From an uncultured Clostridia bacterium (GTDB taxonomy: Bacteria > CAYTYR01 > UBA6262): a DNA stretch of 64,000 nucleotides. How positions within the stretch are numbered: the first letter of the stretch is position 1; every line of letters starts with the position of its first letter. Under the pieces are notes generated by a model, which saw only the letters and a list, made by a program, of their open reading frames with translations, was not told where the DNA came from and made no database searches. Location: positions 130,754-194,753 of the forward strand of contig CAYTYR010000001.1 of the NCBI GenBank assembly GCA_964441745.1. Direction: 5' to 3'. Of this stretch, positions 1 to 64,000 are shown one piece after another. A program made the translations under genes and the position numbers.

Positions 1-1600
1 AGGTGGCAATGCAGGGAAAATAAACCGCCAAGATTGTCGAACCGATTACCAGTTGTTTAGTAGTTAAATTAAGGGAGCCAAGCATACCAACGGCAACGTC
101 TTTTCTTAAAAATCCGAATATCAGCGCAGAAATAGCTTCTTTGGGAAGACCCCAAAGCCCGGTTAAAACCGGAGTAAAGAGATAAGCAAAAAAATCCATT
201 ATTTTTAGCATATAGAGAATATTCACAAAAAGCACTCCCAGTAGCACAAAAGGCAGCGCCTCACCTAAAAAACCAGATAAGCGCATCCAGAGTTTCTTAA
301 TCACTGCTTGAATTTGAGGTATCCGATAAGGGGGAATCTCAACCAATATTTCGGGACTTACCCCTTTTAAAACCTTATTTAAAATCAAGCCCTTAATTAC
401 TATAAGAGAAAAAAGAGTAAAAAATACAATCGCCACGTATTTACCTCCCCGTTGCCCAACCAATCCCACAATCATGGCAATTTGCGCCAGGCAAGGCGCC
501 ATTAAAACAACAGCAATAAATTTCTCCCGCCTTTCTTCCAGTATTCGGGTAGCTAAGACTCCAGGGACATTGCATCCTACACTTAAAATAAAAGGGATTA
601 TCGCGTATCCGTGAAGACCTAAATGATGCATGAAGTTATCCATTAAAACCGCTAAACGGGGAAGATAACCAAGATCTTCTAAAATCCCCAACACGAGATA
701 GAAGCTAAAAATATAAGGAAGAACCATAGCAATAGGCACAAATAATCCGGTGGTTAATAATCCGAATGATTGGCCAAAATCTATGCTGCCACTGATTATA
801 TTCCCGATTAAGATATGATGCAAAAATGATCCCTCTCCTAAAAATACACTCAACTTTATCATCAAAGGAAGCCATAAATTATCAAATAGAGGCTCAAATA
901 AATATCCTATTAAGCTTTCTCCGATAAAACGGATTATCCAAAAAGCGCTATATACAATACCTATGGCCATTGGCAGACCGGTAAGCGGCTTAATGCTCAG
1001 ATCTTCCAATATTTCCAATAATGTATGGCGCCGGTGAGTTAATTTTTGAACTTGTTCCACGATTTTTCCTATCTTTTCCCATCTTTGGCCATCAGAATAA
1101 AGAGGCGTGCTTGTGGTTTTTGCTTCTGGCAAGCGGTTAATTAGTTCTTTAATCCCCTCTCCGGTTAAGCCACAGGTAGAAACAACTGACACCCCCAGGT
1201 TTTCTTCCAATTTTTTAATGTCAATATTAATTCCGCGATGTTTGGTATCGTCCCACATATTCAAAACCACTATAACCGGGATACCTTTTTCCAAAAGTTG
1301 TATGGTCAAGCCAAGATTTCTTTCTAAATTTGTGGCATCGACAACATTAATAACCAAACCGCCTTCTTGCAGTATCCGGCAAGCCACTTCTTCAGCCTTA
1401 CAGGTAGGCTCCAAGGTATATGTTCCCGGCACATCTATAATCATCACTGTTTCATCGCCAAGCTTCATCTTGCCTTGCGTAAACTCTACCGTTGTTCCGG
1501 GATAATTAGAAATTATTACTTTCGCTCCTGTAAGCCGGGAGAATATGACACTTTTGCCAACGTTAGGATTACCGATTAATAAAATCTTTTCTATTTTCAT
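1..1600 (-). CDS. feoB: Ferrous iron transporter FeoB (start at 1600; C-terminus runs off the window)
   Basis: Reverse translation begins MKIEKILLIGNPNVGKSVIFSRLTG with a G-protein P-loop (GNPNVGKS) and DxxG motifs, followed by long hydrophobic permease segments. The ATG at 1598-1600 overlaps the feoA stop (ATGA junction). Confidence 0.85.
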   Translation of the reverse strand, partial: MKIEKILLIGNPNVGKSVIFSRLTGAKVIISNYPGTTVEFTQGKMKLGDETVMIIDVPGTYTLEPTCKAEEVACRILQEGGLVINVVDATNLERNLGLTIQLLEKGIPVIVVLNMWDDTKHRGINIDIKKLEENLGVSVVSTCGLTGEGIKELINRLPEAKTTSTPLYSDGQRWEKIGKIVEQVQKLTHRRHTLLEILEDLSIKPLTGLPMAIGIVYSAFWIIRFIGESLIGYLFEPLFDNLWLPLMIKLSVFLGEGSFLHHILIGNIISGSIDFGQSFGLLTTGLFVPIAMVLPYIFSFYLVLGILEDLGYLPRLAVLMDNFMHHLGLHGYAIIPFILSVGCNVPGVLATRILEERREKFIAVVLMAPCLAQIAMIVGLVGQRGGKYVAIVFFTLFSLIVIKGLILNKVLKGVSPEILVEIPPYRIPQIQAVIKKLWMRLSGFLGEALPFVLLGVLFVNILYMLKIMDFFAYLFTPVLTGLWGLPKEAISALIFGFLRKDVAVGMLGSLNLTTKQLVIGSTILAVYFPCIAT

Positions 1601-1830
1601 CTTTTTACTTCCACCATAATTCTTTTTGCCATGCCAAAACCAATGGCAATCTGTATATTATCAACTTCTACTGTCTGAGGACCGCGCCAGAAATGGGAAC
1701 TCACCTTAGTGATCCTCTTCCCTGGACGCATCCCGAGACTTTGTAATTTTCTTACGAAATCATGGCCACCCTGCATCTCTTCTACTATGCCGGTTTCGCC
1801 AGGCGGCAATTGGGTTAAATCTATAATCAT
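1597..1830 (-). CDS. feoA: FeoA (SH3-like ferrous iron transport accessory protein)
   Basis: 77-aa protein. The LxxLxxGETGxIxEM and MGMRPGKRITKV pattern is typical of FeoA. It sits directly upstream of, and translationally coupled to, feoB. Confidence 0.8.
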   Translation of the reverse strand: MIIDLTQLPPGETGIVEEMQGGHDFVRKLQSLGMRPGKRITKVSSHFWRGPQTVEVDNIQIAIGFGMAKRIMVEVKR

Positions 1831-2477
1831 TCCGCTAGTCCCTTTTTTGCCGAGATCGCTACAAATCCGCCTTTGCCAAAACCTTTACTGGGTTTCTCAA
1901 TTGAATTCATCTTATCAGGTAGAATAGATATTGTCTGATAATAAGAAAATGAAGTAAATCCAGTTTCCTTAAGCAACCCCGTTACTTCTTTTACGCTAAA
2001 GAATTTTGCCTGTTTGTAAAATATACTTTTTTTTCTTTGATAATATTTACCAAGAAAGCTATTTTTATCTACTATGCCGATTATTATTCTGCCGTTTTTT
2101 TTTAAAACCCTGGCTGCTTCCGCAATTACTTTTTTTTGATCATCAACAAAACATAAAGTAATAATAATCAGTACACAGTCAAAAGCATCATGCAAAAAGG
2201 GAATATTTTCGCCAAAACCCTGATATACATTCAAGCCTCTCTTTTCAGCTAATCTAAGCATCTTAAGCGAAGGGTCTATCCCTATAGTTATTTTTAAAGC
2301 TGCGGCAAACCGGCCTGTCCCCACACCAATTTCCAGGCTTCGCCTGTTTTTTGGAAAAACATTTTTAATCGCCTGCAACTCGGACATGAAAGCAAATTGA
2401 TGCGTATCATACCATGAATCATATTTTTTGTAATATTTATTAAAAACGCTGCTCACTAATCTACTCCTCCGAACCAA
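1827..2477 (-). CDS. Class I SAM-dependent methyltransferase
   Basis: LEIGVGTGR glycine-rich SAM motif and an acidic motif II; 216 aa. Confidence 0.6.
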   Translation of the reverse strand: MVRRSRLVSSVFNKYYKKYDSWYDTHQFAFMSELQAIKNVFPKNRRSLEIGVGTGRFAAALKITIGIDPSLKMLRLAEKRGLNVYQGFGENIPFLHDAFDCVLIIITLCFVDDQKKVIAEAARVLKKNGRIIIGIVDKNSFLGKYYQRKKSIFYKQAKFFSVKEVTGLLKETGFTSFSYYQTISILPDKMNSIEKPSKGFGKGGFVAISAKKGLAE

Positions 2478-2767
2478 TCATCGTAAAATCTTTCATAGTG
2501 CTCTTGTTCTGCTTTTGTACTGCTGCTTATTAGCTCTTTTTCTTTAAAAGAAAAACGGTAATTGGCGCAATAATTATCGATTATTTCCTTAGCCTGGTTT
2601 ATCTTCTTAAACATCTTTTCACAGTGTTTTTTATGTTTGTCTTTACATTTATCAGGATGATATTTAAGGGCTAAGTTTCTAAAAGCCTCTCTAATTTCCA
2701 GTAAACTTGCCTCTTCGGCTAACTCTAATATCTTTCTTGCCTCATCAACCTGTTTAAAATCTATCAT
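2456..2767 (-). CDS. J-domain (DnaJ-like) protein
   Basis: A KYHPDK tripeptide loop flanked by helices in a 103-aa ORF. Confidence 0.55.
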   Translation of the reverse strand: MIDFKQVDEARKILELAEEASLLEIREAFRNLALKYHPDKCKDKHKKHCEKMFKKINQAKEIIDNYCANYRFSFKEKELISSSTKAEQEHYERFYDDWFGGVD

Positions 2768-2768
2768 C

Positions 2769-3221
2769 TCATGCTCCTGTTTTTATTATCGGATAGACGC
2801 TTGTTTTACATTTGATAAAATTCGATATAAAGGAATTCTTCTCTGCTAGCTTGATAAGCTCTTGCGCTTTCTTGATCTGACTGCTTGAAGAAACCAGTAT
2901 TAATGGGCAGATCTTAATTTCAATGAATCTTAGCCCCTCCCCGATATCTGCCAAAACTCCTTCAGCCTCACTTTCATAATTTAAAAATTCAAAGCTGTTT
3001 CTTTTAGCATAGTCTATAAAAGCATCTTTGAAGGAACCTTCTACTGAAGCTACAAAAAGCTCTTCAGGAGTCCACATATTTTTATTCTTTTTTGATCCTG
3101 GGAATGCGGTTATTTCAATTGTTTGCTTACCAAAAGAACTTAGGAATAAATTATTCTTAGCATCCCAGGTTATAAATGTATTATAAGTGACTTTTTTATT
3201 ATCCTTTTTTAGACCATCCAT
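2769..3221 (-). CDS. OsmC/Ohr-family protein (putative peroxiredoxin-like)
   Basis: 150 aa. The spacing of conserved Cys/Glu residues and the length fit the OsmC-like fold. Assigned by similarity pattern only. Confidence 0.45.
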   Translation of the reverse strand: MDGLKKDNKKVTYNTFITWDAKNNLFLSSFGKQTIEITAFPGSKKNKNMWTPEELFVASVEGSFKDAFIDYAKRNSFEFLNYESEAEGVLADIGEGLRFIEIKICPLILVSSSSQIKKAQELIKLAEKNSFISNFIKCKTSVYPIIKTGA

Positions 3222-3312
3222 TTATTGCCTCCTTTAAACCTTGCTGACATCATCACTCTATTGTAGAATCAAAGATTATTCCTGGTTAACTACTACAGGC
3301 TAATTAAAATAA

Positions 3313-3948
3313 TTAAGCCTGCTGCTGCCTATTTTTTACAAACAATAAGGGGAAAACTATGTCACTGACACAACAGGGCAGCCAGACCGCCAAGAATAAG
3401 AAGATAAAGATAATAACATAAGAAAACCAGCCAAATCCCACTACCTGGGCCATAATAATATGAAATAAAGACGCCCAGGTGCTGAATAGTACATGCAGAC
3501 TGTGGGGAAATTTCGTAGCCGGTTTATAATAAGCTACCAGTATCCCGGCTAGAGCTAAAGGATTGACCAGCCACCATTTTTCAATAAAGCCCAGATGGAC
3601 ACCCCGGTTTGGCATACCTAATAAATATTCAGCTAGGTACGGGATCAGGGAATCACTGATCGTAGCTATCCCTACTGACCCCACATAACCTATTATAGTT
3701 AAAAGCCAGAAATTACATTTACCCCGGAGACAATTAAGCCCTACCCGGGAACAGGTATGGAGTTTATACATTGAAGCCGTGACTAACGCGCTTAAAAACA
3801 CATGCAAAGGATGTAGTATGTAAAAAATATTATAGGCCCTATCAGTTGTAATCTTTAAGGAAAAAGCCATAATGCCCATGCCAGTAATAGTACCGAATAT
3901 CGTGAAAGGAATATGTTTCTTCAATTCTTTAAAAATAAGCCCGGGCAA
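3313..3948 (-). CDS. Integral membrane protein, unknown function
   Basis: 211 aa with 5-6 predicted hydrophobic helices and no recognisable motif. Confidence 0.4.
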   Translation of the reverse strand: MPGLIFKELKKHIPFTIFGTITGMGIMAFSLKITTDRAYNIFYILHPLHVFLSALVTASMYKLHTCSRVGLNCLRGKCNFWLLTIIGYVGSVGIATISDSLIPYLAEYLLGMPNRGVHLGFIEKWWLVNPLALAGILVAYYKPATKFPHSLHVLFSTWASLFHIIMAQVVGFGWFSYVIIFIFLFLAVWLPCCVSDIVFPLLFVKNRQQQA

Positions 3949-3949
3949 G

Positions 3950-4663
3950 CTACACCTCTATGGTTTGACCGGTTTTGATCCTGACAAATTTACGGCCATA
4001 TTGTTTTTTGAAGATACTTTCTGCTGTTTCTCCTGAACAATGCGTAGGGCCGGCTTTTATTATGCCCATCTTTTTAAATTTTGCCGCTGCAATTTCAATT
4101 GCCCGCTCATCTGATTCCATTAAATGGAATCCGCCCAGCACAAGATAAATCGGTTCCGCCGGATATTTCGCCCGCACTTTCTCTACCATTTTTAAGATCC
4201 CGGGATGGGCACACCCGGTAATGATAGTTAAGCCATTTTTAGTTTTACATACCAGCGCTTGTTCCGGCATGTAACGGCCCTTATAGGCGCCAGCTACTTC
4301 CCCGGTAATATCAATGTCTTTAGCCACTGCTGTAAATCTATCAGCCTCGATCAATAGACCATTAAATTTATTAACCTGCGCTTTGAATTCCTTGCTGAAG
4401 TTTGGACAGCCATATACCTTTATTCCCTTCTTTTGCTTTAAGATATCCCCTAACCCTCCCGTATGATCCCAATGATCATGGGAAACAACTACTGCTTCTA
4501 TAGCTGCAATATCAATTTTTAGCTTCCGCATATTGGCCAATAGCCAGCTTCCTTTTTCTCCGGTATCAAATAATATTTTCCCATTGACTAAAATCGAAAG
4601 GCCCCATCCTATATGGAGCTTTTTATCGACCTTGTCTTTATCAAACAGGTTTAATATCTTCAT
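3950..4663 (-). CDS. MBL-fold metallo-hydrolase
   Basis: VVVSHDHWDHTGG matches the HxHxDH zinc-binding signature of the metallo-beta-lactamase superfamily. Confidence 0.75.
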   Translation of the reverse strand: MKILNLFDKDKVDKKLHIGWGLSILVNGKILFDTGEKGSWLLANMRKLKIDIAAIEAVVVSHDHWDHTGGLGDILKQKKGIKVYGCPNFSKEFKAQVNKFNGLLIEADRFTAVAKDIDITGEVAGAYKGRYMPEQALVCKTKNGLTIITGCAHPGILKMVEKVRAKYPAEPIYLVLGGFHLMESDERAIEIAAAKFKKMGIIKAGPTHCSGETAESIFKKQYGRKFVRIKTGQTIEV

Positions 4664-5559
4664 TTACCAGACCCCTTCATGTAACGCTGATTATGGAATA
4701 AAATCGTATCCCCAATATTACAGCCAGTTTCTTTTGCTACTACCGGGCATTTCACCATAAATAAAAAGAAAACAGGCCTTTTTACCTGGGATAAAGATTC
4801 AAAATTACCTTGCCCCTTGCTGATGATCATATCTACGCTGTGATAGATCCTCTTAAATTCTTTAGCGCATAATGAAAGCACGGTCCCAGGCGCGGCCGTA
4901 CCATTAGAAATCACGTTCACGATCTTGTCAATCCCACAAAACTTAGCATCTGCAAGTAGCGCATCGTTGATAATAGGCTTTTCTTTTACTGCATAATAAA
5001 TACTCTTTTGCGGATACATCCGCTTTATTTCTTCTATTAATACCCGGTCAAATACTATTTCTCCCGCATTATCACCCAAATAAAGTATACTTTTTGCTTT
5101 TTTTAAGTCTCGCTTGAATTGGGCATAGTGGAATATGGATTTATTGTTAATATTATTATTCTCTGCGGCCATGATTTTTATTAATTCCTCATGGACATTT
5201 AGATTGTTTTTAATACCAAAATCAATAATATTCCCGGCAATAGCTAATTCCACAGCCGTTAATAGCCGGTCATTGGCATGAATCACTCTTTGCGTGATTT
5301 CGCTGGAAAGACTTAAAGCCAAGCAATTGCTTTTATATTTTATATCTTTATAGGGATCACTGGTAGCGCTGGCTTTTGTTAATAAATGATAGCCGCGACT
5401 AATGATTTCTGTCGGGCTTGATCTTAGCGTAGATTTTTGGATGATCCTGGCAAATTCATCTATGATCTGCTTTTGCTTTTTAGGTTTTAACCCTATTATC
5501 CGCGCGCCTTCGATCATTTGCCTGAAGAAACAGGGTATGCAATCCAGATAAGTATTCAT
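4660..5559 (-). CDS. DUF89/ARMT1-like protein (damage-control phosphatase family)
   Basis: N-terminal MNTYLDCIPCF motif and an approximately 300-aa length characteristic of DUF89. The 4-bp overlap with the downstream MBL gene suggests co-translation. Confidence 0.55.
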   Translation of the reverse strand: MNTYLDCIPCFFRQMIEGARIIGLKPKKQKQIIDEFARIIQKSTLRSSPTEIISRGYHLLTKASATSDPYKDIKYKSNCLALSLSSEITQRVIHANDRLLTAVELAIAGNIIDFGIKNNLNVHEELIKIMAAENNNINNKSIFHYAQFKRDLKKAKSILYLGDNAGEIVFDRVLIEEIKRMYPQKSIYYAVKEKPIINDALLADAKFCGIDKIVNVISNGTAAPGTVLSLCAKEFKRIYHSVDMIISKGQGNFESLSQVKRPVFFLFMVKCPVVAKETGCNIGDTILFHNQRYMKGSGK

Positions 5560-5906
5560 TTATTCACTCTATTACTACTATCCACGATAACAATCTGCGG
5601 CTTGATTGACCTTGCTTCATTATCCTGCGCCAGAGCATAGGAAAGAATACAAACTTTATCACCTACTTCTGCCTGCCGCGCCGCTGGGCCATACAGGGCA
5701 ATTGTTCCGCTATTTCCCTTTTCCGCAATGACATATGTCTCTAGGCGACTGCCATTATTACCATTGACTACTTGGACTTTTTCATTTTCTAAAATACCGC
5801 TTTTTGACAGAAGCGCTTTATCAATACCGATGCTTCCGGCATAATTTAACTCTTTCCTGGTAACTGTCGCATTATGGATTTTAGCCCTCAAAAGCTCTAT
5901 CATCAT
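5556..5906 (-). CDS. panD: Aspartate 1-decarboxylase (pyruvoyl-dependent)
   Basis: 116 aa. AKIHNATVT, the Gly-Ser self-cleavage site (YAGSIGID) and TYVI...GAAA-like segments align with PanD. Confidence 0.85.
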   Translation of the reverse strand: MMIELLRAKIHNATVTRKELNYAGSIGIDKALLSKSGILENEKVQVVNGNNGSRLETYVIAEKGNSGTIALYGPAARQAEVGDKVCILSYALAQDNEARSIKPQIVIVDSSNRVNK

Positions 5907-6701
5907 TTATTTGATAACCTTACCCCTTCTTTTTAATGTCTCCGCGTCGCTTATTGAATAAATATCCTGAATCTCTTTCTTATCATATACTGAAACTATA
6001 TTAACTTTTTTACAGGCAGCAGCAATCATATTTCTTATTTTCCTGATGCTTTCCTTAGATAACGGATTGACCGCGCAAACCCTTAATGGCGTATTTATCT
6101 GGACTTCATCAGGCTTGATCTGCTTGATCAGGCTGATCATCTTATCAACATCTTTCAGGTTTTTATTGACAAACATTATTTGCAACGCCAGCCACCCTTG
6201 ATACTGCTTGCTAAATTTCTTTATGCCGGATAACAATTTTACAAACCGTACAGCTTTTGCCGGATCATTGATCGCTTGCAAGGAATCAGGCGAGCCGGCA
6301 TCCAGCTTGACTGACACATAATCCGCTAGCAGTAATTCTTTCCTGACCTGACCAAGATGTAATAAGCTGGAGTTAGTTAAAACTGCCACCGGTGTTTTAG
6401 AAAGCGCTTTTACCGCTTTTATCGCCTGCCCCAGATTTTTGGCCAGAGTCGGCTCTCCACTCCCGGCAAAGGTAATATAATCAATAGGCGCCTCTGGCAA
6501 TGTTTTAATCTCCCGGAGAATCTCACTGACTGGGACATAGGTCTGCCTGGTAACCGTATAGCATAGCGTTGGCCCAAGCTGGCAATAAATACAGTTAAAA
6601 TCACAGATCTTTTCTTCCTGCGAAAGCAGATCTATTCCTAACGAACTACCCAGCCGCCAAGAAGCCACCGGGCCATAGATGTATTTATACTTTTTAGTCA
6701 T
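5907..6701 (-). CDS. Radical SAM protein (small, 264 aa)
   Basis: CDFNCIYCQ CX3CX2C motif near the N-terminus. Confidence 0.6.
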   Translation of the reverse strand: MTKKYKYIYGPVASWRLGSSLGIDLLSQEEKICDFNCIYCQLGPTLCYTVTRQTYVPVSEILREIKTLPEAPIDYITFAGSGEPTLAKNLGQAIKAVKALSKTPVAVLTNSSLLHLGQVRKELLLADYVSVKLDAGSPDSLQAINDPAKAVRFVKLLSGIKKFSKQYQGWLALQIMFVNKNLKDVDKMISLIKQIKPDEVQINTPLRVCAVNPLSKESIRKIRNMIAAACKKVNIVSVYDKKEIQDIYSISDAETLKRRGKVIK

Positions 6702-6707
6702 AAGAAT

Positions 6708-8213
6708 TTAAAAATAAAGATCCCTTTCTCCAGTATTAATACGCTCATAGTAATTCACCAGAGCATTATACGACTGAGGATATTGTCTTGCTACCTCATT
6801 CATTTCCTGTTTAATCACTTTTTCACCAGCTTCACGCGTTTCCGCGCCGGCAAAGTCGTTTAACCATTCACGGAAAGTTAGAATTGCATTTAATTTACAA
6901 AAATGTCCTTCTTGCCCGCTTTTCAATAGATCCATTATTTTCTTGCCAGTGCGCCCGCAGCGGTAGCCGGCGGTACAGAACGATGTTATTAAACCCTGTT
7001 CAGCAAATTCTCTTATTAATTCATCCAAACTCCGCGTGTCTCCCAACAGAAATTGCTGCCTTTTCGACTTTTGACTTTCCTGATCATCGGCATAGGCTCC
7101 TATGCCAATACGGGATGAAGCGTCGGTTTGAGTACAACCAAGCGGGATCACAGTCCGGCGCATGGCCGCATTTTCCCGGGCTGTCACGATCATCCCGGTA
7201 TATGGTATGGCCAGCCGTAATACAGTGATCAGCTTTATTAATTCTGCGTTTTGTACCCGATAGCCAGTACCTTCAACATAGGGAGCATTTAACGCCGGTT
7301 CAAGACGAGGGAAAGAAACTGTATGCGGCCCTATGCCAAAAAAGGTTTCGAGCTCTCGCGCATGAGCCACCAACCCTAACACTTCAAAGCGCCAATCATA
7401 TAAACCAAACAGAACACCAATCCCCACATCATCTATACCTGCCTCAAAAGCCCTATGCATCGCATATAACCGCCAGCGATAATCAGCTTTGATCGTCTTA
7501 GGCGGATGCACTTTGGCATAGGTCTCATGATGATATGTTTCCTGGAAAACCTGGTACGTGCCTATACCGGCAGAATGTAGAAGCTTTAGATCATTAATCC
7601 GCTGGGGTGCAGCATTAACGTTCACTCTTCTAATATTGGCCCATCCGTGCGCTGTTTTAATTTTCACTGCATATATAGTATTTAACGAATCAACAATATA
7701 CCGCGCATCAGAGAGCGGATGCTCACCGTATACAGCGATCAGCCTTTTATGCCCGATCTTACCGGTTAATACCTCTATTTCGCGCCGTATTTCATCCATG
7801 GTCAGAAGCCGGCGTAAAGCGCCGCTATTCCCCTGGCGAAAACCGCAATAAAGACAATCATTAACACATAGATTACCGGTATAAAAAGGAGCAAAAGTGA
7901 CAATACGGTTATCATAAACTTTTTTCTTTACTTTAGCTCCAGCCGCTTGCATTTCTTGCCACATTTGCGGATCATCAACATTGAGCAATACCGCAGTCTC
8001 ATCAAGAGTAAGGGTTTGTATCGCTAACGACTTTGACAGGATATCCCTGACTTTCTGCCGATCAGGGGGACGATTATTTTGCAGACTTTTTTGGATAAAC
8101 TCATCATCGATAAAATCCCGCCCGTTTTTTAAATAACGATCTCTTTCTTCCGGTACGATCTGGCGCTTACGCCAAAGCGCGATATCAGTATCCTTAAGAG
8201 AGGACAATCCCAT
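6708..8213 (-). CDS. ThiH/HydG-family radical SAM enzyme (tyrosine-lyase-like, 501 aa)
   Basis: CVNDCLYCGF CX3CX2C motif embedded in a ThiH/HydG/BioB-like context. The length and an extra C-terminal Cys cluster (FCTAGYRC...HFC) resemble HydG more than ThiH. Confidence 0.55.
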   Translation of the reverse strand: MGLSSLKDTDIALWRKRQIVPEERDRYLKNGRDFIDDEFIQKSLQNNRPPDRQKVRDILSKSLAIQTLTLDETAVLLNVDDPQMWQEMQAAGAKVKKKVYDNRIVTFAPFYTGNLCVNDCLYCGFRQGNSGALRRLLTMDEIRREIEVLTGKIGHKRLIAVYGEHPLSDARYIVDSLNTIYAVKIKTAHGWANIRRVNVNAAPQRINDLKLLHSAGIGTYQVFQETYHHETYAKVHPPKTIKADYRWRLYAMHRAFEAGIDDVGIGVLFGLYDWRFEVLGLVAHARELETFFGIGPHTVSFPRLEPALNAPYVEGTGYRVQNAELIKLITVLRLAIPYTGMIVTARENAAMRRTVIPLGCTQTDASSRIGIGAYADDQESQKSKRQQFLLGDTRSLDELIREFAEQGLITSFCTAGYRCGRTGKKIMDLLKSGQEGHFCKLNAILTFREWLNDFAGAETREAGEKVIKQEMNEVARQYPQSYNALVNYYERINTGERDLYF

Positions 8214-8214
8214 C

Positions 8215-9030
8215 TTAAAAAACCTCTATTTTTTTGACTATATCCAGGAATATCTGGGCAGATTTAGATTTTTCCTGGAAAGACACAAATGGCGTTCCCT
8301 GGTCACCGCAATCAACAAACTCCGGCTGGAAAGGCACTCTTCCCAAAAACGGTATTTTCAATTCCTGGGCAGCTTTTTCACCGCCGCCTTTTTTAAAAAT
8401 GTCGGTCTCTTTATGGCAATGAGGACAGATGAAGCCGCTCATATTTTCAATGATACCAACTACCGGCACTTTTATTTCCTGGGCAAATAACACGCTCTTG
8501 CGCGCATCTAAGATAGCTACATCCTGCGGCGTGGTGACGATAATAATGCCGCTAAGATTAGGAATAAGCTGGCAAACACTTAATGGTTCATCTCCGGTAC
8601 CTGGAGGTGAATCAATAATCAGGTAATCAAGCTCGCCCCAATTCACCTCTCCTAAAAACTGCCTGATAGCTGCGGTTTTACGCGGCCCCCGCCAGATGAT
8701 CGGTTGGTCGGGGTCATAGCCGACCAGCGCCAAACTGACGGCCTTAAGATTCTCACTGACTTTAACTGCCTGGATACCAAACTCAGAAGAGCAGATAGAT
8801 TCCTTTTCTATCCCCAGCATTTTGGCAATGTTAGGGCCATGGATATCAACATCCAGGATACCAACCTTCTGGCCAGAAAGGGAAAGCGCATAGGCCAGGT
8901 TCACGGCCACTGTTGACTTTCCCACACCGCCTTTCCCGCTCATTACCACCAGGCTATGCTTTATTTTTGCCATTTTATCTTTAAGCATCTGCTCTTGCTC
9001 CCTTAAGTCCTGTTCATTCATTTGCTGCAT
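8215..9030 (-). CDS. Mrp/ApbC/NBP35-family Fe-S cluster carrier ATPase
   Basis: MSGKGGVGKSTVAVNLA deviant Walker A and a C-terminal CPHC motif. Confidence 0.8.
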   Translation of the reverse strand: MQQMNEQDLREQEQMLKDKMAKIKHSLVVMSGKGGVGKSTVAVNLAYALSLSGQKVGILDVDIHGPNIAKMLGIEKESICSSEFGIQAVKVSENLKAVSLALVGYDPDQPIIWRGPRKTAAIRQFLGEVNWGELDYLIIDSPPGTGDEPLSVCQLIPNLSGIIIVTTPQDVAILDARKSVLFAQEIKVPVVGIIENMSGFICPHCHKETDIFKKGGGEKAAQELKIPFLGRVPFQPEFVDCGDQGTPFVSFQEKSKSAQIFLDIVKKIEVF

Positions 9031-9046
9031 TTGGCTATACCTCTTT

Positions 9047-9400
9047 TCATATTTTAAGTAAATAATCTGCTATCGCCCGGTATAATGTGCTAACTGCCAG
9101 GATAGAACAATGCAAGTGGTCTTCAGGCAGATACTTGATCTGCCCAATGATCTCCCCTGGTGAAATGCACAGCGCTTTTTCAATGGTCTGCCCATGGGCT
9201 AGAGCCGCGGTGATAGCCCCGCACGATTTCGTGGCCGCACATCCTTCGGTATAGAACTTCACCTCTGTTATCAATTTATTTTCAATGATCAAATAAAATT
9301 CCATTGAATCTCCGCACGGCCCTTCTAAAAAGGCCGAGCCAGTCGGATCGTTCATTCTGCCAAAATAATAATCATCATCATGTAGCCTATTTTTATCCAT
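9047..9400 (-). CDS. NifU/IscU-like Fe-S scaffold domain protein
   Basis: GPCGDSME ... FYTEGCAATKS ... HCSILA conserved Cys/His ligands of the IscU/NifU N-domain. Start placed at the internal Met (9400), because the longer ORF would overlap the upstream gene. Confidence 0.7.
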   Translation of the reverse strand: MDKNRLHDDDYYFGRMNDPTGSAFLEGPCGDSMEFYLIIENKLITEVKFYTEGCAATKSCGAITAALAHGQTIEKALCISPGEIIGQIKYLPEDHLHCSILAVSTLYRAIADYLLKI

Positions 9401-10382
9401 TTTCCCAGTCCTTAAAACCCGGCGCTCTGCCGTTAATAACCGGCAACCGGGACTCTCTGATATAAGCTTTAAATTTTCCCAAATGCACGCTTTGCCCGCC
9501 ATAATCGTGTGAAACCAGATACTGTTTGCTGAAATCCAGTTGGCTAATAAGCTTTTTTTCTTTGGCATACACAGAAACAAAATTAATTCCCTGCGGCGTT
9601 AAAACAAATACTGGGATCAGCTGAGAAAGCTGTATCATCGCCACTGGCCCGATTAGCCGGCGGACATCAAGAGAAGCGCAACTCCACACTAAATCAGCAT
9701 ATTTACCGATCAAGGCAATTTTATCCCTGGTTATACCAGTGGTGCACACTACCAATATAATAATAATTACATTATATTTCTTCTCCAGAAAACGCAGTTT
9801 TTTCAGCTTTTGCCAGTCATCCGCCCTGATTGTCACAGCTATGGTCTTATATCCCGCCTCTATGGCTCTTTTAACCCCCTGGCATTGATCAATACGCGCA
9901 TCTTTAAATATTACCTGTGCATCGGCAATTTTAAGTTTTTTAATGATCTCCGGAATGGGGCTGGTCAGCAGCAGGCTGTTCATGCGAGCGCCTATTCCCT
10001 GCACCAGCACCGATCTGGAAGTAATAACCGTGCCCGCCCCATCGCAAACAACAACCGCGGCCTCAATCTGCTTCTTTCTTAGCGCGAACATCAGCATTTC
10101 AGAAGCGCCATACGGTATGGAAATATTTTGCTGTTTAAGCTTCCTCTTTTTAGTATAAAAACCATAGTCCCTGATCTTGGACTCTATTATGGCTGCTATT
10201 GCTCTTTTGACAGTTTCAGTATCATTTACTTTAATATTTTTAAATTCTTTATATAAATGCTGTGCCAAGGGACAAAACCTCAACACAGGGTCTGTAATAT
10301 TAATCACTTGTCCATGAGAAACAGTCACATAAGAAGAATGATATCTGATTATATGAATATCCCTTTTGTCTTTACCAGCCAT
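9393..10382 (-). CDS. Conserved hypothetical protein (329 aa)
   Basis: Complete ORF in operon context between the MinD-like ATPase gene and the NifU-like gene. From memory it resembles the DUF2099/methanogenesis-marker-8-like architecture, but I am not confident of that. Confidence 0.4.
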   Translation of the reverse strand: MAGKDKRDIHIIRYHSSYVTVSHGQVINITDPVLRFCPLAQHLYKEFKNIKVNDTETVKRAIAAIIESKIRDYGFYTKKRKLKQQNISIPYGASEMLMFALRKKQIEAAVVVCDGAGTVITSRSVLVQGIGARMNSLLLTSPIPEIIKKLKIADAQVIFKDARIDQCQGVKRAIEAGYKTIAVTIRADDWQKLKKLRFLEKKYNVIIIILVVCTTGITRDKIALIGKYADLVWSCASLDVRRLIGPVAMIQLSQLIPVFVLTPQGINFVSVYAKEKKLISQLDFSKQYLVSHDYGGQSVHLGKFKAYIRESRLPVINGRAPGFKDWENG

Positions 10383-10385
10383 ATT

Positions 10386-11237
10386 TCATGCCTGCAGTTT
10401 TTCCCAGATCCTCTGGATTTCTTCTTTCACCGGGGTATCTTTATATTCCATGATAGTTTTACCTTCGACCATGGCTTCTACCACTGTTTTATCAAACCTG
10501 ACCTTGCCCAGCAAAGGAATGCTGATTCTAAGGCAATGTTCTTCTATCTGCCTGGCCATATCCTGGTTTAAATCATATTTATTAATTATTACTTGCGCTG
10601 GTACCTGGAAATGCTTAGTTACGTCAATCACCCGCAGGGCATCATGCAGTCCTGACAAAGTAGGTTCCGTAACCACTACGGCCTGGTCTACGCCGGAAAG
10701 AGAGGCAATAACCGGACATCCTATACCCGGGGCGCCATCAATAATAACCCAATCACAATTGTTTTTCTCGGCTACTGTTTTCGCCTGTTTTCTAACCAGG
10801 GAAACCAGTTTCCCGGAATTCTCTTCAGCAATCCCCAGCCTGGCATGCACCATAAGGCCAAACCTGGTCGTGGAGATAAACCATTCTCCAGAAAGATTTT
10901 CCTCCATCTTAATAGCGCCTGCCGGGCAAATATGACTGCAAAACCCACACCCTTCGCAGGAAACAGGATCAACAACAAAATCCGGATTTATAGCCTGAAA
11001 ACGACAGGCAATCATACATTTCCCGCATTTTTGACAGACTTTTATATCAATTTTAGCCTTTAGCCCGCTTCTAAATTCATGCCGCTCGATAATTTTCGGC
11101 TGTAATAGCAAGTGTAAATCCGCAGCGTCTACATCGCAATCGGCCATCACTTTATTCTGGGCCAAGGAGGCAAAAGCACCGGTCATTACTGTTTTACCAG
11201 TCCCACCCTTACCGCTAATAACAACGATCTGTTTCAT
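10386..11237 (-). CDS. MinD/ParA-family ATPase with inserted 2x[4Fe-4S] ferredoxin domain
   Basis: ISGKGGTGKT P-loop. Two CxxCxxCxxxCP motifs (CQKCGKCMIAC, CEGCGFCSHICP) are inserted after the P-loop. Confidence 0.75.
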   Translation of the reverse strand: MKQIVVISGKGGTGKTVMTGAFASLAQNKVMADCDVDAADLHLLLQPKIIERHEFRSGLKAKIDIKVCQKCGKCMIACRFQAINPDFVVDPVSCEGCGFCSHICPAGAIKMEENLSGEWFISTTRFGLMVHARLGIAEENSGKLVSLVRKQAKTVAEKNNCDWVIIDGAPGIGCPVIASLSGVDQAVVVTEPTLSGLHDALRVIDVTKHFQVPAQVIINKYDLNQDMARQIEEHCLRISIPLLGKVRFDKTVVEAMVEGKTIMEYKDTPVKEEIQRIWEKLQA

Positions 11238-11254
11238 ACTTATATATCCTCTAT

Positions 11255-11396
11255 TTGCTGTCCAAATTAGCTCAACGAATATAGTAACACACCGGGTTCC
11301 CGGTAATTATTCCGTCGTCAGGCGAGATTTCGCGGATTACTAAAATAATTACGCGGATTTCAAATCTCAAAATGGCTGATACGAAAAGCTATGCTG
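11255..11396. repeat. Intergenic direct repeats GCTGTCCAAWTTAG (11255-11268 and 11383-11396) bracketing a CGCGGATT x2 motif
   Basis: Seen directly in the 190-bp intergenic region upstream of the MinD-like gene. Confidence 0.5.
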
Positions 11397-11426
11397 TCCA
11401 ATTTAGACACATATGATATCTTCTAA

Positions 11427-11759
11427 TTAATGCGTCCAATCGATTATTTTAATATCCAGGCCTACTTTTTTAATTATAGCTTCCTTCATTTTTTGAACAT
11501 GCGGGCACGGATAACCGATAGGGTTACCGCGGCTGATACAAGAACCGATGACAATAGCTTCTGCGCCCCGTTCGACCATCATTTTAGCTCTGGCCACGGC
11601 CCTTTTCCCGGGACAACCGCCACAGGAAACAAAGCCCACGATCTCAACCGGACCACTGTTCTCAAAAGCCATTTTACCTTCAGCCGCCACCTTGAAATCG
11701 GTATTGCCGGGGCACATGTCTTCAGTTTGCTGGCATCTTATTATTCCAACTTTCAGCAT
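11427..11759 (-). CDS. CGGC-domain protein
   Basis: SCGGCPGK motif plus additional Cys residues; 110 aa. Confidence 0.65.
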   Translation of the reverse strand: MLKVGIIRCQQTEDMCPGNTDFKVAAEGKMAFENSGPVEIVGFVSCGGCPGKRAVARAKMMVERGAEAIVIGSCISRGNPIGYPCPHVQKMKEAIIKKVGLDIKIIDWTH

Positions 11760-11776
11760 TGATCATTCCTCCTGTC

Positions 11777-13144
11777 CTAAGCAATTTTCCCCATCGCATC
11801 CTGCGCCGCCAGAACTAGGGGATACATGGTTGGAGCACTGGTTAAATAAGGGTGAGTCGCCATCTGCAAGGTTTCCAATTCATTGATTGAAACCCGTTGT
11901 TGTATAGCCATCCCGATAATATTGATCATCTCACCGGCTGACATGCCACCAAGCACCTGGCCGCCCATTAATATGCCTGATTGCCGGGCAAAGATAAGCT
12001 TTACTTTTATCTTATTAGCTCCTGGTAATCCCTTAGGATGCTTATCCACCCCTTCTGTAGTGCCCACAATAATTTCAAACCCTTCTTTTTTCGCGCTGGC
12101 TTCAGTCAGACCGGCAGAGCCTAATACTAATCCATCAATATACGTGGAATAAATAGCTATTGTCCCTTTGTTTTCCCGAATTATCTTTAATTGATACAAA
12201 TTAGCCCCGGCCACCCTGGCTTCAGCAGTAGCCGTAGAAGCAAGCATAACTGCCGTATCCCGGCGGGTATAGAAATCCCTCTTGCCAGCGCAATCACCAA
12301 CGGCAAATATGTCAAAATCAGAAGTGCGCATATATTCATCTGCCCAGATTCCACGTCCTTTGCCCAAGTCCAGGCCGGCTGTTTTTGCCAGTTCAGTATT
12401 GGGAACCGCCCCGATGCCTAAAATAATACTGTCCACCTTTAATTCATTACCATTATCAAAACGTACCCCTTCAACTTTTTCTTTTCCTAAAATTTCAGTA
12501 ACTTTGGTATTTAAAATAGTATTAACCCCTTCAGCCTTAAGCTTTTCCTCGACCAATAAAGAAAAATCCCGGTCAAAAGAATTGGCCAATAACGCCGGCA
12601 GAACTTCTACCAGGTGTACCGTCAATCCAGGGATTTTGGAGATCTCATCAGCAAATTCGATACCGATAAATCCGCCGCCGATTATTAAAACATTTTTTGA
12701 TTTTTTAATTTCTTCGATGCAGGATTTGAGGTAGTCCAAGTCTTTATAAACCGGGTAAACGCCTTTTCTGTCTATACCCGGAATATTCGGGATAACCGGG
12801 TTAGAACCTGTAGCTAATACTAATTTCTCATACTGATATTCATCGGATCTGGTGGTGGTCACCAGCTTGCTGCGACGATCGATTTTAGCAGCTTCTCCTA
12901 GCACTACTTCAATATTATTCTTGATCAAAGCATCCATACCCAAAATATTGTCCTGAGGAGACTGCAAGCTGGAAAACATATAGGGGATGCCACAGGGGAT
13001 ACAGCCGTTAGTGATATTTTTGAGCACCAATATTTTCTTATCCGGATAATATCTTCTGGCGGTAATGGCGCAAACCATTCCTGCCGGACCGGCACCCACA
13101 ACCAGTATTTCAGTTTTATTACGCATAGCTTTATCTCCCCTCAT
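11777..13144 (-). CDS. FAD-dependent pyridine nucleotide-disulfide oxidoreductase (NADH oxidase/CoA-disulfide-reductase-like)
   Basis: ILVVGAGPAG and a second GGGxxG dinucleotide fold (LIIGGGFIGIE). 455 aa, though the true start is probably the Met at 13126. Confidence 0.75.
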   Translation of the reverse strand: MRGDKAMRNKTEILVVGAGPAGMVCAITARRYYPDKKILVLKNITNGCIPCGIPYMFSSLQSPQDNILGMDALIKNNIEVVLGEAAKIDRRSKLVTTTRSDEYQYEKLVLATGSNPVIPNIPGIDRKGVYPVYKDLDYLKSCIEEIKKSKNVLIIGGGFIGIEFADEISKIPGLTVHLVEVLPALLANSFDRDFSLLVEEKLKAEGVNTILNTKVTEILGKEKVEGVRFDNGNELKVDSIILGIGAVPNTELAKTAGLDLGKGRGIWADEYMRTSDFDIFAVGDCAGKRDFYTRRDTAVMLASTATAEARVAGANLYQLKIIRENKGTIAIYSTYIDGLVLGSAGLTEASAKKEGFEIIVGTTEGVDKHPKGLPGANKIKVKLIFARQSGILMGGQVLGGMSAGEMINIIGMAIQQRVSINELETLQMATHPYLTSAPTMYPLVLAAQDAMGKIA

Positions 13145-13191
13145 TGTTTTATTTCTTCATAACACAATAATTAAAAGCAAGATGCCTACTT

Positions 13192-13887
13192 TTAATCCCG
13201 CAGTTTGGCGTTCGGGATCAGCTTCTGACAAACTTCAAGGGTTTCACGAAGATATCCGGAATTATAAGGTTTAATATCCCGGAGCAACGGGTCCATAGCA
13301 TTTTTCGGATTAAACTGCTGAATACAATATTTGCGGCTGCCATTTAAAACAGCCGCTATTTCTGTTAACGCTGCCTTATTCAGAAAGGACGGGACAAAAG
13401 TAGTGCGGAATTCATAAGCCGGCGCCAAAGACAAGATCAGCCCAATGCTCTGCCGGATTGTTTCGATATCGATACTACTGGCTGTGATCTTCTGGTAAAT
13501 ATCATTCAAAGGAGCTTTTACATCCATCGCTACATAATCAACCAGCTTGTTTGTCAGCAGTTCTCCCAGTAATTGCGGATAAGAACCGTTTGTATCCAAT
13601 TTTATCGGGTAACCTATTTCTCTCAATTCCTTGATCAGGCCGATTAAGTCAGGGAACATGCATGGTTCCCCGCCGGTTATTACTACTCCATCCAGCCAAT
13701 TCCTCTTTTCCCGCAGAGTGGATATGATTTGTTCCCGCGGTATTTCCGGCAAATCGCTGTTTTCTTTCACTAGATCTGCATTATGGCAAAATGGGCAGGA
13801 AAAGTTACAGCCGGAAATAAATATAACCGCGCTGATACGGCCTTCCCAATCCACCATTGAGCTTTCAAGAAAACCCTTTATTTTCAT
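13192..13887 (-). CDS. Radical SAM activating enzyme (glycyl-radical-activase/NrdG/PflA-like)
   Basis: The N-terminal ISGCNFSCPFCHN pattern is typical of the activase subfamily. Confidence 0.65.
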   Translation of the reverse strand: MKIKGFLESSMVDWEGRISAVIFISGCNFSCPFCHNADLVKENSDLPEIPREQIISTLREKRNWLDGVVITGGEPCMFPDLIGLIKELREIGYPIKLDTNGSYPQLLGELLTNKLVDYVAMDVKAPLNDIYQKITASSIDIETIRQSIGLILSLAPAYEFRTTFVPSFLNKAALTEIAAVLNGSRKYCIQQFNPKNAMDPLLRDIKPYNSGYLRETLEVCQKLIPNAKLRD

Positions 13888-13891
13888 ATTA

Positions 13892-14323
13892 TTACTTTCT
13901 TGTTTCGCTGGAATGACTTCTTGTTAATAACTTTTCTTCTTTTAATGTTTCTAACATGACGCAAACCGTATGGATCACAATTATTTTATTATTATGGCAA
14001 TATTCTATTATCTCCTGATTTTCAGCCCCAGGCTGAAGCCAGACCTTGTTTATACCTTTTTGCCGGCATTCCTTTACAATATTAGCGGTCACAGCCGGAG
14101 GAGTAACAATATTTACAACATCTATTTTAAAAGGAATTTCACTGATATTCTTATAACAAGGCTTCCCGGCAACTTTCCTGGCTGTTGGATTGACCGGATA
14201 TACTTCGTAACCCCTGGCAATTAAATTATTAAAAATCCTGTAAGCTACTTTGGTTTCATTTTTAAATGAACCGACTATAGCAAAATTCCGCTGTTTTAAA
14301 AAATCACTTATTATTTTTTGCAT
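13892..14323 (-). CDS. CoA-binding domain protein (YccU-like)
   Basis: NFAIVGSF...YRIF..L...GYEVYPVNP N-terminal pattern of the CoA-binding fold; 143 aa. Confidence 0.6.
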   Translation of the reverse strand: MQKIISDFLKQRNFAIVGSFKNETKVAYRIFNNLIARGYEVYPVNPTARKVAGKPCYKNISEIPFKIDVVNIVTPPAVTANIVKECRQKGINKVWLQPGAENQEIIEYCHNNKIIVIHTVCVMLETLKEEKLLTRSHSSETRK

Positions 14324-15161
14324 ATTTTATGGTCTGGTACAGGATTTTAAACAATTCCTTATATTCAGGAAAAATCTCAACTACAAGTTTCCCTTGGGAA
14401 TACGCCATGGCGATCTCTTTTTTAAATGGTATTCTCATTAATACAGGGATGTTTTCTTTCTGACAATATTTTTCAGTTTTGTCATTACCCAGGTCTGACC
14501 GGTTAATCACCACTCCGAAAGGAATTTTCAGTTTTTTTAATACTGCTACTGCCAATATCAGGTCATTCAGCCCAAACGGTGTCGGTTCTGTAACCAGGAT
14601 GGTATAATCGCTGCCCTGGATTGAAGATATTACCGGGCAAGAAGTGCCTGGCGGCGCGTCAATAATTACGGTTTTATCAGGATTCAGGTGTTCTTTCACC
14701 TGCCGGATCAGCGGTGGAGACATCGCTTCGCCTATATTCAATTTCCCATGTATAAATTCCATCTGGCCACAAGTGCCAATTTCCACTATGCCAATCGTTC
14801 TCTTTACTTCCTTGATCGCATTTTTAGGACAGAGAGTACTGCAGGCCCCACAACCATGACATAGGTGCGGGAAAATCAAGGTCGTACCTTTTTTCCCATC
14901 TTGCCCAGGAAGTATAGCTATGGCATTATAAACACAAACTGCGGCGCACTTGCCGCAATAATTGCATTTAACAGCGTCAATTTCCGGGACAGGAATATAC
15001 GCTTCATGCTGACTGGTTATTTCCGGCTTAAGAAAAATATGCGCGTTCGGCTCTTCCACATCACAATCAAGAAACTGTGCCTGTTCAATAGACATAGCCA
15101 GATTAACTGCAACCGTTGTTTTCCCTGTCCCGCCTTTTCCGCTCGCAACTGAAATGATCAT
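14304..15161 (-). CDS. MinD/ParA-family ATPase with ferredoxin insert (paralog of 10386-11237)
   Basis: SGKGGTGKTT P-loop and two CxxCxxCxxxCP motifs. Same architecture as the paralog. Confidence 0.75.
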   Translation of the reverse strand: MIISVASGKGGTGKTTVAVNLAMSIEQAQFLDCDVEEPNAHIFLKPEITSQHEAYIPVPEIDAVKCNYCGKCAAVCVYNAIAILPGQDGKKGTTLIFPHLCHGCGACSTLCPKNAIKEVKRTIGIVEIGTCGQMEFIHGKLNIGEAMSPPLIRQVKEHLNPDKTVIIDAPPGTSCPVISSIQGSDYTILVTEPTPFGLNDLILAVAVLKKLKIPFGVVINRSDLGNDKTEKYCQKENIPVLMRIPFKKEIAMAYSQGKLVVEIFPEYKELFKILYQTIKYAKNNK

Positions 15162-15183
15162 CTATATTATCCTTAACCCCGGG

Positions 15184-15678
15184 TTAAATATGCTCGGCAA
15201 TAATTACTTCTTGAACTTCACTCTGAAATTCCTTAATATTAAAACTTTTATTAACAAAGTAATCCTTTGCCTCGTTTAAATAGTGCTTAAAATAATCGTG
15301 TTTTCTTCCTTCATGCGTATGACACCTATTAATGATCTCAAACCCTTTAGCGCTAAAATCACTTAGGACTACCTTCCCGGCTGGCCGCAATAAACGGAGT
15401 ATTTCATTTAAAACCGTCAATGGTTTTTCCAGATGATGAAATACATTAATAGAAAATATAACATCAATACTTTGGTCCGGCAAACTCAGGCCTTCCGCAT
15501 TCTCAATTTTGAACGCAACCTGCTTTTCTAGACCACAATACTGTAAGTTTAGCTTAGCAATCTTCTGCTCCTCTGCGGATATATCTATGCTGGTAAAACT
15601 AAAGCCGCGCTTGGCCAAAGCAAGGGCAAAATGCCCCTTACCGGTTCCGATTTCCAGAATTTGCCCAGCAATAGGCAA
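15184..15678 (-). CDS. Class I SAM-dependent methyltransferase
   Basis: ILEIGTGKGHFA motif I and VLSDF motif. Confidence 0.6.
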   Translation of the reverse strand: MPIAGQILEIGTGKGHFALALAKRGFSFTSIDISAEEQKIAKLNLQYCGLEKQVAFKIENAEGLSLPDQSIDVIFSINVFHHLEKPLTVLNEILRLLRPAGKVVLSDFSAKGFEIINRCHTHEGRKHDYFKHYLNEAKDYFVNKSFNIKEFQSEVQEVIIAEHI

Positions 15679-15841
15679 GGATTTATCAAGGATAAAATCT
15701 TTTTCCTTTTCTAAATCGTAACCGAACTTTCGGTAAAAGTTTACTCTTTCTAAATACTTTTTATGATTCTCAAGAATTTTCTTATCCAGGATAGCTCCTT
15801 CTAAACATCTAAATTTAATCCCTTACCCTGTGTTCCTTAGG

Positions 15842-16075
15842 TTATTCCCTAACCATACGAATCCCGCATTTAGGGCAATTCATAGATGCGCAAGGTGTAC
15901 CTGCCAAATGCGTAGCCTTGGTACCGCAAGAAGGGCAAACGCAATTGCCTCCTGGTCCAGCACCGGCACGATTTCCACCCATACGGCCCCTGCCACCACC
16001 TCTGCCAAAACCTCCACCACTGCCTGGACCCTGGCCTAAAGGTCCGGTCCCATCTCCTCTGGGCATATTAATCAC
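15842..16075 (-). CDS. DUF5320-like glycine-rich small protein with C-terminal Cys cluster
   Basis: N-terminal MPRGDGTGPLGQGPG motif. C-terminal CVCPSCG...CASMNCPKCG. Strong SD (AAAAGGAGGTGA) upstream. Confidence 0.55.
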   Translation of the reverse strand: MINMPRGDGTGPLGQGPGSGGGFGRGGGRGRMGGNRAGAGPGGNCVCPSCGTKATHLAGTPCASMNCPKCGIRMVRE

Positions 16076-16081
16076 CTCCTT

Positions 16082-16300
16082 TTATTCATTTTTTCTTTTT
16101 TCTTCCTTTGATAAAAATAATTTTGCGATTGCCTCGATTAAAGTTGCCAGACATCCTACTATAGCGATAAAACTGCTAGTTTTATTACCACTAACCAAAG
16201 ATGGCCCTGCCGTCGAACCACACTTCCCCTTTTTGTTCCCTGTCCCAGGGCCTTTTCCCCAAGGTGGGCCAGTTCCATCTCTTAAAGGCATCTTGCTCAC
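16082..16300 (-). CDS. DUF5320-like small protein (divergent)
   Basis: N-terminal MPLRDGTGPPWGKGPGTG repeats the family motif; hydrophobic C-terminus. Confidence 0.45.
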   Translation of the reverse strand: MSKMPLRDGTGPPWGKGPGTGNKKGKCGSTAGPSLVSGNKTSSFIAIVGCLATLIEAIAKLFLSKEEKRKNE

Positions 16301-16343
16301 CTCTATTTCATCTCTTATCTAAACAGCCTCTACCTAAAAAACA

Positions 16344-16511
16344 TTAAACTGATATCGCATCTTCTGGACAAACGCTTAAACAAGCTCCGCACTCTATACA
16401 ATCATTACTGATAACAGCTATGTTTTGTTCCATTTTTATAGCGTTAACTGGGCAGATTTCCTCACACCTGCCACAACCATTGCATTTATTCTTATTTACT
16501 TTAACTGCCAT
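16344..16511 (-). CDS. 2x[4Fe-4S] ferredoxin (56 aa)
   Basis: My own translation of the minus strand: MAVKVNKNKCNGCGRCEEICPVNAIKMEQNIAVISNDCIECGACLSVCPEDAISV. Two CxxCxxCxxxCP motifs. Not in the supplied ORF track (below the length cut). Confidence 0.6.
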   Translation of the reverse strand: MAVKVNKNKCNGCGRCEEICPVNAIKMEQNIAVISNDCIECGACLSVCPEDAISV

Positions 16512-16528
16512 TGTCTCTCCTTGTTACC

Positions 16529-16900
16529 TTACTTCCCCGGCATTCCAGACTTAGAACCGACACTTGGTCCGGAAACTGCCTTATATTCGCCTTTTTTAAA
16601 TTTCTCAACGGCCTCTCTGATCGTACCGGAAACTCCCGTAAATATTTCTATCCCAGCAGCTTGTAACGTTTGAAAAGCATTCGGCCCGACATTGCCGGTA
16701 AGCACAGCTTTTACCTGCTTAGCCGCGACTATTTGACCAGACTGAATACCTGCGCCACCCGTAGATTCTACGTTCGTATTCCCGATAACTTCATATTCTA
16801 AAGTATCTGTATCGACAATTATAAAATTCTGGCAGCGGCCAAAGCGCGAATCTACCTGGGAATCCAGGTTATTACTTTCTGCAGTTATACATATTTTCAT
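16529..16900 (-). CDS. Dinitrogenase FeMo-cofactor-binding domain protein (NifX/NifB-C-like, PF02579-type)
   Basis: SRFGRC hallmark motif. Start set at the internal MKICITAE, which is preceded by an AAGGAGG SD. Confidence 0.7.
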   Translation of the reverse strand: MKICITAESNNLDSQVDSRFGRCQNFIIVDTDTLEYEVIGNTNVESTGGAGIQSGQIVAAKQVKAVLTGNVGPNAFQTLQAAGIEIFTGVSGTIREAVEKFKKGEYKAVSGPSVGSKSGMPGK

Positions 16901-16914
16901 TATCCAAAACCTCC

Positions 16915-17313
16915 TTAATGATCGCACTTTTCTTTGTTTGGATGATCGCACTCGGTCTTGTCCAAACCATAACCCTTACCACCACCTGGCTGACACAGGC
17001 TCTCCCCGCCTTTTAAAGCTCCTTTGGTCAGATGCTCAATTGCTTCATCAATTTTTCCGCTGACCCCGACAATTGTCTTAATGCCATATTCTTCAAAAAA
17101 TGACACTGCCCGCATCCCCATCCCGCCAGCGACAATACAACTAACCCCTTGTTGATGTAAAAACTGTGGAATAGCGCCTGGCTGATGACCGGGATTAGCA
17201 ACTGTCGTTTTCTTAGTTACCTTGCCTTCTTCAATATCAATAAGAGTAAAGGATGGACATCTGCCAAAATGAGCAGACACAAATTCACCATCAGTCGAAA
17301 TAGCGATTTTCAA
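16915..17313 (-). CDS. Dinitrogenase FeMo-cofactor-binding domain protein, paralog with C-terminal Cys/His-rich tail
   Basis: AHFGRC motif. The tail CQPGGGKGYGLDKTECDHPNKEKCDH suggests metal binding. Confidence 0.7.
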   Translation of the reverse strand: MKIAISTDGEFVSAHFGRCPSFTLIDIEEGKVTKKTTVANPGHQPGAIPQFLHQQGVSCIVAGGMGMRAVSFFEEYGIKTIVGVSGKIDEAIEHLTKGALKGGESLCQPGGGKGYGLDKTECDHPNKEKCDH

Positions 17314-17340
17314 AATTAGCCTCCAAATCAGTTAAAATAG

Positions 17341-17375
17341 GTGAGGATATTAAGCAAAAAATTAGTATCCTCACC
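17341..17375 (-). terminator. Hairpin (9-bp stem) followed by T-rich tract between the large DUF5320 gene and the NifX-like paralog
   Basis: GGTGAGGATA...TATCCTCACC inverted repeat seen in sequence. Followed on the minus strand by TATTTT. Confidence 0.35.
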
Positions 17376-17380
17376 TGCCA

Positions 17381-17908
17381 TTACTTATTATTTTCTGCTG
17401 CTGCCATAGCTTCAAGATCTTTGATGCGCTGGCTTATGGTTTCAAGTTCTTCCTGCGTAGACTTAGCTTCTTTTTTAAGCATCTCTGCTTCTTGTTGCGG
17501 GGTAACTTCTGGTGCGTCAAAACCTTCGTAAGGACTCCCATAATAGGGCGCTTCCCCTAATGGATATCCCCCACCATTACCAACCCAGCCAAAACGCTGC
17601 CAGCGACCTCTGCCCCAACCACGGCCACGACCCCAGCCACGGCCCAAGCCAAACCCTCTGCCTCTACCGTAAAACTGATTCACATAACCAGGGCGGCCAT
17701 AACCACCGCAATATCCTGCTCCTCTTCCAGTCATTGGGCCTAAACCCATAGGTCCTGTTCCATCTCCTCCAGGCATAGCAAACACCTCCCTCCCTTTATA
17801 TTTTTGACTCTCATTATCTTTGGTATTAATTTTTATTATGCAATATCCCCGGCCTCCACCAGTCATCGGGCCTTGCCCCCTTGGACCTGTTCCATCAAAA
17901 CCTGGCAT
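17381..17908 (-). CDS. DUF5320-like protein with duplicated N-terminal motif, RG/GW-rich middle and coiled-coil C-terminus
   Basis: MPGFDGTGPRGQGPMTGGGRGYC, then a second copy MPGGDGTGPMGLGPMTGRGAGYCGG. Then (GRGxG/GWGRGRG) repeats and a charged helical tail. AAGGAGG SD upstream. Confidence 0.55.
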   Translation of the reverse strand: MPGFDGTGPRGQGPMTGGGRGYCIIKINTKDNESQKYKGREVFAMPGGDGTGPMGLGPMTGRGAGYCGGYGRPGYVNQFYGRGRGFGLGRGWGRGRGWGRGRWQRFGWVGNGGGYPLGEAPYYGSPYEGFDAPEVTPQQEAEMLKKEAKSTQEELETISQRIKDLEAMAAAENNK

Positions 17909-17963
17909 GACACACCTCCTTTTTGTTATTGAAAACCATTATCATTAAAGAGCAAAAAAATAT

Positions 17964-18440
17964 CTATTTATTCTTTATGCCGCATTTTTCACATAAGCCA
18001 TAAAACTGTATGATATGGTTAGTGATCTTAAATTTATATTTATTCTCTAACCCTTTCTCTGTTTCCCGTAATAGCTCAACTTCTTCATCAATAAAGTCTG
18101 TATAATCAAGCACCTTGCCGCAATTTGTACAGACCAAATGGTGATGATGGTTAGCCCCGGCTGGGCCTGTTGCCAATTCATAGCGGGAGCGGCCATCGCC
18201 AAAGTCAAACTTATGCACCATCCCGAGATCAGACAGGACATCTAAAGTCCTGTAAATTGTAGTTAGCCCAATATTAGGATATTTAAGATGGACTTTCATA
18301 TAGATATCTTCTGCGCTCAAATGACCTTCAGAATTAGACAAGATATCAAGGATTGCTTCCCGGCCTATAGTCAATCTGTAGCCACAACCCCTAAATTTAC
18401 CTTGCCACCATCCTTGTCTATTACAATTGCCTCTTGGCAT
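17964..18440 (-). CDS. fur: Fur-family metalloregulator with 22-aa Cys-containing N-terminal extension
   Basis: HHHHLVCTNCGKV and a C-terminal CEKCG motif. Winged-helix segment ILDILSNSEGHLSAEDIY. AGGAGA SD 5 nt before the ATG. Confidence 0.8.
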   Translation of the reverse strand: MPRGNCNRQGWWQGKFRGCGYRLTIGREAILDILSNSEGHLSAEDIYMKVHLKYPNIGLTTIYRTLDVLSDLGMVHKFDFGDGRSRYELATGPAGANHHHHLVCTNCGKVLDYTDFIDEEVELLRETEKGLENKYKFKITNHIIQFYGLCEKCGIKNK

Positions 18441-18454
18441 GGGAATCTCCTATA

Positions 18455-18475
18455 TGTTAATGGTTTCCATTAACA
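18455..18475. promoter_or_regulatory. Perfect 9-3-9 palindrome TGTTAATGG-TTT-CCATTAACA immediately upstream of the fur start (candidate Fur box)
   Basis: Seen in sequence; lies 15-35 nt upstream of the fur ATG. Confidence 0.45.
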
Positions 18476-18529
18476 ATTATATCACTTCATATTTATTTGT
18501 CAAGTTTTATTTAAAAAAATATCAATTAA

Positions 18530-18820
18530 TTACTTTTTTTGTTTTTTCAACAGCTTGGCCAAGCCATAGCCCAGGCCAAACACAACCAGTGTCCCGGCCA
18601 CACCAGCCACTGCGGTGGCCACTTTTTCATTTTGAATCCCCGGGAAAGTATAATCAGGTATAGGCGCGGATACTAGTGGTTTCTCTTCTCCTTTTGCCAG
18701 GAATCCCTTTTCTTCTGCTACCCGCTCCAACCCGTCAGGATGCGGGGAAGCGAAAGGAGAAAGGATCAAAGCGATCAGCAAGGCCAGACCTAAACCAATC
18801 AAGATGTCTCTTTTATTCAT
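18530..18820 (-). CDS. PDGLE-domain membrane protein (CbiN-like accessory of CbiM)
   Basis: SPHPDGLE motif, two TM segments, overlaps the cbiM stop. Confidence 0.6.
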   Translation of the reverse strand: MNKRDILIGLGLALLIALILSPFASPHPDGLERVAEEKGFLAKGEEKPLVSAPIPDYTFPGIQNEKVATAVAGVAGTLVVFGLGYGLAKLLKKQKK

Positions 18821-19475
18821 GACTCACCCCCACCAGCTTATAGCTATACAACAAGTCTGCCCTTACTTTCAGAATATAGCTTAAAATCAGTGAAGTAATT
18901 ACTGTTTCACCTATCCCAATTATGGCATGCACCCCAGCCATAGCTGGCAATACTATTTTAAGCGGCAATGTGCCGGAAAAAGCCAACTCTAAGGAACAAG
19001 CAGTAGCTGCTAATACCACGGAAAACCAACTCGCTGTAATTATTCCTATTTTCTTACCTATTGTGCCAGGAAATATGGAATTTAACAGTTTATATATTAA
19101 ATATCCTCCTCCAGTTCCAATTAATGACATATTTACAATATTAGCCCCTAAAGCTGTAATTCCGCCATCCTGGAAAATAAGACATTGCGCTGTTAACACC
19201 ACGGCAATAACCAGGCTGCCGGCATAGGGGCCAAGCAGTACCCCGGCCAGCACCCCACCCAATAAATGCCCCGATGTCCCGCCGGCTATCGGGAAATTCA
19301 CCATTTGCGCCGCAAAAATAAAAGCGCTCATTACTCCCATGAGCGGGATAGTTTTATCATTTAAAATTGCCCTGGTTTTCTTTAAGCAATAGCTAATCCA
19401 GCCAATCGCGATCGCCCAAGCTGGTACCCAGGTATTCGGGGCTAAAAACCCATCGGGAATGTGCATTTTATTCAT
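18813..19475 (-). CDS. cbiM: CbiM/NikM-type ECF transporter substrate-capture component (Co/Ni)
   Basis: N-terminal MHIPDGFL with the conserved His2 N-terminal metal ligand and multiple TM helices. Confidence 0.8.
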   Translation of the reverse strand: MNKMHIPDGFLAPNTWVPAWAIAIGWISYCLKKTRAILNDKTIPLMGVMSAFIFAAQMVNFPIAGGTSGHLLGGVLAGVLLGPYAGSLVIAVVLTAQCLIFQDGGITALGANIVNMSLIGTGGGYLIYKLLNSIFPGTIGKKIGIITASWFSVVLAATACSLELAFSGTLPLKIVLPAMAGVHAIIGIGETVITSLILSYILKVRADLLYSYKLVGVSHE

Positions 19476-19482
19476 CTCCTTT

Positions 19483-20430
19483 TTAGAATGTATAAACCAG
19501 GGTCAGCACCAGAGCCGCGGTGGCATCCGTGTTTTTCCCTGAGACTATTCGTTGATAAGCCAGCAGCGCCTGTACTTTGTCATTTGACCAGCCGATACCG
19601 GGAGTAAGCATAAGGTACTCACTGTTTGAATCATCTATTTTCGTGCCAGCGAGATCTGTTTCCCCCTGATAAAAACCGTTGGCTTCAAAAAGTAAATTCA
19701 ATCCTTGATAGATAAAACATTCTATTCCGATATCACCATTCAAATAAGCCCCATACTTAGTGGGAATATTATCAACGTCTACTTTAAGCGGTTGGCTCAC
19801 GCTGGCATCAGCATGAATAATAAAAGGCTTAGTTCTTTTAGTCAGAATAATCCCCAATCCGAGATCATAAGACCCGCTCCCCCTGGCATCTGTTCCTAAA
19901 ACATCAGGGTTCAAATTCTCGAATTTCCCAGTAGGCACTTTTAATTGGCCGACTAAAGTCACCTGAGGAAGATTTGAGGTCTCTTCTTTTAGGCAGTACC
20001 TGGCAAAAAGATAACTATCTCCTAAACCAGCGCTGTCCGCTTCCACTCCGGATTGCCGGACAAAATTCTTTTGATAAACAGCCTGACCGTCCAATTCCAG
20101 TCTGTCTGTAAGACCGTACTGCATGAAGATCACGAACTGGTTCGAATTACTCTTATCATCTTCAGGCAAAGAACTATAATTACCAGAATTATCATAGGTC
20201 CCGCGGGTATTTACGAAAAATATAATAGGCTGCGTTACAAAATCTCCCTTACTGCACACTGGCGCAGTCCAGGTGGTAACAGGTCCGGCGGAAGACGGGC
20301 GCCACTCTTCTTCGGCTGAAAAGACGGGAATCGCAAAACAACCAGTGAGCAATAATATCAGGGCTATATTGCGTAACATTTTTACTCCTTTATGTGTTAC
20401 TAATATATTAAACGTGCTACTCTTAGGCAA
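19483..20430 (-). CDS. Outer-membrane beta-barrel protein (MetA/phenol-pathway-like transporter family), paralog A
   Basis: Signal peptide, alternating amphipathic beta-strands, and a C-terminal aromatic residue (…LVYTF). 40-45% identical by eye to 20939-21850. Confidence 0.5.
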   Translation of the reverse strand: MPKSSTFNILVTHKGVKMLRNIALILLLTGCFAIPVFSAEEEWRPSSAGPVTTWTAPVCSKGDFVTQPIIFFVNTRGTYDNSGNYSSLPEDDKSNSNQFVIFMQYGLTDRLELDGQAVYQKNFVRQSGVEADSAGLGDSYLFARYCLKEETSNLPQVTLVGQLKVPTGKFENLNPDVLGTDARGSGSYDLGLGIILTKRTKPFIIHADASVSQPLKVDVDNIPTKYGAYLNGDIGIECFIYQGLNLLFEANGFYQGETDLAGTKIDDSNSEYLMLTPGIGWSNDKVQALLAYQRIVSGKNTDATAALVLTLVYTF

Positions 20431-20446
20431 AAAAAATACTCCTTTT

Positions 20447-20860
20447 CTAAATACCCTTCCCGGTACTGGACATACTTAGTGTCCCGTGCTTCACCCCCTT
20501 TACTGATTTTAAATTGTCGGCCAGTTTTCGCACTTCTTCAGGATTACCCTTAACCGCGATGATCTCCAGGCAATTATCATGATCCAGGTGAGTATGCTGC
20601 GAAGAAATGATTATCCGGCCAAAATCATGCTGAATATTGGTCAGTTTATTGACCAATTCACGCTGATGATGGTCATAAATAAGCGTAATTGCCCCGGCCA
20701 CTTCACCGCTGCTATGCCATTGCTTCTGCACCAGTTCCTGGCGGATCAGGTCCCGGAAAGCTTCTGACCGGTTAGCATAATTCTTCTCTTTGATCAGGCG
20801 GTCAAATCTCTCCAAGAGATCCTCTTCCAATGACACGCCGAACCGCAATAATTTAGACAT
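20447..20860 (-). CDS. nikR: NikR nickel-responsive regulator
   Basis: Ribbon-helix-helix N-terminus (FGVSLEEDLLERFDRLI). ACT-like C-domain with the His/Cys nickel site (HHQREL…HTHLDHDNCLE). Confidence 0.75.
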   Translation of the reverse strand: MSKLLRFGVSLEEDLLERFDRLIKEKNYANRSEAFRDLIRQELVQKQWHSSGEVAGAITLIYDHHQRELVNKLTNIQHDFGRIIISSQHTHLDHDNCLEIIAVKGNPEEVRKLADNLKSVKGVKHGTLSMSSTGKGI

Positions 20861-20938
20861 TACCGCTCCTCGTGCTACAAATATTAATTAAGTAACACAA
20901 CCAATTGTCTTTTGTCAAGCGAAAAACAGAAACTCCGG

Positions 20939-21850
20939 TCAAAAACTATAGATTACCGTGAATATCCATGAGTTAACTGCATCAGTGTTTTTACCGCTGG
21001 TAGTAGTTTGTAAGGCGATCAAAGTCTGGATCTGGTCATTAGACCACCCGATACCAGGACCAAAAATAACATAAGAATAATTAGTATCCTCCGCTGTGGT
21101 CCCTTCCACAGAGGTCTTCCCCTGGCTAAAACCGTTACCTTCTATAAGTATATTAAAACCATGGCCGATAAATATTTCCAGCCCCGCATCATAATTCCAG
21201 TAAGTCCCGTATTTTGTGCTTACCTGGTCCACGGTAGTTTTAAGCGGAACAGTATATAATAGATCCGCATGTATTATAAATGGCTGCCACTGTTTAGTTA
21301 ATATAATCCCTAATCCGGGGTCATAAGAACCTGTACCCATAATATCCGTGCCTAAACTATCCGCATTGGCGTTTTCAAACTTCCCGGTGGGGATCTTCAA
21401 CTGGGCCAGCAAGGTTACACAAGGCTTATTTTTGTCTTCTTCCTGCAAACAATAGAGAGCAAAGAGATTGCTATCGCCAAATCCCATAGAATCAACTTCT
21501 ACGCCTGCTTCCCGGACATAGTTTTTGCTATGCAATACTTGGCCGCCAAGACTGAGCTTATCAGTCAAACCATATTGCAGATAAAGATATAGCTGGGTGG
21601 CGGTAGACTTATCATCATCCGGCAAGGCCAGGTAACTGCCACTGCTATCATACGAACCTCGGATATTGTTGACAAACAAAAATGACTGGATATAAAGCTC
21701 TTGTTTACCGCAAATTGGCGCTGCCCAGCCATTAATCGGCCCGGCAGACACCGGCTCCCAGATTTCCATTCCAGCTGGTTCCGCGGCTATAGCCAGCCCC
21801 TCTATAAATAATAAACTGATCATTAAGCTTATCAAAAAAAGTTGCTTCAT
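20939..21850 (-). CDS. Outer-membrane beta-barrel protein, paralog B
   Basis: Signal peptide, conserved blocks shared with paralog A (YGLTD+L, QLK+PTGKFEN, LGTD..G+GSYD.GLGIILTK, PFIIHAD), ends in F. Confidence 0.5.
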   Translation of the reverse strand: MKQLFLISLMISLLFIEGLAIAAEPAGMEIWEPVSAGPINGWAAPICGKQELYIQSFLFVNNIRGSYDSSGSYLALPDDDKSTATQLYLYLQYGLTDKLSLGGQVLHSKNYVREAGVEVDSMGFGDSNLFALYCLQEEDKNKPCVTLLAQLKIPTGKFENANADSLGTDIMGTGSYDPGLGIILTKQWQPFIIHADLLYTVPLKTTVDQVSTKYGTYWNYDAGLEIFIGHGFNILIEGNGFSQGKTSVEGTTAEDTNYSYVIFGPGIGWSNDQIQTLIALQTTTSGKNTDAVNSWIFTVIYSF

Positions 21851-21971
21851 ATTTCCCCTGTTACTTGATCGCAGAGCTAATGTATATTATCACAAAAGAA
21901 TTCCCCTCTCAACTTTTTTATATATTTAATTCCTGTTTTATACTATAATAATAACTAAAGAAAGGGGCTTT

Positions 21972-22319
21972 ATGAATAAAATTTGGTTAGCGTTAGCAAT
22001 CGTTGTATTTTACAGTGGACTGGCGATGGCCCATCCACCCAGCACGATCCAGGTTAAAGCCATAGATGCCACCCAGATAGAAGTCACGATAATTCATGGA
22101 ACCAGGAACCCTGAGGCCCATTATATTGAAGAAATAGTGATCTCTGTAAATGGGAAAAAAGTTATTACCCAGCTTTTCAGCAATCAACAGAATAGTGAAG
22201 CGCAGAAAGCAGTATACAATCTTCCTGAACTAGCTAAGAATCCTCAAGCCGTTATTAAAGTGTATGCTGATTGCAACAAAGGCGGAGATAAGACCAAGGA
22301 ATTTGTATTGGGGAAATAA
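21972..22319 (+). CDS. Secreted hypothetical protein (115 aa)
   Basis: Signal peptide MNKIWLALAIVVFYSGLAMA. GGG SD-like upstream (AAAGGGG). Confidence 0.4.
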   Translation: MNKIWLALAIVVFYSGLAMAHPPSTIQVKAIDATQIEVTIIHGTRNPEAHYIEEIVISVNGKKVITQLFSNQQNSEAQKAVYNLPELAKNPQAVIKVYADCNKGGDKTKEFVLGK

Positions 22320-22331
22320 CTTTTTACAGGA

Positions 22332-22793
22332 TTAAGACCAAAGACCTAAGATCCCTCCGATCAGAATCAGTGAGGCCAGATAATGGCCAAGGTCAATAAA
22401 ATAGACAACTATAGATTTGCGTTCCCACAAAACCCTGCTTAATAATACCGGCACAACAAGGCCCAGCCACAACCAGAAACCTATTTTGGCGCCATCCCCA
22501 AAGGAAGTAGCATTCAACAGATACACCAAGCGGGCCATAATATAACTAGTTAATAATGTAGCGCAAAATTCAATAACATAAATCTTACCAGTATTTTTTC
22601 CCCTGTCCCGCTCAGAGCCTTCTAGAGAAATCCGGGAAAACTTTTTCCATTCATTGCCAAACAAGAGCGGCGAATACCAGACAGCGCCGGCAATCATCGC
22701 CACGATCGCCGCTAGTAACACTAATAAATAGTTAATATCCGCCTGCCACATGAGAGGCCTCCTGTTTTTCCTGGAAGTAGTTATATTATACAA
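22332..22793 (-). CDS. Membrane protein (possibly DUF1761 family)
   Basis: Four hydrophobic helices. Family is a recollection only. Confidence 0.35.
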   Translation of the reverse strand: MYNITTSRKNRRPLMWQADINYLLVLLAAIVAMIAGAVWYSPLLFGNEWKKFSRISLEGSERDRGKNTGKIYVIEFCATLLTSYIMARLVYLLNATSFGDGAKIGFWLWLGLVVPVLLSRVLWERKSIVVYFIDLGHYLASLILIGGILGLWS

Positions 22794-22799
22794 AATATT

Positions 22800-23669
22800 C
22801 TATAGGTTCTGCAAGGCTTGCGCCGCTTTTTGCGCTCCAATTTTATGGTTACATTCTTCATACAATTCTTTGGCTTTGGACAACATCTTCTGCGCTTGTT
22901 TCTTTTGCCCTAAAAGATTATGGGTTACCCCGAGATTATAATAAACATCGGCGCTGTTGGGTTTTAGTTCTAAAGCTTTCTGATAGGCAGTCAAAGCTTG
23001 CTCATTGTTGTTCATATTGCGGTAGGTATTACCCATATTATTAAAAGCATTAAAGTTATTTGCTTGCAGGTTAATCGAGGTTTGATAAGCGGCAATAGCC
23101 TGCGCATACTTCCCCAGGGCATTATTACAATTACCGATCCCGTTATAGGCCTGAAAATCCATCGGCTTGACCACCAGCACCTTCTTATAGGCTTCCTCTG
23201 CCTCAGCATACCGGCCCAGGGAATAATATGTATTGCCAAGATTAAAATAAGCGTCGATATTCACTATTTTGGCGTTGATAACTTTTTTTAAGGCTGCGGC
23301 CTTTTGGCTAGGTTCTGGTTTGTATGCGGGTTTGGTCTCCGCCGGCTTCATCGGGATGATCTTGGCTACAGGCAAAGGCTCTTTTCCTTTTGGCCGGGCA
23401 AGTGTTTTAATACTCTCAACCTGTTTTAAGAGATAAGCTATTTCATCAGCTTCCTCGTTCTTCCCTCGGCTGCGGAAAATTATTTCTGCTTTAGCATATT
23501 CAGTCGCGGCTTCCGGCCATTGGTGCTGCGCCAGGTATTTATCACCTTGCTCTAAAAATCCCTGGGCTTTTTTAATCTCTGCCGATGGCTCGGAAATATT
23601 ACTAATAAAATAAATCACATTCACCAAAAGCAAGGTCACTAGCAAGATAATACCGATTCTGTCTTTCAT
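22800..23669 (-). CDS. TPR-repeat protein with N-terminal membrane anchor
   Basis: Multiple 34-aa repeats with the W-LG-Y / A..Y..AL pattern. Confidence 0.55.
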   Translation of the reverse strand: MKDRIGIILLVTLLLVNVIYFISNISEPSAEIKKAQGFLEQGDKYLAQHQWPEAATEYAKAEIIFRSRGKNEEADEIAYLLKQVESIKTLARPKGKEPLPVAKIIPMKPAETKPAYKPEPSQKAAALKKVINAKIVNIDAYFNLGNTYYSLGRYAEAEEAYKKVLVVKPMDFQAYNGIGNCNNALGKYAQAIAAYQTSINLQANNFNAFNNMGNTYRNMNNNEQALTAYQKALELKPNSADVYYNLGVTHNLLGQKKQAQKMLSKAKELYEECNHKIGAQKAAQALQNL

Positions 23670-23678
23670 GCTATCTCC

Positions 23679-25709
23679 TTATATCAGGTGAAAAATATTC
23701 AGTACCTGGTTGGCCAGGCCGCCAATGATCGTCGCCAGGACAATAGTAAATAAGGTTATTCCAGCGGCTGTTTTCCAGCCAAGCTCTTTGATTAAAACAG
23801 AGATCGCCGCAATACAAGGGATATACAGCGTAGTCACTAAAGCGAAAATAAATATTTGCTGTTTGGTCATGAAAGCCAGCAAATTATTCATATTCGGGCC
23901 ATATTGGATAATCGCCAGGGCTAAAAGAAGCTGCAGCGCCAGCTCTTTCCTGAGAATGCCAAAGAGCAGGCAAATCCCGGCTACTGCCGGCAGGCCGAGC
24001 CAATTTTCGATGATCAGGCTAAACGGGCGGGTAATATACCACATATATTTTGTCTCATATAACACTCCCAGGGCCAGACTGCCCAAGACTATTATCGGAA
24101 GGGCAATAACCAGGAATTCTTTGAATCGATACCAGGTCTTTTTGACGACTGTTTCCAGGCTGGGAACCCTAAAAGGAAACATTTCCATTACTAAACCAGA
24201 GGATTCCCCAGGCAGAAAAATCGCAAATATGCGGCCGACTACTATACCCACGGCAAAAGTAATCAAATAAATCGCCGCGGCCCAGCGCCAGCCGACTAAA
24301 AAAGCTACCGCCCCCATTATTATTGCTGTCCTGGCGCTGCAGGGGACCAGAGTGATCAAGGTACAGGCAATAATCTTTTCCCGGCGGGTGGTTAAAACCC
24401 TGGTCCCAAGTATAGCCGGGACATTGCATCCGGCACCCGCGATTATAGGTATGACCGAACGGCCATGAAGCCCGATCTTGTGCATCAAGCTGTCAGTCAG
24501 AAAAGCGATAGAGTTCAAATATCCGGTATCTTCCAGTAAAGCCAGTAAAATATAAAAAACCAGGATATACGGGATACCGACAGAAAGTGAAGCCTGGATA
24601 CCAGCGTCAAGCCCCCACAACAGGGCATTGGCCAAAGAATTATGCCCAAACAAAGCAAAAATGAACTGCTTAATATAGGGAGAAACAAAATTACCCCAAA
24701 GATGATCAAATCCTGCCGCTAAAAATCCACCGCAATAGAACATAATGGCAAACACAGCGATCAAGCCGGCTAATAATATAGGTAAGCCAGTAATAGGTTT
24801 TAAGGAAAAACGCCAGAGTTTGGTGGAAAGCGGCACCTGGCAAACGCCGATCTGCTGTACTTGATCAGCCAGGAAACCCTCATAGCCATGGCGTTCCCTG
24901 GCTATCCTAATCGCTGGCTTTTCTCCATGGGTACGCTCAATCTCCTGGAAAATTTCTTCGGCCTGGCTGATGACTACTTCCCCGTCTTGATCTGCCTTTA
25001 AATAGTCCATAAACTCGCTATCTTGCTCCAGCATCAGAATAGCCAGTGCCCGGGCAGACAAGCCAAACGGTATCTTCTGCAAATGATTTTCAATGGTCGC
25101 GGCCAGCTGGTTAATGTGTTTTAAGATATCTTGGCCATAGACCGGGAGTTTAGGCTTGATGATCAGCGACTTATTTACTATCTCCAGGCAGGTTTCCACT
25201 AATTTATCGATACCTTCACCGGCAGTAGCCGTCATGGGGATAACCGGGACGCCTAATTCCTCGCTTAACTTATGAGTATCAACGCAAATATTATGTTTAG
25301 CGGCAATATCCATTAAATTACAGGCCACCACCACCGGGAAACCAAGGTCAAGCAATTGGAGAACCATATATAAATTACGCTCCAAATTAGTAGCATCTAC
25401 TATTACCACTACTACCTGGGCATGGCCAGCCAGTATTTCCTGCCTGGCTACGAATTGATCTTCAGAAACAGAACCCAGGGAATAAGTCCCAGGCAGGTCA
25501 ATAATCCCGATTTTGATCTCATTATATTCAGCTACTCCAATATTCAAGGCCACTGTTTTGCCGGGATAATTAGCCGTCACCGCTCCCAAGCCAGTCAAAT
25601 AGTTAAAAACCGTAGATTTGCCGACATTAGGATTACCCACCAAAGCAATGGTGAAGGTTGTAGTTTTGGCCATCTTTTCAATGGCTAACTGGATATTATT
25701 CATGTTCAT
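23679..25709 (-). CDS. feoB: Ferrous iron transporter FeoB (full length, 676 aa)
   Basis: GNPNVGKST P-loop, DLPG, NLMD G-motifs, and the C-terminal polytopic permease with gate motifs. Confidence 0.9.
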   Translation of the reverse strand: MNMNNIQLAIEKMAKTTTFTIALVGNPNVGKSTVFNYLTGLGAVTANYPGKTVALNIGVAEYNEIKIGIIDLPGTYSLGSVSEDQFVARQEILAGHAQVVVVIVDATNLERNLYMVLQLLDLGFPVVVACNLMDIAAKHNICVDTHKLSEELGVPVIPMTATAGEGIDKLVETCLEIVNKSLIIKPKLPVYGQDILKHINQLAATIENHLQKIPFGLSARALAILMLEQDSEFMDYLKADQDGEVVISQAEEIFQEIERTHGEKPAIRIARERHGYEGFLADQVQQIGVCQVPLSTKLWRFSLKPITGLPILLAGLIAVFAIMFYCGGFLAAGFDHLWGNFVSPYIKQFIFALFGHNSLANALLWGLDAGIQASLSVGIPYILVFYILLALLEDTGYLNSIAFLTDSLMHKIGLHGRSVIPIIAGAGCNVPAILGTRVLTTRREKIIACTLITLVPCSARTAIIMGAVAFLVGWRWAAAIYLITFAVGIVVGRIFAIFLPGESSGLVMEMFPFRVPSLETVVKKTWYRFKEFLVIALPIIVLGSLALGVLYETKYMWYITRPFSLIIENWLGLPAVAGICLLFGILRKELALQLLLALAIIQYGPNMNNLLAFMTKQQIFIFALVTTLYIPCIAAISVLIKELGWKTAAGITLFTIVLATIIGGLANQVLNIFHLI

Positions 25710-26376
25710 ATTTTTTCACCCAAATGGATTCAGCGATCTTTTTTCCCAAAGCATAAGTGGCTTCACCAACCTTGACCATGATCGGCCCGTCAAAAGGAGC
25801 TTTTTCCTCTATGCGTATTTTAATTTTCGGCAATAGGCCTAAAGTAGCCAGATAACAAAGCAGTTTCGGATCTTCATCGGTGATCTTAATTATTTTTGCC
25901 TTGTCATTCTTTTGCAGTGTATTCAACGGCGCTGATGGCTCCTCTTTTATATGTCCCTTTTCATCAGGGAGAGGATTGCCGTGCGGGCAGGTCTTAGGCT
26001 TGCCTAGGATCTGGTACAACTTATTACCGACTACTTTGGAAATGCCATGTTCTATCTTATGCGCTTCTTCATGGACTTTTTCCCACTTTAATCCCAGCTT
26101 ATCTACCAGGAAAAGTTCGCTTAAGCGATGTCTCCTGACTATGTCTATGGCGATATTTTTTCCCTGAGCAGTCAGGGTTACTCCTTTATATGGTGAATAT
26201 TTTGCCAGATTATCCTTGGCCAGTTTCTTCAGGTTTTCCGACACAGAGGCAGCCGAGATCTTCAGATGCCGGGCGATCTCCTGCGTCGTAGCGGTTTTCC
26301 CTTCAGATTCCAAGTGAAATATTGTTTCCAGGTAATCTTCCTGGTTCTTAGTAGGCATAATTAGGAATCCCTTCAA
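25696..26376 (-). CDS. DtxR/IdeR-family metalloregulator fused to a C-terminal FeoA (SH3-like) domain
   Basis: EDYLETIF...TTQEIARHLKISAASVSE HTH. Metal-site residues in RRHRLSELFL...EEAHKIEH. C-terminal segment AKIIKITDEDPKLLCYLATLGLLPKIKIRIE resembles FeoA/SH3. Confidence 0.75.
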   Translation of the reverse strand: MKGFLIMPTKNQEDYLETIFHLESEGKTATTQEIARHLKISAASVSENLKKLAKDNLAKYSPYKGVTLTAQGKNIAIDIVRRHRLSELFLVDKLGLKWEKVHEEAHKIEHGISKVVGNKLYQILGKPKTCPHGNPLPDEKGHIKEEPSAPLNTLQKNDKAKIIKITDEDPKLLCYLATLGLLPKIKIRIEEKAPFDGPIMVKVGEATYALGKKIAESIWVKKYEHE

Positions 26377-26378
26377 TA

Positions 26379-26400
26379 TATATTAGGTATACCTAATATA
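26379..26400. promoter_or_regulatory. Perfect 22-bp palindrome TATATTAGGTATACCTAATATA (DtxR/IdeR-box-like) abutting the regulator start
   Basis: Seen in sequence. TTAGGT-A-TA-CCTAA resembles the iron-box consensus TTAGGTTAGSCTAACCTAA. Confidence 0.5.
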
Positions 26401-26511
26401 CAGGTGAGTAAGTATTTTGTCAAGCGGCATTAAAACAACTACTCCGGCCTGGCCAGGCCGGAGCGGACACTAATTGCGGGGGTCTTAGAGACTCTTCCCC
26501 AATATCGCTAT

Positions 26512-27066
26512 TTAGACTAAATAAATGCCCTGAAGTTGCTGCAGCGCCTGATGCAGCGTTTCGCGGGTACCGGCCCCAATTTTAGCTAACTCTAATTGTG
26601 CGAATTTCGTAACCAGTTCATCCTGTTTACCGGCTGGCAACTGTTTATCAGCTATGGGGAAAAGGATGTTGCTTTCTGTATCAAAATGACCTTTAAGCGT
26701 AATGACATACTTATGCCCGGGCTTAATGATATTATTGGCCACAGTGTGGTCACCAGCCTTATATTTCTCAAACCACAATCTCATCTCTTTCATATTGCTG
26801 CGGCAGGATTCATGCTCCTGGATCATCGCTCCCAGTGGCCCCCCGTCTTTTGGAATGCCCGCTTTTTCCAAAGCCGGGAAAAACAATTCTTCTTCTTTCC
26901 TAAAATGGCCTTGGCCCACAAAGACTTCTAAGTAATTAAGCGCCTGCTCAACATGCTCCAGGCTAGCTCCTTCCGTGGCCTCAAGCTTATAAACAAGCCG
27001 CTCAAATATATTCAGCATGATCTTGATGTCTTCATGTTCTTTTCTTAATATTTCAGTGAGTTTCAT
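26512..27066 (-). CDS. Hemerythrin-like (HHE cation-binding) domain protein
   Basis: H..E..H / HF.KEE.LFFP / H.....H spacing of di-iron ligands. Confidence 0.55.
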   Translation of the reverse strand: MKLTEILRKEHEDIKIMLNIFERLVYKLEATEGASLEHVEQALNYLEVFVGQGHFRKEEELFFPALEKAGIPKDGGPLGAMIQEHESCRSNMKEMRLWFEKYKAGDHTVANNIIKPGHKYVITLKGHFDTESNILFPIADKQLPAGKQDELVTKFAQLELAKIGAGTRETLHQALQQLQGIYLV

Positions 27067-27120
27067 AACAGGGCCCCCTTTTTATACTTACCTTTGCTTC
27101 ATAAAATTCAACAGCGATCT

Positions 27121-27831
27121 TTATTTTACCGTCTGCTTAATTTTCTTTGCAAAGGTGTCCATCAGTGAAGAAACCAGATACTCAGCCGCGGTCTGGATGT
27201 TGGTCCCCTCATAGGTATCTGAGGCAATCCAGATAACTTCTCCGGTTTTGACATCGATCATTTTAGCAGTAATACCTATTTCCGCGTTAATGACATGAGT
27301 GACTGGAGTATCTTGCTCAGTGAATGTACGGTTTACTGTTTTTTGGGTTTCACGATCAGGTTTTTGTTCGGGTTGGCCAGTGTTTTGATCAGGTTTTGGT
27401 TTTTCTATCGTCTGGTAAGTGGTATTAGTATTGAATGATTTTTCATTAACTAAGACCACCTCTTTTCTGGCTGGTGCATATACCGGGACTGAACCTGTAA
27501 TAATAGCGTCAACCCCGGAAACCTTGCCAATTGCTCTAAGCTGATCATTACTAATCGCCCCGAGTGTATCCAGATGTTGCTCCGCCAATACTTTGGCCAG
27601 GTCATTCCGCTCCATCACCTCATATCCGGCCATGAGCAGATTCTTGGCAAAGATGTCGGCGATCATTAGCCCGGAATTTCGGTTGTCGGGTGATGGATTA
27701 AATTCAAGAACAGCAACTTTTTTGACCCGGGAAAAATCATACCCTCTTTTTATGGCAATATTCGAGGTTGCGCAGGATACAGTCAGGCTGATCATAAGCA
27801 TTATCAGGATGAGAGAAAGTTTATTTTTCAC
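27121..27831 (-). CDS. Lipoprotein with CsgG/LpoB-like (TolB-N-like) domain
   Basis: Lipobox LTVSC. The pattern KKVAVLEF.N.S......L.ADIFAKNLLMAGYEVMERNDL is typical of that fold. Confidence 0.45.
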   Translation of the reverse strand: MKNKLSLILIMLMISLTVSCATSNIAIKRGYDFSRVKKVAVLEFNPSPDNRNSGLMIADIFAKNLLMAGYEVMERNDLAKVLAEQHLDTLGAISNDQLRAIGKVSGVDAIITGSVPVYAPARKEVVLVNEKSFNTNTTYQTIEKPKPDQNTGQPEQKPDRETQKTVNRTFTEQDTPVTHVINAEIGITAKMIDVKTGEVIWIASDTYEGTNIQTAAEYLVSSLMDTFAKKIKQTVK

Positions 27832-28321
27832 TTAATTCCTCTTTCAACAGGTTAAGATGTTTTTCAGCGATCTTGATCTTATCCTTTTTATCGGCAGCGG
27901 CATATTTCAGGAAATTATCCCAGGCAATTACAGCTTTATTTTTAAGCTCTCTATCTTTGAGGGGATCTGTTTCAGCCAGCGCCTTGGCTTCATAGATCAT
28001 GCCCATAAAATAATAAGGCATCTCTTTAGTCGGGTCCAGATTCACTGTAGTAGTAAATTCATTAAGAGCTTCGTTATATTTTCCACTGCTGTAATAAGTC
28101 AGGCCTAGGTGAAAATGGACGGCCGGGTTCTTGATATAATCATCTTTTTTGAGCAACTCATTAAATATAGTGATCGCTCCTTGATAATCACCGTTCTTAG
28201 AAAGCCTGATCGCCTCCCGGATAGAGACTGCATCATTATCCTCAGCCGGCAAAACCACAGGCAACAGCAGTAGTACGCTTAGTATCAGCAATATTCCCTT
28301 TTTTATGCTTCTCTTGAACAT
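27821..28321 (-). CDS. Secreted TPR-repeat protein
   Basis: Signal peptide and 3-4 TPR units. Confidence 0.5.
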   Translation of the reverse strand: MFKRSIKKGILLILSVLLLLPVVLPAEDNDAVSIREAIRLSKNGDYQGAITIFNELLKKDDYIKNPAVHFHLGLTYYSSGKYNEALNEFTTTVNLDPTKEMPYYFMGMIYEAKALAETDPLKDRELKNKAVIAWDNFLKYAAADKKDKIKIAEKHLNLLKEELSEK

Positions 28322-28570
28322 TTTATCTGCTCCTTAAGACTTATTAACAGACTCGGGCGTTTCCCGAAACCCTTCATCTTCATCCTACTTTAAACTGGTT
28401 CAGTTTGTCAAGGTCACTCTTTATAAATTAGACAACAACGGCAAAGAAGAAGTTTCTTAAAACAAATAATTATTAAAAGTGTCTTTTAGCGGAACTAATC
28501 CATTTCTAATCTTGTCTAATTAGTAGCCAAGGCCAAGAAAGAAGATAATCCTAACCAATAGGAGGTAAGT

Positions 28571-28960
28571 ATGAGGAAAATTATGGTAACCTTTTTATTG
28601 TTATCGTTATTGGGAACAGGCCTGGCACAAGCCGCTGATGTTGCAGTAAGACTGAATATAAACATAGGAAATGAGCCGCCGATTTTCATTGCCCCTAGAG
28701 CTTTAGGCTTTTATACCGCAGTCGGAGTACCATACGACCTGTTCTATTTTGATTTCAATTATTACCTGTGCCAGGGTAACTCCTGGTATATAGCTTCTGG
28801 TTATCGCGGTCCTTGGGCAGCTATTCGTTATGAAAAGCTTCCTCCGGGACTTCGCCGTCATAAGTACAACCGGATCATTGCCATACGGAATCAAGAATTC
28901 AAGCGGTATAGCCGCAACCACGGCCATTATGATGGCTGGTATTTTCGCCCGGGCCGGTGA
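28571..28960 (+). CDS. Secreted hypothetical protein (129 aa)
   Basis: Signal peptide with AQA cleavage site. GGAGG SD upstream. Confidence 0.4.
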   Translation: MRKIMVTFLLLSLLGTGLAQAADVAVRLNINIGNEPPIFIAPRALGFYTAVGVPYDLFYFDFNYYLCQGNSWYIASGYRGPWAAIRYEKLPPGLRRHKYNRIIAIRNQEFKRYSRNHGHYDGWYFRPGR

Positions 28961-29021
28961 AGAACGGCACGAAAAACATAACCAAAAGAACAATGGACGC
29001 GGACACAAAAAGCACTAAAAC

Positions 29022-29056
29022 AAAAACTCCCCCGCTAATTAGCGGGGGAGTTTTTG
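29022..29056. terminator. Bidirectional rho-independent terminator (CTCCCCCGCT-AATT-AGCGGGGGAG flanked by A- and T-tracts)
   Basis: 10-bp GC-rich perfect stem with a 5'-AAAAA and 3'-TTTTTGTT context. Lies between convergent genes. Confidence 0.75.
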
Positions 29057-29079
29057 TTATGGCTGTTTTATTCTGAAAA

Positions 29080-29694
29080 TTATTCGATTCCCATATTTTT
29101 TAATATATCTTCTTTTAGCTGCTTGGCTACATCCCGGAAAGCTTCAGATAATTCTGCCCCGGCATCACCGGCTTTGAAATTATAAAGGTTATAAGAGTTA
29201 GTTGCTTTCGATTCTGCTGTAAATGACTCTATTATTTTTCCTGTCTTATTATCCTTGATATTTAGAGTAATCTCAGCAACCCCTTCTATGTTATAAGTTG
29301 GCACACCAAAATAAATCAAAAGATTTAAAAATGGTATAAACGTCAATGGACTGGGGGTAGCTTTCCACATAAACCTTTCAATGTTACCGGTAATATAAAG
29401 ATCGTCATCTGCTTTCTTGCGATTATGGATTTCGGCAAATATGTCTGATTTTTCAAAGTCCTCCAAAAGCTTTGAAGTAACTTTTTCCTCAAGATCCTTA
29501 ATGCTCTTAGTGTTACTAATATCCGCTTTTGGTCTCTTATCTTTTAATACAACCATCCCTACTGTTTTGTTGATCTTTTTATCACTAGCTGTTAATGATG
29601 GTTGGTATTGAAATGGTACGTTTCCATTCAAACTAGCACACCCGGCTAAAAGCAGTATACTTAGCAAAAACAGGCTTATTGCTTTTTTATTCAT
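29080..29694 (-). CDS. Lipoprotein, unknown function
   Basis: Lipobox LLAGCAS; 204 aa. Confidence 0.45.
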   Translation of the reverse strand: MNKKAISLFLLSILLLAGCASLNGNVPFQYQPSLTASDKKINKTVGMVVLKDKRPKADISNTKSIKDLEEKVTSKLLEDFEKSDIFAEIHNRKKADDDLYITGNIERFMWKATPSPLTFIPFLNLLIYFGVPTYNIEGVAEITLNIKDNKTGKIIESFTAESKATNSYNLYNFKAGDAGAELSEAFRDVAKQLKEDILKNMGIE

Positions 29695-29893
29695 TCTTTC
29701 TCTCCTTTTTGTTAGATACCTTCATATTAATAATACATAAAATTATACTCTTACGCAAGTACTTTTTAAATCTATCCCTTTATGAATTCCCCTCCGTAAA
29801 ATCAATATCGTTTGTATGATCATTAACAGACTAGGCCTTTACAAATTAAGAATAAAATACAAAACAAAAACTCCGGCATTTTACTGCAGGAGT

Positions 29894-30172
29894 TTACTTT
29901 TTCTTTTTACTTAGTCTTTTGAGTTCTTTTATATCACCTTTTATCAACGCAAGTTTTTTCAGCTTACCCCATCCTTTAATCTGTCTTTCTCTATCATATG
30001 CTTGGAGTTCTTCGTCGAAATGTTCTGTATAGACAATTTTATTAGGCTTGCTGCTTTTTGTATACCATCCGCCCTTACCAGAAACATGTTCTTGAAATCT
30101 TCTTTTTAAATTCCCAGTAACTCCTGTGTAATACTTTCCATTTCCACATTCAAGAATATACAAATACCACAT
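29894..30172 (-). CDS. GIY-YIG nuclease family protein (UPF0213-like)
   Basis: YLYILECGNGKYYTGVTGNLKRRFQEH carries the GIY-YIG motifs (YILE.., YYTG.T.NL.RR..EH). Confidence 0.7.
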   Translation of the reverse strand: MWYLYILECGNGKYYTGVTGNLKRRFQEHVSGKGGWYTKSSKPNKIVYTEHFDEELQAYDRERQIKGWGKLKKLALIKGDIKELKRLSKKKK

Positions 30173-30248
30173 AATTTATGTCATCCTTCGACACGTTCGC
30201 TTTGCTCACTTGCTCAGGATAGTTCGACGAAATGCTTGTAGTGAGCAA

Positions 30249-30278
30249 AGAGGGTGGTCAATTAAATGACCACCCTCT
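30249..30278 (-). terminator. Hairpin terminator downstream of tRNA-Asn
   Basis: AGAGGGTGGTCA-tttaat-TGACCACCCTCT on the minus strand, immediately 3' of the tRNA. Confidence 0.5.
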
Positions 30279-30289
30279 GCGTCGAACTA

Positions 30290-30361
30290 CTGCCTGGGTA
30301 GGACTCGAACCTACAACCTAGCGATTAACAGTCGCTCGCTCCACCATTGAGCTACCAGGCA
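30290..30361 (-). tRNA. tRNA-Asn (anticodon GTT)
   Basis: Manually folded cloverleaf: acceptor TGCCTGG/CCAGGCA, D-arm GCTC/GAGC, anticodon stem AGCGA/TCGCT with loop CTGTTAA, T-arm GTAGG-TTCGAGT-CCTAC. CCA is not encoded. Confidence 0.85.
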
Positions 30362-30380
30362 AGACTCGTTACACTCGTCT

Positions 30381-30412
30381 TTCATAGGAGACACCACTAA
30401 AGTGGTTTCTCC
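30381..30412 (-). promoter_or_regulatory. Conserved tRNA-upstream element: hairpin followed by CCTATGAA, about 20 nt 5' of tRNA-Asn
   Basis: TTCATAGG plus hairpin GGAGACACCACTAAAGTGGTTTCTCC. The same arrangement sits upstream of the other two tRNAs. Confidence 0.45.
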
Positions 30413-30439
30413 CTGCCTACCGGCAGGCAGGCTTCTGAC

Positions 30440-31387
30440 TTATTTAATTTCTAAAGGTTTATTAGTGCATTCTTCCATCATTTGCAGCCACGCCCAATGC
30501 TCATCTATATTTCTTTGTATCTCTGCCACTAACCCTTCATTTTCAGGCTTGAGCAAATGTTTAAACCGTGATTGCTGTTTCAAATATTCCATAATCGGCT
30601 TTTTTTCTTTCGGCTTTACATTGATCTTGTATTTACCATTAATCACTTCATAAACAGGCCATAAACAGGTTTCTACAGCTAATCTGCCCAGGGTCACTGT
30701 GTTTTCCGGACTATAGCCCCAGCCTAAACGGCACGGTTGAAGAGTATTTATAAAAGTAGGCCCGTCTGTTTCCAAAGCTTTTTGTACTTTAGTAGTGAGA
30801 TCATTCCAGTAGCCAATAGCAGTTTGAGCCACATAAGGAATATTATGCGCTACCATGATCTCGGTTAAATCTTTACGGATTTGTTCTTTCCCCTTTTTCA
30901 CTTTACCTACCGGAGCAGTAGAAGCATATGCTCCCAACGGTGTCGCGGAAGATCTTTGGATACCCGTATTCATATACGCTTCATTGTTGTAGCAGACATA
31001 TAGCATGCGATGCCTACGCTCCATCGCTCCGGACAATGATTGTAGCCCGATATCATACGTGCCACCATCTCCGCCAAAAGCAATAAACCGTATGTCTTTA
31101 TCAACTTTCCCATTCCTTTTTAACGCTTTATACGCTGCTTCTATGCCGCTGCATGAAGCTGCCGCGTTTTCAAACGCGCTATGGAACCAAGGGGTTTTCC
31201 AGGCGCTGAATGGGAAAATGGTAGTGGATACTTCCAGACAGCCGGTAGCATTAGCCACAACAACTGGTTTGTCTGCGGCGGCCATCATCACCTGCCGGGC
31301 AATTATACCTGCTCCGCATCCAGCACAAAGGCGATGTCCCCCGGAAAGCAATTCAGGCCTTTTAGATAATTCTTTTAAATTTGCCAT
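30440..31387 (-). CDS. porB: 2-oxoacid:ferredoxin oxidoreductase beta subunit (TPP-binding; POR/VOR-type)
   Basis: GCGAGI..R…GDGG TPP-binding motif and the Cys ligands of the proximal 4Fe-4S cluster. Operon order gamma-delta-alpha-beta. Confidence 0.8.
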   Translation of the reverse strand: MANLKELSKRPELLSGGHRLCAGCGAGIIARQVMMAAADKPVVVANATGCLEVSTTIFPFSAWKTPWFHSAFENAAASCSGIEAAYKALKRNGKVDKDIRFIAFGGDGGTYDIGLQSLSGAMERRHRMLYVCYNNEAYMNTGIQRSSATPLGAYASTAPVGKVKKGKEQIRKDLTEIMVAHNIPYVAQTAIGYWNDLTTKVQKALETDGPTFINTLQPCRLGWGYSPENTVTLGRLAVETCLWPVYEVINGKYKINVKPKEKKPIMEYLKQQSRFKHLLKPENEGLVAEIQRNIDEHWAWLQMMEECTNKPLEIK

Positions 31388-31402
31388 TTATTCATATCCT
31401 CC

Positions 31403-32581
31403 CTATTCCCTGACGCCAATATATTTCGCATTACTCTCTGTTTTGCCGCTTAATAGTTCTTCATAAATTTCAGTGATCATTTCTAAGGTGATGTCCCGGC
31501 CACCCAACCCATACACATAGCTGGCAACTTTAGGTTTCTTGTCCAGCTCGTATAAGCAGGAGCGAATCTCAGAACAAACCGGCGCGACATAACTATTATA
31601 TCCATCATGCCGGTCCATTACGCCAACAATTTTAACATTCTTTAAAGCTTCCCGGATATCATCAAAGGGGAAAGGCCGGAAAACCCTGATCTTGAGCATC
31701 CCCACTTTTTTGCCTTGGTTTCTCATTTCATCAATGACCACTTTCGCTGTACCGGCGGTTGAACCGAGAACCACTATGGCCGCTTCAGCGTCTTCTAATT
31801 TATAGGTTTCGATCATATCATATGAGCGTCCAAATTTCTGCCCAAACTCTTTGCCAATCTCTTTAACGACCTTGGTCGCTTTGCGCATGGCTTCAATTTC
31901 CTGCCGCTTGTGCTCAAAATAGTAATCCTGGAGATCAATGGCTCCGAGAGTAAACGGATGATCCGTGTCTAAGAGCCAGTTTTTTGGTTTGTAGGTCCCG
32001 ACAAATTCTTTTACTTGTTCGTCTTTTAGCATTTCGATAGCTTCCATGCAATGGCTGATAATGAACCCATCGGTGGATACCGTAGCCGGCAAGAGCACGT
32101 CCGGATGTTCGCAAATCCTGACCGCCTGAATCATGCTGTCGTAAGCTTCCTGTGAATTTTCGCAATAGATTTGCAGGAATCCTGTATCGCGGGCACACAT
32201 GGTATCGCTTTGGTCGCCGTGAATATTGATCGGGGCGGACAAGGCGCGGTTCACTTCAGCGATTACGATCGGTAGTCTCAAGCCAGACGCAATATACATC
32301 ATTTCGTACATCAAGGCCAAGCCCTGGCTGGAAGTGCCGGTCATCGCTCTGGCTCCGGCAGCTGACGCCCCAATGCAGGCGCTCAAGGCGCTATGTTCGC
32401 TTTCGACTGCTACAAATTCAGTATTAACCAGCCCGTCAGCCACAAATTGTGAAAATATCTGCACTATTTCTGTGGCCGGAGTAATCGGGTAGGCAGCTAC
32501 TACATCAGGATTGATCTGGCGCATGGCTTCAGCCATGGCTTCATTACCGGTTTTTGCTTTTAAATTCTTTTTTTCTGGCAT
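31403..32581 (-). CDS. porA: 2-oxoacid:ferredoxin oxidoreductase alpha subunit
   Basis: 392 aa with N-terminal GNEA…AA…PITP pattern of POR/VOR alpha. Confidence 0.8.
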   Translation of the reverse strand: MPEKKNLKAKTGNEAMAEAMRQINPDVVAAYPITPATEIVQIFSQFVADGLVNTEFVAVESEHSALSACIGASAAGARAMTGTSSQGLALMYEMMYIASGLRLPIVIAEVNRALSAPINIHGDQSDTMCARDTGFLQIYCENSQEAYDSMIQAVRICEHPDVLLPATVSTDGFIISHCMEAIEMLKDEQVKEFVGTYKPKNWLLDTDHPFTLGAIDLQDYYFEHKRQEIEAMRKATKVVKEIGKEFGQKFGRSYDMIETYKLEDAEAAIVVLGSTAGTAKVVIDEMRNQGKKVGMLKIRVFRPFPFDDIREALKNVKIVGVMDRHDGYNSYVAPVCSEIRSCLYELDKKPKVASYVYGLGGRDITLEMITEIYEELLSGKTESNAKYIGVRE

Positions 32582-32598
32582 TATATTATTTCCTCCAT

Positions 32599-32907
32599 TT
32601 ACTTCTTTTCCGCTTCCATTTTAATGGCTTTATTGCCTTTTTTACCAGGACATTCCGTGGCGCATATGCCACAACCTTTGCAATGTTTATAATCAAAACC
32701 TGTCATCTGTCCATCTTTGACCATTATTGCTGAATCCGGGCAATAAACCCAGCAAAATAAGCATTGGATACAATTTTCAGGGATCCATACCGGCTTTTCA
32801 CTGCGCCAATCACCAGTCTCAAACGCTGCCGCGCTGCCAGCTTCCAGGTAATCGCAAGCCGGTAAATCTTTCCAGCCTTTTTTCTTTTCTGCTTTAATAT
32901 CTGCCAT
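32599..32907 (-). CDS. porD: 2-oxoacid:ferredoxin oxidoreductase delta subunit (2x[4Fe-4S] ferredoxin)
   Basis: CIQCLFCWVYCP and CKGCGICATECP. Confidence 0.8.
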   Translation of the reverse strand: MADIKAEKKKGWKDLPACDYLEAGSAAAFETGDWRSEKPVWIPENCIQCLFCWVYCPDSAIMVKDGQMTGFDYKHCKGCGICATECPGKKGNKAIKMEAEKK

Positions 32908-32911
32908 ATAT

Positions 32912-33547
32912 TTACTCCTCGCCTTTCACTTCTTGATAAGCACGTTGAATAGACTTAATATTACCTTCGATGATCTCCGGCCTGTTTTTAAATTTTAAGG
33001 TAAGTTTTTTACGGTTATCTTCTACCATCCGTTCGAAATTGATCAATCCGGTCACCTTAGCTAAAGCTCCTAACATCGGGGTATTCGGGATATCCCGGCC
33101 AATGGTTTCACGAGAGATAGCAGAAGCATCTACAGTGTATATTTTCCCTTTAATTAACCCTAATTTGGTTTTAATGTTTTTGGGTGTTTCACTGGTATTA
33201 ATGATGATAACACCGCCTTCAGGTAATCCCTGAGTAACATCCACTGTGTCCATCAAGGTAGGGTCTAACACTACTACTACACTGGGATTGGTCACTCCGC
33301 AATGGATCGTGATTGGTTCGTCACTAAGCCGGTCAAAAGACTGCACCGGCGCGCCCATGCGTTCCGGGCCATATTCTGGGAAAGCCTGGATATAAAGGCC
33401 TTCGCCAAGCGCGGCATCAGCAAATAACAAGGCGGCTGTTTTTGCTCCTTGTCCGCCACGGCCATGCCAGCGGATCTCTGTTAATTTACCCATACTAAAT
33501 ACTCCTTTTGCCTTTTGATATAATGAAATAGGCCTCTGATATATCAA
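32912..33547 (-). CDS. porG: 2-oxoacid:ferredoxin oxidoreductase gamma subunit
   Basis: IRWHGRGGQG hallmark of the gamma subunit. Confidence 0.8.
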   Translation of the reverse strand: MIYQRPISLYQKAKGVFSMGKLTEIRWHGRGGQGAKTAALLFADAALGEGLYIQAFPEYGPERMGAPVQSFDRLSDEPITIHCGVTNPSVVVVLDPTLMDTVDVTQGLPEGGVIIINTSETPKNIKTKLGLIKGKIYTVDASAISRETIGRDIPNTPMLGALAKVTGLINFERMVEDNRKKLTLKFKNRPEIIEGNIKSIQRAYQEVKGEE

Positions 33548-33623
33548 CTACCAGAGACCCTGAAGAAACTACTTAAGTATACCAGATTTCTCTTGTCTTG
33601 TCAAGTACCACACTAAAACTTGT

Positions 33624-35036
33624 CAAGCCAATTTAGAAATGTCCTATTGTTACCAAATTAGAAATGTCCGGTTTTGAGCTTTAAAAAGAGCCGCGATTTT
33701 CTTTGAAAAAAGCATGTATACTTTGCCGCCAAGGATGATCTTTGGGCAGTATATAGGGCCTTCTGGCTTTTGGCTTCTTCACTTCTTGCTGGATCTTCTC
33801 CGGACGATTGGTGATCTCCTTGAACCGTAAGTGCTTACCTTGATAGTTAATGTATTTTCGTCCGTTAACTCTTTCTTCTACGACTACTCCTTTGCCACCA
33901 ATATTATCCTTGATCTGATATAGTTTCCCCTCATGCGCAACCGTAAAGTCGTTCCTTACCACTCTACTCGTCTTGATACACAATATCTGGTCCAAGTCCA
34001 CCCCAGCCGCTATCTGCCGGTGCAGATTTGTACTCTTGGCTGCTTTAACCCCAAACCGCCGGCCATACCAGGAAAAGTACTTAGGTAGAAATTTATTCGC
34101 CTCGGCAATGCTCTTGATCCTGCGTAGTCTCATTTCTTTGATCAGTCGATTTTGCAAAGATCTAAACAAGCGCTCTATCCGCCCTTTGGCTTGCGGCGAA
34201 TGCGCGTGGATCACGTCCACCTCAAGTTCTTTCAACGCCCGCTCATATTGGCTCAGTGGTTCTAGCCCTTGCAACTGTTCTTCGATTGTCGCTTCTTTTG
34301 TTGATTTGTAGGTGCTGTGTTTGTCTAAATACACACTCGCCGGGACTCCATATTTCTGGCTATACCGCTTAAAACTATCCAAGGCAGGCAATGTCCCTTC
34401 ATACTCGTAAAACCGCCCATATGGCCTGCCGGTGGCATCATCTATGTAACACATCAACACACTTTCCGGCCCGCGCTCTTCAAACCATTTGTGCCGCGAT
34501 CCGTCTAACTGCAACATCTCTCCAAAACTTTCTTTCCTCTCCCGCCACTGCCGATGCGGCCTCGACTTGCGCCCTTGATACTCTATATCCTGATCGATCA
34601 GCCATAATCTTAACGTCTCATCGTTTATCTTGATCTTGTCTCTCTCCCACAGTTTCTCGCTGCCCAAGGTCGGCCCAAAATCAGGATACTTCTTTTGATA
34701 CAACGATAGCACCTTTTCTTTGATCTCCGCCGCTATCGCCCGATTGGATTCCCGCCCGCGCGATTTGTGAATTATTCCTCGCTCTCCCTCTCGCCGTATC
34801 GTCTTGATTAGCCTCCGTACCTGCCGACTACTGATCCCGATCAACTCCGCCGCCGCTTCTTGCGTGATCTCTTTCTCTATTGCTTTCTTGATCAGGTGCA
34901 ATCTCTTTAATTCCCTTTGACTCATGCTGATAATGTCCTCTCTCACTATGCTACCCCCTTAGCAGGGTATTATAGCAGATTTAATTTAGGACATTTCTAC
35001 TTTGGCTAAATAGGACATTATCATTTTGGGATTACA
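33624..35036 (-). mobile_element. ISNCY-family (ISPlu15-like) insertion sequence with roughly 30-bp imperfect terminal inverted repeats and 18-bp flanking direct repeats
   Basis: Terminal IRs containing AATGTCCTATT…TAGAAATGTCC at both ends. TACCACACTAAAACTTGT is present at 33606-33623 and 35037-35054. Confidence 0.65.
33681..34946 (-). CDS. ISNCY-family DDE transposase (421 aa)
   Basis: N-terminal HTH (ISMSQRELKRLHLIKK…), integrase-core-like middle (…LQLDGSRHKWFE…YIDDATG…), D, D, E spacing. Occupies the whole element. Confidence 0.7.
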   Translation of the reverse strand: MREDIISMSQRELKRLHLIKKAIEKEITQEAAAELIGISSRQVRRLIKTIRREGERGIIHKSRGRESNRAIAAEIKEKVLSLYQKKYPDFGPTLGSEKLWERDKIKINDETLRLWLIDQDIEYQGRKSRPHRQWRERKESFGEMLQLDGSRHKWFEERGPESVLMCYIDDATGRPYGRFYEYEGTLPALDSFKRYSQKYGVPASVYLDKHSTYKSTKEATIEEQLQGLEPLSQYERALKELEVDVIHAHSPQAKGRIERLFRSLQNRLIKEMRLRRIKSIAEANKFLPKYFSWYGRRFGVKAAKSTNLHRQIAAGVDLDQILCIKTSRVVRNDFTVAHEGKLYQIKDNIGGKGVVVEERVNGRKYINYQGKHLRFKEITNRPEKIQQEVKKPKARRPYILPKDHPWRQSIHAFFKENRGSF

Positions 35037-35061
35037 GTACCACACTAAAACTTGTACCACA

Positions 35062-36552
35062 CTAAAACTTAAAGGCGATCTCCTCAAGCATCATCGGGTT
35101 ATAATACGTTAGGCTAAAAAACCGCCAGGCAGTGCTGGCTACAGATCCAACCCATTTCCTGTTCGGGCCCCGGGGTATTTCCCATTCATCCCGATAGGTA
35201 AGCAGTCGTTCCTTGTCTCCGGGATTAGTTGAAGTGTAGGGTAAAGCATGCTCAGGAAGATTGACTAATTCAGCTATTTTATCCAGTTCCTGGGAAATTT
35301 TAATGGCTTTCTTTTTATACTCTTCAGTCTTATTTTTCCTGCCAATGCTGGTACTATACTTAGCCATGATCTTATAGGCCAGCACCATTTGAGCAGTACC
35401 TTCTATCCAAATGAGCCGCTTCCGGGGATTATTGATCTCCTCTGGCACAGTAAAGTCAAATCCTTCTATCGGCTTCCCTTTAATTACATCCTTAACCAGT
35501 AAATATTTTTCCGCAAATTCTATGAGCCGGAATGGATCAATTCCCCATTCGGCCAGCCGTACCGGCCCGATTACTGACAAACTATTAGAGATCGTATCTA
35601 AAGCTTTTGTCGGATCAATTCCAATTTCATTGTAGCCACAATAAAATCCGCCATTATCTTTATTATAGGCGACTTCTTTAAACCAGCGTTCCAGGCCGGC
35701 AAGTTCCCTGGAAATTACTTTTTCTGTCAAGCCCCGATCCATAAAAACTCTTTTTACCTGAGCAGAGCATTGCTTACAGATATGCTGTAAAATTAGCAAA
35801 ATGGAATAATAATCAATGCAGTTTTCCGTAGAATAAACTTTGCTCCAGTCAGAACCCCAGCCATAACCCATCGAAACTGCGCCCTTTTGCCCATCTTCAA
35901 AAGTATAATGCGGCAAGGTGGAAACCCATTTGGCCATATCTATCACCCAGGGCAAATAACTGCCGTCTCCGGTGATTCTGATATACTGGATAGCCGCCAA
36001 AGCGATCCACATAGTGGGCCCGACATACACCCGATCTCCATCAATGCCAATCACCAAGGAATTGTCTTCGCCGACCTGGTCAGTTAAATAAGAAGTATAT
36101 AGTCCCAGTACCCCGTTTTTAGACCGATAAAAATCTCGCTGCATACTATCCAAAATCTGTTTAGCCTTTTTTTGTTGCCCGCAGGCACTATAGACCATGG
36201 CCGCTGTGGCAATATCATAGGTGAAGGCTTGATGCGCTAAATGCGGTTCATGACCGAGCTCAAAGATACCATCTGCAGGGATAAAATAGTATAAACTGGA
36301 GTTTTGATAGCTTTCTACCAAGCCGGTAACGGCTGACCGGTGCTCATCTAAAAATCTCAGTGTTTCCTGCCTTATACTGCTATATTTTTCCCTAAGCTTT
36401 AGATTCATATATTCTTCGTCAGGCTGTGCATATACTGCTTCCTGGGCTTGACCCTGGCCAACACTAATAAGCAAAAATATAATAAAAGTTTTTATTATTA
36501 GTTTTACCTTTAAAAAATCTGTGTAATCATCTTTCAAAATCTGTGTAATCAT
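35062..36552 (-). CDS. Secreted hypothetical protein (496 aa; possibly alpha/alpha-barrel glycoside-hydrolase-like)
   Basis: Signal-peptide-like hydrophobic stretch followed by AQEA. No definite motif. The 5' end carries a 22-bp tandem duplication. Confidence 0.4.
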   Translation of the reverse strand: MITQILKDDYTDFLKVKLIIKTFIIFLLISVGQGQAQEAVYAQPDEEYMNLKLREKYSSIRQETLRFLDEHRSAVTGLVESYQNSSLYYFIPADGIFELGHEPHLAHQAFTYDIATAAMVYSACGQQKKAKQILDSMQRDFYRSKNGVLGLYTSYLTDQVGEDNSLVIGIDGDRVYVGPTMWIALAAIQYIRITGDGSYLPWVIDMAKWVSTLPHYTFEDGQKGAVSMGYGWGSDWSKVYSTENCIDYYSILLILQHICKQCSAQVKRVFMDRGLTEKVISRELAGLERWFKEVAYNKDNGGFYCGYNEIGIDPTKALDTISNSLSVIGPVRLAEWGIDPFRLIEFAEKYLLVKDVIKGKPIEGFDFTVPEEINNPRKRLIWIEGTAQMVLAYKIMAKYSTSIGRKNKTEEYKKKAIKISQELDKIAELVNLPEHALPYTSTNPGDKERLLTYRDEWEIPRGPNRKWVGSVASTAWRFFSLTYYNPMMLEEIAFKF

Positions 36553-36556
36553 CTTT
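36513..36556. repeat. 22-bp perfect tandem duplication (AAAATCTGTGTAATCATCTTT x2) at the 5' end of the 496-aa ORF
   Basis: Seen in sequence. Duplicates the codons for KDDYTDF. Confidence 0.7.
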
Positions 36557-37154
36557 ATAATTCTTTTCTTCCTTCTAAAGCTTTGCTTAAGGTCATCTCA
36601 TCAGCATATTCCAGACTGGAGCCTATTGGTAATCCATAGGCAATCCGCATAACTTTCACGCCTAAAGGCTTGATCAAACGGGATAAATAAAGAGCGGTGG
36701 CCTCGCCCTCTACATTAGGGTTGGTAGCTATAATTACCTCTTGCACATTATCTTTTTCGATACGGGTAAGCAGGTCTTTTATTTTCAAGTCCTCCGGCCC
36801 GATACCTTCAATGGGAGAAAGCGCTCCTAACAAGACATGATATACCCCTTTATGCCCCCTGGTTTTTTCCAAGGCGATGACATCAAAAGGCTCTTCCACT
36901 ACGCAAATCCGGTCGTGCTCCCTCTCGCTATCCTGGCAAATAGCACAAGGATCCGTATCAGTCACATTGTTACAAATGGAACAGTACCGGATACTTTCCT
37001 TAGCCAGCTTGATCGCCTCAGCGAGGTCTACCACTTCTTCTTTATTGGTCTTAAGGATATAATAAGCCAGCCGCTCAGCTGTCTTAGGCCCAATGCCAGG
37101 CAGCCGATGCAAAGCTTCAACAAGTTTTTGGAGACTTTGGATCTGATAAACCAT
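36555..37154 (-). CDS. recR: Recombination protein RecR
   Basis: HhH (LPGIGPKTAERLAYYIL), C4 zinc finger (CSICNNVTDTDPCAICQD), Toprim (VVEEPFDVIALEK). Confidence 0.9.
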   Translation of the reverse strand: MVYQIQSLQKLVEALHRLPGIGPKTAERLAYYILKTNKEEVVDLAEAIKLAKESIRYCSICNNVTDTDPCAICQDSEREHDRICVVEEPFDVIALEKTRGHKGVYHVLLGALSPIEGIGPEDLKIKDLLTRIEKDNVQEVIIATNPNVEGEATALYLSRLIKPLGVKVMRIAYGLPIGSSLEYADEMTLSKALEGRKEL

Positions 37155-37160
37155 CTGCTG

Positions 37161-37463
37161 CTACCCTAATCCCGGGATGTTCAGCCCTCCGGAAATTTTC
37201 TTCATTTCACTAGCCATTAAGTCTTGTGATTTCGAAATGGATTCGTTAAAAGCGCGTAAAAAAACCTTTTCCAATTTATCTATGGTGGCCCCATTGAGCA
37301 GGTCCGGATTGATCTTTAACGATTGTACTTCCTGCTTACCATTCATAATGATCTGGACTCCTTGGGAGTCGATCTGAATGGTCTTGTTTTTTAGCTCTTC
37401 TTGCACCTTCTTCATCTGGGATTGCATTTCTTTGGCTTGCTTAAGTAATTTAAACATATCCAC
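37161..37463 (-). CDS. ybaB: Nucleoid-associated protein YbaB/EbfC
   Basis: 100 aa, MQSQMKK…GVQIIMNGKQEV…I.P.LL pattern, located between dnaX and recR. Confidence 0.85.
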   Translation of the reverse strand: MDMFKLLKQAKEMQSQMKKVQEELKNKTIQIDSQGVQIIMNGKQEVQSLKINPDLLNGATIDKLEKVFLRAFNESISKSQDLMASEMKKISGGLNIPGLG

Positions 37464-37468
37464 GCTGG

Positions 37469-39151
37469 TTATTCCCCTTTCTTGATATTATTATTTACTA
37501 TTTCTCCGCCAAATATATCCAGGACCCTGCGGACAACCGGGTCCCCTTCAGCTGGAGTAGTTTCTGTCGCCGGGGGTTGAATATTAATTCCGTTTACTAC
37601 TGTTTCCTCAACTTCTTCGGCTAAAGCAATCTCTTCTTCACCAGCCAGCTCTATCGGCATAGTATTGGCAGTGCCAGTGATAGTGGCAATTTTTATTGGC
37701 TTTTGGAAAACTTGCCGGGCAATCGTTTCAATTATCTTGATGTTTTCTGTGCGTTCTATAGTCTGCTTCTGGAATTTATCTTGCTGGTTAAATTCTAAGG
37801 TTAACATTATGCCGGTCAAATCTTTTACCCTGGCTTGCTCCATAGATGCGGCCAGCCCAGGTTTCTTTTTACGCACTTCTTCGAGCACTGTATGCCACTG
37901 CTGCCGTAAGGGGGTATTCTCTGAAACAGCGTTTGGTTCGGCGACTGCTTCTGATTTAATCAGCGGACTTTTTTTTACTGGTTGTTTAAGGATGGCATTA
38001 TTGCCGCTATTGCCTTTTTCGAGCGCTTCCAAACGACTGATCAAAACATCTATAGCGATATAAGGACGAGCGATGCGTAATAAACCGATTTCTAACACGA
38101 TTTTTGGCTGGTCAGTATATTTCATATCCCGCTCCAGGATTTCCAGCAGCTCAATATACTGCAACAAGGCCTCTTCGCGGATAGAGCTAACCTGGTCCTG
38201 GAGAGTGCTAATTGCTTCAGGGGATAAAGTAATTAATTCCTGCGGCTGGGAGCTGATCTTGGCTATTACTAAATTACGAAAATGCCCGTGCAGGTCTTTG
38301 GTTAATTGATACAGATCAAGGCCTTGTTCCTGGGCTTCCCTGATTAAGGCCAAGATGTCTTGTGCTGCTTGCTTAAAAATGGCGCCACTAAACTTAAGTA
38401 ATAATTCCTGGCTGGTAATCCCTAAAATAGAGCGGGCTGTTGTACCTTCTATTTGTTGCTTGACGCCAACAAAGGATATAACCTGGTCCAGAGTGCTTTG
38501 AGCATCACGCATACTACCTTGCGCCGACTGGCTAATAATATTCAAAGCTTCGTCAGAGATAGTTATTTTTTCTTTAGCGGCAATGGATTTAAGGTGTTTT
38601 TCGATAACGCTAGCAGGGATAAGCTTAAAATTAAAACGCTGACAGCGGGAAAGAATAGTTTCCGGGATTGCCTGGGGTTCAGTAGTAGCGAAGATAAAAA
38701 TAATATGCGCTGGCGGTTCTTCCAAGGTCTTGAGCAGAGCATTAAATCCTTCATTAGTCAGCTGATGTACTTCATCGATGATATAGATCTTATACCTGGC
38801 ATAAGAAGGAGCAAATTTTACATTTTCCCGCAGAGCTTTGATCGCGTCAATACCGCGGTTAGAAGCGCCGTCAATTTCCAATACATCCAAGGAATTGCCC
38901 TCGGTGATTTCCTGGCACAACTGACAGGTATTATCCGGCTCAGATGTAGGCCCTTTTTTACAATTTAAAGCCTTGGCAAAGATCCTGGCAGCAGTGGTCT
39001 TGCCTACACCACGGGGACCGGAAAAAAGATAAGCCTGGCCAATCTTACCGCTGGTAATTGCGTTTTGTAAGGCTTGGGCTACTATTTCCTGTCCAATAAT
39101 GTCGCTAAATACCTGGGGCCTGTATTTTCTCGCCAATACTAAATAACTCAT
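37469..39151 (-). CDS. dnaX: DNA polymerase III subunits gamma/tau
   Basis: GPRGVGKTT Walker A, zinc module CKKGPTSEPDNTCQLCQ, SRC motif (SRCQRF). Confidence 0.9.
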   Translation of the reverse strand: MSYLVLARKYRPQVFSDIIGQEIVAQALQNAITSGKIGQAYLFSGPRGVGKTTAARIFAKALNCKKGPTSEPDNTCQLCQEITEGNSLDVLEIDGASNRGIDAIKALRENVKFAPSYARYKIYIIDEVHQLTNEGFNALLKTLEEPPAHIIFIFATTEPQAIPETILSRCQRFNFKLIPASVIEKHLKSIAAKEKITISDEALNIISQSAQGSMRDAQSTLDQVISFVGVKQQIEGTTARSILGITSQELLLKFSGAIFKQAAQDILALIREAQEQGLDLYQLTKDLHGHFRNLVIAKISSQPQELITLSPEAISTLQDQVSSIREEALLQYIELLEILERDMKYTDQPKIVLEIGLLRIARPYIAIDVLISRLEALEKGNSGNNAILKQPVKKSPLIKSEAVAEPNAVSENTPLRQQWHTVLEEVRKKKPGLAASMEQARVKDLTGIMLTLEFNQQDKFQKQTIERTENIKIIETIARQVFQKPIKIATITGTANTMPIELAGEEEIALAEEVEETVVNGINIQPPATETTPAEGDPVVRRVLDIFGGEIVNNNIKKGE

Positions 39152-39154
39152 TAT

Positions 39155-39769
39155 TTATCCTATGATGTGGGTAATCTTGGAGAGCAACTCGTATTCCAAT
39201 GGTGACCGGGCAGAACTTTCCAATATTCTTTTTATATTAGCCACGCTTTCCGGAATGATCCCGGTGCTTGGTTTAGAAGACGACATTTGCGAGTTAATAG
39301 ATTCTATCGCTAATTGCATTGTTGCTTTTTGCTCTGTGGTTAGATTCATCGGGCCTAGTGAGGCCTTGATCGTCTGTATTATTTCTTTTAACTCTTTGTA
39401 GCGATTTTCACCGATGGTGATAGTATGCGCTCGTTCATAGCTTTCCTGCTGCATTTGCAGATCCATGGATTGTTTGCCTAAAGTATTCCCCCGTGCCGGA
39501 AAATGTGTCGTGGCCTTATCAGGCTCCATTAAGGCTGCTTCTACCTCTTCAGCGCCAGCAAGAGTAATATTAATCAGATTCCCCGGGTCTTGAAACAATA
39601 TTAGTTTCTCATTTTCCAGCTCATGAATAATGTCTTTCAGCAACCCAGGGCTGAATCCTATGGACTCCATTAGTCTATTAAAATGGATCGCATGCCCCTG
39701 CTCTCCTTCGGTTAATTCATATATTTGTCTCATCACCATAAATATCTTTCTTGCTTTCTCTTCAGTCAT
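39155..39769 (-). CDS. Hypothetical protein (204 aa)
   Basis: ORF with operon continuity upstream of dnaX; no motif recognised. Confidence 0.35.
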   Translation of the reverse strand: MTEEKARKIFMVMRQIYELTEGEQGHAIHFNRLMESIGFSPGLLKDIIHELENEKLILFQDPGNLINITLAGAEEVEAALMEPDKATTHFPARGNTLGKQSMDLQMQQESYERAHTITIGENRYKELKEIIQTIKASLGPMNLTTEQKATMQLAIESINSQMSSSKPSTGIIPESVANIKRILESSARSPLEYELLSKITHIIG

Positions 39770-39868
39770 AGCGGGGTCCTTGCTTTTTTATTCTATCTCT
39801 TTTCACCTTAATCTACTGCTTTATAAAGCTCTCCGAGCTTATTTTTAATCTGTGGAATCGTTTTAAAG

Positions 39869-39941
<73 letters not shown>

Positions 39942-39970
39942 AAGCTGCACTTCGCAAGCTACGTTTGCTT

Positions 39971-39997
39971 TTCATAGGGGAAACTAGAGTTTCCCCT
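39971..39997 (-). promoter_or_regulatory. Conserved tRNA-upstream element (TTCATAGG + hairpin AGGGGAAACTAGAGTTTCCCCT) about 30 nt 5' of tRNA-Ala
   Basis: Seen in sequence. Homologous to the elements at 30381 and 40711. Confidence 0.45.
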
Positions 39998-40127
39998 TCT
40001 GACGGTCGGGTGATTGGCTTGCTCCGTTTTCTCAAGCTTTTACAGCACCCTCCCTGTCAACCCCTTCCGGATTTTGGCATAATCACGGTTTATATTAACA
40101 AGGATTACTTATTTTTGCCAGACATAT

Positions 40128-40520
40128 TTATGGTTGAGGCGGAGCTTCTTGTTGTTCGGCTAACCAGTCTTTAGCCTGTTCTTCAGTATCAAATATCCGG
40201 ATGTCCCGATGAGATAGCGCTATTACTGTTTGAAATAATACTTTGGTTTGCGCAGACACTCCGAATAAAGCGCAGGCCAAGACAAATGGTTTATTAAGGT
40301 CTATATATTCTTTAAAAGTTTTTATCATATCCTTATTAACTCTTATTTGCTTAAGATTAGTTAGGACTCTAATGGAATTAGGCGGTTGTTGGGCAATAAT
40401 ATCCCGGGCTTTTTTTATTTCAACAACAAATTCTTCATAAGTGGCTTCCGAAAAATTTATACTCAGGATTTCTTTTTGCTTGTGCCTGATAAACATTACC
40501 CGGGTGTACTGGAGTGGCAT
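40128..40520 (-). CDS. Hypothetical protein (130 aa)
   Basis: ORF between two tRNA genes. No motif recognised. Confidence 0.35.
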   Translation of the reverse strand: MPLQYTRVMFIRHKQKEILSINFSEATYEEFVVEIKKARDIIAQQPPNSIRVLTNLKQIRVNKDMIKTFKEYIDLNKPFVLACALFGVSAQTKVLFQTVIALSHRDIRIFDTEEQAKDWLAEQQEAPPQP

Positions 40521-40592
40521 TATAACCTCTTTGTTTTGTTTAATCTGTGCCGCGCCCGCCGAAGCTTTAGTGGCGGGTAATCGTTTTAAAAA

Positions 40593-40683
40593 CGGAGAGG
40601 CTGGGATTCGAACCCAGGGTACAAGTTTTCACTCGTACAACCGCTTAGCAGGCGGCTGCCTTCAGCCACTCGGCCACCTCTCC
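40593..40683 (-). tRNA. tRNA-Ser (anticodon GCT), class II with long variable arm
   Basis: Acceptor GGAGAGG/CCTCTCC, D-arm GCCGAGTGGCTGAAGGC, anticodon loop CTGCTAA, long variable stem-loop, T-arm GGGTTCGAATCCC. 91 nt. Confidence 0.85.
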
Positions 40684-40710
40684 AATGCTCACTCGCTTCG
40701 TTCGCTCCGC

Positions 40711-40738
40711 TTCATAGGGGGAAATAACCTTTCCCCCT
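40711..40738 (-). promoter_or_regulatory. Conserved tRNA-upstream element (TTCATAGG + hairpin AGGGGGAAATAACCTTTCCCCCT) 28 nt 5' of tRNA-Ser
   Basis: Seen in sequence. Confidence 0.45.
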
Positions 40739-40739
40739 C

Positions 40740-40767
40740 TTGACATTCGGTCGAAATGTTTTATATT
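40740..40767 (+). promoter_or_regulatory. Sigma70-like promoter TTGACA-N16-TATATT firing rightwards into a roughly 330-nt leader ahead of the 41101 gene
   Basis: Consensus -35 and a near-consensus -10 with 16-bp spacing seen on the plus strand. Confidence 0.45.
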
Positions 40768-41100
40768 TTTATCAAGGTTACTAGGCGACACTCACTGTCA
40801 CCCCCTTGCTTCTCTATACTTATACACGTTTTTACAAGCAGACAAGGTTTATATTATGGCTTGCCAGTCGTAGCTTTTAGCGAAGACTGGCGGACGCGGT
40901 TGCCACCAATTCGAACCGCCGGTGAAATAACCGCCACAATCAGGGTCCACCCCGTCCAAAGTATATATTTATATCAAAAACTCTCCCAAAAAGCAAGAGA
41001 ACTTTTTCTATTGGGAATGTCCTACAGCAAAATAGCCAGAACCCTAAAGGTTAGTAAAAATACTATTATCAAGGCTTGCAAAGCCGAAAGGAGCTAAATT

Positions 41101-41304
41101 ATGTCTTGGCCATATATTATCTACAGCCTGCTACATCCAAAAGAAAAGCCTGTATGGGTCAAAATCCGCATCTTACACGAAACCAACAAAGCTATCTTAG
41201 TCTACTGTGGCAGAAAACACTGGATCCCAAAGTCAAGGATCTACGGAATAAGGCTAAGGGATAGTATCTTTGAGATCTGCATTAAAGAAAGTACCATTGG
41301 CTAA
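41101..41304 (+). CDS. Small basic hypothetical protein (67 aa)
   Basis: AAAGGAG SD 7 nt upstream of the ATG. K/R/W-rich. Confidence 0.4.
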   Translation: MSWPYIIYSLLHPKEKPVWVKIRILHETNKAILVYCGRKHWIPKSRIYGIRLRDSIFEICIKESTIG

Positions 41305-41321
41305 TGCTTAATGATTTACAA

Positions 41322-42689
41322 TCATGCGGGGTTCTCTGTATTTTTTGCTTCCAGAGCTAATCTTTTCATCTGCTCAGCCATGTACAGCGGCAGGGTCAAA
41401 ACCTTATCATACCAGGAAAGTTTATCCTGTGAAAAACGAATACCCAGCGCTGAATTCTTTTCTGCCATAAACAGTTTTAGCGACCTCAGCGTGCCGGTCT
41501 TGCCGGCCTTGACTTCCACCGGCAGGATCAAAGCATCCACTGCCGTCACATAATCAACTTCGGCGGAACTGCTTTTTTTATCACGCGCCCAGAAAAAAAG
41601 ACCGGGCTCTAGATAACTGTCGGCATAGGCCAGTAATTCCTGTCCTATAAGTTGTTCCGCCACTGCACCGGCATTAATCTGAATAAAATCAGTCGTTAAG
41701 GCAAGCTCTGACTGCAAACCACAAACATTCTGCATGAGGCCCACATCAAGAAAATTTAATTTGAATTTCGTTTCATTGGTTTGCGCTCCCAAAGGAAGCC
41801 CTGACGCGGCAGTAGCATATACCGGACAAATAATCCCCGCTAATTTCAAGAGATTGAGAGCTTGTTTAATATCTCTTGATTTGCTATCAGGATCAATATT
41901 CGCGTATTTAATGCGACTACCGACCAGTTTTGGAGCTTCAGAAAATACCTTTTGCAGGTATTTATGTTCGGATAATTTCGCATATTTACCAAAATCCCCG
42001 CGATATGTTTGCAATAGAGAACTTTGGATGCGCTGACAATTAACATAATTCTTACTCTCCAGGTAATCTTTGACTACCGCCGGCATACCACCCACTATAA
42101 GATATCTTCGCAATAGCTCCAATAGCTTTTGATGTACCGTATCATCTATTGCGCTATTTAGTTTTATTTCCCGCAGATGACACCGCAGCTGCTCGTTCCC
42201 TGAGGCAGTTAGAAATTCGCCAAAAGACAAAGGCCCGAGATATATATATTGAATCCTTCCTACCGGCATTCTAAAATTGGAGCTGTCAAGAGCAAATTCC
42301 ATCAGTGAGCCGGCTCCGATCACCGCTATTCGGTTACACTTCTCCTTGAAATACCGCAGGGCCATTATTGCGTTGGGACATTCCTGTATCTCATCAAGAA
42401 AAAGCAATGTATTCTCTGCTTCTATCGTCACCCCCATGAGCAGTTGTAATTTATTAATGATCTCAAGAGGATCAAACGTATCAAAACACTGCTTGAGCTC
42501 AGGCCTGAATTCAAAGTTGACGACAACCACATTTTTAAAAGCTTTTTTCCCAAAATCTTCAATAAGGTAGCTTTTACCTACCTGCCGCGCGCCTCGCAGT
42601 AGCAAGGGTAGTCGCTCTTGGTATTCTTTCCATTTAAACAATTCTTGTTCCAAATCTCTTTTCATGGCAATCCCTCTTATAATGGTCAA
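41322..42689 (-). CDS. AAA-family ATPase (AAA_14 + DUF4143 architecture)
   Basis: LLRGARQVGKSYL Walker A, LFLDEIQ Walker B, and the C-terminal DUF4143-like region. Confidence 0.7.
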   Translation of the reverse strand: MTIIRGIAMKRDLEQELFKWKEYQERLPLLLRGARQVGKSYLIEDFGKKAFKNVVVVNFEFRPELKQCFDTFDPLEIINKLQLLMGVTIEAENTLLFLDEIQECPNAIMALRYFKEKCNRIAVIGAGSLMEFALDSSNFRMPVGRIQYIYLGPLSFGEFLTASGNEQLRCHLREIKLNSAIDDTVHQKLLELLRRYLIVGGMPAVVKDYLESKNYVNCQRIQSSLLQTYRGDFGKYAKLSEHKYLQKVFSEAPKLVGSRIKYANIDPDSKSRDIKQALNLLKLAGIICPVYATAASGLPLGAQTNETKFKLNFLDVGLMQNVCGLQSELALTTDFIQINAGAVAEQLIGQELLAYADSYLEPGLFFWARDKKSSSAEVDYVTAVDALILPVEVKAGKTGTLRSLKLFMAEKNSALGIRFSQDKLSWYDKVLTLPLYMAEQMKRLALEAKNTENPA

Positions 42690-42778
42690 TATACAAGGGT
42701 ATTATATACTAATAATGGCTAAAATACAAGGCATAAATTGATTTTATGTTAAAGAAAGAACTCTTGGCTAATGCCTAA

Positions 42779-43885
42779 TTATACCTTATCCGTCTGCGAT
42801 TCTAATATTAAATCTTCATGCCGTTTTACAAAATCTTTTACAAGGTTTAAATGTCCTACTTTAAGCGCCAAAATACCTTTTATTCTTGATAGTCTTTCTG
42901 TTGGCTTAAGAGTATTTTCTTTGTCATCAAGTAACGGTTTCAAATCTGCCAATAGATGCGGCATTATTTTCTTAGCTGATTTCTCAAACCGTATTTTAAA
43001 TTCATCTAAATACTCTGGGATGCCTACTGTCAACAACTGCTCTATCCCTTTTAAGCTCTGTGGCATTGTGTTATTTAACAATGAATTTACTTTGATATAC
43101 GACATCTCTTCTATGAAATGTGAATTTTTCTCTATCTTTGTGAGCGCTGTAGATTTAATATCTTCTACCCTTTGCATGGTAAAAGGGCCATAGGTTGTCC
43201 TTGCTAAGATACCCAATGCCTTAAACAAGGGGAAGCAAGACCCATGTATTTTAGATGAGATTAATACTGGGACACACTGTTCCTTATTTGCTTTTTGAAA
43301 TATATCCCAAATCTGCCAAGAGTCAGGGAACATCCATTCATTCGTATTATGAACTCTAATAAGGATATTACCGGTTTGATCCTCTGTTTTTATTATAAAC
43401 TCAAGGTAGTTTTTGTCCTTATTTAGAAGAAAGTCAATAACCGAATAGATTGATTCCTTAAATATTGATTCAAGCTTTTGTTTCAGAAGCATCATTGTTT
43501 TTTGCGAGTGTATTTGCTGATTAATAGATTCAATTAGGTTATCTTTTATTTTAAATAAATCGGCATGATGAATACCAATATTTGAATAGAAATAATGTTC
43601 TTTTAATGTAATCTCACTTGCTGCAAGCAAATCTTGCCCTTTTTTTGAATCCATGAAAAGAGTAACACTCAACGGATCAAAACGAAGATTTCCTGGCCCA
43701 ACCTCACATAGCCGGTATAGAATACCATCATTATTTAATATATATTCTTCGTTTATAAGGGTTACAAGGCGAACTGATAGATAAACACAAATCTCCTTTG
43801 GATATAGCCTATAAACACTAGCGCTTTTAACTTTTTCCATGACTTCTTTTAGGGCTTTTTTTGTTATTATCTCCTTGTACTGCAT
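42779..43885 (-). CDS. Hypothetical protein (368 aa), no recognisable domain
   Basis: AT-rich ORF with GGAGAG SD. Partner of the downstream DUF4062 protein gene. Confidence 0.4.
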   Translation of the reverse strand: MQYKEIITKKALKEVMEKVKSASVYRLYPKEICVYLSVRLVTLINEEYILNNDGILYRLCEVGPGNLRFDPLSVTLFMDSKKGQDLLAASEITLKEHYFYSNIGIHHADLFKIKDNLIESINQQIHSQKTMMLLKQKLESIFKESIYSVIDFLLNKDKNYLEFIIKTEDQTGNILIRVHNTNEWMFPDSWQIWDIFQKANKEQCVPVLISSKIHGSCFPLFKALGILARTTYGPFTMQRVEDIKSTALTKIEKNSHFIEEMSYIKVNSLLNNTMPQSLKGIEQLLTVGIPEYLDEFKIRFEKSAKKIMPHLLADLKPLLDDKENTLKPTERLSRIKGILALKVGHLNLVKDFVKRHEDLILESQTDKV

Positions 43886-43896
43886 AATATCTCTCC

Positions 43897-43920
43897 AAAG
43901 GTTATAATATTATAACCTTT
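43897..43920. promoter_or_regulatory. Perfect 24-bp palindrome AAAGGTTATAATATTATAACCTTT, 12 bp upstream of the 368-aa gene
   Basis: Seen in sequence. Contains TATAAT in both orientations. Confidence 0.45.
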
Positions 43921-44037
43921 AACTAAATTACTAGTCAATTTTGCTTTCATGACATATTTCATGACATTTCATTATTTCTCGTGACATCCTTCTTCCATTA
44001 CATTTACATGACAAAAGGATTGCTTTCATGACATATA

Positions 44038-45513
44038 TCATTTCGCTTTAAATTTCAAGGCTCGTCCTGATCCTTGCGACACAACAAATCCGCTTTCAGA
44101 TAACACCTTCATATCGCGTACAAATGTTTGGTTACTTACTTTAAAGTGTATCCTATATGTTTTATTTGAAAAAGCCATCTTCTCATTAACCATCAATCTT
44201 AATGTCTCTATCTGCCGTTCATTTAAACCTAACTTTCTAAGATCGGTCTGGCGCTCTTCCGGGATACTCGGCACTAAATCCAGAATCTTGTCTCCGGGAC
44301 CAAAAAAGCGGGTTACAAAGAACTCACCTTCTTCTTCAAACACAGGGACAGACAGCCCATGGGCTTTCATTAGCTTTTTCATTTTGCTGATTCCGGTGCC
44401 AAAGCGCTCCATATCCATGGTTTCATGGAAAATATGACAAATCGCTTCATTGCGCGTAGCATGATGCCCTTCAAGCTTCTTGATATTAAGGCCTGGTAAT
44501 AAACCGCCAGGATTACTAACTTCCACTCGATCATCGAAAATTGAAACCATAATTGGAGCTCCACTTTTTGTGTAATCGCGATGTGCTATGGCATTTATGA
44601 TGGATTCACGCACAGCTTCGTATGGATATTCAGGTATATCGACCCGTTTGAACTCGACGATCTTATTGGCTAATCTAGTATTGCGGATAAAAAAAGATTT
44701 CACTTCATCAAGCATCTTATAAATCGGACCTTTGATTTCCTGTGAGTCAATAAACTCCGAACGAGTCGTTCCTTTATAGCGAGCTATACGTATTTCATGA
44801 TGGGAAATATGTTCAGAAGGAGCTTTTCCAAAGAAAAGAAGAGCGGTATTAGTGGGATGCAAATCCCCATCCTCCTTTCTTATAACCTTAAGGGTGTCAA
44901 TAAGAAATTTCCTTATTGTTGTCTTTGGAATGGCAACTTTCAATTTAACCGCACGATTTTGTAGAAAATCTCTTACTGCCTGCTCATCGATAGACTCATA
45001 TCCAAGATCTCGATGTATTGCTTTATCAAAGGGGCCTTTTGCGGATTCTATTTTATCTTCAAGAAAAGAATTAAGGCTGTCAAGAACTTGTGTTTTTAAT
45101 TCATCAATATTTAGAAAACGCTTATAAATAAAGTTCGTTCTGATATTTTTAACAAAGTTCTGTGTCTCCTGGTCCCGCTTGGAATCATCTGAAGAATCAC
45201 CTTTGATAAATGCAATTATCTCCCTGTCTGAGTGTGTTTTTATAAAATGTTGAAATTCACTTTCCGTAGCAGAGAGATTATCCTTCCCTTTATACCCATA
45301 ATTCTTACCAATTATGCACACGTAAATATTGCTATCAGCGACGTGTTTAAGATAGATTACCGCCGGTGACTTGCCTTTAGCAGGCAGATCTTCAAATAGA
45401 AAAACATCAAAAAACCTTTTAAGCGTGGCATTTCTTTCTACTACTTCTTTTATGGCAAAGCGTTCAGCTTTTAGTTCTTTCTGATTTGCGCTTACGAATA
45501 TTTTATATTTCAT
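44038..45513 (-). CDS. DUF4062 - AlbA_2/Schlafen-like divergent-AAA - HATPase_c_4 fusion protein (COG2865-type, putative DNA-binding/defence-associated)
   Basis: N-terminal MKYKIFVSANQKELKAERFAIKEVV matches DUF4062. The central KVAIPKTTIRKFL…GDLHPTNTALLFFG matches the AlbA_2 domain. The C-terminal IINAIAHRDY…GAPIMVSIFDDRVEVSNPGGL matches RecG-C/HATPase_c_4. Confidence 0.6.
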   Translation of the reverse strand: MKYKIFVSANQKELKAERFAIKEVVERNATLKRFFDVFLFEDLPAKGKSPAVIYLKHVADSNIYVCIIGKNYGYKGKDNLSATESEFQHFIKTHSDREIIAFIKGDSSDDSKRDQETQNFVKNIRTNFIYKRFLNIDELKTQVLDSLNSFLEDKIESAKGPFDKAIHRDLGYESIDEQAVRDFLQNRAVKLKVAIPKTTIRKFLIDTLKVIRKEDGDLHPTNTALLFFGKAPSEHISHHEIRIARYKGTTRSEFIDSQEIKGPIYKMLDEVKSFFIRNTRLANKIVEFKRVDIPEYPYEAVRESIINAIAHRDYTKSGAPIMVSIFDDRVEVSNPGGLLPGLNIKKLEGHHATRNEAICHIFHETMDMERFGTGISKMKKLMKAHGLSVPVFEEEGEFFVTRFFGPGDKILDLVPSIPEERQTDLRKLGLNERQIETLRLMVNEKMAFSNKTYRIHFKVSNQTFVRDMKVLSESGFVVSQGSGRALKFKAK

Positions 45514-45559
45514 TCCCCAGCCCTTTGAGATTTATTGTTGTTCTCGGACTCTTAAATAC

Positions 45560-46990
45560 TTTCACGATTCAGTGCCTGATAATATGTTAGGCGCTTCCCC
45601 CCGATTCTTGGTAAAATGATTGTTACTGGCAATCAAACCAAGAAGAGGAGGAAACACCATGAATTATGTTGGTGTAGATCTGCACAAAGAGCAGTCCTGG
45701 TTCGTAGTTTTAGACAGTAAAGGTAAAAGATTGATCAGTAAGAGTATAGCAAATTCTCCGGAAGGGTTAAAGCAGTATTTCTCGAAACTACCGAACCCCT
45801 TTACCCTGGCTGTAGAATCAACATATAACTGGTATTTCTTTGTTGATCTCGCGGAACAATACGCGGAAAAAGTATATCTGGCTAATTCCTATGAGCTGAA
45901 AGCCTTTGCCAAGAGACATAAGAAGACAGATAAGATAGATGCTCATCTGATCGCCGAGGTCCTACGTAAAGGATATTTGCCTACCGTGACTATTCCAGAT
46001 CAAGAAACCAGACGGGTCAAAGAGCTGTTGCGCTACCGGATGAATCTGGTCAGGGAACGCTCTAAGAATATTTATCAGGTAAGTGGTAATTTTACTACCT
46101 ACAAACGATTAAAGGCTCTCCCCCTGGAGCTTTTTCCTCCCAATTACCGGGAGATCATCCAGGGTTACAGCGAGAGAATCGAGTTTCTCACCCGCTGGCT
46201 CTTTCAGATAGAAAAGTATATCAAAGAAAATGTTAAGGATGACGAAGATATCATAAACCTGATCACTATTCCGGGTATCGACTATTTCAGTGCGGCTTTG
46301 ATTAAGACCGAGATCATTGATATCAGCCGGTTTGCTTCTTTTAACCGCTTATGCGCGTATGCCGGGTTAGCTCCCAGAGTCAGTCAAAGCGCCAATAAGG
46401 AAGTACATGGACCTTTAAATATCAATCGCCGGAAGAACCTGCAATGGATCCTAATTGAAGTGGTATATCATTTCATCAAGGCTCTTCCTGAGAAAAGCCA
46501 GCGCTATGAAAGCATAGTAAGCAGAAAAGGCGCTAATACCGCTAAAGTAGCCATGGCCCGAGAAATGCTCAAGATCATTTATCACGTTTTAAAAGAAAAA
46601 AGGCCTTTTTATCAGCATGTTGTCCGGTCTGAGGTGTCTCCTGCGCTCTATGGGGTCTGAGGTGCCGCAAGGCAGCTCTCGAAGGTCTGATTAGCGAGGA
46701 GCCACCACCCGATATTATCATGCAGTCCCGATGCACAGGGAGCTGCCGAGAGGTGACTGAAGTCCGGCATATGGCGGAGCTTCTCAAGGTAACTGATGGG
46801 TGTGGCGCCGACTGGATGATCTTTATAGCAATCATTGAATCTTAAGATTGTGGGGAATCTTTCAAGGGATCTCTATCTCTTCCCTTGACAATCACCTAAA
46901 TAGGTGAACCCGTTACTTCTAGACCCCGTTACTTCCTTACGAAATTTGATTACTAGGGAAGAAGGCTCCCGTTAGCTCTAGCATCAGCTT
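45560..46990 (+). mobile_element. IS110-family insertion sequence (boundaries approximate; this family lacks terminal IRs)
   Basis: Transposase gene plus a 330-bp GC-richer 3' flank, contrasting with AT-rich surroundings. Confidence 0.55.
45659..46660 (+). CDS. IS110-family transposase (DEDD N-domain + C-terminal HhH)
   Basis: MNYVGVDLHKEQSWFVVLD (DEDD motif 1), …TIPGIDYFSAALIKTEIIDISRF (C-terminal domain). GAGGAGG SD upstream. Confidence 0.8.
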   Translation: MNYVGVDLHKEQSWFVVLDSKGKRLISKSIANSPEGLKQYFSKLPNPFTLAVESTYNWYFFVDLAEQYAEKVYLANSYELKAFAKRHKKTDKIDAHLIAEVLRKGYLPTVTIPDQETRRVKELLRYRMNLVRERSKNIYQVSGNFTTYKRLKALPLELFPPNYREIIQGYSERIEFLTRWLFQIEKYIKENVKDDEDIINLITIPGIDYFSAALIKTEIIDISRFASFNRLCAYAGLAPRVSQSANKEVHGPLNINRRKNLQWILIEVVYHFIKALPEKSQRYESIVSRKGANTAKVAMAREMLKIIYHVLKEKRPFYQHVVRSEVSPALYGV

Positions 46991-46991
46991 C

Positions 46992-47135
46992 TTATAGTGG
47001 TATTAGTACCTCTTCACACCAAGAAATAACTTCTTCTGCATTATCTACTGAAGTAATATGCCAAAATATTCGTTGTAAATCTTTCCCTTTGAGAATATCA
47101 ATCGGGATGTCAGAATATTTTCCAAATTGCTTTAT
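46992..47135 (-). pseudogene. 3' fragment of a gene interrupted by IS21 insertion (…EFTIKQFGKYSDIPIDILKGKDLQRIFWHITSVDNAEEVISWCEEVLIPL)
   Basis: The reading frame runs out of the IS21 left terminal repeat. The N-terminal portion lies beyond the IS at 49553-50205. Confidence 0.4.
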
Positions 47136-47303
47136 TGTAAATTCCGCCGCATGACGACCGCAGATTCCGCTGCATGGCGACCGGGTTTTCCGCTGATGAC
47201 GACCAGCCGTTGGCCAGGATAAAACCAAAGCCGAATAAATTCAAGCATAATCTTCAAAAAACTGCCATAATGTGCCTACTTTATTCATTGGAGGCGCAAA
47301 AAG

Positions 47304-48740
47304 ATGGCGCAAAAGAGGTTATGCGTGAGACAAATCAAAGAAGTGTTAAGATTGAAGTATGAGCTGGGTAAAACCCACCAGGAAATCAAAAATATATGCG
47401 GTATAGGCAAAACCACGGTACAGGAATATCTTTCCCGGGCGCAAGCGGACGGGCTCAGCTGGCCCTTACCGCCTGATCTGAATGATGTCCAGTTGGAACA
47501 GCGATTATTCAAGAAAAAGAGCAATCCAGTAATAGGAAAGGCGCCGATTCCCTACCAGTATATAGCCGAAGAATTGCGCCGGCCCAATGTAACCTTGTGG
47601 TTGTTATGGGAAGAATACAAAAAAGAAAATCCGGAGAACGGCTATCAGTATAGTTTTTTCAATGAACAGGTTGATAAATACCTTGGCCGCGTAAACTACA
47701 GTATGCGACAGCAGCATCAGGCTGGTGAAAAAGTATTTGTTGATTTCGGCAATATTGAAGAACCGGGAATACTCGATCACTCCACCGGAGAGCTTTTAAA
47801 GATTCAGTTCTTCGTGGCAGTCTGGGGCGCTTCGCAATACGCCTATGCCGAAGCCTCACTGAGTCAGGATACCGCGGCCTGGATCAAGCTTAACATCAAC
47901 GCCTTGAGATTTTTCGGTTGCGCGCCGCAAGCGCTGGTGCCGGACAATCTTAAAGCCGCCGTAACTCAAACCTGCAAATATGAACCGATAATTAATAACA
48001 CTTTCATCGAGTTTGCCAATCACTATGATCTGGCGATAATGCCGGCCAGGCCAGCCAAACCAAAAGACAAGGCTTTAGCGGAAAACGGCGTTAAACTGGT
48101 CAAGCGCTGGATACTGGCCCGCCTGAGAAATAGAATTTTCGCTAATTTGGAACAATTAAACGCCGCCATCCGTGAACTACTGGAATATTACAATACACGG
48201 ATTATGAAAAAATACGGCAAATCGCGTAAAGAACTGTTTGCTTCTCTGGATAAACCAGTGGCGGCTTCTCTACCGGAAACAGATTATGAATATGCCCAGT
48301 GGAAAAAAGCCAGGGTGAATATTAATTATCATGTGAATTTTGAGAAACACGATTATTCAGTTCCTTACACGTTAATCCACAAAGAAGTGGAGATCAAAGC
48401 CACTACCGGAATAATCGAGGTGTATTTCCAGGGCGAAAGAGTCTGCGCTCATGCCAGAAGTGGCCGGGAAAACGGCTATTCCACGATCAAAGAGCACTTG
48501 CCGCCATCACACCAGAAATACCTGGAGTGGACCCCGCACCGATTAGTTTCCTGGGCCGAAAAATACGGCCCGGCAGTCAAAGCTCTCGTGGAAGCTATTA
48601 TGGCTTCGACCAGATTCCCGGAACAAGCGTATAAACGCTGCCTGGGTATTATCCGGCTGGGCAACCGCTATTCACCCCAACGTCTCAATACCGCTTGCCA
48701 ACGCGCTCTTAAATACCAGCAAACGGAGGAAAAACCATGA
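47304..48740 (+). CDS. istA: IS21-family transposase IstA
   Basis: N-terminal HTH (RQIKEVLRLKYELGKTHQEI), DDE core (…VDFG…, …D…, …E…), 478 aa. Overlaps istB by 4 bp. Confidence 0.85.
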   Translation: MAQKRLCVRQIKEVLRLKYELGKTHQEIKNICGIGKTTVQEYLSRAQADGLSWPLPPDLNDVQLEQRLFKKKSNPVIGKAPIPYQYIAEELRRPNVTLWLLWEEYKKENPENGYQYSFFNEQVDKYLGRVNYSMRQQHQAGEKVFVDFGNIEEPGILDHSTGELLKIQFFVAVWGASQYAYAEASLSQDTAAWIKLNINALRFFGCAPQALVPDNLKAAVTQTCKYEPIINNTFIEFANHYDLAIMPARPAKPKDKALAENGVKLVKRWILARLRNRIFANLEQLNAAIRELLEYYNTRIMKKYGKSRKELFASLDKPVAASLPETDYEYAQWKKARVNINYHVNFEKHDYSVPYTLIHKEVEIKATTGIIEVYFQGERVCAHARSGRENGYSTIKEHLPPSHQKYLEWTPHRLVSWAEKYGPAVKALVEAIMASTRFPEQAYKRCLGIIRLGNRYSPQRLNTACQRALKYQQTEEKP

Positions 48741-49477
48741 ACCTAAATCAAACTATTACCAGGCTCAATGAAATGAAATTATTCGGTCTGGCCAGAGCTT
48801 ATCAGGACAGAAGAACCAAACCAGACCATCAAGACCTCTCCTTTGACGAATTCTTAGGCCTGCTTGTTGACGATGAATACTTATACCGAAAAAATAACCG
48901 CCTCAAAAGACTTTTACAACTGGCCAGATTCAAAATCAACAATACCTCTCTGGAAGAAATAGACTACCGCCAGCCAAGAGGTCTGCAGAAAACTCAGATC
49001 GTCAATCTCCAGAATACTTCTTGGCTGACTAATCATCAGAATATCTTAATTGCCGGTCCAACAGGAGTCGGCAAAACCTATCTGGCCTGCGCTTTCGGTA
49101 ACTGGGCTTGCAGAAACGGCTTTACCACTGCCTATTTCCGCTGGCCGCGTCTTTTCGGCGACATCCTCGTGGCCAAAGGCGAAGGCAATTACCTTAAACA
49201 TCTTAAAAAACTGGCTAAAATTCAACTGCTGATTATTGATGATTTCGGCCTCAATGCTCTTGCCGATAGCGATAGAAAGGATTTCCTGGAAATCATTGAA
49301 GACAGATATATGGCTGGCTCGACCATTATTACCAGTCAATTGCCAGTCAAAGACTGGCACGAGTTTATCGGCGAGCCTACTATTGCTGATGCCATTATGG
49401 ACAGAATCCTTCATCTGTCCTGCAAATTTGATTTAAAAGGAGGTTCCATGCGTAAACCGCAAAAAAATATTGATTAA
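48737..49477 (+). CDS. istB: IS21-family helper ATPase IstB
   Basis: IAGPTGVGKTYLACA Walker A, LLIIDDFG Walker B. Confidence 0.85.
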   Translation: MNLNQTITRLNEMKLFGLARAYQDRRTKPDHQDLSFDEFLGLLVDDEYLYRKNNRLKRLLQLARFKINNTSLEEIDYRQPRGLQKTQIVNLQNTSWLTNHQNILIAGPTGVGKTYLACAFGNWACRNGFTTAYFRWPRLFGDILVAKGEGNYLKHLKKLAKIQLLIIDDFGLNALADSDRKDFLEIIEDRYMAGSTIITSQLPVKDWHEFIGEPTIADAIMDRILHLSCKFDLKGGSMRKPQKNID

Positions 49478-49552
49478 ACCGCCTTTTTAGAGTATAAAGC
49501 TATCAAAGATTATGCTTGTCTTACCGGTTGGTCGTCATCAGCGGATTTTACA

Positions 49553-50205
49553 CTAATCTGAAAAACTAAATACTCGGCCCTATTAGATAGATTTTGAGTA
49601 TTTGGGATTATAATGCCTAATGGTAGAAGCTGTTGAAATAGTGTTTCGAGTAATGCGAAAATATTTGCATAAAGTTTGTAATCCCCATTTCTTGTGAGCC
49701 AACCTTGGCCTTGTGCTATAAACTGTAATGCAATTGCGGGAGGGACATCGTGGTTTGCATTAAATTGATTCGGATTAATAGTAATTCCTCTCTGTTGTAA
49801 TGTTGTACTTTCGCCCTCGTGGATATGATAAAAAGATGGAGCTCTCGAACCTTGATAAGATTCATAACCTGCCAAATGGAAACCAAGTCTTGCATTTTGT
49901 GGATCAGGATTCTTTGGGATCAACCTATTCAATTCAGTCTCTAATTTATCTGCAAAATCCTTAAGAGTAGCAAGAGAAGAATTACTCGAAATAAAACTAG
50001 CAAGTCATTGGTCAGTTGAGACACTGTTAATTGATCCCATCCCCCAGCAAGAAATACCAGCGTTCAAATATGGAATCGTTTGTAATTTTATTGCAGCATT
50101 ATTTTGTGCGTGACTCAAATTCGTATGTGTATTGGTATAAGTAACGGCAGTATTTGCCGCCATTGTTATTCCAAGAGGGCTGATTTCAGTAAGTACTAAT
50201 GTCAT
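49553..50205 (-). pseudogene. 5' portion of the IS21-disrupted gene; contains an in-frame TGA at about 50002-50004 joining ORFs 50005-50205 and 49510-49932
   Basis: GGAGGATAAACA SD before the ATG at 50205. The same reading frame continues through a single TGA (…STDQ*LASF…) and then into the IS21 right end. Confidence 0.45.
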
Positions 50206-50433
50206 TGTTTATCCTCCAGTATTTGTTCTAACGCCGCGTTGAGTTTAAGTGTTTTCTTTCTCAACTTCAAGCACTTGGGTAACGTGGTCGTAAATGAGTG
50301 CTGACCCGTAGATATCTAAAAAGCAAGTAAAACCCTATAAAACCCTTATCAAATAAGGAACTACCACTTTACTTGCTTTGAATGTTCCAAGTAACAAATA
50401 TTCATTTCTAAATTATGACTTTATATTTTTCTT

Positions 50434-51519
50434 TTATTTCTTTTTCTTTACATATTTTTTCTTAGGCTTTACGGACAGCGCTTTCATATTATCTTCAATC
50501 ATCTTTACGGTCTTATCAAAATCACTCTGTGTTTTATCTGAAAGTTTTATCTGATCAGCGTAAAACTTCTCATATTCTTTCTCAGCAAATTCTTTAGCTA
50601 TTTCATGCGATATCTTCCCGGCATGCGTCAAAATATCCCTTTCATTTAATGAAAGAAAACCATTCAATTTTGTTATCCAGTTTTTCATAGTCATTGGAAT
50701 ACGCCTCATTGCCTGGCCTTCAGCAAATATCAGGTATTGCTCTGCAAGATTATTAAGTTCAAGCAATTCCTTCTCATTAAGATAATTTTTTGCTGTTGTT
50801 ATGTCATGCTTACGAGGTTTGTCTCCGCGCCAATTAGTAAGCCCCATGTGAGGCTTTTGGTTGTCGGCTCTTTCATAAATAATTTCCGCGGCTGTCTTGC
50901 CCGTAATTGCCCAGTGCATTTTGTTCTGAACTGTTTTAAAAAAATCTATACTTATCTCAAGGGTTGGATCATAGTCGACACTTGTTGCATAAATATCTGT
51001 GATTTTCTGGTAAAAGCGACGTTCAGAAGTGCGTATATCCTGAATACGTCTAAGCAGTTCCTCAAAATAATCAAATGGATTATCAGGATTCTTAAGCCGT
51101 TCATCATCTAAAACAAAACCTTTTACTATATACTCACGCAACCTCTGTGTTGCCCATTGTCTGAACCGTGTGGCAATATGCGACTTTATTCTGTACCCTA
51201 CAGATATAATAACATCAAGATTATAAAAATCAATGCTTCTGGTAACCGTTCGGGTACCTTCGTTTTGAACTGTCAAGAATTTCTTGACAGTTGAATCCGG
51301 ATTAACTTCTTTTTCTTCGAAAATGTTTGAAATATGAAGGCTTATGTTCTGTTTAGTAGTCTGAAAAAGATCCGCCATTAGCTGCTGGCTAAGCCACACT
51401 GTTTCACCTTCAAACCGCACATCAATTTTTGTCTGCCCGTTTTCAGTCTGATAGATGATAATTTGAGATCTATCACGATTGTCGTTTCTTTCCTCCATCT
51501 CCACTCCTTTAAACCACAT
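50434..51519 (-). CDS. RhuM-family (virulence-protein RhuM/Fic-DOC-like) protein
   Basis: The IIIYQTENGQTKIDVRFEGETVWLSQ…RFRQWATQRLREYIVKGFVLDDERLK pattern is typical of RhuM. 361 aa; the true start is probably the internal Met at about 51498. Confidence 0.65.
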   Translation of the reverse strand: MWFKGVEMEERNDNRDRSQIIIYQTENGQTKIDVRFEGETVWLSQQLMADLFQTTKQNISLHISNIFEEKEVNPDSTVKKFLTVQNEGTRTVTRSIDFYNLDVIISVGYRIKSHIATRFRQWATQRLREYIVKGFVLDDERLKNPDNPFDYFEELLRRIQDIRTSERRFYQKITDIYATSVDYDPTLEISIDFFKTVQNKMHWAITGKTAAEIIYERADNQKPHMGLTNWRGDKPRKHDITTAKNYLNEKELLELNNLAEQYLIFAEGQAMRRIPMTMKNWITKLNGFLSLNERDILTHAGKISHEIAKEFAEKEYEKFYADQIKLSDKTQSDFDKTVKMIEDNMKALSVKPKKKYVKKKK

Positions 51520-51561
51520 ATTTTATTATAAATTCTGTACCTGTCTTAGGAAGCTATGGGA

Positions 51562-52509
51562 TCAGTTATCGAAATTAGCATTAAGCTTCTCTATCTCTTT
51601 CCTGAGCTGGCTGTCTTCTTGCATTTCCCGCTCTATGCTGCCCGCCGCCTTACTGGCTGCCGAGCAGCTGATACCAAATATCTTACCTATTTCTTCATTG
51701 TTTAAATTACTATACCTCTTTAGCAGATAGATCGCTACCTTTTTCTCTTTGATACGATACTTCTTCATCTTGCATGGCTCGGACATATTGATGCCATATT
51801 CCTGGCTGATCAAATCCATGATGTCTTTGACGTCTCTCGGTCCTTTTAGTTCCTCTTTATAGGAAAAATCTTTACTGGCTACCTTCTCTTTCAGAATCTT
51901 AAGCTTTTCCTTGATAAATGATGGTTCCCCTAAGATAAATCCGGCATAAATGCCTTTGAGCGGAGTGTCTTTATTCCCTATGCCTTCTGCTGCGTATTGA
52001 CGATATTGTTCAGTACCAATAGAAATAGCCTCTCTGATCTGTTTCTTATCTATGTATCCATCGCCATCTTTCTTTAAATACCCTTGATAGCTGGAATATT
52101 TAAAATCTTCCGGTTTCGGTACGATCTTAGCCCTGACCGGATTCAAGTGAATATACCTGGTCAGTTCCAATAGGTAGTTGTCCTTATCCACCAGGATAGA
52201 CTTGTATCTGCCCTGAAAAACATGTCCAGATTTATGACATTTGAGATTGTAATAGGTGGTATAGGAGGAATTCACATAGTGCATGATCTTGGAGAGATTG
52301 GGCTGGGTGGTTTCCAGCAGCAGATGGTAATGGTTATTCATCAAAACATACGCATACAGATAGAAGTTATACTTGGCTTTGGCATTAAGCAGATATTTAA
52401 GAAATTGCTGATAATCATAATCACTGACGAAGATCTTCTTCCGGTCATCGCCACGGCTGGTGATATGATAGCAGCAATTTTCGCCTTGTAATCGATACGG
52501 TCTGGCCAT
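51562..52509 (-). CDS. IS200/IS605-like Y1 (HuH) transposase fused to a C-terminal DnaA-domain-IV-like HTH (copy 1, intact)
   Basis: HuH motif NNHYHLLLE, catalytic Tyr region (YIHLNPVRA). C-terminal segment LKRYSNLNNEEIGKIFGISCSAASKAAGSIEREMQED resembles the DnaA C-terminal HTH. Confidence 0.7.
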   Translation of the reverse strand: MARPYRLQGENCCYHITSRGDDRKKIFVSDYDYQQFLKYLLNAKAKYNFYLYAYVLMNNHYHLLLETTQPNLSKIMHYVNSSYTTYYNLKCHKSGHVFQGRYKSILVDKDNYLLELTRYIHLNPVRAKIVPKPEDFKYSSYQGYLKKDGDGYIDKKQIREAISIGTEQYRQYAAEGIGNKDTPLKGIYAGFILGEPSFIKEKLKILKEKVASKDFSYKEELKGPRDVKDIMDLISQEYGINMSEPCKMKKYRIKEKKVAIYLLKRYSNLNNEEIGKIFGISCSAASKAAGSIEREMQEDSQLRKEIEKLNANFDN

Positions 52510-52797
52510 AGGTCATATTTTACTATCTTGCTTCTTCTTTGTCAATCTATTTCCCATTTCAAGGACTGACCCCGTTGTCTCCTTTGCCATTGTTATTCTC
52601 CAAATCTGCCCGCTTCCCGGTGGCCACAACTCCCTGCTGACGGCACCGTCTGAAGCCATTGCCACGGTATACTATTCAATATACCATTCCCGAAATTAGT
52701 ATACCGTTGCCTATTACCCTGTTTGTTACCTCATTCGGGGCGTTATTACCCTATTCGCGCCATTTTCTCGCACCACTGGTAAGAGAAATACCTTTTT

Positions 52798-53241
52798 CTA
52801 ATGGCGCTTATTATCGCGTTTATTATCACGTTTACCTGACTTATTATCAGGTTTAGACCTCTTGCGACACTTTAACGCCCCATTAGCATTACTCTGCCGC
52901 TGAGCCTTCTTAAATTCCTCATCAAGTTGCTCGATTTCCGCTAACAGATGCCGCTTTAGTAGCGTCCATTCATATTCGTTAAGTTTCATGCCCCGGCGTG
53001 TGTCATAATATTTTTTATTTAAAACCTTCGGGGCATTCTCAATCTTCATTAATCTGCCCTTCCAGAACACCAAATCATTCACATTGCCGTTGTGCAATTC
53101 CAAAGGTACCAGCCAGCCCCCTTTATAAAGCTTATCATCATAAGGGGTGGTGCTATTTAATTCTGCCAACTCCTTCTTGCTCATTCTATGCAACGGCTTC
53201 GCGCAATCATTGAGCCTAAGAAAAAATGTCGTCGTTCCCAT
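52798..53241 (-). CDS. Hypothetical protein with basic K/R/D-rich tail (147 aa)
   Basis: ORF only. Immediately downstream of abiEii. Confidence 0.35.
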   Translation of the reverse strand: MGTTTFFLRLNDCAKPLHRMSKKELAELNSTTPYDDKLYKGGWLVPLELHNGNVNDLVFWKGRLMKIENAPKVLNKKYYDTRRGMKLNEYEWTLLKRHLLAEIEQLDEEFKKAQRQSNANGALKCRKRSKPDNKSGKRDNKRDNKRH

Positions 53242-53244
53242 GAT

Positions 53245-54168
53245 TTAATCTTTCTTCGTTATAATTTTCTTTAACTGTCGAACCGCATGAGCATGCTTAT
53301 CGTCGCCCATCTTTGCAAGATTCGATAGCTTCCATTTAACCGCTGGCATATCTTGAGCGCCTTTAACGCCCAAAAGATCCCACTTCGGCGCTCTTTCTTT
53401 AAATGAGATCAAAAAAGCGCGTTCATCCTCTGTTATCCGTCTATTAATTTCCTCAACTAAGGTTTTTCTGACGCGCACTAATTCTTCATACTTCACGTCA
53501 AATGAAGCCATTCCCGCGAACTCTTTTTCAAAAACCGGTTTCATATCCTTGAAATTCGGCGATAACAGTTCCGAGATTGGACGATTATGGCTTATAAGAT
53601 AAACAAGGAACGATTTACGGACTTGTTCTGTAATCCCTTCGTTTCTAAGAAGCAACATGATGTCGAAGATATCCCGCGGATGTTGTCTGTCAAGTGCCGC
53701 GCATATCTTGGAACCGTAAAGCTCAGAAAATGCCAGTGTCTTTGTAGACACGAATTTTTCAAAAACCTCCTCAGCCTTTTTGCAAAGATCTCTTTCCTCG
53801 GGCCCGAATAAAGACCCTCGAATAACATTATTCGGTTCGACTTTAACGATAGCATTTTGCTTTTTAACATAAAGTTTGGAAATAAATCCTTTTGCAGAAT
53901 CCGCTTTCTCCTCTATCAACACGGAAGGCATACTCGAAGAAATGCGTTTCGCTATCGACTTTAGCTGATCGCTGATAGCTTTGATCGTTTCCTTTCGGGA
54001 ACTAAGGCGCAAATAAGTCAGATCGATATCAACGGAAAGGCGCGGCATGTCACGCACGAAAAAATTGATCGCCGTTCCGCCATGTAAAGCGAAATCAGTG
54101 TCCGTGGTCATATACGGGAGTATGGAGATGAGAAGCTCGGCCTGCTGATAGAATAAATTCTTATTCAT
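53245..54168 (-). CDS. abiEii: AbiEii/AbiGii-family nucleotidyltransferase toxin (type IV TA / abortive infection)
   Basis: FALHGGTAINFF…SVDIDL (NTase GS…D.D signature of DUF1814/AbiEii); 307 aa. Confidence 0.75.
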   Translation of the reverse strand: MNKNLFYQQAELLISILPYMTTDTDFALHGGTAINFFVRDMPRLSVDIDLTYLRLSSRKETIKAISDQLKSIAKRISSSMPSVLIEEKADSAKGFISKLYVKKQNAIVKVEPNNVIRGSLFGPEERDLCKKAEEVFEKFVSTKTLAFSELYGSKICAALDRQHPRDIFDIMLLLRNEGITEQVRKSFLVYLISHNRPISELLSPNFKDMKPVFEKEFAGMASFDVKYEELVRVRKTLVEEINRRITEDERAFLISFKERAPKWDLLGVKGAQDMPAVKWKLSNLAKMGDDKHAHAVRQLKKIITKKD

Positions 54169-54177
54169 AATCTCCTG

Positions 54178-54942
54178 TTATTTGGGAACGACTATTTTAT
54201 ACTTGCTGTCATAATGGCCATTATTGCAAAGAGACCTCTTCCCTGTTCCAAAATTAACCTTTTCAAGATTCAATTTCTTGACCCACGCATGATTATTCTT
54301 CTCGGCTAAGTACATGAATAGCCTTTTCGTCTTAACAGAGCCGCATTTTTCTAAAAGCTCTTGAACCATGCTCGGGCGAAGCGTCGTGAGGCCGGACATT
54401 ATCTGATCCAGTTCATCAAAGGATTCTCTTAGCGGAACGTTGTAGCATAATTCTATAACGGCTCTTTCTGCCGAGGATATCTTGATCTCATAGTTCCCTG
54501 AATTATATGTTGTAAGCCCCTGCCCGGTCTCATCTCCAAAAAGTCCAGTCATCACATATCGCACATCAACTTCCCATTTGTAGTTTTTAAACCATTCAGG
54601 AAGCTTTTCGTTTTTGGCTCCAAAAAGGATAATCTTTGCTTGTTTAAAATTTGCCGGAAGATAATGCGCGCTGCCCAATAATTGAAGAGCAGTCTTTCCC
54701 GCAGGATGAACGGACATATTTAACTGCGTTTGCAATGTATACAGCCCGCCATTCCAGTCGACATTTTCTCCGGCCCGCTTAAAAGCTCCTTGCCCTATCC
54801 GTTCTATCCAACCGCTCTTAACATATGTTCCGGCTAATTGGCGATACACACCCTGCCCTTCGAGCCAAGTGGATACAGCAACGGTATTTTTAGGCCAGCT
54901 TCTAAGTAAATTGTTTATTATACTTCCATTTTGTCTATCCAT
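54178..54942 (-). CDS. abiEi: AbiEi-family antitoxin/transcriptional regulator
   Basis: The N-terminal domain with GQGAFKR and the C-terminal domain match AbiEi. Positioned immediately upstream of abiEii with a 9-bp gap. Confidence 0.7.
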   Translation of the reverse strand: MDRQNGSIINNLLRSWPKNTVAVSTWLEGQGVYRQLAGTYVKSGWIERIGQGAFKRAGENVDWNGGLYTLQTQLNMSVHPAGKTALQLLGSAHYLPANFKQAKIILFGAKNEKLPEWFKNYKWEVDVRYVMTGLFGDETGQGLTTYNSGNYEIKISSAERAVIELCYNVPLRESFDELDQIMSGLTTLRPSMVQELLEKCGSVKTKRLFMYLAEKNNHAWVKKLNLEKVNFGTGKRSLCNNGHYDSKYKIVVPK

Positions 54943-55080
54943 AATAGTCTGTTTAGCACAATTTTAAACCAATGTCAAGCATTTTCACTTACTGTAGCGT
55001 AGTTTGGAATACTGCCAATATGTAAACAATAACTTGTCATTCAAGACATATTCTAAACCTCTATGTAGATAGCGTTTACC

Positions 55081-55108
55081 GTCTGTCGCAAAAACTATGT
55101 TCTTTTTG
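55081..55108 (-). terminator. Hairpin terminator (GTCGCAAAAA-ctatgttc-TTTTTGCGAC) downstream of the 90-aa gene
   Basis: Perfect 10-bp inverted repeat seen in sequence. Confidence 0.45.
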
Positions 55109-55171
55109 CGACAAGCGGCGGAACTGCACTATGAAATAAGACAGTTGTTCTATGGGATAGAACAGGCGGGA

Positions 55172-55444
55172 TTACAGGACGGATTCTTGGAGCTTGCCGG
55201 TCGTGGCGTCCACAATCCGGAAGTGAGTTTTGCCGGTGCGGCCTCTCCACTGCTCTTCGATATTCAGGCTCCAGTCGCCCAGAGGCATGACTTTCTGGAT
55301 CTCCCGCAGGCGAAGCTTGCCAGCCGGGACCGCGCCCACAAGATCGCCCTCGCTGGAGATGTTTTCCACGTAAACTTCCTCACCAGCCAGCCGGACGCTG
55401 ATGTAGCGGGTTTTCTTAACCGCTTGATCAATAACTCGTGCCAT
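55172..55444 (-). CDS. Hypothetical 90-aa protein encoded by a conspicuously GC-rich patch
   Basis: GGGAGG SD. The local GC is visibly higher than the flanking AT-rich DNA. Confidence 0.4.
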   Translation of the reverse strand: MARVIDQAVKKTRYISVRLAGEEVYVENISSEGDLVGAVPAGKLRLREIQKVMPLGDWSLNIEEQWRGRTGKTHFRIVDATTGKLQESVL

Positions 55445-55587
55445 ACGCCTACCTCCCTTTTGAGGTCAAGTAGGCCATAGGTTCAAGCGGTTGGCAAGGA
55501 ATTATTCCACCACTTTGCTCACCGCAGCGCTCGAAATATTAAAATATTTACCTATTTCAATATTGCTGAGCGCTGTCACTCTTTTCA

Positions 55588-56373
55588 TTAAATATATTGC
55601 GACATTTCTCTCTTTGGAAGTCTATTCTTCAATTGCCTCAATTCTTCCAGCTCTTTCCCATATTCCTGGGCTATAACCCCAGCTATTTCTTCTATCCCTA
55701 TATCTCCGACTATTTCCCGCTGATCTGCATAATCGCCGCCTGCTGCCTGCTCTTTCAGTTCCTTCAGCTTTTCTTTAATGAACTTTGTCCGGCCTAATAT
55801 AAACCCGCCATATACTTCCTTGAATGGATCTGCTTTATGATTTATTCCTTCTTCGTTAAATTCACGATAACTCATTGTGTCTAGGAATATCACCTGGCTG
55901 ATCTGCGCCTTGTCTATATATCCGTCTCCTTCTTTTGTGAGATACCCCTTATAGCTAGACCACTTGTATTCTTCTGGCTTTTTAGCCATCCCGGCCCTGA
56001 CCGGATTCAAGTGAATATACCTGGTCAGTTCCAATAGGTAGTTGTCCTTATCCACCAGGATAGACTTGTATCTGCCCTGAAAAACATGTCCAGATTTATG
56101 ACATTTGAGATTGTAATAGGTGGTATAGGAGGAATTCACATAGTGCATGATCTTGGAGAGATTGGGCTGGGTGGTTTCCAGCAGCAGATGGTAATGGTTA
56201 TTCATCAAAACATACGCATACAGATAGAAGTTATACTTGGCTTTGGCATTAAGCAGATATTTAAGAAATTGCTGATAATCATAATCACTGACGAAGATCT
56301 TCTTCCGGTCATCGCCACGGCTGGTGATATGATAGCAGCAATTTTCGCCTTGTAATCGATACGGTCTGGCCAT
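55588..56373 (-). pseudogene. IS200-like Y1 transposase/DnaA-HTH fusion, copy 2 (frameshifted: HTH now in another frame at about 55500-55585)
   Basis: The first 128 codons plus 70 bp of 5' flank are identical to copy 1 (52129-52575 vs 55995-56441). The DnaA-like HTH (MKRVTALSNIEIGKYFNISSAAVSK) is out of frame downstream. Confidence 0.6.
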
Positions 56374-56511
56374 AGGTCATATTTTACTATCTTGCTTCTT
56401 CTTTGTCAATCTATTTCCCATTTCAAGGACTGACCCCGTTGATTTTATTCTGGGGATTTAATTCTCATTTATTCAAGATTATTAAAAGCTAATAGAAATT
56501 ATATCTTGAAT

Positions 56512-56640
56512 CTATTTATTTCTTTTTTTAATAACTTCTACTACTGCCGTGCTTGGACGCTGCCGAGCTTTTTCCACAGGGATGAACTCGCCGGTTTTTG
56601 CATCACGGCCAATTTTAAATCCTTTTGTCTTATTAGACAT
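56512..56640 (-). CDS. 42-aa protein MSNKTKGFKIGRDAKTGEFIPVEKARQRPSTAVVEVIKKRNK
   Basis: My own translation; AAAGGAG SD 7 nt upstream. Not in the ORF track (below the length cut). Confidence 0.45.
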   Translation of the reverse strand: MSNKTKGFKIGRDAKTGEFIPVEKARQRPSTAVVEVIKKRNK

Positions 56641-56711
56641 AAATAAGCTCCTTTCATAGTATTTTGATTCATAGTTTGTCTTATGAACCAAAGTTTTGTT
56701 GATTAAATAAT

Positions 56712-57203
56712 TTAAATCTTCTCCACAAATCGTTTCAAAATTGCTTGCGTAATATAAGGATTCTTTTCCGCTATTTTATTTGCAATTGTTATAGCCTCTC
56801 TGCTTACCAGATATCCTTTTTCAACGAGTAATTTCATTAAATTTAAACCCCAAATAGTTTCTATTCCGATTTTATTACACTCAGTAATAAGCTTTTTATC
56901 ACTGCTAATACACGGACAGTTCTTATCACGAGATAGTATAAAACATAATCTATCTTGAAAAGATAGAGGGCCACTTCTCTTAGAAGCTTCTTGTAATTGA
57001 TTCAAGCTCGGCTCAACAGTCACCAGGCCTAAGCTTTCTGCTTGACCCGGTAATATCTGCTGAACCTCTTGAAGAGTAGCTTTTGACACGTAGATTTGTA
57101 AGCAGTGCTTTGAAAATAACTTCAGGATCTTGGGTTCCGTTAGTATATAGTCAATCAATACACTGGCATCACAAATGACTCCCTTTACTGAAGAATCTGC
57201 CAT
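56712..57203 (-). CDS. PIN-domain protein (DUF4411-like)
   Basis: GVICDASVLIDY N-terminal acidic motif of PIN nucleases. Overlaps the upstream XRE-ImmA gene by 19 nt. Confidence 0.55.
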   Translation of the reverse strand: MADSSVKGVICDASVLIDYILTEPKILKLFSKHCLQIYVSKATLQEVQQILPGQAESLGLVTVEPSLNQLQEASKRSGPLSFQDRLCFILSRDKNCPCISSDKKLITECNKIGIETIWGLNLMKLLVEKGYLVSREAITIANKIAEKNPYITQAILKRFVEKI

Positions 57204-58297
57204 GATTTAGTTTTTTCCCTTAAATCAAGAAGTGAAATACCTAATATTTCTGATGCTCTGCTTTGAGATATTTTTTCACTGGTCAATGCGTCTCTGATAA
57301 GACCTTCAAGGTAATCTTCTGAAAAATCTATTTCTTCTAATGGACAAGGTTCTTTATGCCCTTTTAAATCTTTATTAAATCTTCTTTTGTATTCCACGTT
57401 GAAGGATTTCCAAATATCTTTATTAGTAACTCCTTCTTCAATAAGTCTAAATAAAACAGTCCCATAACTTACCTTAAAAATACGTTTCACATAAAATATC
57501 CGTTCTATGGTTGGTAATCCGCGGCCTTCTTCCCAGATACGCTTAAAAATATTTTGAGGCATCAGGAAATACGAAGCAAATATATCCGCCTCTTTTTCTT
57601 CCCGGTCGTTTTCGGCTAATTTGTTAATATCAAAAGAATATTCATGTAAAAGTATATGGGCTAGCTCATGTGCTAAAGTAAATATTTTACGTTCTACGCT
57701 AATATCTTTTGAGTCATTAACTCCTATAGCTGGGCCATAATCATCTTCACTTAAAGAAAATCCAAAACTCCCAGCCATCTTAAAATCGATTGCCGAAATT
57801 ATAATCCCTGCTGATTCTAGAACTGAAGGTAAATCAGGGATGGGGTCTTCTTCACATATCGCTAATTTTGAGCGTACAGACATTGATAGGCTTTTAAGTT
57901 GTTCATTAGAAAAAGATTTCTTAGCTTCTTTCAGCCCAGCTAAACTAAACGGCTTCCTGCAATTGAGAATTTCCTCGAGATTTCTTAAATCCTTAAGTTT
58001 GAAGGCAAATTTATGTACAACGTCTTCTCTTATAAGTATTCCCTTTTTTGAAAGGTTCTGAGATCGGAATCTAAGAGATTTCAATTCAGGGGCAGGTTCA
58101 ATAATAGATTGAATATTTACTTTAAGAGCAGAAGCAATATTATCAAGAGTGGATACCCGTGGCTCTGCTTTTGCCTGCTCAATAGAAATATAAGCAGCTC
58201 TGCTTAACTTTGCTTTTTCAGCAGCTTCTTCTTGAGTAAAGCCGCTTAACAGCCTATATCGTCTTATATTTTTTGCTACTATGTCCTTGATAGACAT
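57185..58297 (-). CDS. XRE-family HTH fused to ImmA/IrrE-family zinc metallopeptidase (COG2856-type)
   Basis: HTH (IVAKNIRRYRLLSGFTQEEAAEKAKLSRAAYISIEQAK) and the HEXXH motif LAHELAHILLH. Start placed at the Met preceded by GGGGGAGGGG (58297). Confidence 0.7.
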   Translation of the reverse strand: MSIKDIVAKNIRRYRLLSGFTQEEAAEKAKLSRAAYISIEQAKAEPRVSTLDNIASALKVNIQSIIEPAPELKSLRFRSQNLSKKGILIREDVVHKFAFKLKDLRNLEEILNCRKPFSLAGLKEAKKSFSNEQLKSLSMSVRSKLAICEEDPIPDLPSVLESAGIIISAIDFKMAGSFGFSLSEDDYGPAIGVNDSKDISVERKIFTLAHELAHILLHEYSFDINKLAENDREEKEADIFASYFLMPQNIFKRIWEEGRGLPTIERIFYVKRIFKVSYGTVLFRLIEEGVTNKDIWKSFNVEYKRRFNKDLKGHKEPCPLEEIDFSEDYLEGLIRDALTSEKISQSRASEILGISLLDLREKTKSWQILQ

Positions 58298-58320
58298 TGC
58301 CCCTCCCCCTTGTGGTAGCA

Positions 58321-58340
58321 TAGTATAGTAAACTATACTA
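58321..58340. promoter_or_regulatory. 8-4-8 palindrome TAGTATAG-TAAA-CTATACTA overlapping a TTGACA-N17-CTATAT promoter for the XRE-ImmA/PIN operon
   Basis: Seen in sequence on the minus-strand sense, 25-45 nt upstream of the ATG. Confidence 0.4.
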
Positions 58341-58378
58341 ATTAATATATAGCATAATATATGTATAGTTGTCAAGTC

Positions 58379-59818
58379 TTATTTAGCCTGTAATATTGCC
58401 TCATGAAGCTTAACCATCGCTAAGGTATCGCGTTTGCAATAAGCGAGTAAATTCCTGCGAATCTTCTCTTTCTCTGTAGGTTTTTCAATTAATCCCATTG
58501 CCATAAAAGCAAAAAGTGCTGCTGCGCTACCGCCTTCTTTAATTTCTAGATCACTATAATCAAGTTCAGCTACCATTACTGGTAAGACCTTCTTAATCGA
58601 GTAGCTACCGCAAAAACCAGGGTGATAATAATGGCTCCTTAGAAGTGCGCAGAGGTCAAAAAGCCGTGCGATAATATTATTCAGAGGATCACTTAAATCG
58701 GGAAAGATTTTTGCGAGACCGCTAATAATACCTTTTTCATATGAAGAATAGACTATAATACTACCTTTACCCTTTAATATAAATACTAGGTTTTCTGCAA
58801 TAGTTCGCCTGCAGTCATGTGAAGGGTCAGCAAGATATTCGAAATGGGCTATTTCTGTACCCGGCGCAGAACATTGGTGGATAGAATATTGAGTTACTAT
58901 TTTCTCATAAGGCCCAATTTCATCATAAATAGGTAAAGCCGTTGCGCAGGTTTCAAAGTCAAGATACCAAGCTGGCCAAATGATTGAGTTTATTTCTTGG
59001 TTTAATTGTGGTGAGACGAAAGACTTTTTGGCACATACTGACTGCCATACTCGTTTTTGTGTATCAGACAGCTTAATACCAGGTGGGATATGATCAATTT
59101 GATAAACACTATGTTCGGATAGCTCCTTAAAGAGCTTTTCTGATATCCTCGGAATATCAAAGATGTGATTACTAATTCCTTGTCCGGAACAAGCTTCGAA
59201 TACAGGACAGTTTTTGCATTCTAAGATCAATTGCGGCTTGGGCGAGATATCTAAATTCAATAACTCACTTAATCGATCGGCTTCTGCATTAAATATATCA
59301 GCCTTTTCTTTTGCTTCACTTGTTATATCCTCTTCAATAAATAAATCTTTTACAGGCATACCTTTTCGATATTCTCCTGAAACCAGCAATAATGATATAG
59401 AGTTAACTTTAATTCCTGCACGAGTCATAACTGCGAATGTATATGCAGCATCTTCAACGTATTCTGGTTTTACATCCTTGCCTGATTTTACTTCTCTAAG
59501 ATGCCAACCTTTACTGTCTTTGTATATAACATCAGCCCTGGCACCCAATCCATCTGCTGAAAACGCAGCTTCAAAAAGAATATGGTTAGTGTGTAGTGCC
59601 TTACCTGTTGCAGCAACTGCCTCCTGCATTGCACCAGGGATTAATACCCCTGAATCATAAAGTAACCGAGCCTTTTCGGTGATCATATTCCCTTCTAAAC
59701 GCCTAAGCTTTATATCTTCGGATACAATTTCAGGCAGTTGATTATTATGTGTTAGCCACCCCAAGCGTGGACAAATAAATGCGTTAAGAAAAGTGGTTTT
59801 TGCTATTAATTTTGCCAT
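58379..59818 (-). CDS. DUF2779-family protein (N-terminal Cas4/RecB-like PD-(D/E)XK nuclease + C-terminal RNase-H-like 3'-5' exonuclease)
   Basis: EVKSGK nuclease motif, Cys cluster ECKNCPVFEAC, and YLDFETCATALP (DEDD-like). Confidence 0.6.
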   Translation of the reverse strand: MAKLIAKTTFLNAFICPRLGWLTHNNQLPEIVSEDIKLRRLEGNMITEKARLLYDSGVLIPGAMQEAVAATGKALHTNHILFEAAFSADGLGARADVIYKDSKGWHLREVKSGKDVKPEYVEDAAYTFAVMTRAGIKVNSISLLLVSGEYRKGMPVKDLFIEEDITSEAKEKADIFNAEADRLSELLNLDISPKPQLILECKNCPVFEACSGQGISNHIFDIPRISEKLFKELSEHSVYQIDHIPPGIKLSDTQKRVWQSVCAKKSFVSPQLNQEINSIIWPAWYLDFETCATALPIYDEIGPYEKIVTQYSIHQCSAPGTEIAHFEYLADPSHDCRRTIAENLVFILKGKGSIIVYSSYEKGIISGLAKIFPDLSDPLNNIIARLFDLCALLRSHYYHPGFCGSYSIKKVLPVMVAELDYSDLEIKEGGSAAALFAFMAMGLIEKPTEKEKIRRNLLAYCKRDTLAMVKLHEAILQAK

Positions 59819-59834
59819 AACTACTCCAATATTC

Positions 59835-60323
59835 TCAGCTTATCTCAAGCCATTTATTGTTTACATAATCTCCTATTCCACTTGGATGAAACGAATTGTA
59901 TAATTTTTCAAATTCCATCTTTGCATTATCATAAGAGTCATTTGGAATGATTTTTGCCCTTTTTGCCAGGTAAAGTAGCCCTATTGTTGGCCCCCTAGAC
60001 ATCCCCTCATCACAATGTACTAACACATTACGACTTTTAATCCAATTATCAATAAAATCTAGAACACTCATAAATGTCTTTGGACCGCTCCAATCGTATA
60101 AATATGCTGCACCATCTACCCAATTTAATGAGAGATGATTATCTTTTTCATAAATTATGTAATTAGGATGGGTTTTATTAGGTTTATTATATTTACGATT
60201 CCAATTCATATACCTGTAATGTATCGTTTGGGTAGCATGGACAAAAGCCCAATCGTTATCGTTAGTATTATTTATATCTTGAATAGACCCAATATAAAGG
60301 TTTGTATTAGGAATCTTTATCAT
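59835..60323 (-). CDS. Cys-based dual-specificity/protein-tyrosine phosphatase
   Basis: VLVHCDEGMSRGPT is the HC(X)5R P-loop signature. Confidence 0.7.
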   Translation of the reverse strand: MIKIPNTNLYIGSIQDINNTNDNDWAFVHATQTIHYRYMNWNRKYNKPNKTHPNYIIYEKDNHLSLNWVDGAAYLYDWSGPKTFMSVLDFIDNWIKSRNVLVHCDEGMSRGPTIGLLYLAKRAKIIPNDSYDNAKMEFEKLYNSFHPSGIGDYVNNKWLEIS

Positions 60324-60423
60324 ATTAGATCTGCCTTAAATTTAATCAGTTTTGTGTCTCCTGATATCTTGGATATCTTCAAGAAGAATAAAGGTCTTTT
60401 CAGGGAGTTTAAGCACAGTGGTT

Positions 60424-61338
60424 CTATTTTGGGAAGCAAAGTTCCCGGTAATTGCAGAAACCACATATTTTCATATTACTGGTCGTAGCAAATTCCTTTT
60501 TCTCTTTCGGGATATTCTGCTCGATGCTTTTAAGCGCTGCGTACATCTCTCCGGTTTCCGTTTTGACCGTATCGCTGAATGCCTTAATATCCGACACACT
60601 AACCTTTATTGAAATCTCCGAATACTTCGGTAGGAGATAGGCTGTCCCAGGGAATATCCTTGCCGGCTCCTTGCTAAAATTGTTTGCTGCCCAGGTAGAG
60701 TAGCCGATAAGCTGTTTTGAATGCTTTTTCTCATCAGGTTTGCCTGTTTTCCAATCAAGTATGAATATATCGCCGTCAACAGGGAAAAGGAAATCCACTT
60801 TGCAGTAGGCTTTCATACCGTCTATCCTGGTTTCGCCATATCCCGGAGGCTCTATTATCCAGCCTGTTTTGTTTGTTATAGCTTTTTCAATTATCCAACG
60901 AAACCTGTCACTTCCGATGAAGTTATTAAGTCCCATCTTCACGTTTTCATAGATCCAGTCAGTATCAATGTTCTTAAGCTGTTTGTAATAGACCTCGGCA
61001 AAAGTTTTGGCACCGCAGTATTCATCCGTTTTCTTTCGCGCGTAATCTAAGAATCTTTCACTGTCGACCGGCTCCTCGCTTTTCAAAAGTCTTTCCAAGA
61101 ATGCCTTTATAGTATCGTGGATGATATTGCCTGTCTCAAGGGCCGTCGAAGTCATAGATTTTAAAGCGTTAATCTTTGAGCGCGGGCACTCAGTATCGTA
61201 TTTTCCGTAATAGTCGAAATAATACTGCCTCCGGCACAGTTTGAACTTGTCGTAACGCGACAATGACCAGCCCAGTATATCCGAGTAATCGTAGCGTTTG
61301 ATGTTATTTAGTTTCTCGTTCATTTTTTTTGCTCCCAT
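60424..61338 (-). CDS. PD-(D/E)XK nuclease with Cas4-like Cys4 (Fe-S) arrangement
   Basis: RIDGMKAYCKVDFLF…ILDWKTGK (D…D/E.K), one N-terminal Cys and a C-terminal CGFCNYRELC. Confidence 0.65.
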   Translation of the reverse strand: MGAKKMNEKLNNIKRYDYSDILGWSLSRYDKFKLCRRQYYFDYYGKYDTECPRSKINALKSMTSTALETGNIIHDTIKAFLERLLKSEEPVDSERFLDYARKKTDEYCGAKTFAEVYYKQLKNIDTDWIYENVKMGLNNFIGSDRFRWIIEKAITNKTGWIIEPPGYGETRIDGMKAYCKVDFLFPVDGDIFILDWKTGKPDEKKHSKQLIGYSTWAANNFSKEPARIFPGTAYLLPKYSEISIKVSVSDIKAFSDTVKTETGEMYAALKSIEQNIPKEKKEFATTSNMKICGFCNYRELCFPK

Positions 61339-61488
61339 TTTCTCTTAATATCCCTATTACAAATACTCCCTTTTTATAAGTTCCTTCTTATAAATATACA
61401 GTATCTTTAGCAGTTATGACAAGCAACTTGCTTTATTACTTTCTTCAGCTAATTTTCAGACAAATTCCCGTTTCAGTGCCTGACCCCG

Positions 61489-61650
61489 TTGTTTTCCTGA
61501 TGAATATTTTCTTCCGGTCATCGCCACGGCTGGTGATATGATAGCAGCAATTTTCGCCTTGTAATCGATACGGTCTGGCCATAGGTCATATTTTACTATC
61601 TTGCTTCTTCTTTGTCAATCTATTTCCCATTTCAAGGACTGACCCCGTTG
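61489..61650 (-). mobile_element. Miniature remnant of the Y1-transposase element (first ~36 codons + 5' flank only), bounded by CTGACCCCGTTG on both sides
   Basis: 61507-61650 is identical to 52437-52575 and 56301-56441. Confidence 0.6.
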
Positions 61651-61690
61651 TCTCTGTTTCATGACCCCGTTGTCTCTGACTGACCCCGTT
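61636..61690. repeat. Three tandem GACCCCGTTGTCTCT units (REP-like)
   Basis: CTGACCCCGTTGTCTCTG-TTTCAT-GACCCCGTTGTCTCTGACT-GACCCCGTTGTCTCTG seen in sequence. A related pair GAACCCGTTACTTCT / GACCCCGTTACTTCC lies at 46908-46938. Confidence 0.6.
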
Positions 61691-62510
61691 GTCTCTGAAG
61701 TAAAGTGAGACATTGGGTTGCTCTTACCGAAGCTTCGTAAAAGGACCCTTCCTTTTCCAAATAATCTTTGAATTCCTTAAGCTTCGAGATTAATACTTTC
61801 TTATTATTTCTGGCTTTAATAACAGCTTCAGAAGCATTGTCATTTTGGGTTAATAGTAACACGCCTTTGACTGGCAAATCAATACTAGCAAAATGGTAAT
61901 GATTGACTAACTTGATAGCTCCAAGAAGGGCCAGCTCTTCCCTTGCTTCAGGAGAAGCTCTAATTCCAATTTTCTCTTGAAAAAGCATTGCAACTCGATC
62001 CTGTAGGAATACCAATCGCTCATAAGGCTCATGACAGTCCCTATGCTGTAGAGTCCCATCCCCCTCTTGAAATGGAAAAGAGTCACTCATTGCCTCAAGC
62101 ACTAAGTTAAGTGCAAAAATACAATCTTGATCTAAGAAAAGTTGATGATCGGAATATACTTTCTTAAGTTTATCATATTCCCCGGAAGGTACCGGTTCAT
62201 TCATCCATCCTTCATCCGGATCGTATCCTACCTCAGACCACCTTCTCTTAGTTTCAGCTATATGGCTAAGAATTGAGGCAAAAGCTAACCGTTGATGGTC
62301 AAAAAATAGCGATGTTCGAAGCTGATGAAGTTGGCGCTCATATAAAGCCGCTTGCATATTAGCATTCAATTCTGCTTTATATGCTTCTAGCCTTTGTGCA
62401 TACTCATGCTTTATACTCTCACGTATGCGTTCGGAAATCCAATGGCGAAAGAGCCAGACAATTATAGCGCCAGAAAGACCGCCTGATACTATATTGAGCA
62501 TTAATTCCAT
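61691..62510 (-). CDS. Membrane-anchored hypothetical protein (N-terminal TM helix + roughly 250-aa cytoplasmic domain)
   Basis: MELMLNIVSGGLSGAIIVWLF TM segment. The start at 62510 avoids a low-complexity extension, and the 3' end is uncertain because the ORF runs into the repeat array. Confidence 0.4.
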
Positions 62511-62646
62511 AGATATTGCCACCTCCAATCATTAACTATATATTAATTAGGTTTTTAGGAACACTCATAAAATTAACCCTTCTAATCTTGTTTAGTCTTT
62601 GCTGTTTTTTTGCTTCAATATCCCTTGGCTTCCTATGTTTTATTAT

Positions 62647-63648
62647 TTAAAAAGGAATTTCTTCTTCCATTGAGAGCTTATCAATTTTTTCGAGAAATTC
62701 TTTGACTGTATATGCATCTTTAACCCATTCGTTTTTATTGGAAGCCTCTCTTATACGTTGAATCTCTTCCTTCGTAACCCCTCCTTCTAATGATTCAATC
62801 CTTTTCATTATTTTACATGCTATAGAATGTCCATATGAATCTTCTAGCGCAATAAACAATGCTTCACGCATTTTAACTTTTGTTGATGGACTTTTTTGTA
62901 ATATTTTCACTACTTCTATTGCCATATTTTCTGACGACTCTATTGGAACAGACAATGATTGAGTTTCACTAATAAACCCATACGGGTCAAGACCATCCCT
63001 CACATGTATGATTAAAACTCCTTTTGCTACTGCAAAGCCAACTTCATGGTCTGTCCACTTACTTTCTCGAAAATGCGAAGTAAGTAATGCTAAAAATACA
63101 TCCATAGTACTAAGTGCAAGTTTGATCTCGCGTTGCCAAGGCAAAGTTGGTTCAATATCTTCGTGGGCTACAAAAGCCTCTATTTTGTACTTAGAAAGTT
63201 GCTTTTTTAGGTTCACTGCTTCTGTTTTATTTTCGTGTTGATGGCCTATAAACACTTTTAATAAATTTGCATCTCCCCATATTCTAGTTAGATTTTCATC
63301 TGTAATCAATCTTGAAAGTTCTGCAGATGGTTGATCTATAGGTAAAGGACGAATAACTACATTATTTAATACTTGGCTTCCCATACCCCTAAGCACTACT
63401 TGGAGCTTTGACTCAATTTCCTTTTCATATTTACTTAGATTTGATTCGATAGAGGCGAAAAGCTCAATCGATATATCTAAATAAAGAGTATAGTAATATG
63501 TGCCCCCATTCCAATTATCATATTCAGTTTCTTCAATGCTCGCCCTAGCACCCTCAATAATCTTAACAAGCATGGTCTTTTGTTGATGTCGATATAGGCT
63601 TGCCAATGTTGCTATAATACTATCTACATTAAAGGGTATCTCATTCAT
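62647..63648 (-). CDS. TIR-domain protein (C-terminal TIR, N-terminal domain unknown)
   Basis: The C-terminal half KVFIGHQHENKTEAVNLKKQLSKYKIEAFVAHEDIEPTLPWQREIKLALSTMDVFLALLTSHFRESKWTDHEVGFAVAKGVLIIHV follows the TIR pattern (FIShs..d…A..L…L…g…F…I..G..W…I…l…V.v.T..s..S.Wc..E.g.a). Confidence 0.55.
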   Translation of the reverse strand: MNEIPFNVDSIIATLASLYRHQQKTMLVKIIEGARASIEETEYDNWNGGTYYYTLYLDISIELFASIESNLSKYEKEIESKLQVVLRGMGSQVLNNVVIRPLPIDQPSAELSRLITDENLTRIWGDANLLKVFIGHQHENKTEAVNLKKQLSKYKIEAFVAHEDIEPTLPWQREIKLALSTMDVFLALLTSHFRESKWTDHEVGFAVAKGVLIIHVRDGLDPYGFISETQSLSVPIESSENMAIEVVKILQKSPSTKVKMREALFIALEDSYGHSIACKIMKRIESLEGGVTKEEIQRIREASNKNEWVKDAYTVKEFLEKIDKLSMEEEIPF

Positions 63649-63794
63649 TTGTTATTAGGTCCATTTCTTTATTTTCAGGGATATTAAAATAATTATCTAT
63701 ATAACATGCGGTCTATCCAATAATTTCTGTTTAGTTATATCTTTTTTAATTAATTATTATCATGTTCTCGGGATTCCCTCTGCGGATTCAAAAA

Positions 63795-64000
63795 TATTCA
63801 CCTGGGTCAGGATCATAATGATCTTCGTTCCAGGCATCAAGTTCATCAGAACGATCATAAAATGACTCTATCCCTGCCAACTTAAGTTCTTCAATATCAT
63901 TTAATCTTAAACCACATTCTCCACACATAAACCCATCGGCAAAGAAATCGAGTGATATATCAGGCGATTCATCATGGCCTTCAACATGAACATCAGTATA
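63795..64000 (-). CDS. 3' end of an ORF running off the window (…FMCGECGLRLNDIEELKLAGIESFYDRSDELDAWNEDHYDPDPGEYF)
   Basis: Open frame to the window edge; stop at 63795-63797. Confidence 0.3.

Follow-up and report, generated by a model that had tools for sequence, protein, structure and literature searches.

The window (the whole 64,000-nt stretch of DNA that was analysed) carries housekeeping genes on its left side, including POR, dnaX-ybaB-recR, panD and radical-SAM genes. This agrees with the sequence-only reading, which had placed dnaX-ybaB-recR and POR to the left of tRNA-Ser; a single IS (33681–34946) lies among these genes. The synteny of POR, recR, ybaB, dnaX, tRNA-Ala and tRNA-Ser(GCU) is kept in four related uncultured genomes, called L164, L167, L169 and L170 here. 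At approximately 40,890 the synteny breaks and an island begins. The features from the tRNA genes rightwards are as follows.

39868–39941 (−): tRNA-Ala(CGC), conserved core flank outside the insert, position shared by L164, L167, L169 and L170
40592–40684 (−): tRNA-Ser(GCU), conserved core flank, 5' end towards the island, syntenic in 4/4 relatives
40890–40924 (−): degenerate 3' part of a tRNA-Ser(UGA) (T-arm and acceptor region), putative att remnant at the near island end
40900–41097 (+): HTH protein of 65 aa (HTH_38 and resolvase-type HTH matches, both weak), forms a terminal module with p67
41101–41304 (+): p67 (67 aa), second gene of the terminal module, no family match
41322–42689 (−): AAA_14+DUF4143 ATPase, PADLOC candidate PDC-S01 (4e-148)
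42749–42779 (+): 31-nt remnant of a p67 3' end, 27/31 identical to 41282–41312
42779–43885 (−): 368-aa protein; its rare family (15 homologues) adjoins some DUF4062 genes
44038–45513 (−): DUF4062 (NIR, TIR-like NADase) with HATPase_c_4, DIP2311-type auxiliary region
45620–46660 (+): IS110-family transposase gene
47136–49552 (+): IS21 element with istA and istB, terminal inverted repeats TGTAAATTCCGCCGCATGACGACC and GGTCGTCATCAGCGGATTTTACA
49553–50205 (−): 5' part of a pseudogene split by IS21, in-frame TGA, no family match
50319–50410 (no strand): 92-nt element that includes a hairpin (12-bp stem), immediately downstream of RhuM
50434–51519 (−): RhuM-family protein, PADLOC candidate PDC-S05 (8e-146)
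51562–52581 (−): Y1 copy A (RAYT-like) with C-terminal DnaA-type HTH, shared 5' leader included
52798–54942 (−): AbiE type IV toxin-antitoxin/abortive-infection pair and a 147-aa ORF behind it without family match
54178–54942 (−): AbiEi of this pair (AbiEi_3_N+AbiEi_3)
53245–54168 (−): AbiEii nucleotidyltransferase of this pair
55588–56445 (−): Y1 copy B (261 aa), leader included
56712–60323 (−): tight four-gene cluster of low GC3 (0.24–0.32)
59835–60323 (−): DSPc phosphatase of the cluster
58379–59818 (−): Cas4-like+DUF2779 nuclease of the cluster
57185–58375 (−): RmrA-like HTH_3+M78 peptidase of the cluster, 396 aa
56712–57203 (−): 163-aa, weakly PIN-like protein of the cluster
60424–61338 (−): PD-(D/E)XK (PDDEXK_1) nuclease, GC3 0.51, unlike the adjoining cluster
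61471–61692 (−): miniature Y1 element with three ACAACGGGGTCA repeats, 158-nt leader and 5' coding sequence, end motif AACGGGGTCAGGCACTGAAA
61659–62528 (−): 289-aa protein with N-terminal transmembrane helix, its last codons running into the miniature Y1 repeats
62647–63648 (−): TIR_2-domain protein (333 aa), weak ThsB and ThcB4-type matches below family cut-offs
63788–64000 (−): 315-aa ORF, only its 3' end in the window, no family match

The gene calls were checked with Pfam, PADLOC and NCBIfam. PADLOC matched 9 of the 21 right-side ORFs, in several cases at E-values under 1e-80, whereas for ten proteins taken from the left side as controls the matches were limited to weak, generic TPR and PDC-M14B ones. 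The IS110 and IS21 elements, three Y1 copies with one miniature, RhuM, AbiEi/AbiEii, the DUF4143 ATPase and the DUF4062 protein named by the sequence-only reading were all recovered. Where it named a nuclease/phosphatase operon, the calls gave the PIN-like, HTH+M78, Cas4+DUF2779 and DSPc cluster, with the PD-(D/E)XK gene beside it. Of the modules that it took to lack a named counterpart, most have one: NIR/Swarozyc/Evangelion for DUF4062, PDC-S01 for DUF4143, PDC-S05 for RhuM and an RmrA-like protein for HTH-M78. The TIR pair that it proposed contains one TIR_2 protein, but the 289-aa partner has no TIR similarity and carries an N-terminal transmembrane helix, and therefore the two do not form a TIR pair.

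The istA/istB genes occupy 47304–49477, and the ends of the IS21 element (approximately 47136–49552) were placed by its terminal inverted repeats. The 3' part of the gene that it split lies at approximately 46995–47135. The transposase genes of Y1 copies A and B span 51562–52509 (315 aa) and 55588–56373, the latter being the shorter. Their first 460 nt or so, including the leader, are identical; identity falls to 89% over the following 300 nt, and the rest has diverged. The 158-nt part of the miniature element lies at 61497–61654.

The tRNA slot and its empty site

Both tRNA-Ser(GCU) and tRNA-Ala are encoded on the minus strand, and the island therefore lies on the 5' side of these genes. The pair are conserved bystanders. 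The proposed location of the island at a tRNA locus is correct, but the pair is not its target. On the other side, the 315-aa ORF runs beyond the window end, so the island runs on too. Island sequence extends past 65,179, approximately the point reached by the Logan contig L163, and the island is therefore longer than 24.5 kb. Of the roughly 23-kb island from 41,101 that had been described, the acquired island stands, while both the start and the length had to be revised.

In the distant relatives L169 and L170, tRNA-Ser(GCU) is followed by tRNA-Ser(UGA), serS, gyrA and gyrB within 44 bp to 1 kb. The two tRNA-Ser genes are separated by 44 bp in L170 and by an acetyltransferase as the sole gene in L169. 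In both genomes the slot is flanked by serS, archease, gyrA and gyrB and, opposite these, by SpoIIAA-like genes, tRNA-Ala and dnaX, and neither genome contains the HTH or p67 gene. This short spacer is the empty site that a comparison with relatives had been expected to reveal. The slot of the island is probably this spacer, from tRNA-Ser(UGA), off-window next to serS, gyrA and gyrB, to tRNA-Ser(GCU). The two closest relatives, L164 and L167, show the same junction architecture as the window, but the slot is filled differently in each of the three, with other defence-type genes. The cargo of L164, the closest relative, is entirely unlike that of the window.

A repeat of the tRNA-Ser 3' end had been predicted for the far border; it is found instead at the near border, at 40890–40924, and derives from tRNA-Ser(UGA). 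This remnant occurs once in the window. It is a short, degenerate sequence in which the HTH ORF has its first codons, and the Rfam tRNA model gives no call for it. Of 17 positions compared with the T-arm of the L170 tRNA-Ser(UGA), 15 agree (p about 0.002). L167 has the same sequence and, behind it, the native flank found downstream of tRNA-Ser(UGA) (score 32; null maximum 20), with its terminator-like hairpin. The likely target of the island is the off-window tRNA-Ser(UGA), which in the relatives has its 3' end towards the slot.

The 65-aa HTH protein that follows is present in L164 and L167 at 91–94% aa identity, and the fourfold-site identity of its gene is 80–92%, against 36–67% for core genes. 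A second, truncated p67 copy is located inside the L164 island (L164 5017–5190), and the 92-nt hairpin element, 91–94% identical in L164, adjoins this internal copy there.

Composition and gene exchange

The GC content is 0.397 on the right (island) and 0.425 on the left side (39.7% versus 42.5%), and the per-gene difference is significant (Mann-Whitney p=0.007). The drop that the sequence-only reading had seen is thus real, but it is modest and patchy. GC3 does not differ significantly between left and right (p=0.33), and core stretches at 1–6 kb and 28–31 kb are as AT-rich as the island. Among the island genes, GC3 forms a mosaic from 0.24 to 0.52.

At fourfold-degenerate sites, the window and L167 are 92% identical in HTH, 89% in p67 and 84% in DUF4062, compared to 36–59% in ten core genes; the shared pieces of the insert were therefore exchanged much later than the split of the species. 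L167 is the one relative with genes in common at the same place, and these values mean recent exchange and not ancestry. The DUF4062 gene is 94% identical to that of L167 over 1395 nt, against 74–82% for core DNA. The 368-aa protein is 63% identical (aa) to its syntenic counterpart in L167. Relative to L167, the DUF4143 ATPase gene is a 1.4-kb insertion, and the homology between the two genomes stops at approximately 45579, before the IS110 gene. Homologues of the DUF4062+HATPase_c_4 protein, 65–88% identical, occur in sequences labelled Omnitrophota, Elusimicrobiota, Actinobacteria and an archaeon; DnaX identity outside the clade falls to 46%. At 90% identity, the AbiEii cluster has 12 members from other samples, and DnaX and RecR are singletons.

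Origin of the island

The acquired origin is real and well supported, and the island is of an ordinary bacterial kind. Its GC3 is mosaic and it contains IS/Y1 insertions and remnants of tandem ends; it is an accreted patchwork and not a single 23-kb unit. The accretion is evident from the gene split by IS21, the DUF4143 segment bracketed by the intact p67 and the 31-nt p67 remnant, and the truncated second p67 of L164. Hence, of the classic tRNA-associated defence island that had been recognised, the acquired origin, the richness in defence genes and mobile elements and the tRNA locus are confirmed, but the single unit is not.

The stretch from approximately 40,890 to past 65,179 is probably (roughly 0.6) a horizontally acquired, mosaic anti-phage defence island in the tRNA-Ser(UGA)–tRNA-Ser(GCU) slot. 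An integrative element would have entered at the 3' end of tRNA-Ser(UGA) and left a degenerate copy of that end at its distal end (40890–40924), beside HTH-p67. The slot has evidently been refilled and remodelled repeatedly, by tandem or replacement insertions (the p67 remnants), by IS110, IS21 and Y1-transposase insertions and by homologous exchange of single genes between species. Going by family membership, AbiE, RhuM and the DUF4143 ATPase would be independent abortive-infection or toxin modules. The DUF4062/NIR NADase with its HATPase_c_4 sensor region would be expected to deplete NAD+ on phage sensing. The RmrA-like HTH-M78 regulator may form one module with the nucleases and the phosphatase, and the TIR protein another with its membrane partner.

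A less probable, though still plausible, explanation is a recombination hot spot: a permissive spacer that never held an integrase, where the routes of entry for DNA were IS/Y1 transposition and homologous recombination through flanking conserved sequence (tRNA genes, HTH-p67), and where the 35-mer resembles a tRNA by chance or belongs to the HTH gene. Such a spacer would fit the lack of an integrase in the visible 24.5 kb, the three kinds of transposable element, the Y1-end motif exactly at a rearrangement junction in L164 and the failure of Rfam to recognise the remnant. It would also fit the gene-sized exchange with sharp breakpoints, where the DUF4062 gene is 94% identical to that of L167 at the nucleotide level and its neighbour 74%. 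However, the remnant of L167, followed by the native tRNA-Ser(UGA) flank and hairpin, has the look of a displaced attB half. A mobile element with a defined end would account for the position of HTH-p67, which lies at the same edge in three genomes and is nearly identical there at synonymous sites.

It is very improbable that the island is old core DNA, lost secondarily from L169 and L170. The DUF4062 gene and its neighbour of 36x aa do occupy the same position and order in L167, and this neighbour is near core divergence (58% fourfold-site identity). Against this, two successive outgroups lack the island and have both tRNA genes close together, and L164 has its different cargo. HTH, p67 and DUF4062 are far too alike at synonymous sites for vertical descent, and this comparison already largely refutes ancestry. 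The sequence-only reading had held that the same genes at the same place in relatives would indicate ancestral DNA; L169 and L170 are empty, and the sharing with L167 reflects recent exchange. We give equally little credit to an assembly or binning artefact that mis-joined the island to a housekeeping contig at repeats. The source is a metagenome-type assembly, and short-read Logan contigs break at tRNA-Ala, the IS and the miniature Y1 repeat. Nevertheless, independent Logan contigs from two runs reproduce 39906–41737 and 61625–65179 exactly: L082, from a second run, spans tRNA-Ala, tRNA-Ser, HTH and p67 into the DUF4143 gene at 100% identity, and L163 confirms the far stretch. Two related genomes also share the junction architecture. 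For the interior joins across the repeated Y1/IS copies, the source assembly is the only basis.

Comparison with known systems

The DUF4062+HATPase_c_4 protein is a putative single-gene abortive-infection effector. Its family profile matches the DUF4062 structure of KpSwz (PDB 10wc) at 7e-7, with E84 aligned to E97, the catalytic residue of KpSwz. DUF4062/NIR NADase defence systems include Swarozyc (10.64898/2026.05.01.722283) and Avs2-NIR (10.64898/2026.09.04.749371). As in the Swarozyc/Evangelion/NIR systems, the DUF4062 domain is N-terminal, an effector core and a C-terminal auxiliary region share a single polypeptide, and the gene lies in a defence island with a signature of horizontal spread. 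The window protein differs in its auxiliary region of approximately 390 aa with HATPase_c_4, which resembles DIP2311 (3lmm). According to the Evangelion paper, the AUX regions of Evangelion and KpSwz are without recognizable conserved domains (10.64898/2026.06.25.731849); HEAT repeats occur in Vulcan, and the partner of Vesta is an alkaline phosphatase (10.64898/2026.09.04.749371). Neither HATPase nor Schlafen is mentioned in the Swarozyc, Evangelion and Avs2-NIR/Vulcan/Vesta papers (10.64898/2026.05.01.722283; 10.64898/2026.06.25.731849; 10.64898/2026.09.04.749371).

The AbiE genes are adjacent, as in known AbiE systems, with full-length HMM matches of 2e-84 and 2e-113, and nothing notable sets them apart except the extra 147-aa ORF. 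The HTH_3+Peptidase_M78 protein matches 15 RmrA models of RosmerTA (best 1e-28), and its gene overlaps a small downstream gene, as toxin-antitoxin pairs do. Unlike RosmerTA, no neighbour of this gene matches any RmrT model, and a four-gene setting in which a Cas4+DUF2779 nuclease and a DSPc phosphatase accompany it is not described for that system. With the NCBIfam spr1629 antitoxin the protein scores 87, below the cut-off of 335. The Y1 transposase shares the Y1_Tnp domain with RAYT/IS200-type transposases, scores 81.3 with NCBIfam REP_Tyr_transpos (cut-off 80) and has short ACAACGGGGTCA repeats clustered at the 5' side of its gene. It differs in the fused C-terminal DnaA-type HTH, in having neither TnpB nor clear subterminal hairpins, and in copies with an identical 5' 460 nt or so and diverged 3' parts.

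Compared with tRNA-associated defence islands, this one shows neither an integrase nor another site-specific recombinase between 40.7 and 65.2 kb. The tRNA genes inside the window are wrongly placed for a target, with the candidate tRNA-Ser(UGA) off-window, and the slot sits between two tRNA-Ser genes near the recF-gyrB-gyrA-serS region. Like them, it occupies a fixed slot beside tRNA genes that is empty or differently filled among relatives, shows patchy composition, IS elements and recent horizontal exchange, and carries at one of its ends a partial copy of the 3' part of a tRNA.

Filled and empty states of the tRNA-Ser locus

The DNA to the right of tRNA-Ser(GCU) had been read, before any database search, as an acquired island of defence and mobile-element genes at a tRNA locus. 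This is right in substance: the site is empty in related genomes, and the synonymous sites of shared genes are discordant with those of the core. The gene calls made there were almost all borne out by Pfam, PADLOC and NCBIfam.

Features of the window (tRNA genes called by ARAGORN and Rfam)
30289–30362, minus strand: tRNA-Asn
39868–39941, minus strand: tRNA-Ala(CGC)
40592–40684, minus strand: tRNA-Ser(GCU)
40900–41097: 65-aa helix-turn-helix (HTH) ORF
41101–41304: p67, a 67-aa ORF with no family match
41322–42689: AAA_14+DUF4143 ATPase (PADLOC PDC-S01, 4e-148)
42779–43885: 368-aa ORF, no match
44038–45513: DUF4062+HATPase_c_4 protein
45620–46660: IS110 transposase
~47136–49552: IS21 istA/istB element, ends set by inverted repeats
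50434–51519: RhuM (PDC-S05, 8e-146)
51562–52509 and 55588–56373: Y1-transposase genes with a DnaA-type C-terminal HTH
53245–54942: AbiEii and AbiEi
56712–60323: tight cluster of a DSPc phosphatase, a Cas4+DUF2779 nuclease, an HTH_3+M78 (RmrA-like) protein and a weakly PIN-like gene
60424–61338: PD-(D/E)XK nuclease
61497–61654: miniature Y1 copy, 158 nt
62647–63648: TIR_2 protein

A Rfam search over the whole window gave nothing besides the three tRNAs. Nearly all cargo genes are co-oriented. The island is a defence cluster, with AbiE, PDC-S01, PDC-S05, RmrA-like, Cas4-like, TIR and DUF4062 genes; ten control proteins from the left side gave weak and generic PADLOC matches only. The supposed TIR pair is wrong, since the 289-aa protein encoded beside the TIR gene does not resemble TIR proteins and begins with a transmembrane helix. 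Left of tRNA-Ser, the flank is housekeeping as described, with POR, recR, ybaB, dnaX, panD and radical-SAM genes among others, and one IS (33681–34946) also lies there. This IS encodes an HTH_28/rve_3 transposase between the POR operon and a 496-aa gene, with inverted repeats at ~33653–33669 and 34989–35005. It is missing from the two closest relatives, L164 and L167, where the alignment jumps from window 33621 to ~35055, and is thus a window-specific insertion in the core region.

DnaX matches in GTDB representative genomes and JGI metagenome contigs reached 54% identity at best and were therefore of no use for an empty-site test. Relatives were instead found by a DnaX search of a 5.8-billion-protein database, and their contigs were retrieved. 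Four uncultured relatives have DnaX identities of 85, 77, 72 (L169) and 58% (L170/L171). The lineage is poorly sampled: just outside this clade, beyond a handful of metagenome bins, DnaX is ≤46% identical to anything. All four share the order POR, 496-aa gene, recR, ybaB, dnaX, 204-aa gene, tRNA-Ala, SpoIIAA-like gene(s), tRNA-Ser(GCU). Between tRNA-Ala and tRNA-Ser(GCU) there is one SpoIIAA-like gene in the window (40128–40520) and in L164, and a tandem paralogue pair in L167 (7802–8525), L169 (7977–8721) and L170 (8498–9240).

The comparison with related genomes proposed earlier found the empty site in L169 and L170, whereas the same locus is filled in the window, L164 and L167. In L169, tRNA-Ser(GCU) has an acetyltransferase gene before it and, beyond that gene, tRNA-Ser(UGA), a 101-aa gene, serS, archease, gyrA and gyrB; in L170/L171, 44 bp separate the two tRNA-Ser genes. 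The contents of the slot between these tRNAs differ among the three filled genomes, and those of the relatives likewise include defence genes (AbiV-like, SoFic and SLFN-type). The L164 slot holds three unknown genes, an SLFN_AlbA_2+HATPase_c_4 protein, a PDC-S05-like protein and an AbiV-type HEPN protein. The L167 slot holds a DUF4062+HATPase_c_4 gene with a 364-aa neighbour, two unknown genes, SoFic and a UvrD-like helicase. The piece common to all three is HTH plus p67 (40900–41304) at the tRNA-Ser(GCU) edge. As it is missing from L169 and L170, it is part of the insert. The island, which had been placed at 41101–64000 (~23 kb), thus starts at ~40,890, and its end lies beyond ~65,179: L163, a Logan contig that prolongs the sequence to about that point, reached no tRNA or serS-side flank. 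A 101-aa ORF just past the window was considered as the far flank and rejected, being unrelated to the 101-aa gene adjoining serS in the relatives.

The far flank of the slot in the relatives (L170 1–8145, L169 1–6295) carries recF-like, dciA, gyrB, gyrA, archease and serS genes. Neighbourhoods of the recF/gyrB/gyrA type are often near the chromosomal origin, and the hot spot therefore lies in a neighbourhood often sited there. The locus is a clean worked case of a defence-island hot spot in a poorly sampled uncultured lineage, with an empty site, a candidate tRNA target and gene-level interspecies exchange.

Exchange, composition and remodelling

Identity at fourfold-degenerate sites separates HTH, p67 and the DUF4062 gene from the core. 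Between the window and L167, ten core genes have 36–59% identity at these sites, compared with 92% for HTH, 89% for p67, 84% for the DUF4062 gene and 58% for the 368-aa gene. Against L164, the ten core genes have 46–67%, HTH 80% and p67 82%. The DUF4062 gene is 94% identical to its L167 counterpart over 1395 nt, and the flanking core is 74–82% identical. AbiEii has 12 relatives of ≥90% identity in other samples, and DnaX and RecR have none. The divergence pattern thus differs from that of the core through a strong synonymous-site discordance and a weak GC difference. Related genomes with the same genes in the same place would have indicated ancestral DNA. On the surface L167 offers this picture, but its divergence pattern is that of later exchange, and the synonymous-site comparison shows HTH, p67 and the DUF4062 gene to have been exchanged long after the species split.

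The expected AT-richer composition on the right is present and modest. Overall GC is 0.397 right of tRNA-Ser and 0.425 left; per-gene GC differs between the sides (p=0.007), per-gene GC3 does not (p=0.33), and right-side genes fit core synonymous codon usage slightly less well (left side as reference, p=0.016). Core stretches at 1–6 kb and 28–31 kb are as AT-rich as the island. Within the island, GC3 runs in blocks from 0.24 to 0.52: the 368-aa, DUF4062, RhuM, four-gene cluster and TIR genes are low, and the IS elements, AbiE, Y1, DUF4143 and PD-(D/E)XK genes are core-like. This pattern points to a mosaic and not to the single foreign unit that the sequence-only reading had described. As a caution on method, composition alone would not have identified the island; it was revealed by the empty site and by comparing synonymous sites.

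Later remodelling is directly visible along the island. Against L167, the window has 1.4 kb inserted with the DUF4143 gene, and 31 nt of the p67 3′ end flank this insertion on both sides as an imperfect repeat (41282–41312 and 42749–42779). The interior of the L164 island has a second, 5′-truncated p67 copy with a 92-nt hairpin element beside it, and the window has the same element, 91–94% identical, immediately downstream of RhuM (50319–50410). The p67 copies and the adjoining 92-nt element suggest stacked element ends. The 20-mer AACGGGGTCAGGCACTGAAA occurs both at the p67 truncation point in L164 (~5192, a rearrangement junction) and at the end of the miniature Y1 element. Homology with L167 stops where IS110 begins. 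The IS21 element encodes IstA (rve, Mu-transposase C) and the IstB ATPase and has terminal inverted repeats; no target-site duplication was identified. It interrupts a minus-strand gene (part at 49553–50205) that also bears an in-frame TGA at ~50007. Since other window genes read normally under code 11, the split gene looks like a pseudogene and not a case of recoding.

The three Y1 elements span 51562–52581 (copy A), 55588–56445 (copy B) and 61471–61692 (miniature). Their genes are RAYT-like (NCBIfam REP_Tyr_transpos, 81 bits against a cut-off of 80) with a fused DnaA-type HTH. Copy B repeats copy A without change for the first ~460 nt, including the leader, and is 89% identical to it over the next 300 nt, a pattern suggestive of gene conversion or of a 5′ module that is mobile. 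The window has six copies of the sequence ACAACGGGGTCA, to which AACGGGGTCAGGCACTGAAA is related, against 0.14 expected, and every one is at a Y1 element.

Some further observations concern the core region. A 92-aa GIY-YIG ORF (29894–30172, minus strand) adjoins tRNA-Asn, and L167 and L169 have a GIY-YIG gene at that place too. The stretch 29861–30327 is 94% identical to L167 in nucleotide sequence, against 74–83% for core DNA, and may mark another small element by a tRNA gene that was exchanged recently. At 29008–29069, a low-GC intergenic stretch forms a palindrome of 31+31 nt without spacer (84% complementary). Similar copies of the motif CATAGGGG(G)AAA...TTTCCCC...TGAC are located upstream of tRNA-Ala (39942–40000) and tRNA-Ser(GCU) (40685–40811), and the region upstream of tRNA-Ala in L164 (9068–9177) is 72% identical to window 40702–40811. 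The motif may belong to a promoter or leader common to these tRNA genes.

The candidate target and the origin of the insert

Because both tRNA-Ser(GCU) and tRNA-Ala have minus-strand orientation, the island lies on their 5′ side. The target proposed earlier, the tRNA-Ser of the window, thus turns the wrong end to the insert. In the relatives, the other boundary of the slot is the 3′ end of tRNA-Ser(UGA), which faces the slot; no such gene appears here up to ~65,179. A repeat of the tRNA-Ser 3′ end had been predicted at the far border. The candidate copy is at the near edge instead, at 40890–40924, and resembles tRNA-Ser(UGA). On the tRNA strand this stretch reads CACCGGCGGTTCGAATTGGTGGCAACCGCGTCCGC, and 15 of its first 17 nt are identical to the T-arm of the L170 tRNA-Ser(UGA) (p ~0.002). 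In L167, the same tRNA-like sequence leads into TTTTCATCCTC and a small hairpin, a match to the native downstream flank of the L169 tRNA-Ser(UGA), and then into the acetyltransferase gene; this flank alignment scores 32 against a null maximum of 20. An attB half displaced by integration into the 3′ end of tRNA-Ser(UGA) would look like 40890–40924. Elsewhere in the window, tRNA-Ser(GCU), tRNA-Ala and tRNA-Asn have no partial copies beyond matches of ≤14 nt expected by chance.

Site-specific integration at tRNA-Ser(UGA) appears the most likely origin, and we give it about even odds, the main rival being that the locus is a plain recombination hot spot. The match to the T-arm and the displaced flank in L167 argue for integration. 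The odds go no higher because the repeat is short and degenerate and shares its sequence with the opening codons of the HTH ORF, because its partner would lie outside the window, because a permissive Rfam scan of 40686–41110 called no tRNA fragment, and because no integrase is visible. No recombinase domain was found in ORFs of ≥80 aa across 40.7–64 kb or in the two L163 ORFs; the visible 24.5 kb is thus free of an integrase, which could lie beyond 65,179. An integron cassette array was considered since nearly all cargo genes point the same way, and was rejected, as 40.6–64 kb contains neither an integrase nor a repeated hairpin family of the attC type.

The HTH–p67 insert might represent a previously undescribed element family, small, integrative and carrying defence genes, with tRNA-Ser(UGA) as its target in an uncultured lineage. 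Its members would insert in tandem and exchange cargo across species. The Y1 transposase with its DnaA-type HTH and ACAACGGGGTCA repeats would serve as a cassette shuffler, and the DUF4062+HATPase_c_4 cargo would form a single-gene NADase system in its own right, new and very widely transferred, apart from Swarozyc, Evangelion, Vulcan and Vesta. We regard this combined proposal as speculative and rather unlikely. The HTH/p67 junction sequence had no match in viral contigs, and p67 had none in phage and plasmid collections. The putative HTH–p67-ended element family is among the most interesting by-products of the analysis.

Defence cargo and known systems

AbiE is complete, with adjacent genes for the AbiEi antitoxin/regulator and the AbiEii nucleotidyltransferase. 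The DUF4143 and RhuM proteins are PADLOC candidate single-gene systems. Exact look-ups of the DUF4143, DUF4062, IS110 and Y1 proteins found nothing. For the TIR protein, Thoeris was considered and rejected: matches are weak (ThsB 2e-8; ThcB4 48 bits against a cut-off of 220), and there is no ThsA-like neighbour, the adjacent genes being a membrane protein and ORFs without match.

The HTH+M78 protein matches RmrA models at 1e-28. RosmerTA pairs RmrA with an adjacent RmrT toxin; in the window cluster no RmrT model matched, and the overlapping 163-aa gene has a marginal PIN_3 match. Sequence searches of solved structures with the 479-aa, 163-aa and TIR proteins gave no match. Among the seven papers found with DUF2779 in the full text, no title or abstract opening concerned an anti-phage defence system. 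Several modules had been expected to lack a named counterpart. This appears to hold for the HTH+M78 cluster with its Cas4+DUF2779 nuclease and DSPc phosphatase, but not for DUF4062, which since 2026 is a named TIR-like NADase effector (NIR) present in Swarozyc (10.64898/2026.05.01.722283), Evangelion (10.64898/2026.06.25.731849), and Avs2, Vulcan and Vesta (10.64898/2026.09.04.749371).

The DUF4062 domain of the window protein is recognised by Pfam PF13271 at 3e-17. The family profile of the protein matches the DUF4062 structure of the Swarozyc protein KpSwz (10wc) at 7e-7, in an alignment that pairs E84 with the catalytic E97; E84 is retained in ≥90% of 39 homologues and E86 in all of them. 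AlphaFold models residues 1–155 with confidence (N-terminal domain pLDDT ~85–92), and the fold matches are of the TIR type. The protein has >1,400 homologues, and the best 120 (64–88% identical) include sequences labelled Omnitrophota, Elusimicrobiota, Actinobacteria and a Thermoplasmata archaeon, in comparison with the 46% of DnaX just beyond the clade; the DUF4062 protein had no match in viral contigs. The 368-aa gene was considered as an obligate partner and rejected. With 15 homologues against >1,400, at least four of them on a contig with a DUF4062 gene, it is probably an occasional neighbour and not an obligate component.

The match to KpSwz is limited to residues 2–139. The remaining ~390-aa auxiliary region of the window protein is a HATPase_c_4 of the DIP2311 (3lmm) type, not homologous to the auxiliary regions of the named systems, and neither HATPase nor Schlafen is mentioned in the descriptions of Swarozyc, Evangelion and Avs2/Vulcan/Vesta. 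As judged from its domains, DUF4062+HATPase_c_4 adds a new architecture to a known effector family, with a predicted NADase and defence role. This very widespread, highly conserved and, it would seem, very widely transferred candidate is also among the most interesting by-products of the analysis, as a variant of an NADase defence family named only in 2026.

Follow-up and report, generated by a model that had tools for sequence, protein, structure and literature searches.

A predicted NADase-GHKL protein and the adjacent repeat array that its winged helix appears to read

The C-terminal winged helix of a 491-aa protein (gene A) appears to read an array of six direct repeats lying just behind its own gene, and, from the comparison of homologous loci, winged helix and array are exchanged jointly between genes that are otherwise nearly identical. 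Such an adjacent reader-plus-site cassette was apparently undescribed until now. It was not until 2025-2026 that the DUF4062/NIR NADases and the Schlafen-GHKL proteins were identified as immune modules, and the locus gives a concrete candidate HTH target for a large clade, namely six phased sites a few bases past the gene.

The locus lies in a 64-kb stretch of DNA, called the window as a whole below. Gene A (44038-45513, minus strand) is an ORF with the Pfam domains DUF4062 and HATPase_c_4, and it is followed by gene B (42779-43885, minus strand), an ORF for a 368-aa protein of an uncharacterised family; the ORF coordinates agree with the 152-bp spacer given for the two genes in the original prediction. 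Next to them stands the candidate defence gene PDC-S01 (AAA_14-DUF4143; 41322-42689, minus strand; PADLOC PDLC04788, E=3.6e-148; Pfam AAA_14 and DUF4143), a sign that the region is a defence island. Defence-type neighbours found across the loci are type I restriction-modification (R-M) genes, TIR_2, an OLD-like ATPase, SIR2 with HerA, Fic and PDC-S01. On the other side, the left part of an IS110-family element (45580-46660, plus strand; Pfam DEDD_Tnp_IS110 and Transposase_20) was delimited, its right end being unmapped; the transposase ORF spans 45620-46660 on the plus strand. Homology with another gene A locus, L001, stops at about 45579, 66 nt upstream of the gene A ATG. The element thus sits beside gene A, as had been noted, and replaces its native upstream region from that point; in the window, the insertion may have changed gene A expression.

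The array and the winged helix of gene A

The array (43945-44034, minus strand), recognised as a cluster of single-strand matches, consists of six 11-nt direct repeats resembling ATGTCAYGAAA, namely R1 (44024-44034), R2 (44004-44014), R3 (43993-44003), R4 (43977-43987), R5 (43957-43967) and R6 (43945-43955). With start-to-start spacings of 20, 11, 16, 20 and 12 nt, they fall into two triplets repeated about every 47 bp, the first unit standing just past the gene A stop codon. The repeats reported for the spacer are real, but they number six, where at least four had been noted. With at most one mismatch, TGTCAYGRAA is matched six times within 43945-44033, always on the same strand, and 17 times over the 64-kb window versus 13 expected by chance; for 90 bp the expectation is about 0.02 matches, and a Poisson estimate gives P roughly 1e-13 for six. 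That these repeats, and the palindrome described further below, arose by chance in AT-rich intergenic DNA has next to no probability in our eyes: AT-richness and the self-complementary TCATGA within the unit speak for it, but a chance origin is refuted by this clustering, by a geometry kept in about 30 independent loci despite differing unit sequences, and by the covariation of the palindrome arms, the score of which was matched by 0 of 500 shuffles.

The geometry 20 / 11-12 / 14-17 / 20 / 11-12 was indeed found at the majority of the 34 loci that were scored, with arrays beginning 3-10 nt past the stop codon of the gene A homolog, and about 30 homologous loci share it whatever gene stands downstream; the array thus belongs to gene A and not to gene B. 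The proposal that it is an operator serving the 368-aa gene in particular had to be given up, as it is present in about 30 loci without a gene B relative downstream. The sequence of the unit itself varies among loci, at least 11 types being distinguished. No unit clusters were found elsewhere in the loci, including the region upstream of gene A, and autoregulation at gene A's own promoter was rejected for that reason. Among the canonical Schlafen-GHKL-HTH relatives, arrays (with an 11-bp period and on the 3' side) were found at three of the eight sampled, so the array is not essential to the scaffold itself, and we rejected it as a universal trait of that family. The literature searched on HATPase_c_4, COG2865, and Schlafen with HTH or direct repeats does not describe such arrays.

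The candidate reader is the winged helix at residues 425-491 (44041-44241, minus strand), delimited from an AF2 model and from its hypervariability. It is modelled as three helices and a beta-hairpin with a pLDDT of 85-94 (residues 430-491 in the model), the recognition helix being placed at residues 461-473 and the wing at 477-490, and HTH_DeoR is assigned to some gene A homologs. This domain is the sole hypervariable part of the protein. In the 34 loci, recognition helix and wing sort perfectly with the repeat type, which follows them and not the remaining protein: the identity of the tail reaches 69.6% in pairs of the same repeat type versus 34.7% in pairs of different types, the identity of the body being equal in both (about 71-72%). 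The window and L001 represent a natural specificity swap, with gene A proteins that are 94.8% identical over residues 1-440 and 27.7% identical over residues 445-491, and with different repeat units. The original proposal of the winged helix as reader of the array is strongly supported by this covariation of tail and repeat type. As the two adjoin and are swapped together, each gene A variant would have its own DNA “address”.

Covariation alone cannot tell DNA from RNA, and one has to consider that the array might act as RNA, the repeats in the 3' UTR of gene A being bound or processed by the protein in the manner of an RNA antitoxin, with a loose likeness to the arrays of type III toxin-antitoxin systems. 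Co-transcription is probable, since the array begins 3-10 nt past the stop codon and no terminator stands between. We nevertheless regard this explanation as improbable: the predicted reader has the canonical three-helix form of a winged helix; the 11-12 and 20 nt spacings equal one and two B-DNA turns and stay fixed as the sequences between the units change; the units measure 11 nt, unlike tandem 34-36-nt repeats that form pseudoknots; and gene A has no RNase domain. An Rfam scan of 42600-45700 matched no family, in the array region or around it.

Direct repeats with an 11-bp period, a fast-diverging specificity and a cognate DNA-binding protein are also typical of iterons and parC/parS, and the array could in principle be an iteron- or centromere-like site, with gene A as a replication, partition or exclusion protein of a mobile element. 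Horizontal transfer of gene A is indicated by identities of 64-95% across genome bins of Omnitrophota, Elusimicrobiota, Actinobacteria and Thermoplasmata, and relics of a second array type adjoin the first array in some loci. This reading seems to us even less probable than the RNA one, as the loci are chromosomal, within type I R-M operons or beside housekeeping genes, no replication, partition or integrase partner is conserved at them, and no part in replication or partition is known for an NADase with an intact catalytic glutamate joined to a GHKL switch.

The other domains of gene A and its relatives

From domain, profile and structure matches, gene A is a fusion of a putative NIR/DUF4062 NADase, a GHKL ATPase and the C-terminal winged helix. 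Two of the domains announced for it were recovered with Pfam: DUF4062 (PF13271) at residues 4-88, with 62.9 bits versus a cut-off of 24.7, and HATPase_c_4 (PF13749) at residues 318-401, with 79.6 bits (E=1.7e-22). The NIR/DUF4062 TIR-like domain as a whole covers about residues 1-150 (45064-45513, minus strand). A profile of gene A homologs matches the KpSwz DUF4062 structure 10wc over residues 2-142 (E=8e-7), and Glu86, in the motif T-E-S-E-F, is aligned to an Ala in the 10wc stretch ...FTEKAFDY..., presumably the E97A mutation of KpSwz. E84 and E86 are invariant in 28 gene A homologs, and Glu86 is the presumed catalytic residue. The AF2 model of the N-terminal domain (pLDDT 80-90) alternates beta and alpha elements, and Foldseek retrieved TIR-STING 9lmq, SPARTA TIR-APAZ 8isy_B and flavodoxins, all with E of about 1e-3; the modelled domain agrees with a TIR-like, flavodoxin-type beta-alpha fold.

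The GHKL ATPase part (44311-44628, minus strand) carries the E303/N307 N-box and glycine-rich motifs, and no variation is seen among gene A homologs at E303, at N307, in the G336-P340 stretch or in G372-T373-G374. Its sequence and its fold both match PDB 3lmm DIP2311, and in SLFN-pAgo (RzAgo) the counterparts of E303/N307, E314/N318, bind Mg-ATP. Outside its end domains, gene A is poorly modelled by AF2, with an overall pTM of 0.39 and a pLDDT below 50 at residues 250-295 and 349-372.

The Schlafen-like AlbA_2 domain that had been assigned to the 491-aa protein was not recovered, PF04326 giving no match at E up to 0.1. In canonical relatives, SLFN_AlbA_2 occupies residues 12-138, the position held by DUF4062 in gene A. 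The alignment of gene A with a canonical 484-aa Schlafen-GHKL-HTH member covers residues 218-488 only (32% identity), and its residues 157-488 match positions 151-478 of the 485-position phrog_12156 profile. By these alignments, the layout of gene A is that of the Schlatpase-HTH family with a predicted NADase in place of the Schlafen nuclease; because of this replacement, the predicted output is NAD+ depletion and not tRNA cleavage. Effectors would be swapped on a conserved ATPase-HTH chassis, be it a Schlafen tRNase, a NIR NADase or SIR2. The NADase activity, DNA binding and defence role of gene A are what we infer from these sequence relationships.

A protein 100% identical to gene A exists at NCBI, and homologs number more than 1400, the best 120 listed being all 64-88% identical to it. 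Gene A mostly stands without gene B, and its embedding in type I R-M operons recurs. RadC, methyltransferases, HsdS, CobQ or an ABC ATPase stand behind gene A elsewhere, and in some loci no same-strand ORF of 60 aa or more begins in the first 700 nt or so past the stop.

Gene B and its probable control sites

The 368-aa protein had been described as an orphan with no detectable motif. It is no orphan, as 15 close homolog clusters (38-90% identity) and about 158 remote representatives were found, which make up a new protein superfamily with unusual dyad-symmetric sites, probably control sites. The lack of a motif stands: gene B has no match in Pfam, PADLOC, NCBIfam, PHROG or PDB sequences, and ten of its remote relatives have no Pfam domain. 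Its AF2 model (pLDDT 78, pTM 0.78) contains a central alpha-beta-beta-beta-alpha-beta core. The Foldseek check suggested at the outset brought up PD-(D/E)xK nucleases among the best PDB matches, with weak scores: EndoMS/NucS ranks first (E=0.05), along with MspJI, the FokI cleavage domain, Can2, Cap4 and Hjc, and matches to viral structures are weak as well. The modelled core thus bears a weak resemblance to the restriction-endonuclease fold. The D...(D/E)xK motif conserved in PD-(D/E)xK nucleases is missing from gene B, whose strand beta3 has R177 and N180. E162, on strand beta2, is nearly invariant; none of E162, R177 and N180 is conserved superfamily-wide, where the conserved positions are R39, E61, G63, R68, W184 and K222. 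A papain-like Cys/His site at the HGSC motif was considered and rejected, H214 and C217 not being conserved in the wider superfamily.

The perfect 24-bp palindrome predicted in front of gene B is present at 43897-43920, about 30 nt upstream of its ATG; it reads AAAGGTTATAATATTATAACCTTT, that is, AAAGG-TTATAATATTATAA-CCTTT. The exact 14-bp TTATAATATTATAA core is unique in the window, where a second palindrome was sought and not found. The core occurs two to three times upstream of gene B in the seven close-homolog loci scanned (L001, L003, L004, L007, L008, L057 and L061), and variants with one mismatch precede gene B in L050. The palindrome arms covary around the invariant core. The best-scoring promoter-like site of the region, by consensus match only, is sigma-70-like (43909-43938, minus strand; TTGACT, 18-nt spacer, TATAAT; 11 of 12 consensus positions); the palindrome encloses its -10 hexamer, and the end of R6 is 6 nt upstream of its -35 hexamer. 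From this arrangement, the dyad-symmetric site is probably an operator or a cruciform-prone switch, and the palindromes look like the real control sites of gene B, which would have its own promoter with the -10 hexamer within the TTATAATATTATAA dyad.

Linkage of the two genes depends on the side from which it is viewed. In 9 of 10 informative gene B-family loci, a DUF4062-HATPase_c_4 gene stands directly upstream on the same strand, and conserved neighbourhood holds from that side; seen from gene A it mostly fails, as gene B is absent from 32 of the 33 metagenome gene A loci having some downstream sequence, several of which keep less than 300 nt, too short to exclude it. An obligate defence system of A and B, in which the winged helix of gene A on the array would switch gene B on or off, would suit the 9 loci, the position of the array between the genes with R5/R6 just upstream of the promoter-like -35 hexamer, and the lack of any terminator-like site found between them on the minus strand. 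We consider it unlikely, since the same array stands behind gene A in about 30 loci with unrelated or no same-strand downstream genes, only 1 of the 33 metagenome loci has gene B, gene B loci have at least five different array types, and gene B has its own conserved palindromes; the obligate two-gene system of the original prediction is accordingly not retained. Most likely, gene B is a separate accessory module, almost always docked behind a gene A array, and it could serve as a second effector, a sensor or a DNA-binding partner.

Proposed working of the locus and comparison with known systems

The reading towards which we lean, with a little better than even confidence, is that gene A is a self-contained abortive-infection-type NADase-GHKL effector whose winged helix reads the six-repeat array. 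The two triplets, at one- and two-helical-turn spacing, would be the private DNA target of the winged helix. In the uninfected cell, the gene A protein would sit on the array as an ordered, ATP-dependent oligomer that keeps its NADase silent, and may also gate transcription from gene A into downstream genes; an infection cue would alter this bound state, the NADase would deplete NAD+, and the infection would abort. In SLFN-pAgo, ATP binding by the PF13749 GHKL drives tetramerisation. One has to bear in mind that a single chromosomal array holds few protein molecules, so that sequestration alone would work only if expression were very low. A broader generalisation is possible but on balance doubtful: GHKL-winged-helix immune proteins would be a large class, each with a private docking array past its own stop codon acting as a DNA co-factor in cis, a template or tether that would set the oligomeric on/off state of a suicide effector, be it an NADase or a tRNase. 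This class would include the NIR-GHKL-wHTH clade (more than 1400 homologs) and possibly a sizeable share of the Schlafen-GHKL-HTH proteins, of which there are roughly 60,000. Evolving together as a specificity cassette open to exchange, reader and site would keep paralogous systems orthogonal. If true, docking arrays would be a new regulatory principle of abortive infection, a “DNA antitoxin or address” beside the toxin, and would give a function to the unexplained HTH of the GHKL-HTH superfamily.

DUF4062 (= NIR) is a TIR-like NADase defence effector known in Swarozyc (KpSwz), Evangelion (Eva01-04), NIR-Avs2, Vulcan and Vesta, with catalytic glutamates E97 in KpSwz, E108 in PsAvs2 and E98 in Vulcan (bioRxiv 10.64898/2026.05.01.722283, 2026.06.25.731849, 2026.09.04.749371), in agreement with the earlier remark that this domain occurs in anti-phage loci. 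Gene A shares with these proteins an N-terminal DUF4062 with a conserved catalytic glutamate, an effector and a variable auxiliary or sensor region in one polypeptide, and a defence-island setting. It differs from them by its predicted auxiliary region, a GHKL ATPase and a sequence-specific winged helix; the three preprints make no mention of HATPase_c_4, GHKL, Schlafen or RecG-like partners, and report no adjacent DNA repeat array for their NIR systems. KpSwz is matched by residues 2-142 only, the remainder of gene A matching GHKL-HTH proteins. Vesta is an operon of a small NIR protein and an alkaline phosphatase, unlike the 491-aa multidomain gene A with its Pfam-less gene B, which matches no described component of NIR systems.

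Schlatpase-HTH proteins (also COG2865, pSlfn HisKinase-HTH) combine SLFN_AlbA_2, with the E(x)4(D/E)xK motif and SAFAN box that are the hallmark of the Schlafen/AlbA_2 nuclease, a PF13749 GHKL and a C-terminal HTH, the latter in more than 90% of members; PDB 3lmm DIP2311 and the N-terminal module of SLFN-pAgo are related to them. They have in common with gene A the Mg-ATP residues, the terminal winged helix, frequent embedding in type I R-M operons and, in some canonical members, 3' arrays of 11-bp period, but gene A lacks their defining Schlafen nuclease domain. In the literature searched on Schlafen-GHKL-HTH proteins, the HTH is noted and no target is assigned to it.

Head-to-tail binding to tandem 11-bp direct repeats about one helical turn apart is known for OmpR/PhoB-type winged helices on pho boxes; on these, as on plasmid iteron and parC arrays, several sites form an ordered nucleoprotein array, and protein and site co-diversify. 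Unlike these systems, gene A has neither a receiver domain nor a replication or partition context. Its sites follow on the 3' side of the gene for the reader itself, in contrast with the target promoters of OmpR/PhoB regulators, and its putative reader is fused to a predicted NADase and a GHKL ATPase. Lastly, type III toxin-antitoxin systems of the ToxIN type have tandem repeats of about 36 nt upstream of an endoribonuclease toxin, which are processed to an RNA antitoxin, whereas the gene A array is made of 11-nt units, irregularly spaced (20/11/16/20/12) and located downstream of the gene.

Domain architecture of gene A

In the 491-aa product of gene A (44038-45513, minus strand), Pfam recognizes a DUF4062 domain (residues 4-88) and a HATPase_c_4 domain (residues 318-401). 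The AlbA_2/Schlafen domain expected from the original prediction was not found by Pfam; DUF4062 stands where canonical relatives have SLFN_AlbA_2. Those relatives, about 485-505 aa long, are arranged as SLFN_AlbA_2 (residues 12-138), HATPase_c_4 and winged helix. Because of this domain order, of an alignment to one canonical relative that begins only at residue 218, and of the match to the “RecG-like” family PHROG 12156 (positions 151-478 aligned to gene A residues 157-488), gene A has the layout of Schlatpase-HTH, a recently coined name for some 60,000 proteins combining Schlafen, a PF13749 GHKL ATPase and an HTH; both share the GHKL ATPase and the HTH, but gene A carries DUF4062 in place of the Schlafen nuclease. 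In PADLOC, residues 116-388 match an Argonaute-associated SIR2 protein outside its SIR2 part and the N-terminal portion of a pAgo model, which points in the same direction of a Schlafen replacement by DUF4062.

DUF4062, also called NIR, is shown in three preprints (bioRxiv 10.64898/2026.05.01.722283, 2026.06.25.731849 and 2026.09.04.749371) to be a TIR-like NADase and defence effector requiring a catalytic glutamate, in the systems Swarozyc, Evangelion, Avs2, Vulcan and Vesta; they make no mention of its fusion to GHKL, Schlafen or HATPase_c_4. A profile of gene A homologs matched the KpSwz DUF4062 structure 10wc (E=8e-7), with Glu86 of gene A opposite an Ala of the 10wc chain, presumably the E97A mutant of the preprint. 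Across 28 homologs, neither E84 nor E86 varies, nor does the GHKL Mg-ATP pair E303/N307. AlphaFold2 modelled confidently the N-terminal beta-alpha domain and the C-terminal three-helix winged helix (recognition helix 461-473, wing 477-490) and poorly what lies in between; Foldseek matches include DIP2311 (PDB 3lmm), TIR-STING and SPARTA TIR-APAZ. By these catalytic and structural details, gene A would fit a TIR-like NADase.

On the Legionella pneumophila Paris plasmid pLPP (NC_006365.1; related locus L051, 39-1539), two separate but adjacent genes encode DUF4062 (173 aa) and HATPase_c_4-Fic-like_C (323 aa). The gene A architecture is thus split there, and we found neither a winged-helix match nor an array.

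The repeat array and the winged helix

Gene A belongs to a large and tightly conserved family: among more than 1400 homolog matches, the top 120 share 64-88% identity with it across about 490 aa and come from genome bins of Omnitrophota, Elusimicrobiota, Actinobacteria and Thermoplasmata. On the coding strand, its stop codon is followed, in the 152-bp spacer that separates it from gene B, by six 11-nt direct repeats (43945-44034), a promoter-like TTGACT-18 nt-TATAAT, a palindrome, GGAGAG and the gene B ATG. The units read, in order, ATGTCATGAAA, TTGTCATGTAA, ATGTAATGGAA, ATGTCACGAGA, ATGTCATGAAA and ATGTCATGAAA; the repeats of the original prediction are real, but their number is six rather than “at least four”. 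With at most one mismatch, TGTCAYGRAA matches six times on one strand in 43945-44033 and 17 times in the whole 64-kb window, against 13 expected; as about 0.02 matches are expected in 90 bp, the cluster is not due to chance. No Rfam family matches within 42600-45700.

Across 41 metagenome loci with gene A, a direct-repeat array begins 3-10 nt past the gene A stop codon in nearly all cases, with near-invariant start-to-start spacings (20, 11-12, 14-17, 20 and 11-12 nt), that is, two triplets, each about 47 bp long, or a single triplet in a few loci. The unit itself varies by locus, with at least 11 types, including ATGTCAYGAAA, ATGTCCGAAAT, ATGTCGGATAA, ATGGCGCATAA, ATGGCTCGATT and TTGGCGGAATT, and no cluster of units was found elsewhere in the loci. 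The genes that follow vary as well (RadC, methyltransferases, HsdS, CobQ, ABC ATPase), and some loci have no same-strand ORF of at least 60 aa starting less than about 700 nt past the stop codon; gene B is present in only one of the 41, 33 of which keep some downstream sequence, several with less than 300 nt, too little to exclude it. In the window, the array does lie ahead of gene B, and it had first been read as gene B's operator; an array kept 3′ of gene A with such heterogeneous downstream genes, and with gene B in one locus only, speaks against this reading, which would describe no more than a local side effect. The array is a feature of gene A. Neither arrays of this kind nor the NIR-GHKL-winged-helix architecture were found described in the searchable literature, coverage of which is incomplete.

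The last 50 residues or so are the sole hypervariable part of gene A, and helix 2, the recognition helix and the wing sort perfectly by repeat type in 34 loci. The gene A proteins of the window and of the related locus L001 are 94.8% identical over residues 1-440 and 27.7% over residues 445-491, and their repeat units differ (TGTCAYGAAA versus TGTCCGAAAT), whereas for another related locus, L004, the body is 66% and the tail 72% identical and the repeat unit is the same. Over all pairs, tail identity is 69.6% for the same repeat type and 34.7% for different types, while body identity is about 71-72% in both groups, so that the correlation is not phylogenetic inertia. Tail and array are exchanged jointly, as one contiguous cassette, and we infer from this covariation that the winged helix of gene A binds and reads the adjacent array.

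Relics of a second array of other specificity, sometimes inverted, lie just past the cognate array in four related loci (L025 ~4150-4200, L008 ~4440-4540, L028 ~2150-2200 and L043 ~860-900), for example ATGTCCGA units after a ATGGCTCGATT array, which suggests that winged-helix-plus-array cassettes were replaced at the same site. Further repeats (aatcgttaa, aatcgtcag, with gtgattt) occur 3′ of the gene A array in L010/L037 (~6590-6690), L011 (~1730-1830) and L047 (~640-720).

Gene B, its palindromes and the island

Gene B (368 aa; 42779-43885, minus strand), at first taken for an orphan, has 15 homolog clusters (38-90% identity), and a profile search returned 158 representatives, ten of which were examined and have no Pfam domain. 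Seen from gene B's side, the two genes are indeed neighbours elsewhere: a DUF4062-HATPase_c_4 gene lies directly 5′ on the same strand in nine of ten informative loci (the window, L001/2, L003, L004/5, L007, L008, L050, with a remotely homologous gene B, L057/58 and L061). Only L049 differs, with a divergent XRE-type gene instead. At least five array types are found among gene B loci; gene B is therefore not bound to one gene A specificity. A recurrent order is hsdM, A, B, sometimes TIR_2, and hsdS. The pair repeatedly sits between type I R-M hsdM and hsdS, in L003 (2460-9576), L057 (646-5095), L061 (275-5890) and L059 (36-3057); L057 and L061 show an 11-nt overlap of gene A with the hsdM end, and L003 and L059 carry a TIR_2 gene after gene B.

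At the centre of the AF2 model of gene B (pLDDT 78, pTM 0.78) is an alpha-beta-beta-beta-alpha-beta core, for which the best Foldseek matches in the PDB are weak, PD-(D/E)xK nucleases being prominent among them (EndoMS, E=0.05; MspJI, FokI, Can2, Cap4, Hjc). The gene B family has no conserved D...(D/E)xK motif; positions conserved superfamily-wide are R39, E61, G63, R68, W184 and K222.

The perfect palindrome AAAGG-TTATAATATTATAA-CCTTT (43897-43920) encloses the TATAAT of the promoter-like sequence. Its exact core TTATAATATTATAA is confined to gene B-carrying loci, with two to three copies 5′ of gene B in the close-homolog loci scanned, the proximal one 26-53 nt ahead of the start codon, and one-mismatch variants in the remote locus L050; the palindrome travels with gene B. 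Over 20 palindromes, the four arm positions adjoining the core show pairing in 78 of 80 cases, using all four Watson-Crick pair types, with a covariation score of 0.50 versus 0.13 when shuffled (none of 500 shuffles attains the observed value). As the arms differ between two palindromes of one locus, dyad symmetry itself seems to be under selection, pointing to a cruciform, a hairpin or a symmetric reader of an unusual kind. In L049 (3-735), the gene B homolog is remote and lies away from gene A, next to the divergent XRE-type HTH gene, and the palindromes have the variant core TTATTATATAATAA; there may be different readers for the same style of site.

The locus lies in a small island adjoining tRNA-Ala(CGC) and tRNA-Ser(GCU), near dnaX (39868-40684 and 37469-39151). 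In L001, with a gene A of 88% identity, the pair occupies the same dnaX/ybaB/recR neighbourhood (11862-16843) but with different cargo: a GNAT gene replaces the 455-aa AAA_14-DUF4143 gene directly downstream of gene B in the window (41322-42689, minus strand), which matches the PADLOC candidate system PDC-S01 nearly end to end (E=3.6e-148), and insertion sequences are absent. In the window, two of these adjoin each other on the upstream side of gene A (45580-49477), one with an IS110-family transposase (45620-46660), the other with an IS21-like ORF pair (47304-48740 and 48737-49477). Upstream homology to L001 ends at about 45579, the IS110 junction, 66 nt before the gene A ATG, so the element replaced the native promoter region; to that extent, the suspicion that IS110 supplies or disrupts this promoter was borne out. 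Inside the IS end, a promoter-like site (TTGCCA, 17-nt spacer, AAGAAT; 45632..45604) faces outwards.

A private array next to its proposed reader

The best-supported interpretation takes gene A for a single-gene NADase effector, built on a GHKL-winged-helix chassis and recognising a private DNA array next to itself, with gene B as an accessory module docked behind it. With moderate confidence, array binding would set the assembly state of the effector and might also govern read-through into downstream cargo.

Among eight canonical Schlafen-GHKL-HTH genes sampled on plasmids and phages, five have no array and three, all on plasmids, carry 3′ arrays that repeat about every 11 bp: Rhodothermus marinus pRMAR01 (L052 ~2783-2815, five ATTGGGCAA), a Hymenobacter canadensis plasmid (L056 ~2001-2140, five ATTGGCTCA) and a Streptococcus dysgalactiae plasmid (L054 ~2200-2400, about 20 tandem copies of AGGATACAGTA). 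These three are HATPase_c_4-winged-helix genes without DUF4062. In the gene A arrays, spacings of one and two helical turns stay the same while the spacer sequences vary, which favours double-stranded DNA as the target. OmpR/PhoB-type winged helices recognise direct repeats in this form, and the mode proposed for gene A would resemble theirs.

Follow-up and report, generated by a model that had tools for sequence, protein, structure and literature searches.

The closest described systems to the two transposase-like genes considered here are the TIRYTs, or 'TIRtron' class, described by Di Nocera, De Gregorio and Rocco (2013; PMC3733652), which are equivalent to TnpA_REP subclass 2.1.2 of Quentin and others (2018; PMC6006769). 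The TIR consensus of the class is GGGGWSAS (PMC3733652), and mobility or transposition has never been demonstrated for it (PMC3733652, PMC6006769). In the window, meaning the whole stretch of 64,000 nucleotides from an uncultured Clostridia bacterium that was analysed, an ordinary AbiE module is bracketed by two TIRYTs, one intact and one broken, whose 5' ends have recently become identical, and the arrangement is therefore read as a patchwork and not as a demonstrated transposon. Independent TIRYT elements probably gathered in a tRNA-Ser-adjacent defence island, where recombination would have made their 5' ends identical.

Copy 1 (51562-52509(-), where (-) marks the minus strand) is an intact ORF; its 315 aa comprise a Y1/HUH catalytic domain and, at the C-terminus, a DnaA-like HTH. 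Pfam returned 49.8 bits for Y1_Tnp and 22.8 bits for Bac_DnaA_C, the latter a weak match under the Pfam cutoff, while the NCBIfam model REP_Tyr_transpos gave 81.3 bits (cutoff 80), and the family invariants H60, H62 and Y119 are all present. An earlier note on this DNA had correctly described the gene as a Y1 transposase with a DnaA-like HTH; judged by their sequences, both copies are TIRYTs, that is, RAYT-like HUH/Y1 proteins with a DnaA-like HTH. The lineage nearest to copy 1, called type 1, is represented by proteins P0002/P0003, with 78-80% identity, and with 73-76% over the C-terminal half. The left end and leader (52510-52577(-)), delimited by motif search, contain the TIR core CAACGGGGTCAG at 52566-52577, which fits the GGGGWSAS motif and stands 64 nt 5' of the ATG, as well as a predicted TTGACA-17-TAAAAT promoter at 52517-52545 (11/12 matches in a promoter scan). 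This leader is 86.6% identical to that of a type-1 relative, locus L091, in which the TIR forms a perfect inverted repeat of 32 nt. Among 42 relatives, 36 have a clear TIR of 19-34 nt that begins 47-77 nt 5' of the ATG, and in 36/42 its partner overlaps the stop codon or lies shortly 3' of it. The corresponding right TIR of copy 1 (51552-51582(-)), located by alignment with the perfect right TIR of L091, is vestigial: it agrees with the latter at 22/31 positions (a hand reading of the alignment) and with the reverse complement of its own left TIR at about 20/31 (a hand count). The stop codon TGA falls inside CTGATCCC, which is one mismatch from CTGACCCC. A de novo inverted-repeat test detected no right TIR for copy 1 (score 6 against a null maximum of 8), and this end has decayed below detection while the gene and the left end are intact.

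Alignment of the two copies, position by position and with blastn, places the boundaries of identity at 52130-52577(-) (arm A) and 55994-56441(-) (arm B), an exact direct repeat with sharp edges and an offset of 3,864 bp. The perfect identity of the 5' segment in two co-oriented copies, as claimed earlier, stands, although its length is 448 bp and not 447. It comprises 68 nt 5' of the ATG and the first 380 nt of the gene, as far as about codon 127, and it spans the entire Y1 catalytic domain, H60/H62 and Y119 included. The upstream part, which the earlier note had taken for 5' flank, is indeed within the repeat, but it is the left terminus and promoter of the element rather than arbitrary flank. 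The inner edge lies just past the conserved RYIHLNPVRA motif, beyond which the similarity of type 1 and type 2 falls to 55-59%; 3' of the repeat, the two copies share 58.7% nucleotide identity, and their C-terminal halves 45% amino-acid identity.

Copy 2 (55588-56373(-), 261 aa) is a chimeric pseudogene. Its codons 1-127 equal those of copy 1, and codons 128-261 come from the type-2 lineage, the C-terminal part being 77-83% identical to P0021/P0020/P0014/P0015 and the 3' part 82.0% identical at the nucleotide level to the type-2 locus L077. The 448-bp block itself, by contrast, is 84.1% identical to L091 against 75.0% to L077, a difference that is widest in the leader (86.6% against 51.5%). 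These comparisons assign the block to the type-1 lineage of copy 1 and show that arm B is a type-1 5' block joined to a type-2 3' half; the recent duplication or gene conversion proposed earlier is accordingly narrowed, with conversion or recombination explaining the identity. A 1-nt deletion near 55620, visible as a gap in the alignment, causes the loss of the reading frame, and the remnant of the DnaA-like HTH (about 55503-55615(-); tblastn, sequence and alignment) is out of frame, both as the earlier note had seen. In tblastn, 55514-55615 matches residues 254-287 of copy 1 in a different frame. The copy is also cut off at about 55503, beside a GC-rich block, a truncation absent from the earlier note, and therefore has no right end and lacks the final ~35 codons.

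The cargo genes reported between the copies are present, over about 2.9-3.0 kb instead of the 3.1 kb first given. AbiEi, the antitoxin/regulator (54178-54942(-)), carries AbiEi_3_N and AbiEi_3 domains (Pfam, 98.8 and 173.2 bits) and matches the PADLOC AbiEi model over its full length with 280.7 bits; AbiEii, the nucleotidyltransferase toxin (53245-54168(-)), scores 109.8 bits in Pfam and 376.6 bits in PADLOC, over positions 3-289 of a 290-position model. Such full-length matches bear out the earlier identification of both genes. From established family knowledge, AbiEi is presumed to be the operon repressor and to neutralise AbiEii, which is presumably a nucleotidyltransferase toxin that halts growth upon infection. 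In 50 related loci the pair is a discrete unit about 1.8 kb long, AbiEi being paired with AbiEii in every locus long enough to show the pairing, and DNA homology to many independent metagenome loci ends at 55041-55066 and at about 53250. The conserved upstream region (54943-55060(-)), which gives the module its sharp outer boundary, is probably the promoter/operator. The AbiEi/AbiEii pair found here is intact, ordinary and a separate module.

A small basic protein is encoded by a 147-aa ORF at 52798-53241(-), whose real start codon probably lies some 20 codons downstream; its 210 homologues, of about 125 aa, span about 80% of the ORF, and none of them has a Pfam domain. Genes of this family trail AbiEii in 4/50 related loci and are found elsewhere 3' of an MNT-HEPN pair or 5' of Fic genes, and the family is associated with defence islands. 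The GC-rich block (55097-55480(-)), which adjoins the truncation of copy 2, has 57-61% GC against a background of about 40%, and a ribosome-binding site and a terminator-like hairpin can be read from its sequence. Inside it lies a 90-aa gene (55172-55444(-)) that has no match in Pfam, NCBIfam or PADLOC; its 40 homologues measure about 85-100 aa, and the best of them reaches 94% identity. The region is a defence/toxin-antitoxin island that starts after a tRNA-Ser (40592-40684). In 34 other genomes, the neighbours of TIRYT genes are mostly housekeeping genes. RhuM follows a TIRYT gene here and in locus L039, and the neighbourhood is therefore not necessarily all accidental.

Further type-1 and type-2 remains occur in the window at a distance of 5 kb from copy 2. 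A third, partial type-1 copy is a 158-bp stub (61497-61654(-)) that consists of the left TIR, the leader and the first 28 codons; it is 98% identical to copies 1 and 2, the first ~146 nt from CAAC being identical and the 3 mismatches all falling in the last 12 nt. Its truncation point is directly adjoined by a solo type-2 left TIR (CAACGGGGTCAGGCACTGAAACGGGAA, 61455-61495(-)) that matches the perfect 30-nt TIR of L077. A tandem array of three TIR cores (CAGAGACAACGGGGTCA) lies at 61640-61700(-), with motif matches at 61640, 61662 and 61681, and L077 holds a comparable tandem, AAGCAACGGGGTCA twice. By motif search, CAACGGGGTCA occurs six times, always on the minus strand, against 0.39 expected; the earlier note mentions neither this motif nor the third copy.

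To account for this anatomy, we propose that two separate TIRYT lineages, type 1 and type 2, settled independently in the island, copy 2 having originally belonged to type 2. Homologous recombination or gene conversion would have replaced its 448 bp of left end, promoter and complete catalytic domain with type-1 sequence; copy 2 would also have gained the 1-nt frameshift and lost its 3' end beside the GC-rich insertion, and the AbiE pair, as a separate module, would stand between the TIRYT copies by chance. The donor need not have been copy 1: since the left and right TIRs of copy 1 no longer match, the block may have reached all three copies from a master copy at another site in the genome. 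Once the 12-nt TIR core is set aside, the leaders of type 1 and type 2 are only about 52% identical, and a homology-driven conversion must therefore reach the exact terminus with very little homology, which favours some role for TIR cleavage.

A rival reading is copying that is anchored at the element's end, in which the TIRYT nuclease would nick the left TIR at its outer edge (CAAC...) and repair or replication would copy a type-1 template inward over variable lengths. Nested copies that start exactly at the terminus, with 448 bp in copy 2 and about 146 bp in the stub, would result, as would tandem arrays of the TIR core. All three identity tracts do start from one and the same TIR-core nucleotide in spite of the low leader homology between types, and the stub is identical from the terminus until its mismatches near the truncation; moreover, L077 has two tandem cores and the window three, the left TIR of another element directly adjoins a truncated TIRYT gene in the window, in L038 and in L044, and a 277-bp duplication in L077 is anchored at the 3' end. 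However, the sample is small, the nicking is a predicted activity, the stub is equally explicable by deletions, and conversion tracts stop where homology stops, so that an endpoint at the terminus is expected even without a nuclease. We regard this reading as unlikely. An artefact of assembly, by which paralogues were collapsed or polished into identity, or a repeat was wrongly resolved from one TIRYT copy and a separate 3,864-bp circle, is very unlikely. The source is a 259,930-bp contig of an uncultured genome, short reads hardly span exact repeats of this length, and, as a matter of logic, the other path through the repeat is exactly the deletion product plus the circle; yet the assembler kept distinct a 98% copy only 5 kb away, a pure type-2 5' end would have only short exact words in common with type 1, and the chimera junction is in frame and falls in the final tract of good homology, as real recombination predicts. 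As the relatives are 75-79% identical, a graph mis-join that created the chimera is unlikely.

The structure had also been interpreted as a composite-transposon unit, which is not supported: copy 2 is frameshifted, 3'-truncated and without a right end, and the right TIR of copy 1 has decayed. A search for the cassette beyond this genome, suggested by the earlier note, yielded no second copy of the bracketed unit in the plasmids, phages and viral contigs searched. A variant would be a compound TIRtron, the counterpart of a composite transposon among Y1 elements: a 4.9-kb unit that the copy-1 protein could mobilise, running from the intact left TIR of copy 2 to the right end of copy 1 and carrying as cargo AbiE and the genes of 147 and 90 aa. 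The ends are oriented as in one element (left TIR at 56430-56441, right-end remnant at 51552-51582), the copy 1 protein is intact with its HUH and Tyr residues, and two co-oriented Y1/DnaA_C genes bracket a small cargo in L077 as well. Against this, the two elements of L077 belong to different subfamilies and have separate TIR pairs, a cargo-bracketing TIRYT pair occurs in only 1/79 TIRYT loci, and AbiE modules elsewhere lack flanking TIRYT genes, a TIRYT-like gene being within <=5 kb of AbiE in only 2/50 related loci and never on both sides in the 50. Considering also the poorly matching right TIR, which fails the de novo test, the lack of a second copy of the unit, and a class whose transposition has never been demonstrated (PMC3733652, PMC6006769), we hold the compound unit, cargo included, to be highly improbable. 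On general grounds, RecA-mediated loss of the cassette, as a 3,864-bp unit, between the 448-bp repeats is plausible.

Set against known systems, the locus resembles composite transposons such as Tn5 and Tn10 in that two co-oriented transposase-like genes bracket a cargo that includes a defence module, but no DDE insertion sequences flank the cargo; one unit is a one-ended truncated pseudogene, the other has a decayed end, and there is neither a target-site duplication nor a sign of moving as a unit. With the IS200/IS605 family it shares the HUH/Y1 fold (Pfam Y1_Tnp); however, the NCBIfam model transpos_IS200 reaches 16.9 bits where the cutoff is 55, inverted repeats form the ends, which have no subterminal ssDNA hairpins (z-scores 0.2-0.9), and tnpB is absent. 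The RAYT/REPtron systems are approached by the catalytic domains, which score 81.3 and 84.3 bits and so barely exceed the REP_Tyr_transpos cutoff of 80. Unlike them, the genes lack flanking REP palindromes, their short repeat not being self-complementary, the proteins have an HTH domain and about twice the length, and several copies and fragments lie within 10 kb in place of the usual single domesticated copy.

The likeness to TIRYTs extends further, with a Y1/HUH catalytic domain followed by a C-terminal Bac_DnaA_C-like HTH, a left terminal repeat with GGGGWSAS (here GGGGTCAG) at the family-typical distance 5' of the gene, the absence of REP palindromes, and solo and clustered TIR cores, as reported for some TIR families. 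The locus departs from that class in the lost complementarity between the two TIRs of copy 1 and in a copy 2 that, by its sequence, is an inter-lineage chimera and a pseudogene; chimeric elements, left-end-anchored identity tracts and tandem TIR-core arrays beside truncated genes are undescribed in PMC3733652 and PMC6006769. As for the AbiE type IV toxin-antitoxin system, the trailing 147-aa ORF, present here and in 4/50 relatives, lies outside the described system, whereas the system itself shows no structural difference, with a full-length AbiEi_3 regulator/antitoxin and an AbiEii toxin that are adjacent and co-oriented.

Copy 2 of the two minus-strand TIRYT genes (Y1/HUH domain plus DnaA-like HTH) that flank the AbiE pair is a chimera between two lineages of this gene family, here called type 1 and type 2. 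In a self-comparison of the window shifted by 3,864 bp, positions 52130-52577 and 55994-56441 form a single unbroken identity run of 448 bases, which upholds the perfect identity reported in the earlier note for a 5' segment of 447 bp and corrects its length. Read on the minus strand, the run extends from 68 nt upstream of each ATG through 380 coding nt; beyond its inner edge the identity of the copies falls immediately to 55-70% (50-nt windows), and it amounts to 58.7% across the remaining gene length. Copy 1 (51562-52509, minus strand) encodes 315 aa in an intact ORF. In copy 2 (55588-56373, minus strand) the ORF ends after 261 aa, residues 254-287 of copy 1 match 55514-55615 in a different frame as a second tblastn segment, and an alignment with a relative places a 1-nt deletion near 55620 and the end of homology at ~55503. 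Thus, copy 2 is frameshifted, as had been proposed, and 3'-truncated, its HTH being truncated and out of frame. A third 5'-end copy, hereafter the stub (61497-61654, minus strand), is 98% identical over 158 bp, and neither it nor copy 2 has a right end.

The C-terminal halves of copies 1 and 2 are 45% identical and belong to separate lineages, that of copy 1 clustering with the homologous proteins P0002/P0003 (73-76%) and that of copy 2 with P0021/P0020/P0014/P0015 (77-83%). At the nucleotide level, the copies were compared with one relative locus per lineage, L091 (encoding P0003, type 1) and L077 (encoding P0014, type 2). The 3' part of copy 1 is 80.2% identical to L091 and 58.8% to L077, the 3' part of copy 2 is 54.7% and 82.0% identical to them, respectively, and the 448-bp block is closer to L091 (84.1% vs 75.0% for L077), as is the leader, the stretch from the terminal inverted repeat (TIR) to the ATG, taken alone (86.6% vs 51.5%). 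These identities make copy 2 a type-2 body that carries the left end and the catalytic domain of type 1, in line with the earlier explanation of the perfect identity by recent gene conversion. Protein identity in the N-terminal part was uninformative as an indicator of the donor lineage (83-88% to both), and the leader and TIR nucleotides decided the assignment. The inner identity edge lies just past the conserved catalytic-tyrosine motif RYIHLNPVRA, and beyond this edge types 1 and 2 are too divergent for recombination.

Both window genes are of a known kind, the TIRYT/TIRtron. Di Nocera and others described 'TIRYTs' as RAYT-like genes flanked by TIRs and not by REP palindromes, named the units 'TIRtrons', and reported GGGGWSAS as a TIR motif that many of them share (Di Nocera et al., 2013, PMC3733652). 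Quentin and others placed TIRYTs in TnpA_REP subclass 2.1, in which subgroup 2.1.2 is characterized by a Bac_DnaA_C-like C-terminal domain and no nearby REP (Quentin et al., 2018, PMC6006769). Neither paper contains a biochemical or genetic demonstration of TIRYT mobility or TIR cleavage. The Y1 domain and DnaA-like HTH recognized previously in these genes were recovered by profile searches: Pfam Y1_Tnp matches the two window proteins with 49.8 and 51.5 bits, and H60, H62 and Y119 are present in both copies and invariant across a 25-member alignment. The Bac_DnaA_C match of copy 1 is weak (22.8 bits, under the Pfam cutoff of 31.5), its comparison with the C-terminal part of DnaA model TIGR00362 gives 35 bits, and PF08299 is precomputed for most homologues. 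The NCBIfam model for REP-associated tyrosine transposases is narrowly passed (81.3 and 84.3 bits, cutoff 80). A search of databases yielded over 5,400 homologues, almost all of ~315 aa with both domains, mostly from uncultured Omnitrophota, Thermodesulfobacteriota, Nitrospirota and Brocadiales; among the GTDB representatives scanned, relatives reach at most 45-52% identity, and a PDB sequence search with copy 1 gave nothing at E<=0.01.

The ends of the element were defined by comparison with these relatives. In a motif-free test, inverted repeats were sought that pair the 150 nt upstream with the 3' end, and the best of them beat every shuffle in 36 of 42 relative loci. The TIRs so detected measure 19-34 nt, with a left arm that begins 47-77 nt before the ATG and a right arm that overlaps the stop codon or lies shortly after it. 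The left motif of the window element begins 64 nt upstream of the ATG, within this range. Its core, GGGGTCAG, is found at all three copies and, within CAACGGGGTCAG, fits the GGGGWSAS consensus exactly; the leader also contains the best promoter-like site of the region (TTGACA-17-TAAAAT). Therefore, the '5' flank' included in the repeat is the element's own left terminus plus promoter. The window contains six occurrences of the motif CAACGGGGTCA, all on the minus strand, vs 0.39 expected: each of the three copies has one at its outer edge, two more stand in tandem just 5' of the third copy, and one follows that copy directly. Directly 5' of the stub lies an array of three tandem TIR cores (CAGAGACAACGGGGTCA, 61640-61700, minus strand), and exactly at the stub cut-off there is a solo type-2 left TIR (CAACGGGGTCAGGCACTGAAACGGGAA, 61455-61495, motif at 61481, minus strand). 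This solo TIR is followed by a PD-(D/E)XK/Cas4-like nuclease gene (60424-61338, minus strand) where a TIRYT gene would be expected.

Two relatives have better preserved ends than copy 1. L091 possesses a perfect TIR of 32 nt, whose left end, GGCAATGGGGTCAGTCCTTGAAATGGGAAATAGATTGACAAAGAAGAAGCA, is nearly the window leader and whose right partner spans the stop codon, and L077 a perfect 30-nt TIR, AAGCAACGGGGTCAGGCACTGAATCGTGAA. The right TIR of copy 1 is vestigial and recognisable through its homology to L091 (22/31 positions, with the stop codon inside CTGATCCC); compared with the left TIR of copy 1 in reverse complement, it matches at only ~20/31 positions, both figures being hand counts in the alignment of the window copies with relatives; the de novo inverted-repeat test detected no TIR pair for copy 1. 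This reflects either decay of the right end of copy 1 or the acquisition, by copy 1 as well, of a 5' block from an unseen master copy. L077 has a similar TIR-core doublet at 1412-1445, with AAGCAACGGGGTCA twice, ahead of its element. A second, different Y1/DnaA_C element in the same locus carries a 277-bp tandem duplication (5652-5928 and 5937-6213, 95.7% identical) of its 3' end including HTH and right TIR, which is also an end-anchored partial duplication.

The most likely account of the pattern is that two TIRYT elements of different lineages landed in the island and that type-1 sequence replaced the first 448 bp of the type-2 one through recombination or gene conversion; copy 2 would have lost its frame and 3' end beside the GC-rich insertion, afterwards or before. 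Unequal crossing-over of tandem type-2/type-1 elements was considered as the origin of the chimera and rejected, as the duplicated spacer that it predicts is absent. It is very improbable that misassembly explains the identical repeats, given that a 98% copy 5 kb off was kept distinct by the assembler, that the chimera junction is in frame and at the final stretch of good homology, and that a pure type-2 5' end would share only short exact words with type 1. The other path through the repeat would give one TIRYT copy and a circle of 3.86 kb, and only spanning reads distinguish it.

The placing of the identity tracts is odd. The outer identity edge coincides with the exact element terminus, though type-1 and type-2 leaders are ~52% identical beyond the 12-nt core, and the identity of the stub runs for ~146 nt from this same terminal nucleotide, followed by 3 mismatches in the final 12 nt. 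One explanation is that the TIRYT nuclease nicks the GGGGTCAG TIR at its outer edge, thereby seeding one-ended copying from a sister element, so that the nested, end-anchored tracts (448 bp in copy 2, ~146 bp in the stub) would be footprints of its activity in vivo. The tandem CAGAGACAACGGGGTCA cores, with TIR cores in tandem also in L077, speak for it, as does the abutment of truncated TIRYT genes against the left TIR of another element, which is found in the window and in two other relative loci, L038 (2156-2460) and L044 (1-320). In L038 and L044 this other element is a full-length copy, which suggests insertion of TIRYT elements into one another, or recombination between them. The same features also fit passive, homology-limited conversion plus deletions, and the nicking model is considered improbable. 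If true, it would provide the first evidence of active 'domesticated-looking' Y1/DnaA-HTH proteins, reshaping the surrounding defence islands.

The cargo between the copies was found as listed in the earlier note, with AbiEi, AbiEii, a 147-aa ORF and a GC-rich 90-aa ORF. AbiEi matches Pfam AbiEi_3_N (98.8 bits) and AbiEi_3 (173.2 bits) and the full PADLOC model (280.7 bits), and AbiEii gives 109.8 bits with Pfam and 376.6 bits over the full PADLOC model. Both are full length, on the same strand and separated by 9 nt, and the pair is an intact member of a known defence system. As established for AbiE systems, AbiEi would autoregulate the operon and neutralise AbiEii, which would act as a growth-arresting nucleotidyltransferase toxin. 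An AbiEii scan of metagenome contigs yielded 50 AbiE loci (best-segment identity 39-95%), and the AbiEi-AbiEii pairing is kept in every locus of sufficient length. DNA homology of these loci to the window is cut sharply at ~55060, 118 nt upstream of AbiEi, and at ~53250, which delimits the AbiE pair as a discrete module of ~1.8 kb. The cargo is a mosaic of a 90-aa gene block, the AbiE module and a 147-aa gene. The first of these, 55097-55480, looks foreign (57-61% GC vs ~40% around) and carries the conserved 90-aa gene, for which 40 homologues were found (the top one 94% identical) and which is equipped with a ribosome-binding site of its own and a hairpin resembling a terminator; the high GC probably accounts for a 127-aa ORF on the other strand.

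The 147-aa ORF (52798-53241, minus strand) belongs to a family of ~125 aa with no Pfam domain, represented in the loci L080-L085, L086-L090 and L093. Members trail AbiEi/AbiEii in the window and L093 and MNT-HEPN in L080-L085, and elsewhere precede Fic genes. An obligate third AbiE component was rejected, as the gene follows AbiEii in only 4 of the 50 loci and accompanies other TA pairs elsewhere; it could be an unrecognised accessory of nucleotidyltransferase-type TA modules. The 220-nt spacer between this gene and the copy-1 TIR (52578-52797, minus strand) contains the palindromes GGTATATTGAATAGTATACC and GACGGTGCCGTC and repeated GGTAAYA motifs, with no Rfam match.

No evidence was found that the bracket acts as a functional unit. 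A TIRYT-like gene lies within 5 kb of AbiE in only two of the 50 loci, in one upstream on the same strand and in the other as a fragment on the opposite strand, and none of the 50 has TIRYT genes on both sides. Conversely, a second TIRYT copy or fragment is present in only 4 of 79 TIRYT loci, and only L077 has a pair around cargo, whose two members come from different subfamilies and have separate TIR pairs. TIRYT genes are not defence-island specific either: among 132 neighbour ORFs from 34 other genomes most are housekeeping, including response regulators, ferredoxins, NrfD, phosphate transport and purine synthesis, and few match defence genes. The suggested search for the same cassette on plasmids and phages returned only ~90-bp plasmid matches to a conserved AbiEii motif (blastn, distant mode), no match in the phage collection, and nothing in viral contigs by protein or TIR-pattern search. 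RecA-dependent deletion across the 448-bp direct repeats is plausible, the repeats being long enough; it is predicted to leave a single intact type-1 TIRYT gene with loss of the 3,864-bp segment containing AbiE, and hence an on/off polymorphism for AbiE.

The setting is what looks like a variable defence/mobile island that comprises everything after tRNA-Ser(GCT), window 40592-64000, whereas the genes before this tRNA are housekeeping (dnaX, pyruvate:ferredoxin oxidoreductase). Besides AbiE, the island carries a DUF4143 ATPase, a DUF4062/HATPase_c_4 gene, IS110, IS21 istA/istB, RhuM, PIN-like, HTH-M78 (RmrA-like), DUF2779/Cas4-like, DSPc phosphatase, PD-(D/E)XK and TIR-domain (ThsB-like) genes. 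The RhuM-family gene (50434-51519, minus strand; PADLOC PDC-S05, 483 bits) begins 43 nt past the copy 1 stop, and the order TIRYT then RhuM recurs in a distant deltaproteobacterial relative, L039 (7132-8172); this shared adjacency may be due to chance.

As it stands, the finding is of little weight, AbiE being well known and TIRYT elements having been described in 2013 and 2018. Its value is mainly corrective, in that the '5' flank' is an element terminus, the second copy is chimeric and a composite transposon is unsupported. What it adds is small, namely the chimeric, end-anchored pattern, which is new for a poorly studied element class. For specialists in HUH elements two modest points may be of interest, the predicted AbiE polymorphism and a possible site of TIRYT activity, for which the end-anchored partial copies and tandem TIR cores of the window, L038, L044 and L077 offer a cheap place to look.

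Compared with known systems, a composite transposon has two complete functional IS copies with cooperating outer ends, and is met at several sites with target duplications, whereas here a frameshift and a 3' truncation affect copy 2, the right end on the outer side has decayed, and neither a second unit in plasmids, phages or viral contigs nor another bracket among the 50 AbiE loci was found, so that the composite-transposon reading of the earlier note is not supported. IS200/IS605 elements encode an IS200-type TnpA and end in subterminal imperfect hairpins; the window proteins do not pass the NCBIfam transpos_IS200 model (16.9 bits vs cutoff 55), and single-strand folding of both element ends does not exceed shuffles (z-scores 0.21 and 0.93), which sets them apart from IS200/IS605 and from REPs. 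Rfam searches, with the gathering threshold for the whole window and E<=1 for 51400-56800, gave only three tRNAs, located elsewhere in the window. In the RAYT/REPtron, the gene is flanked by REP palindromes, which are dispersed in the genome, whereas the window repeat is not self-complementary, does not fold and, across the 64 kb, is confined to TIRYT ends on one strand only.
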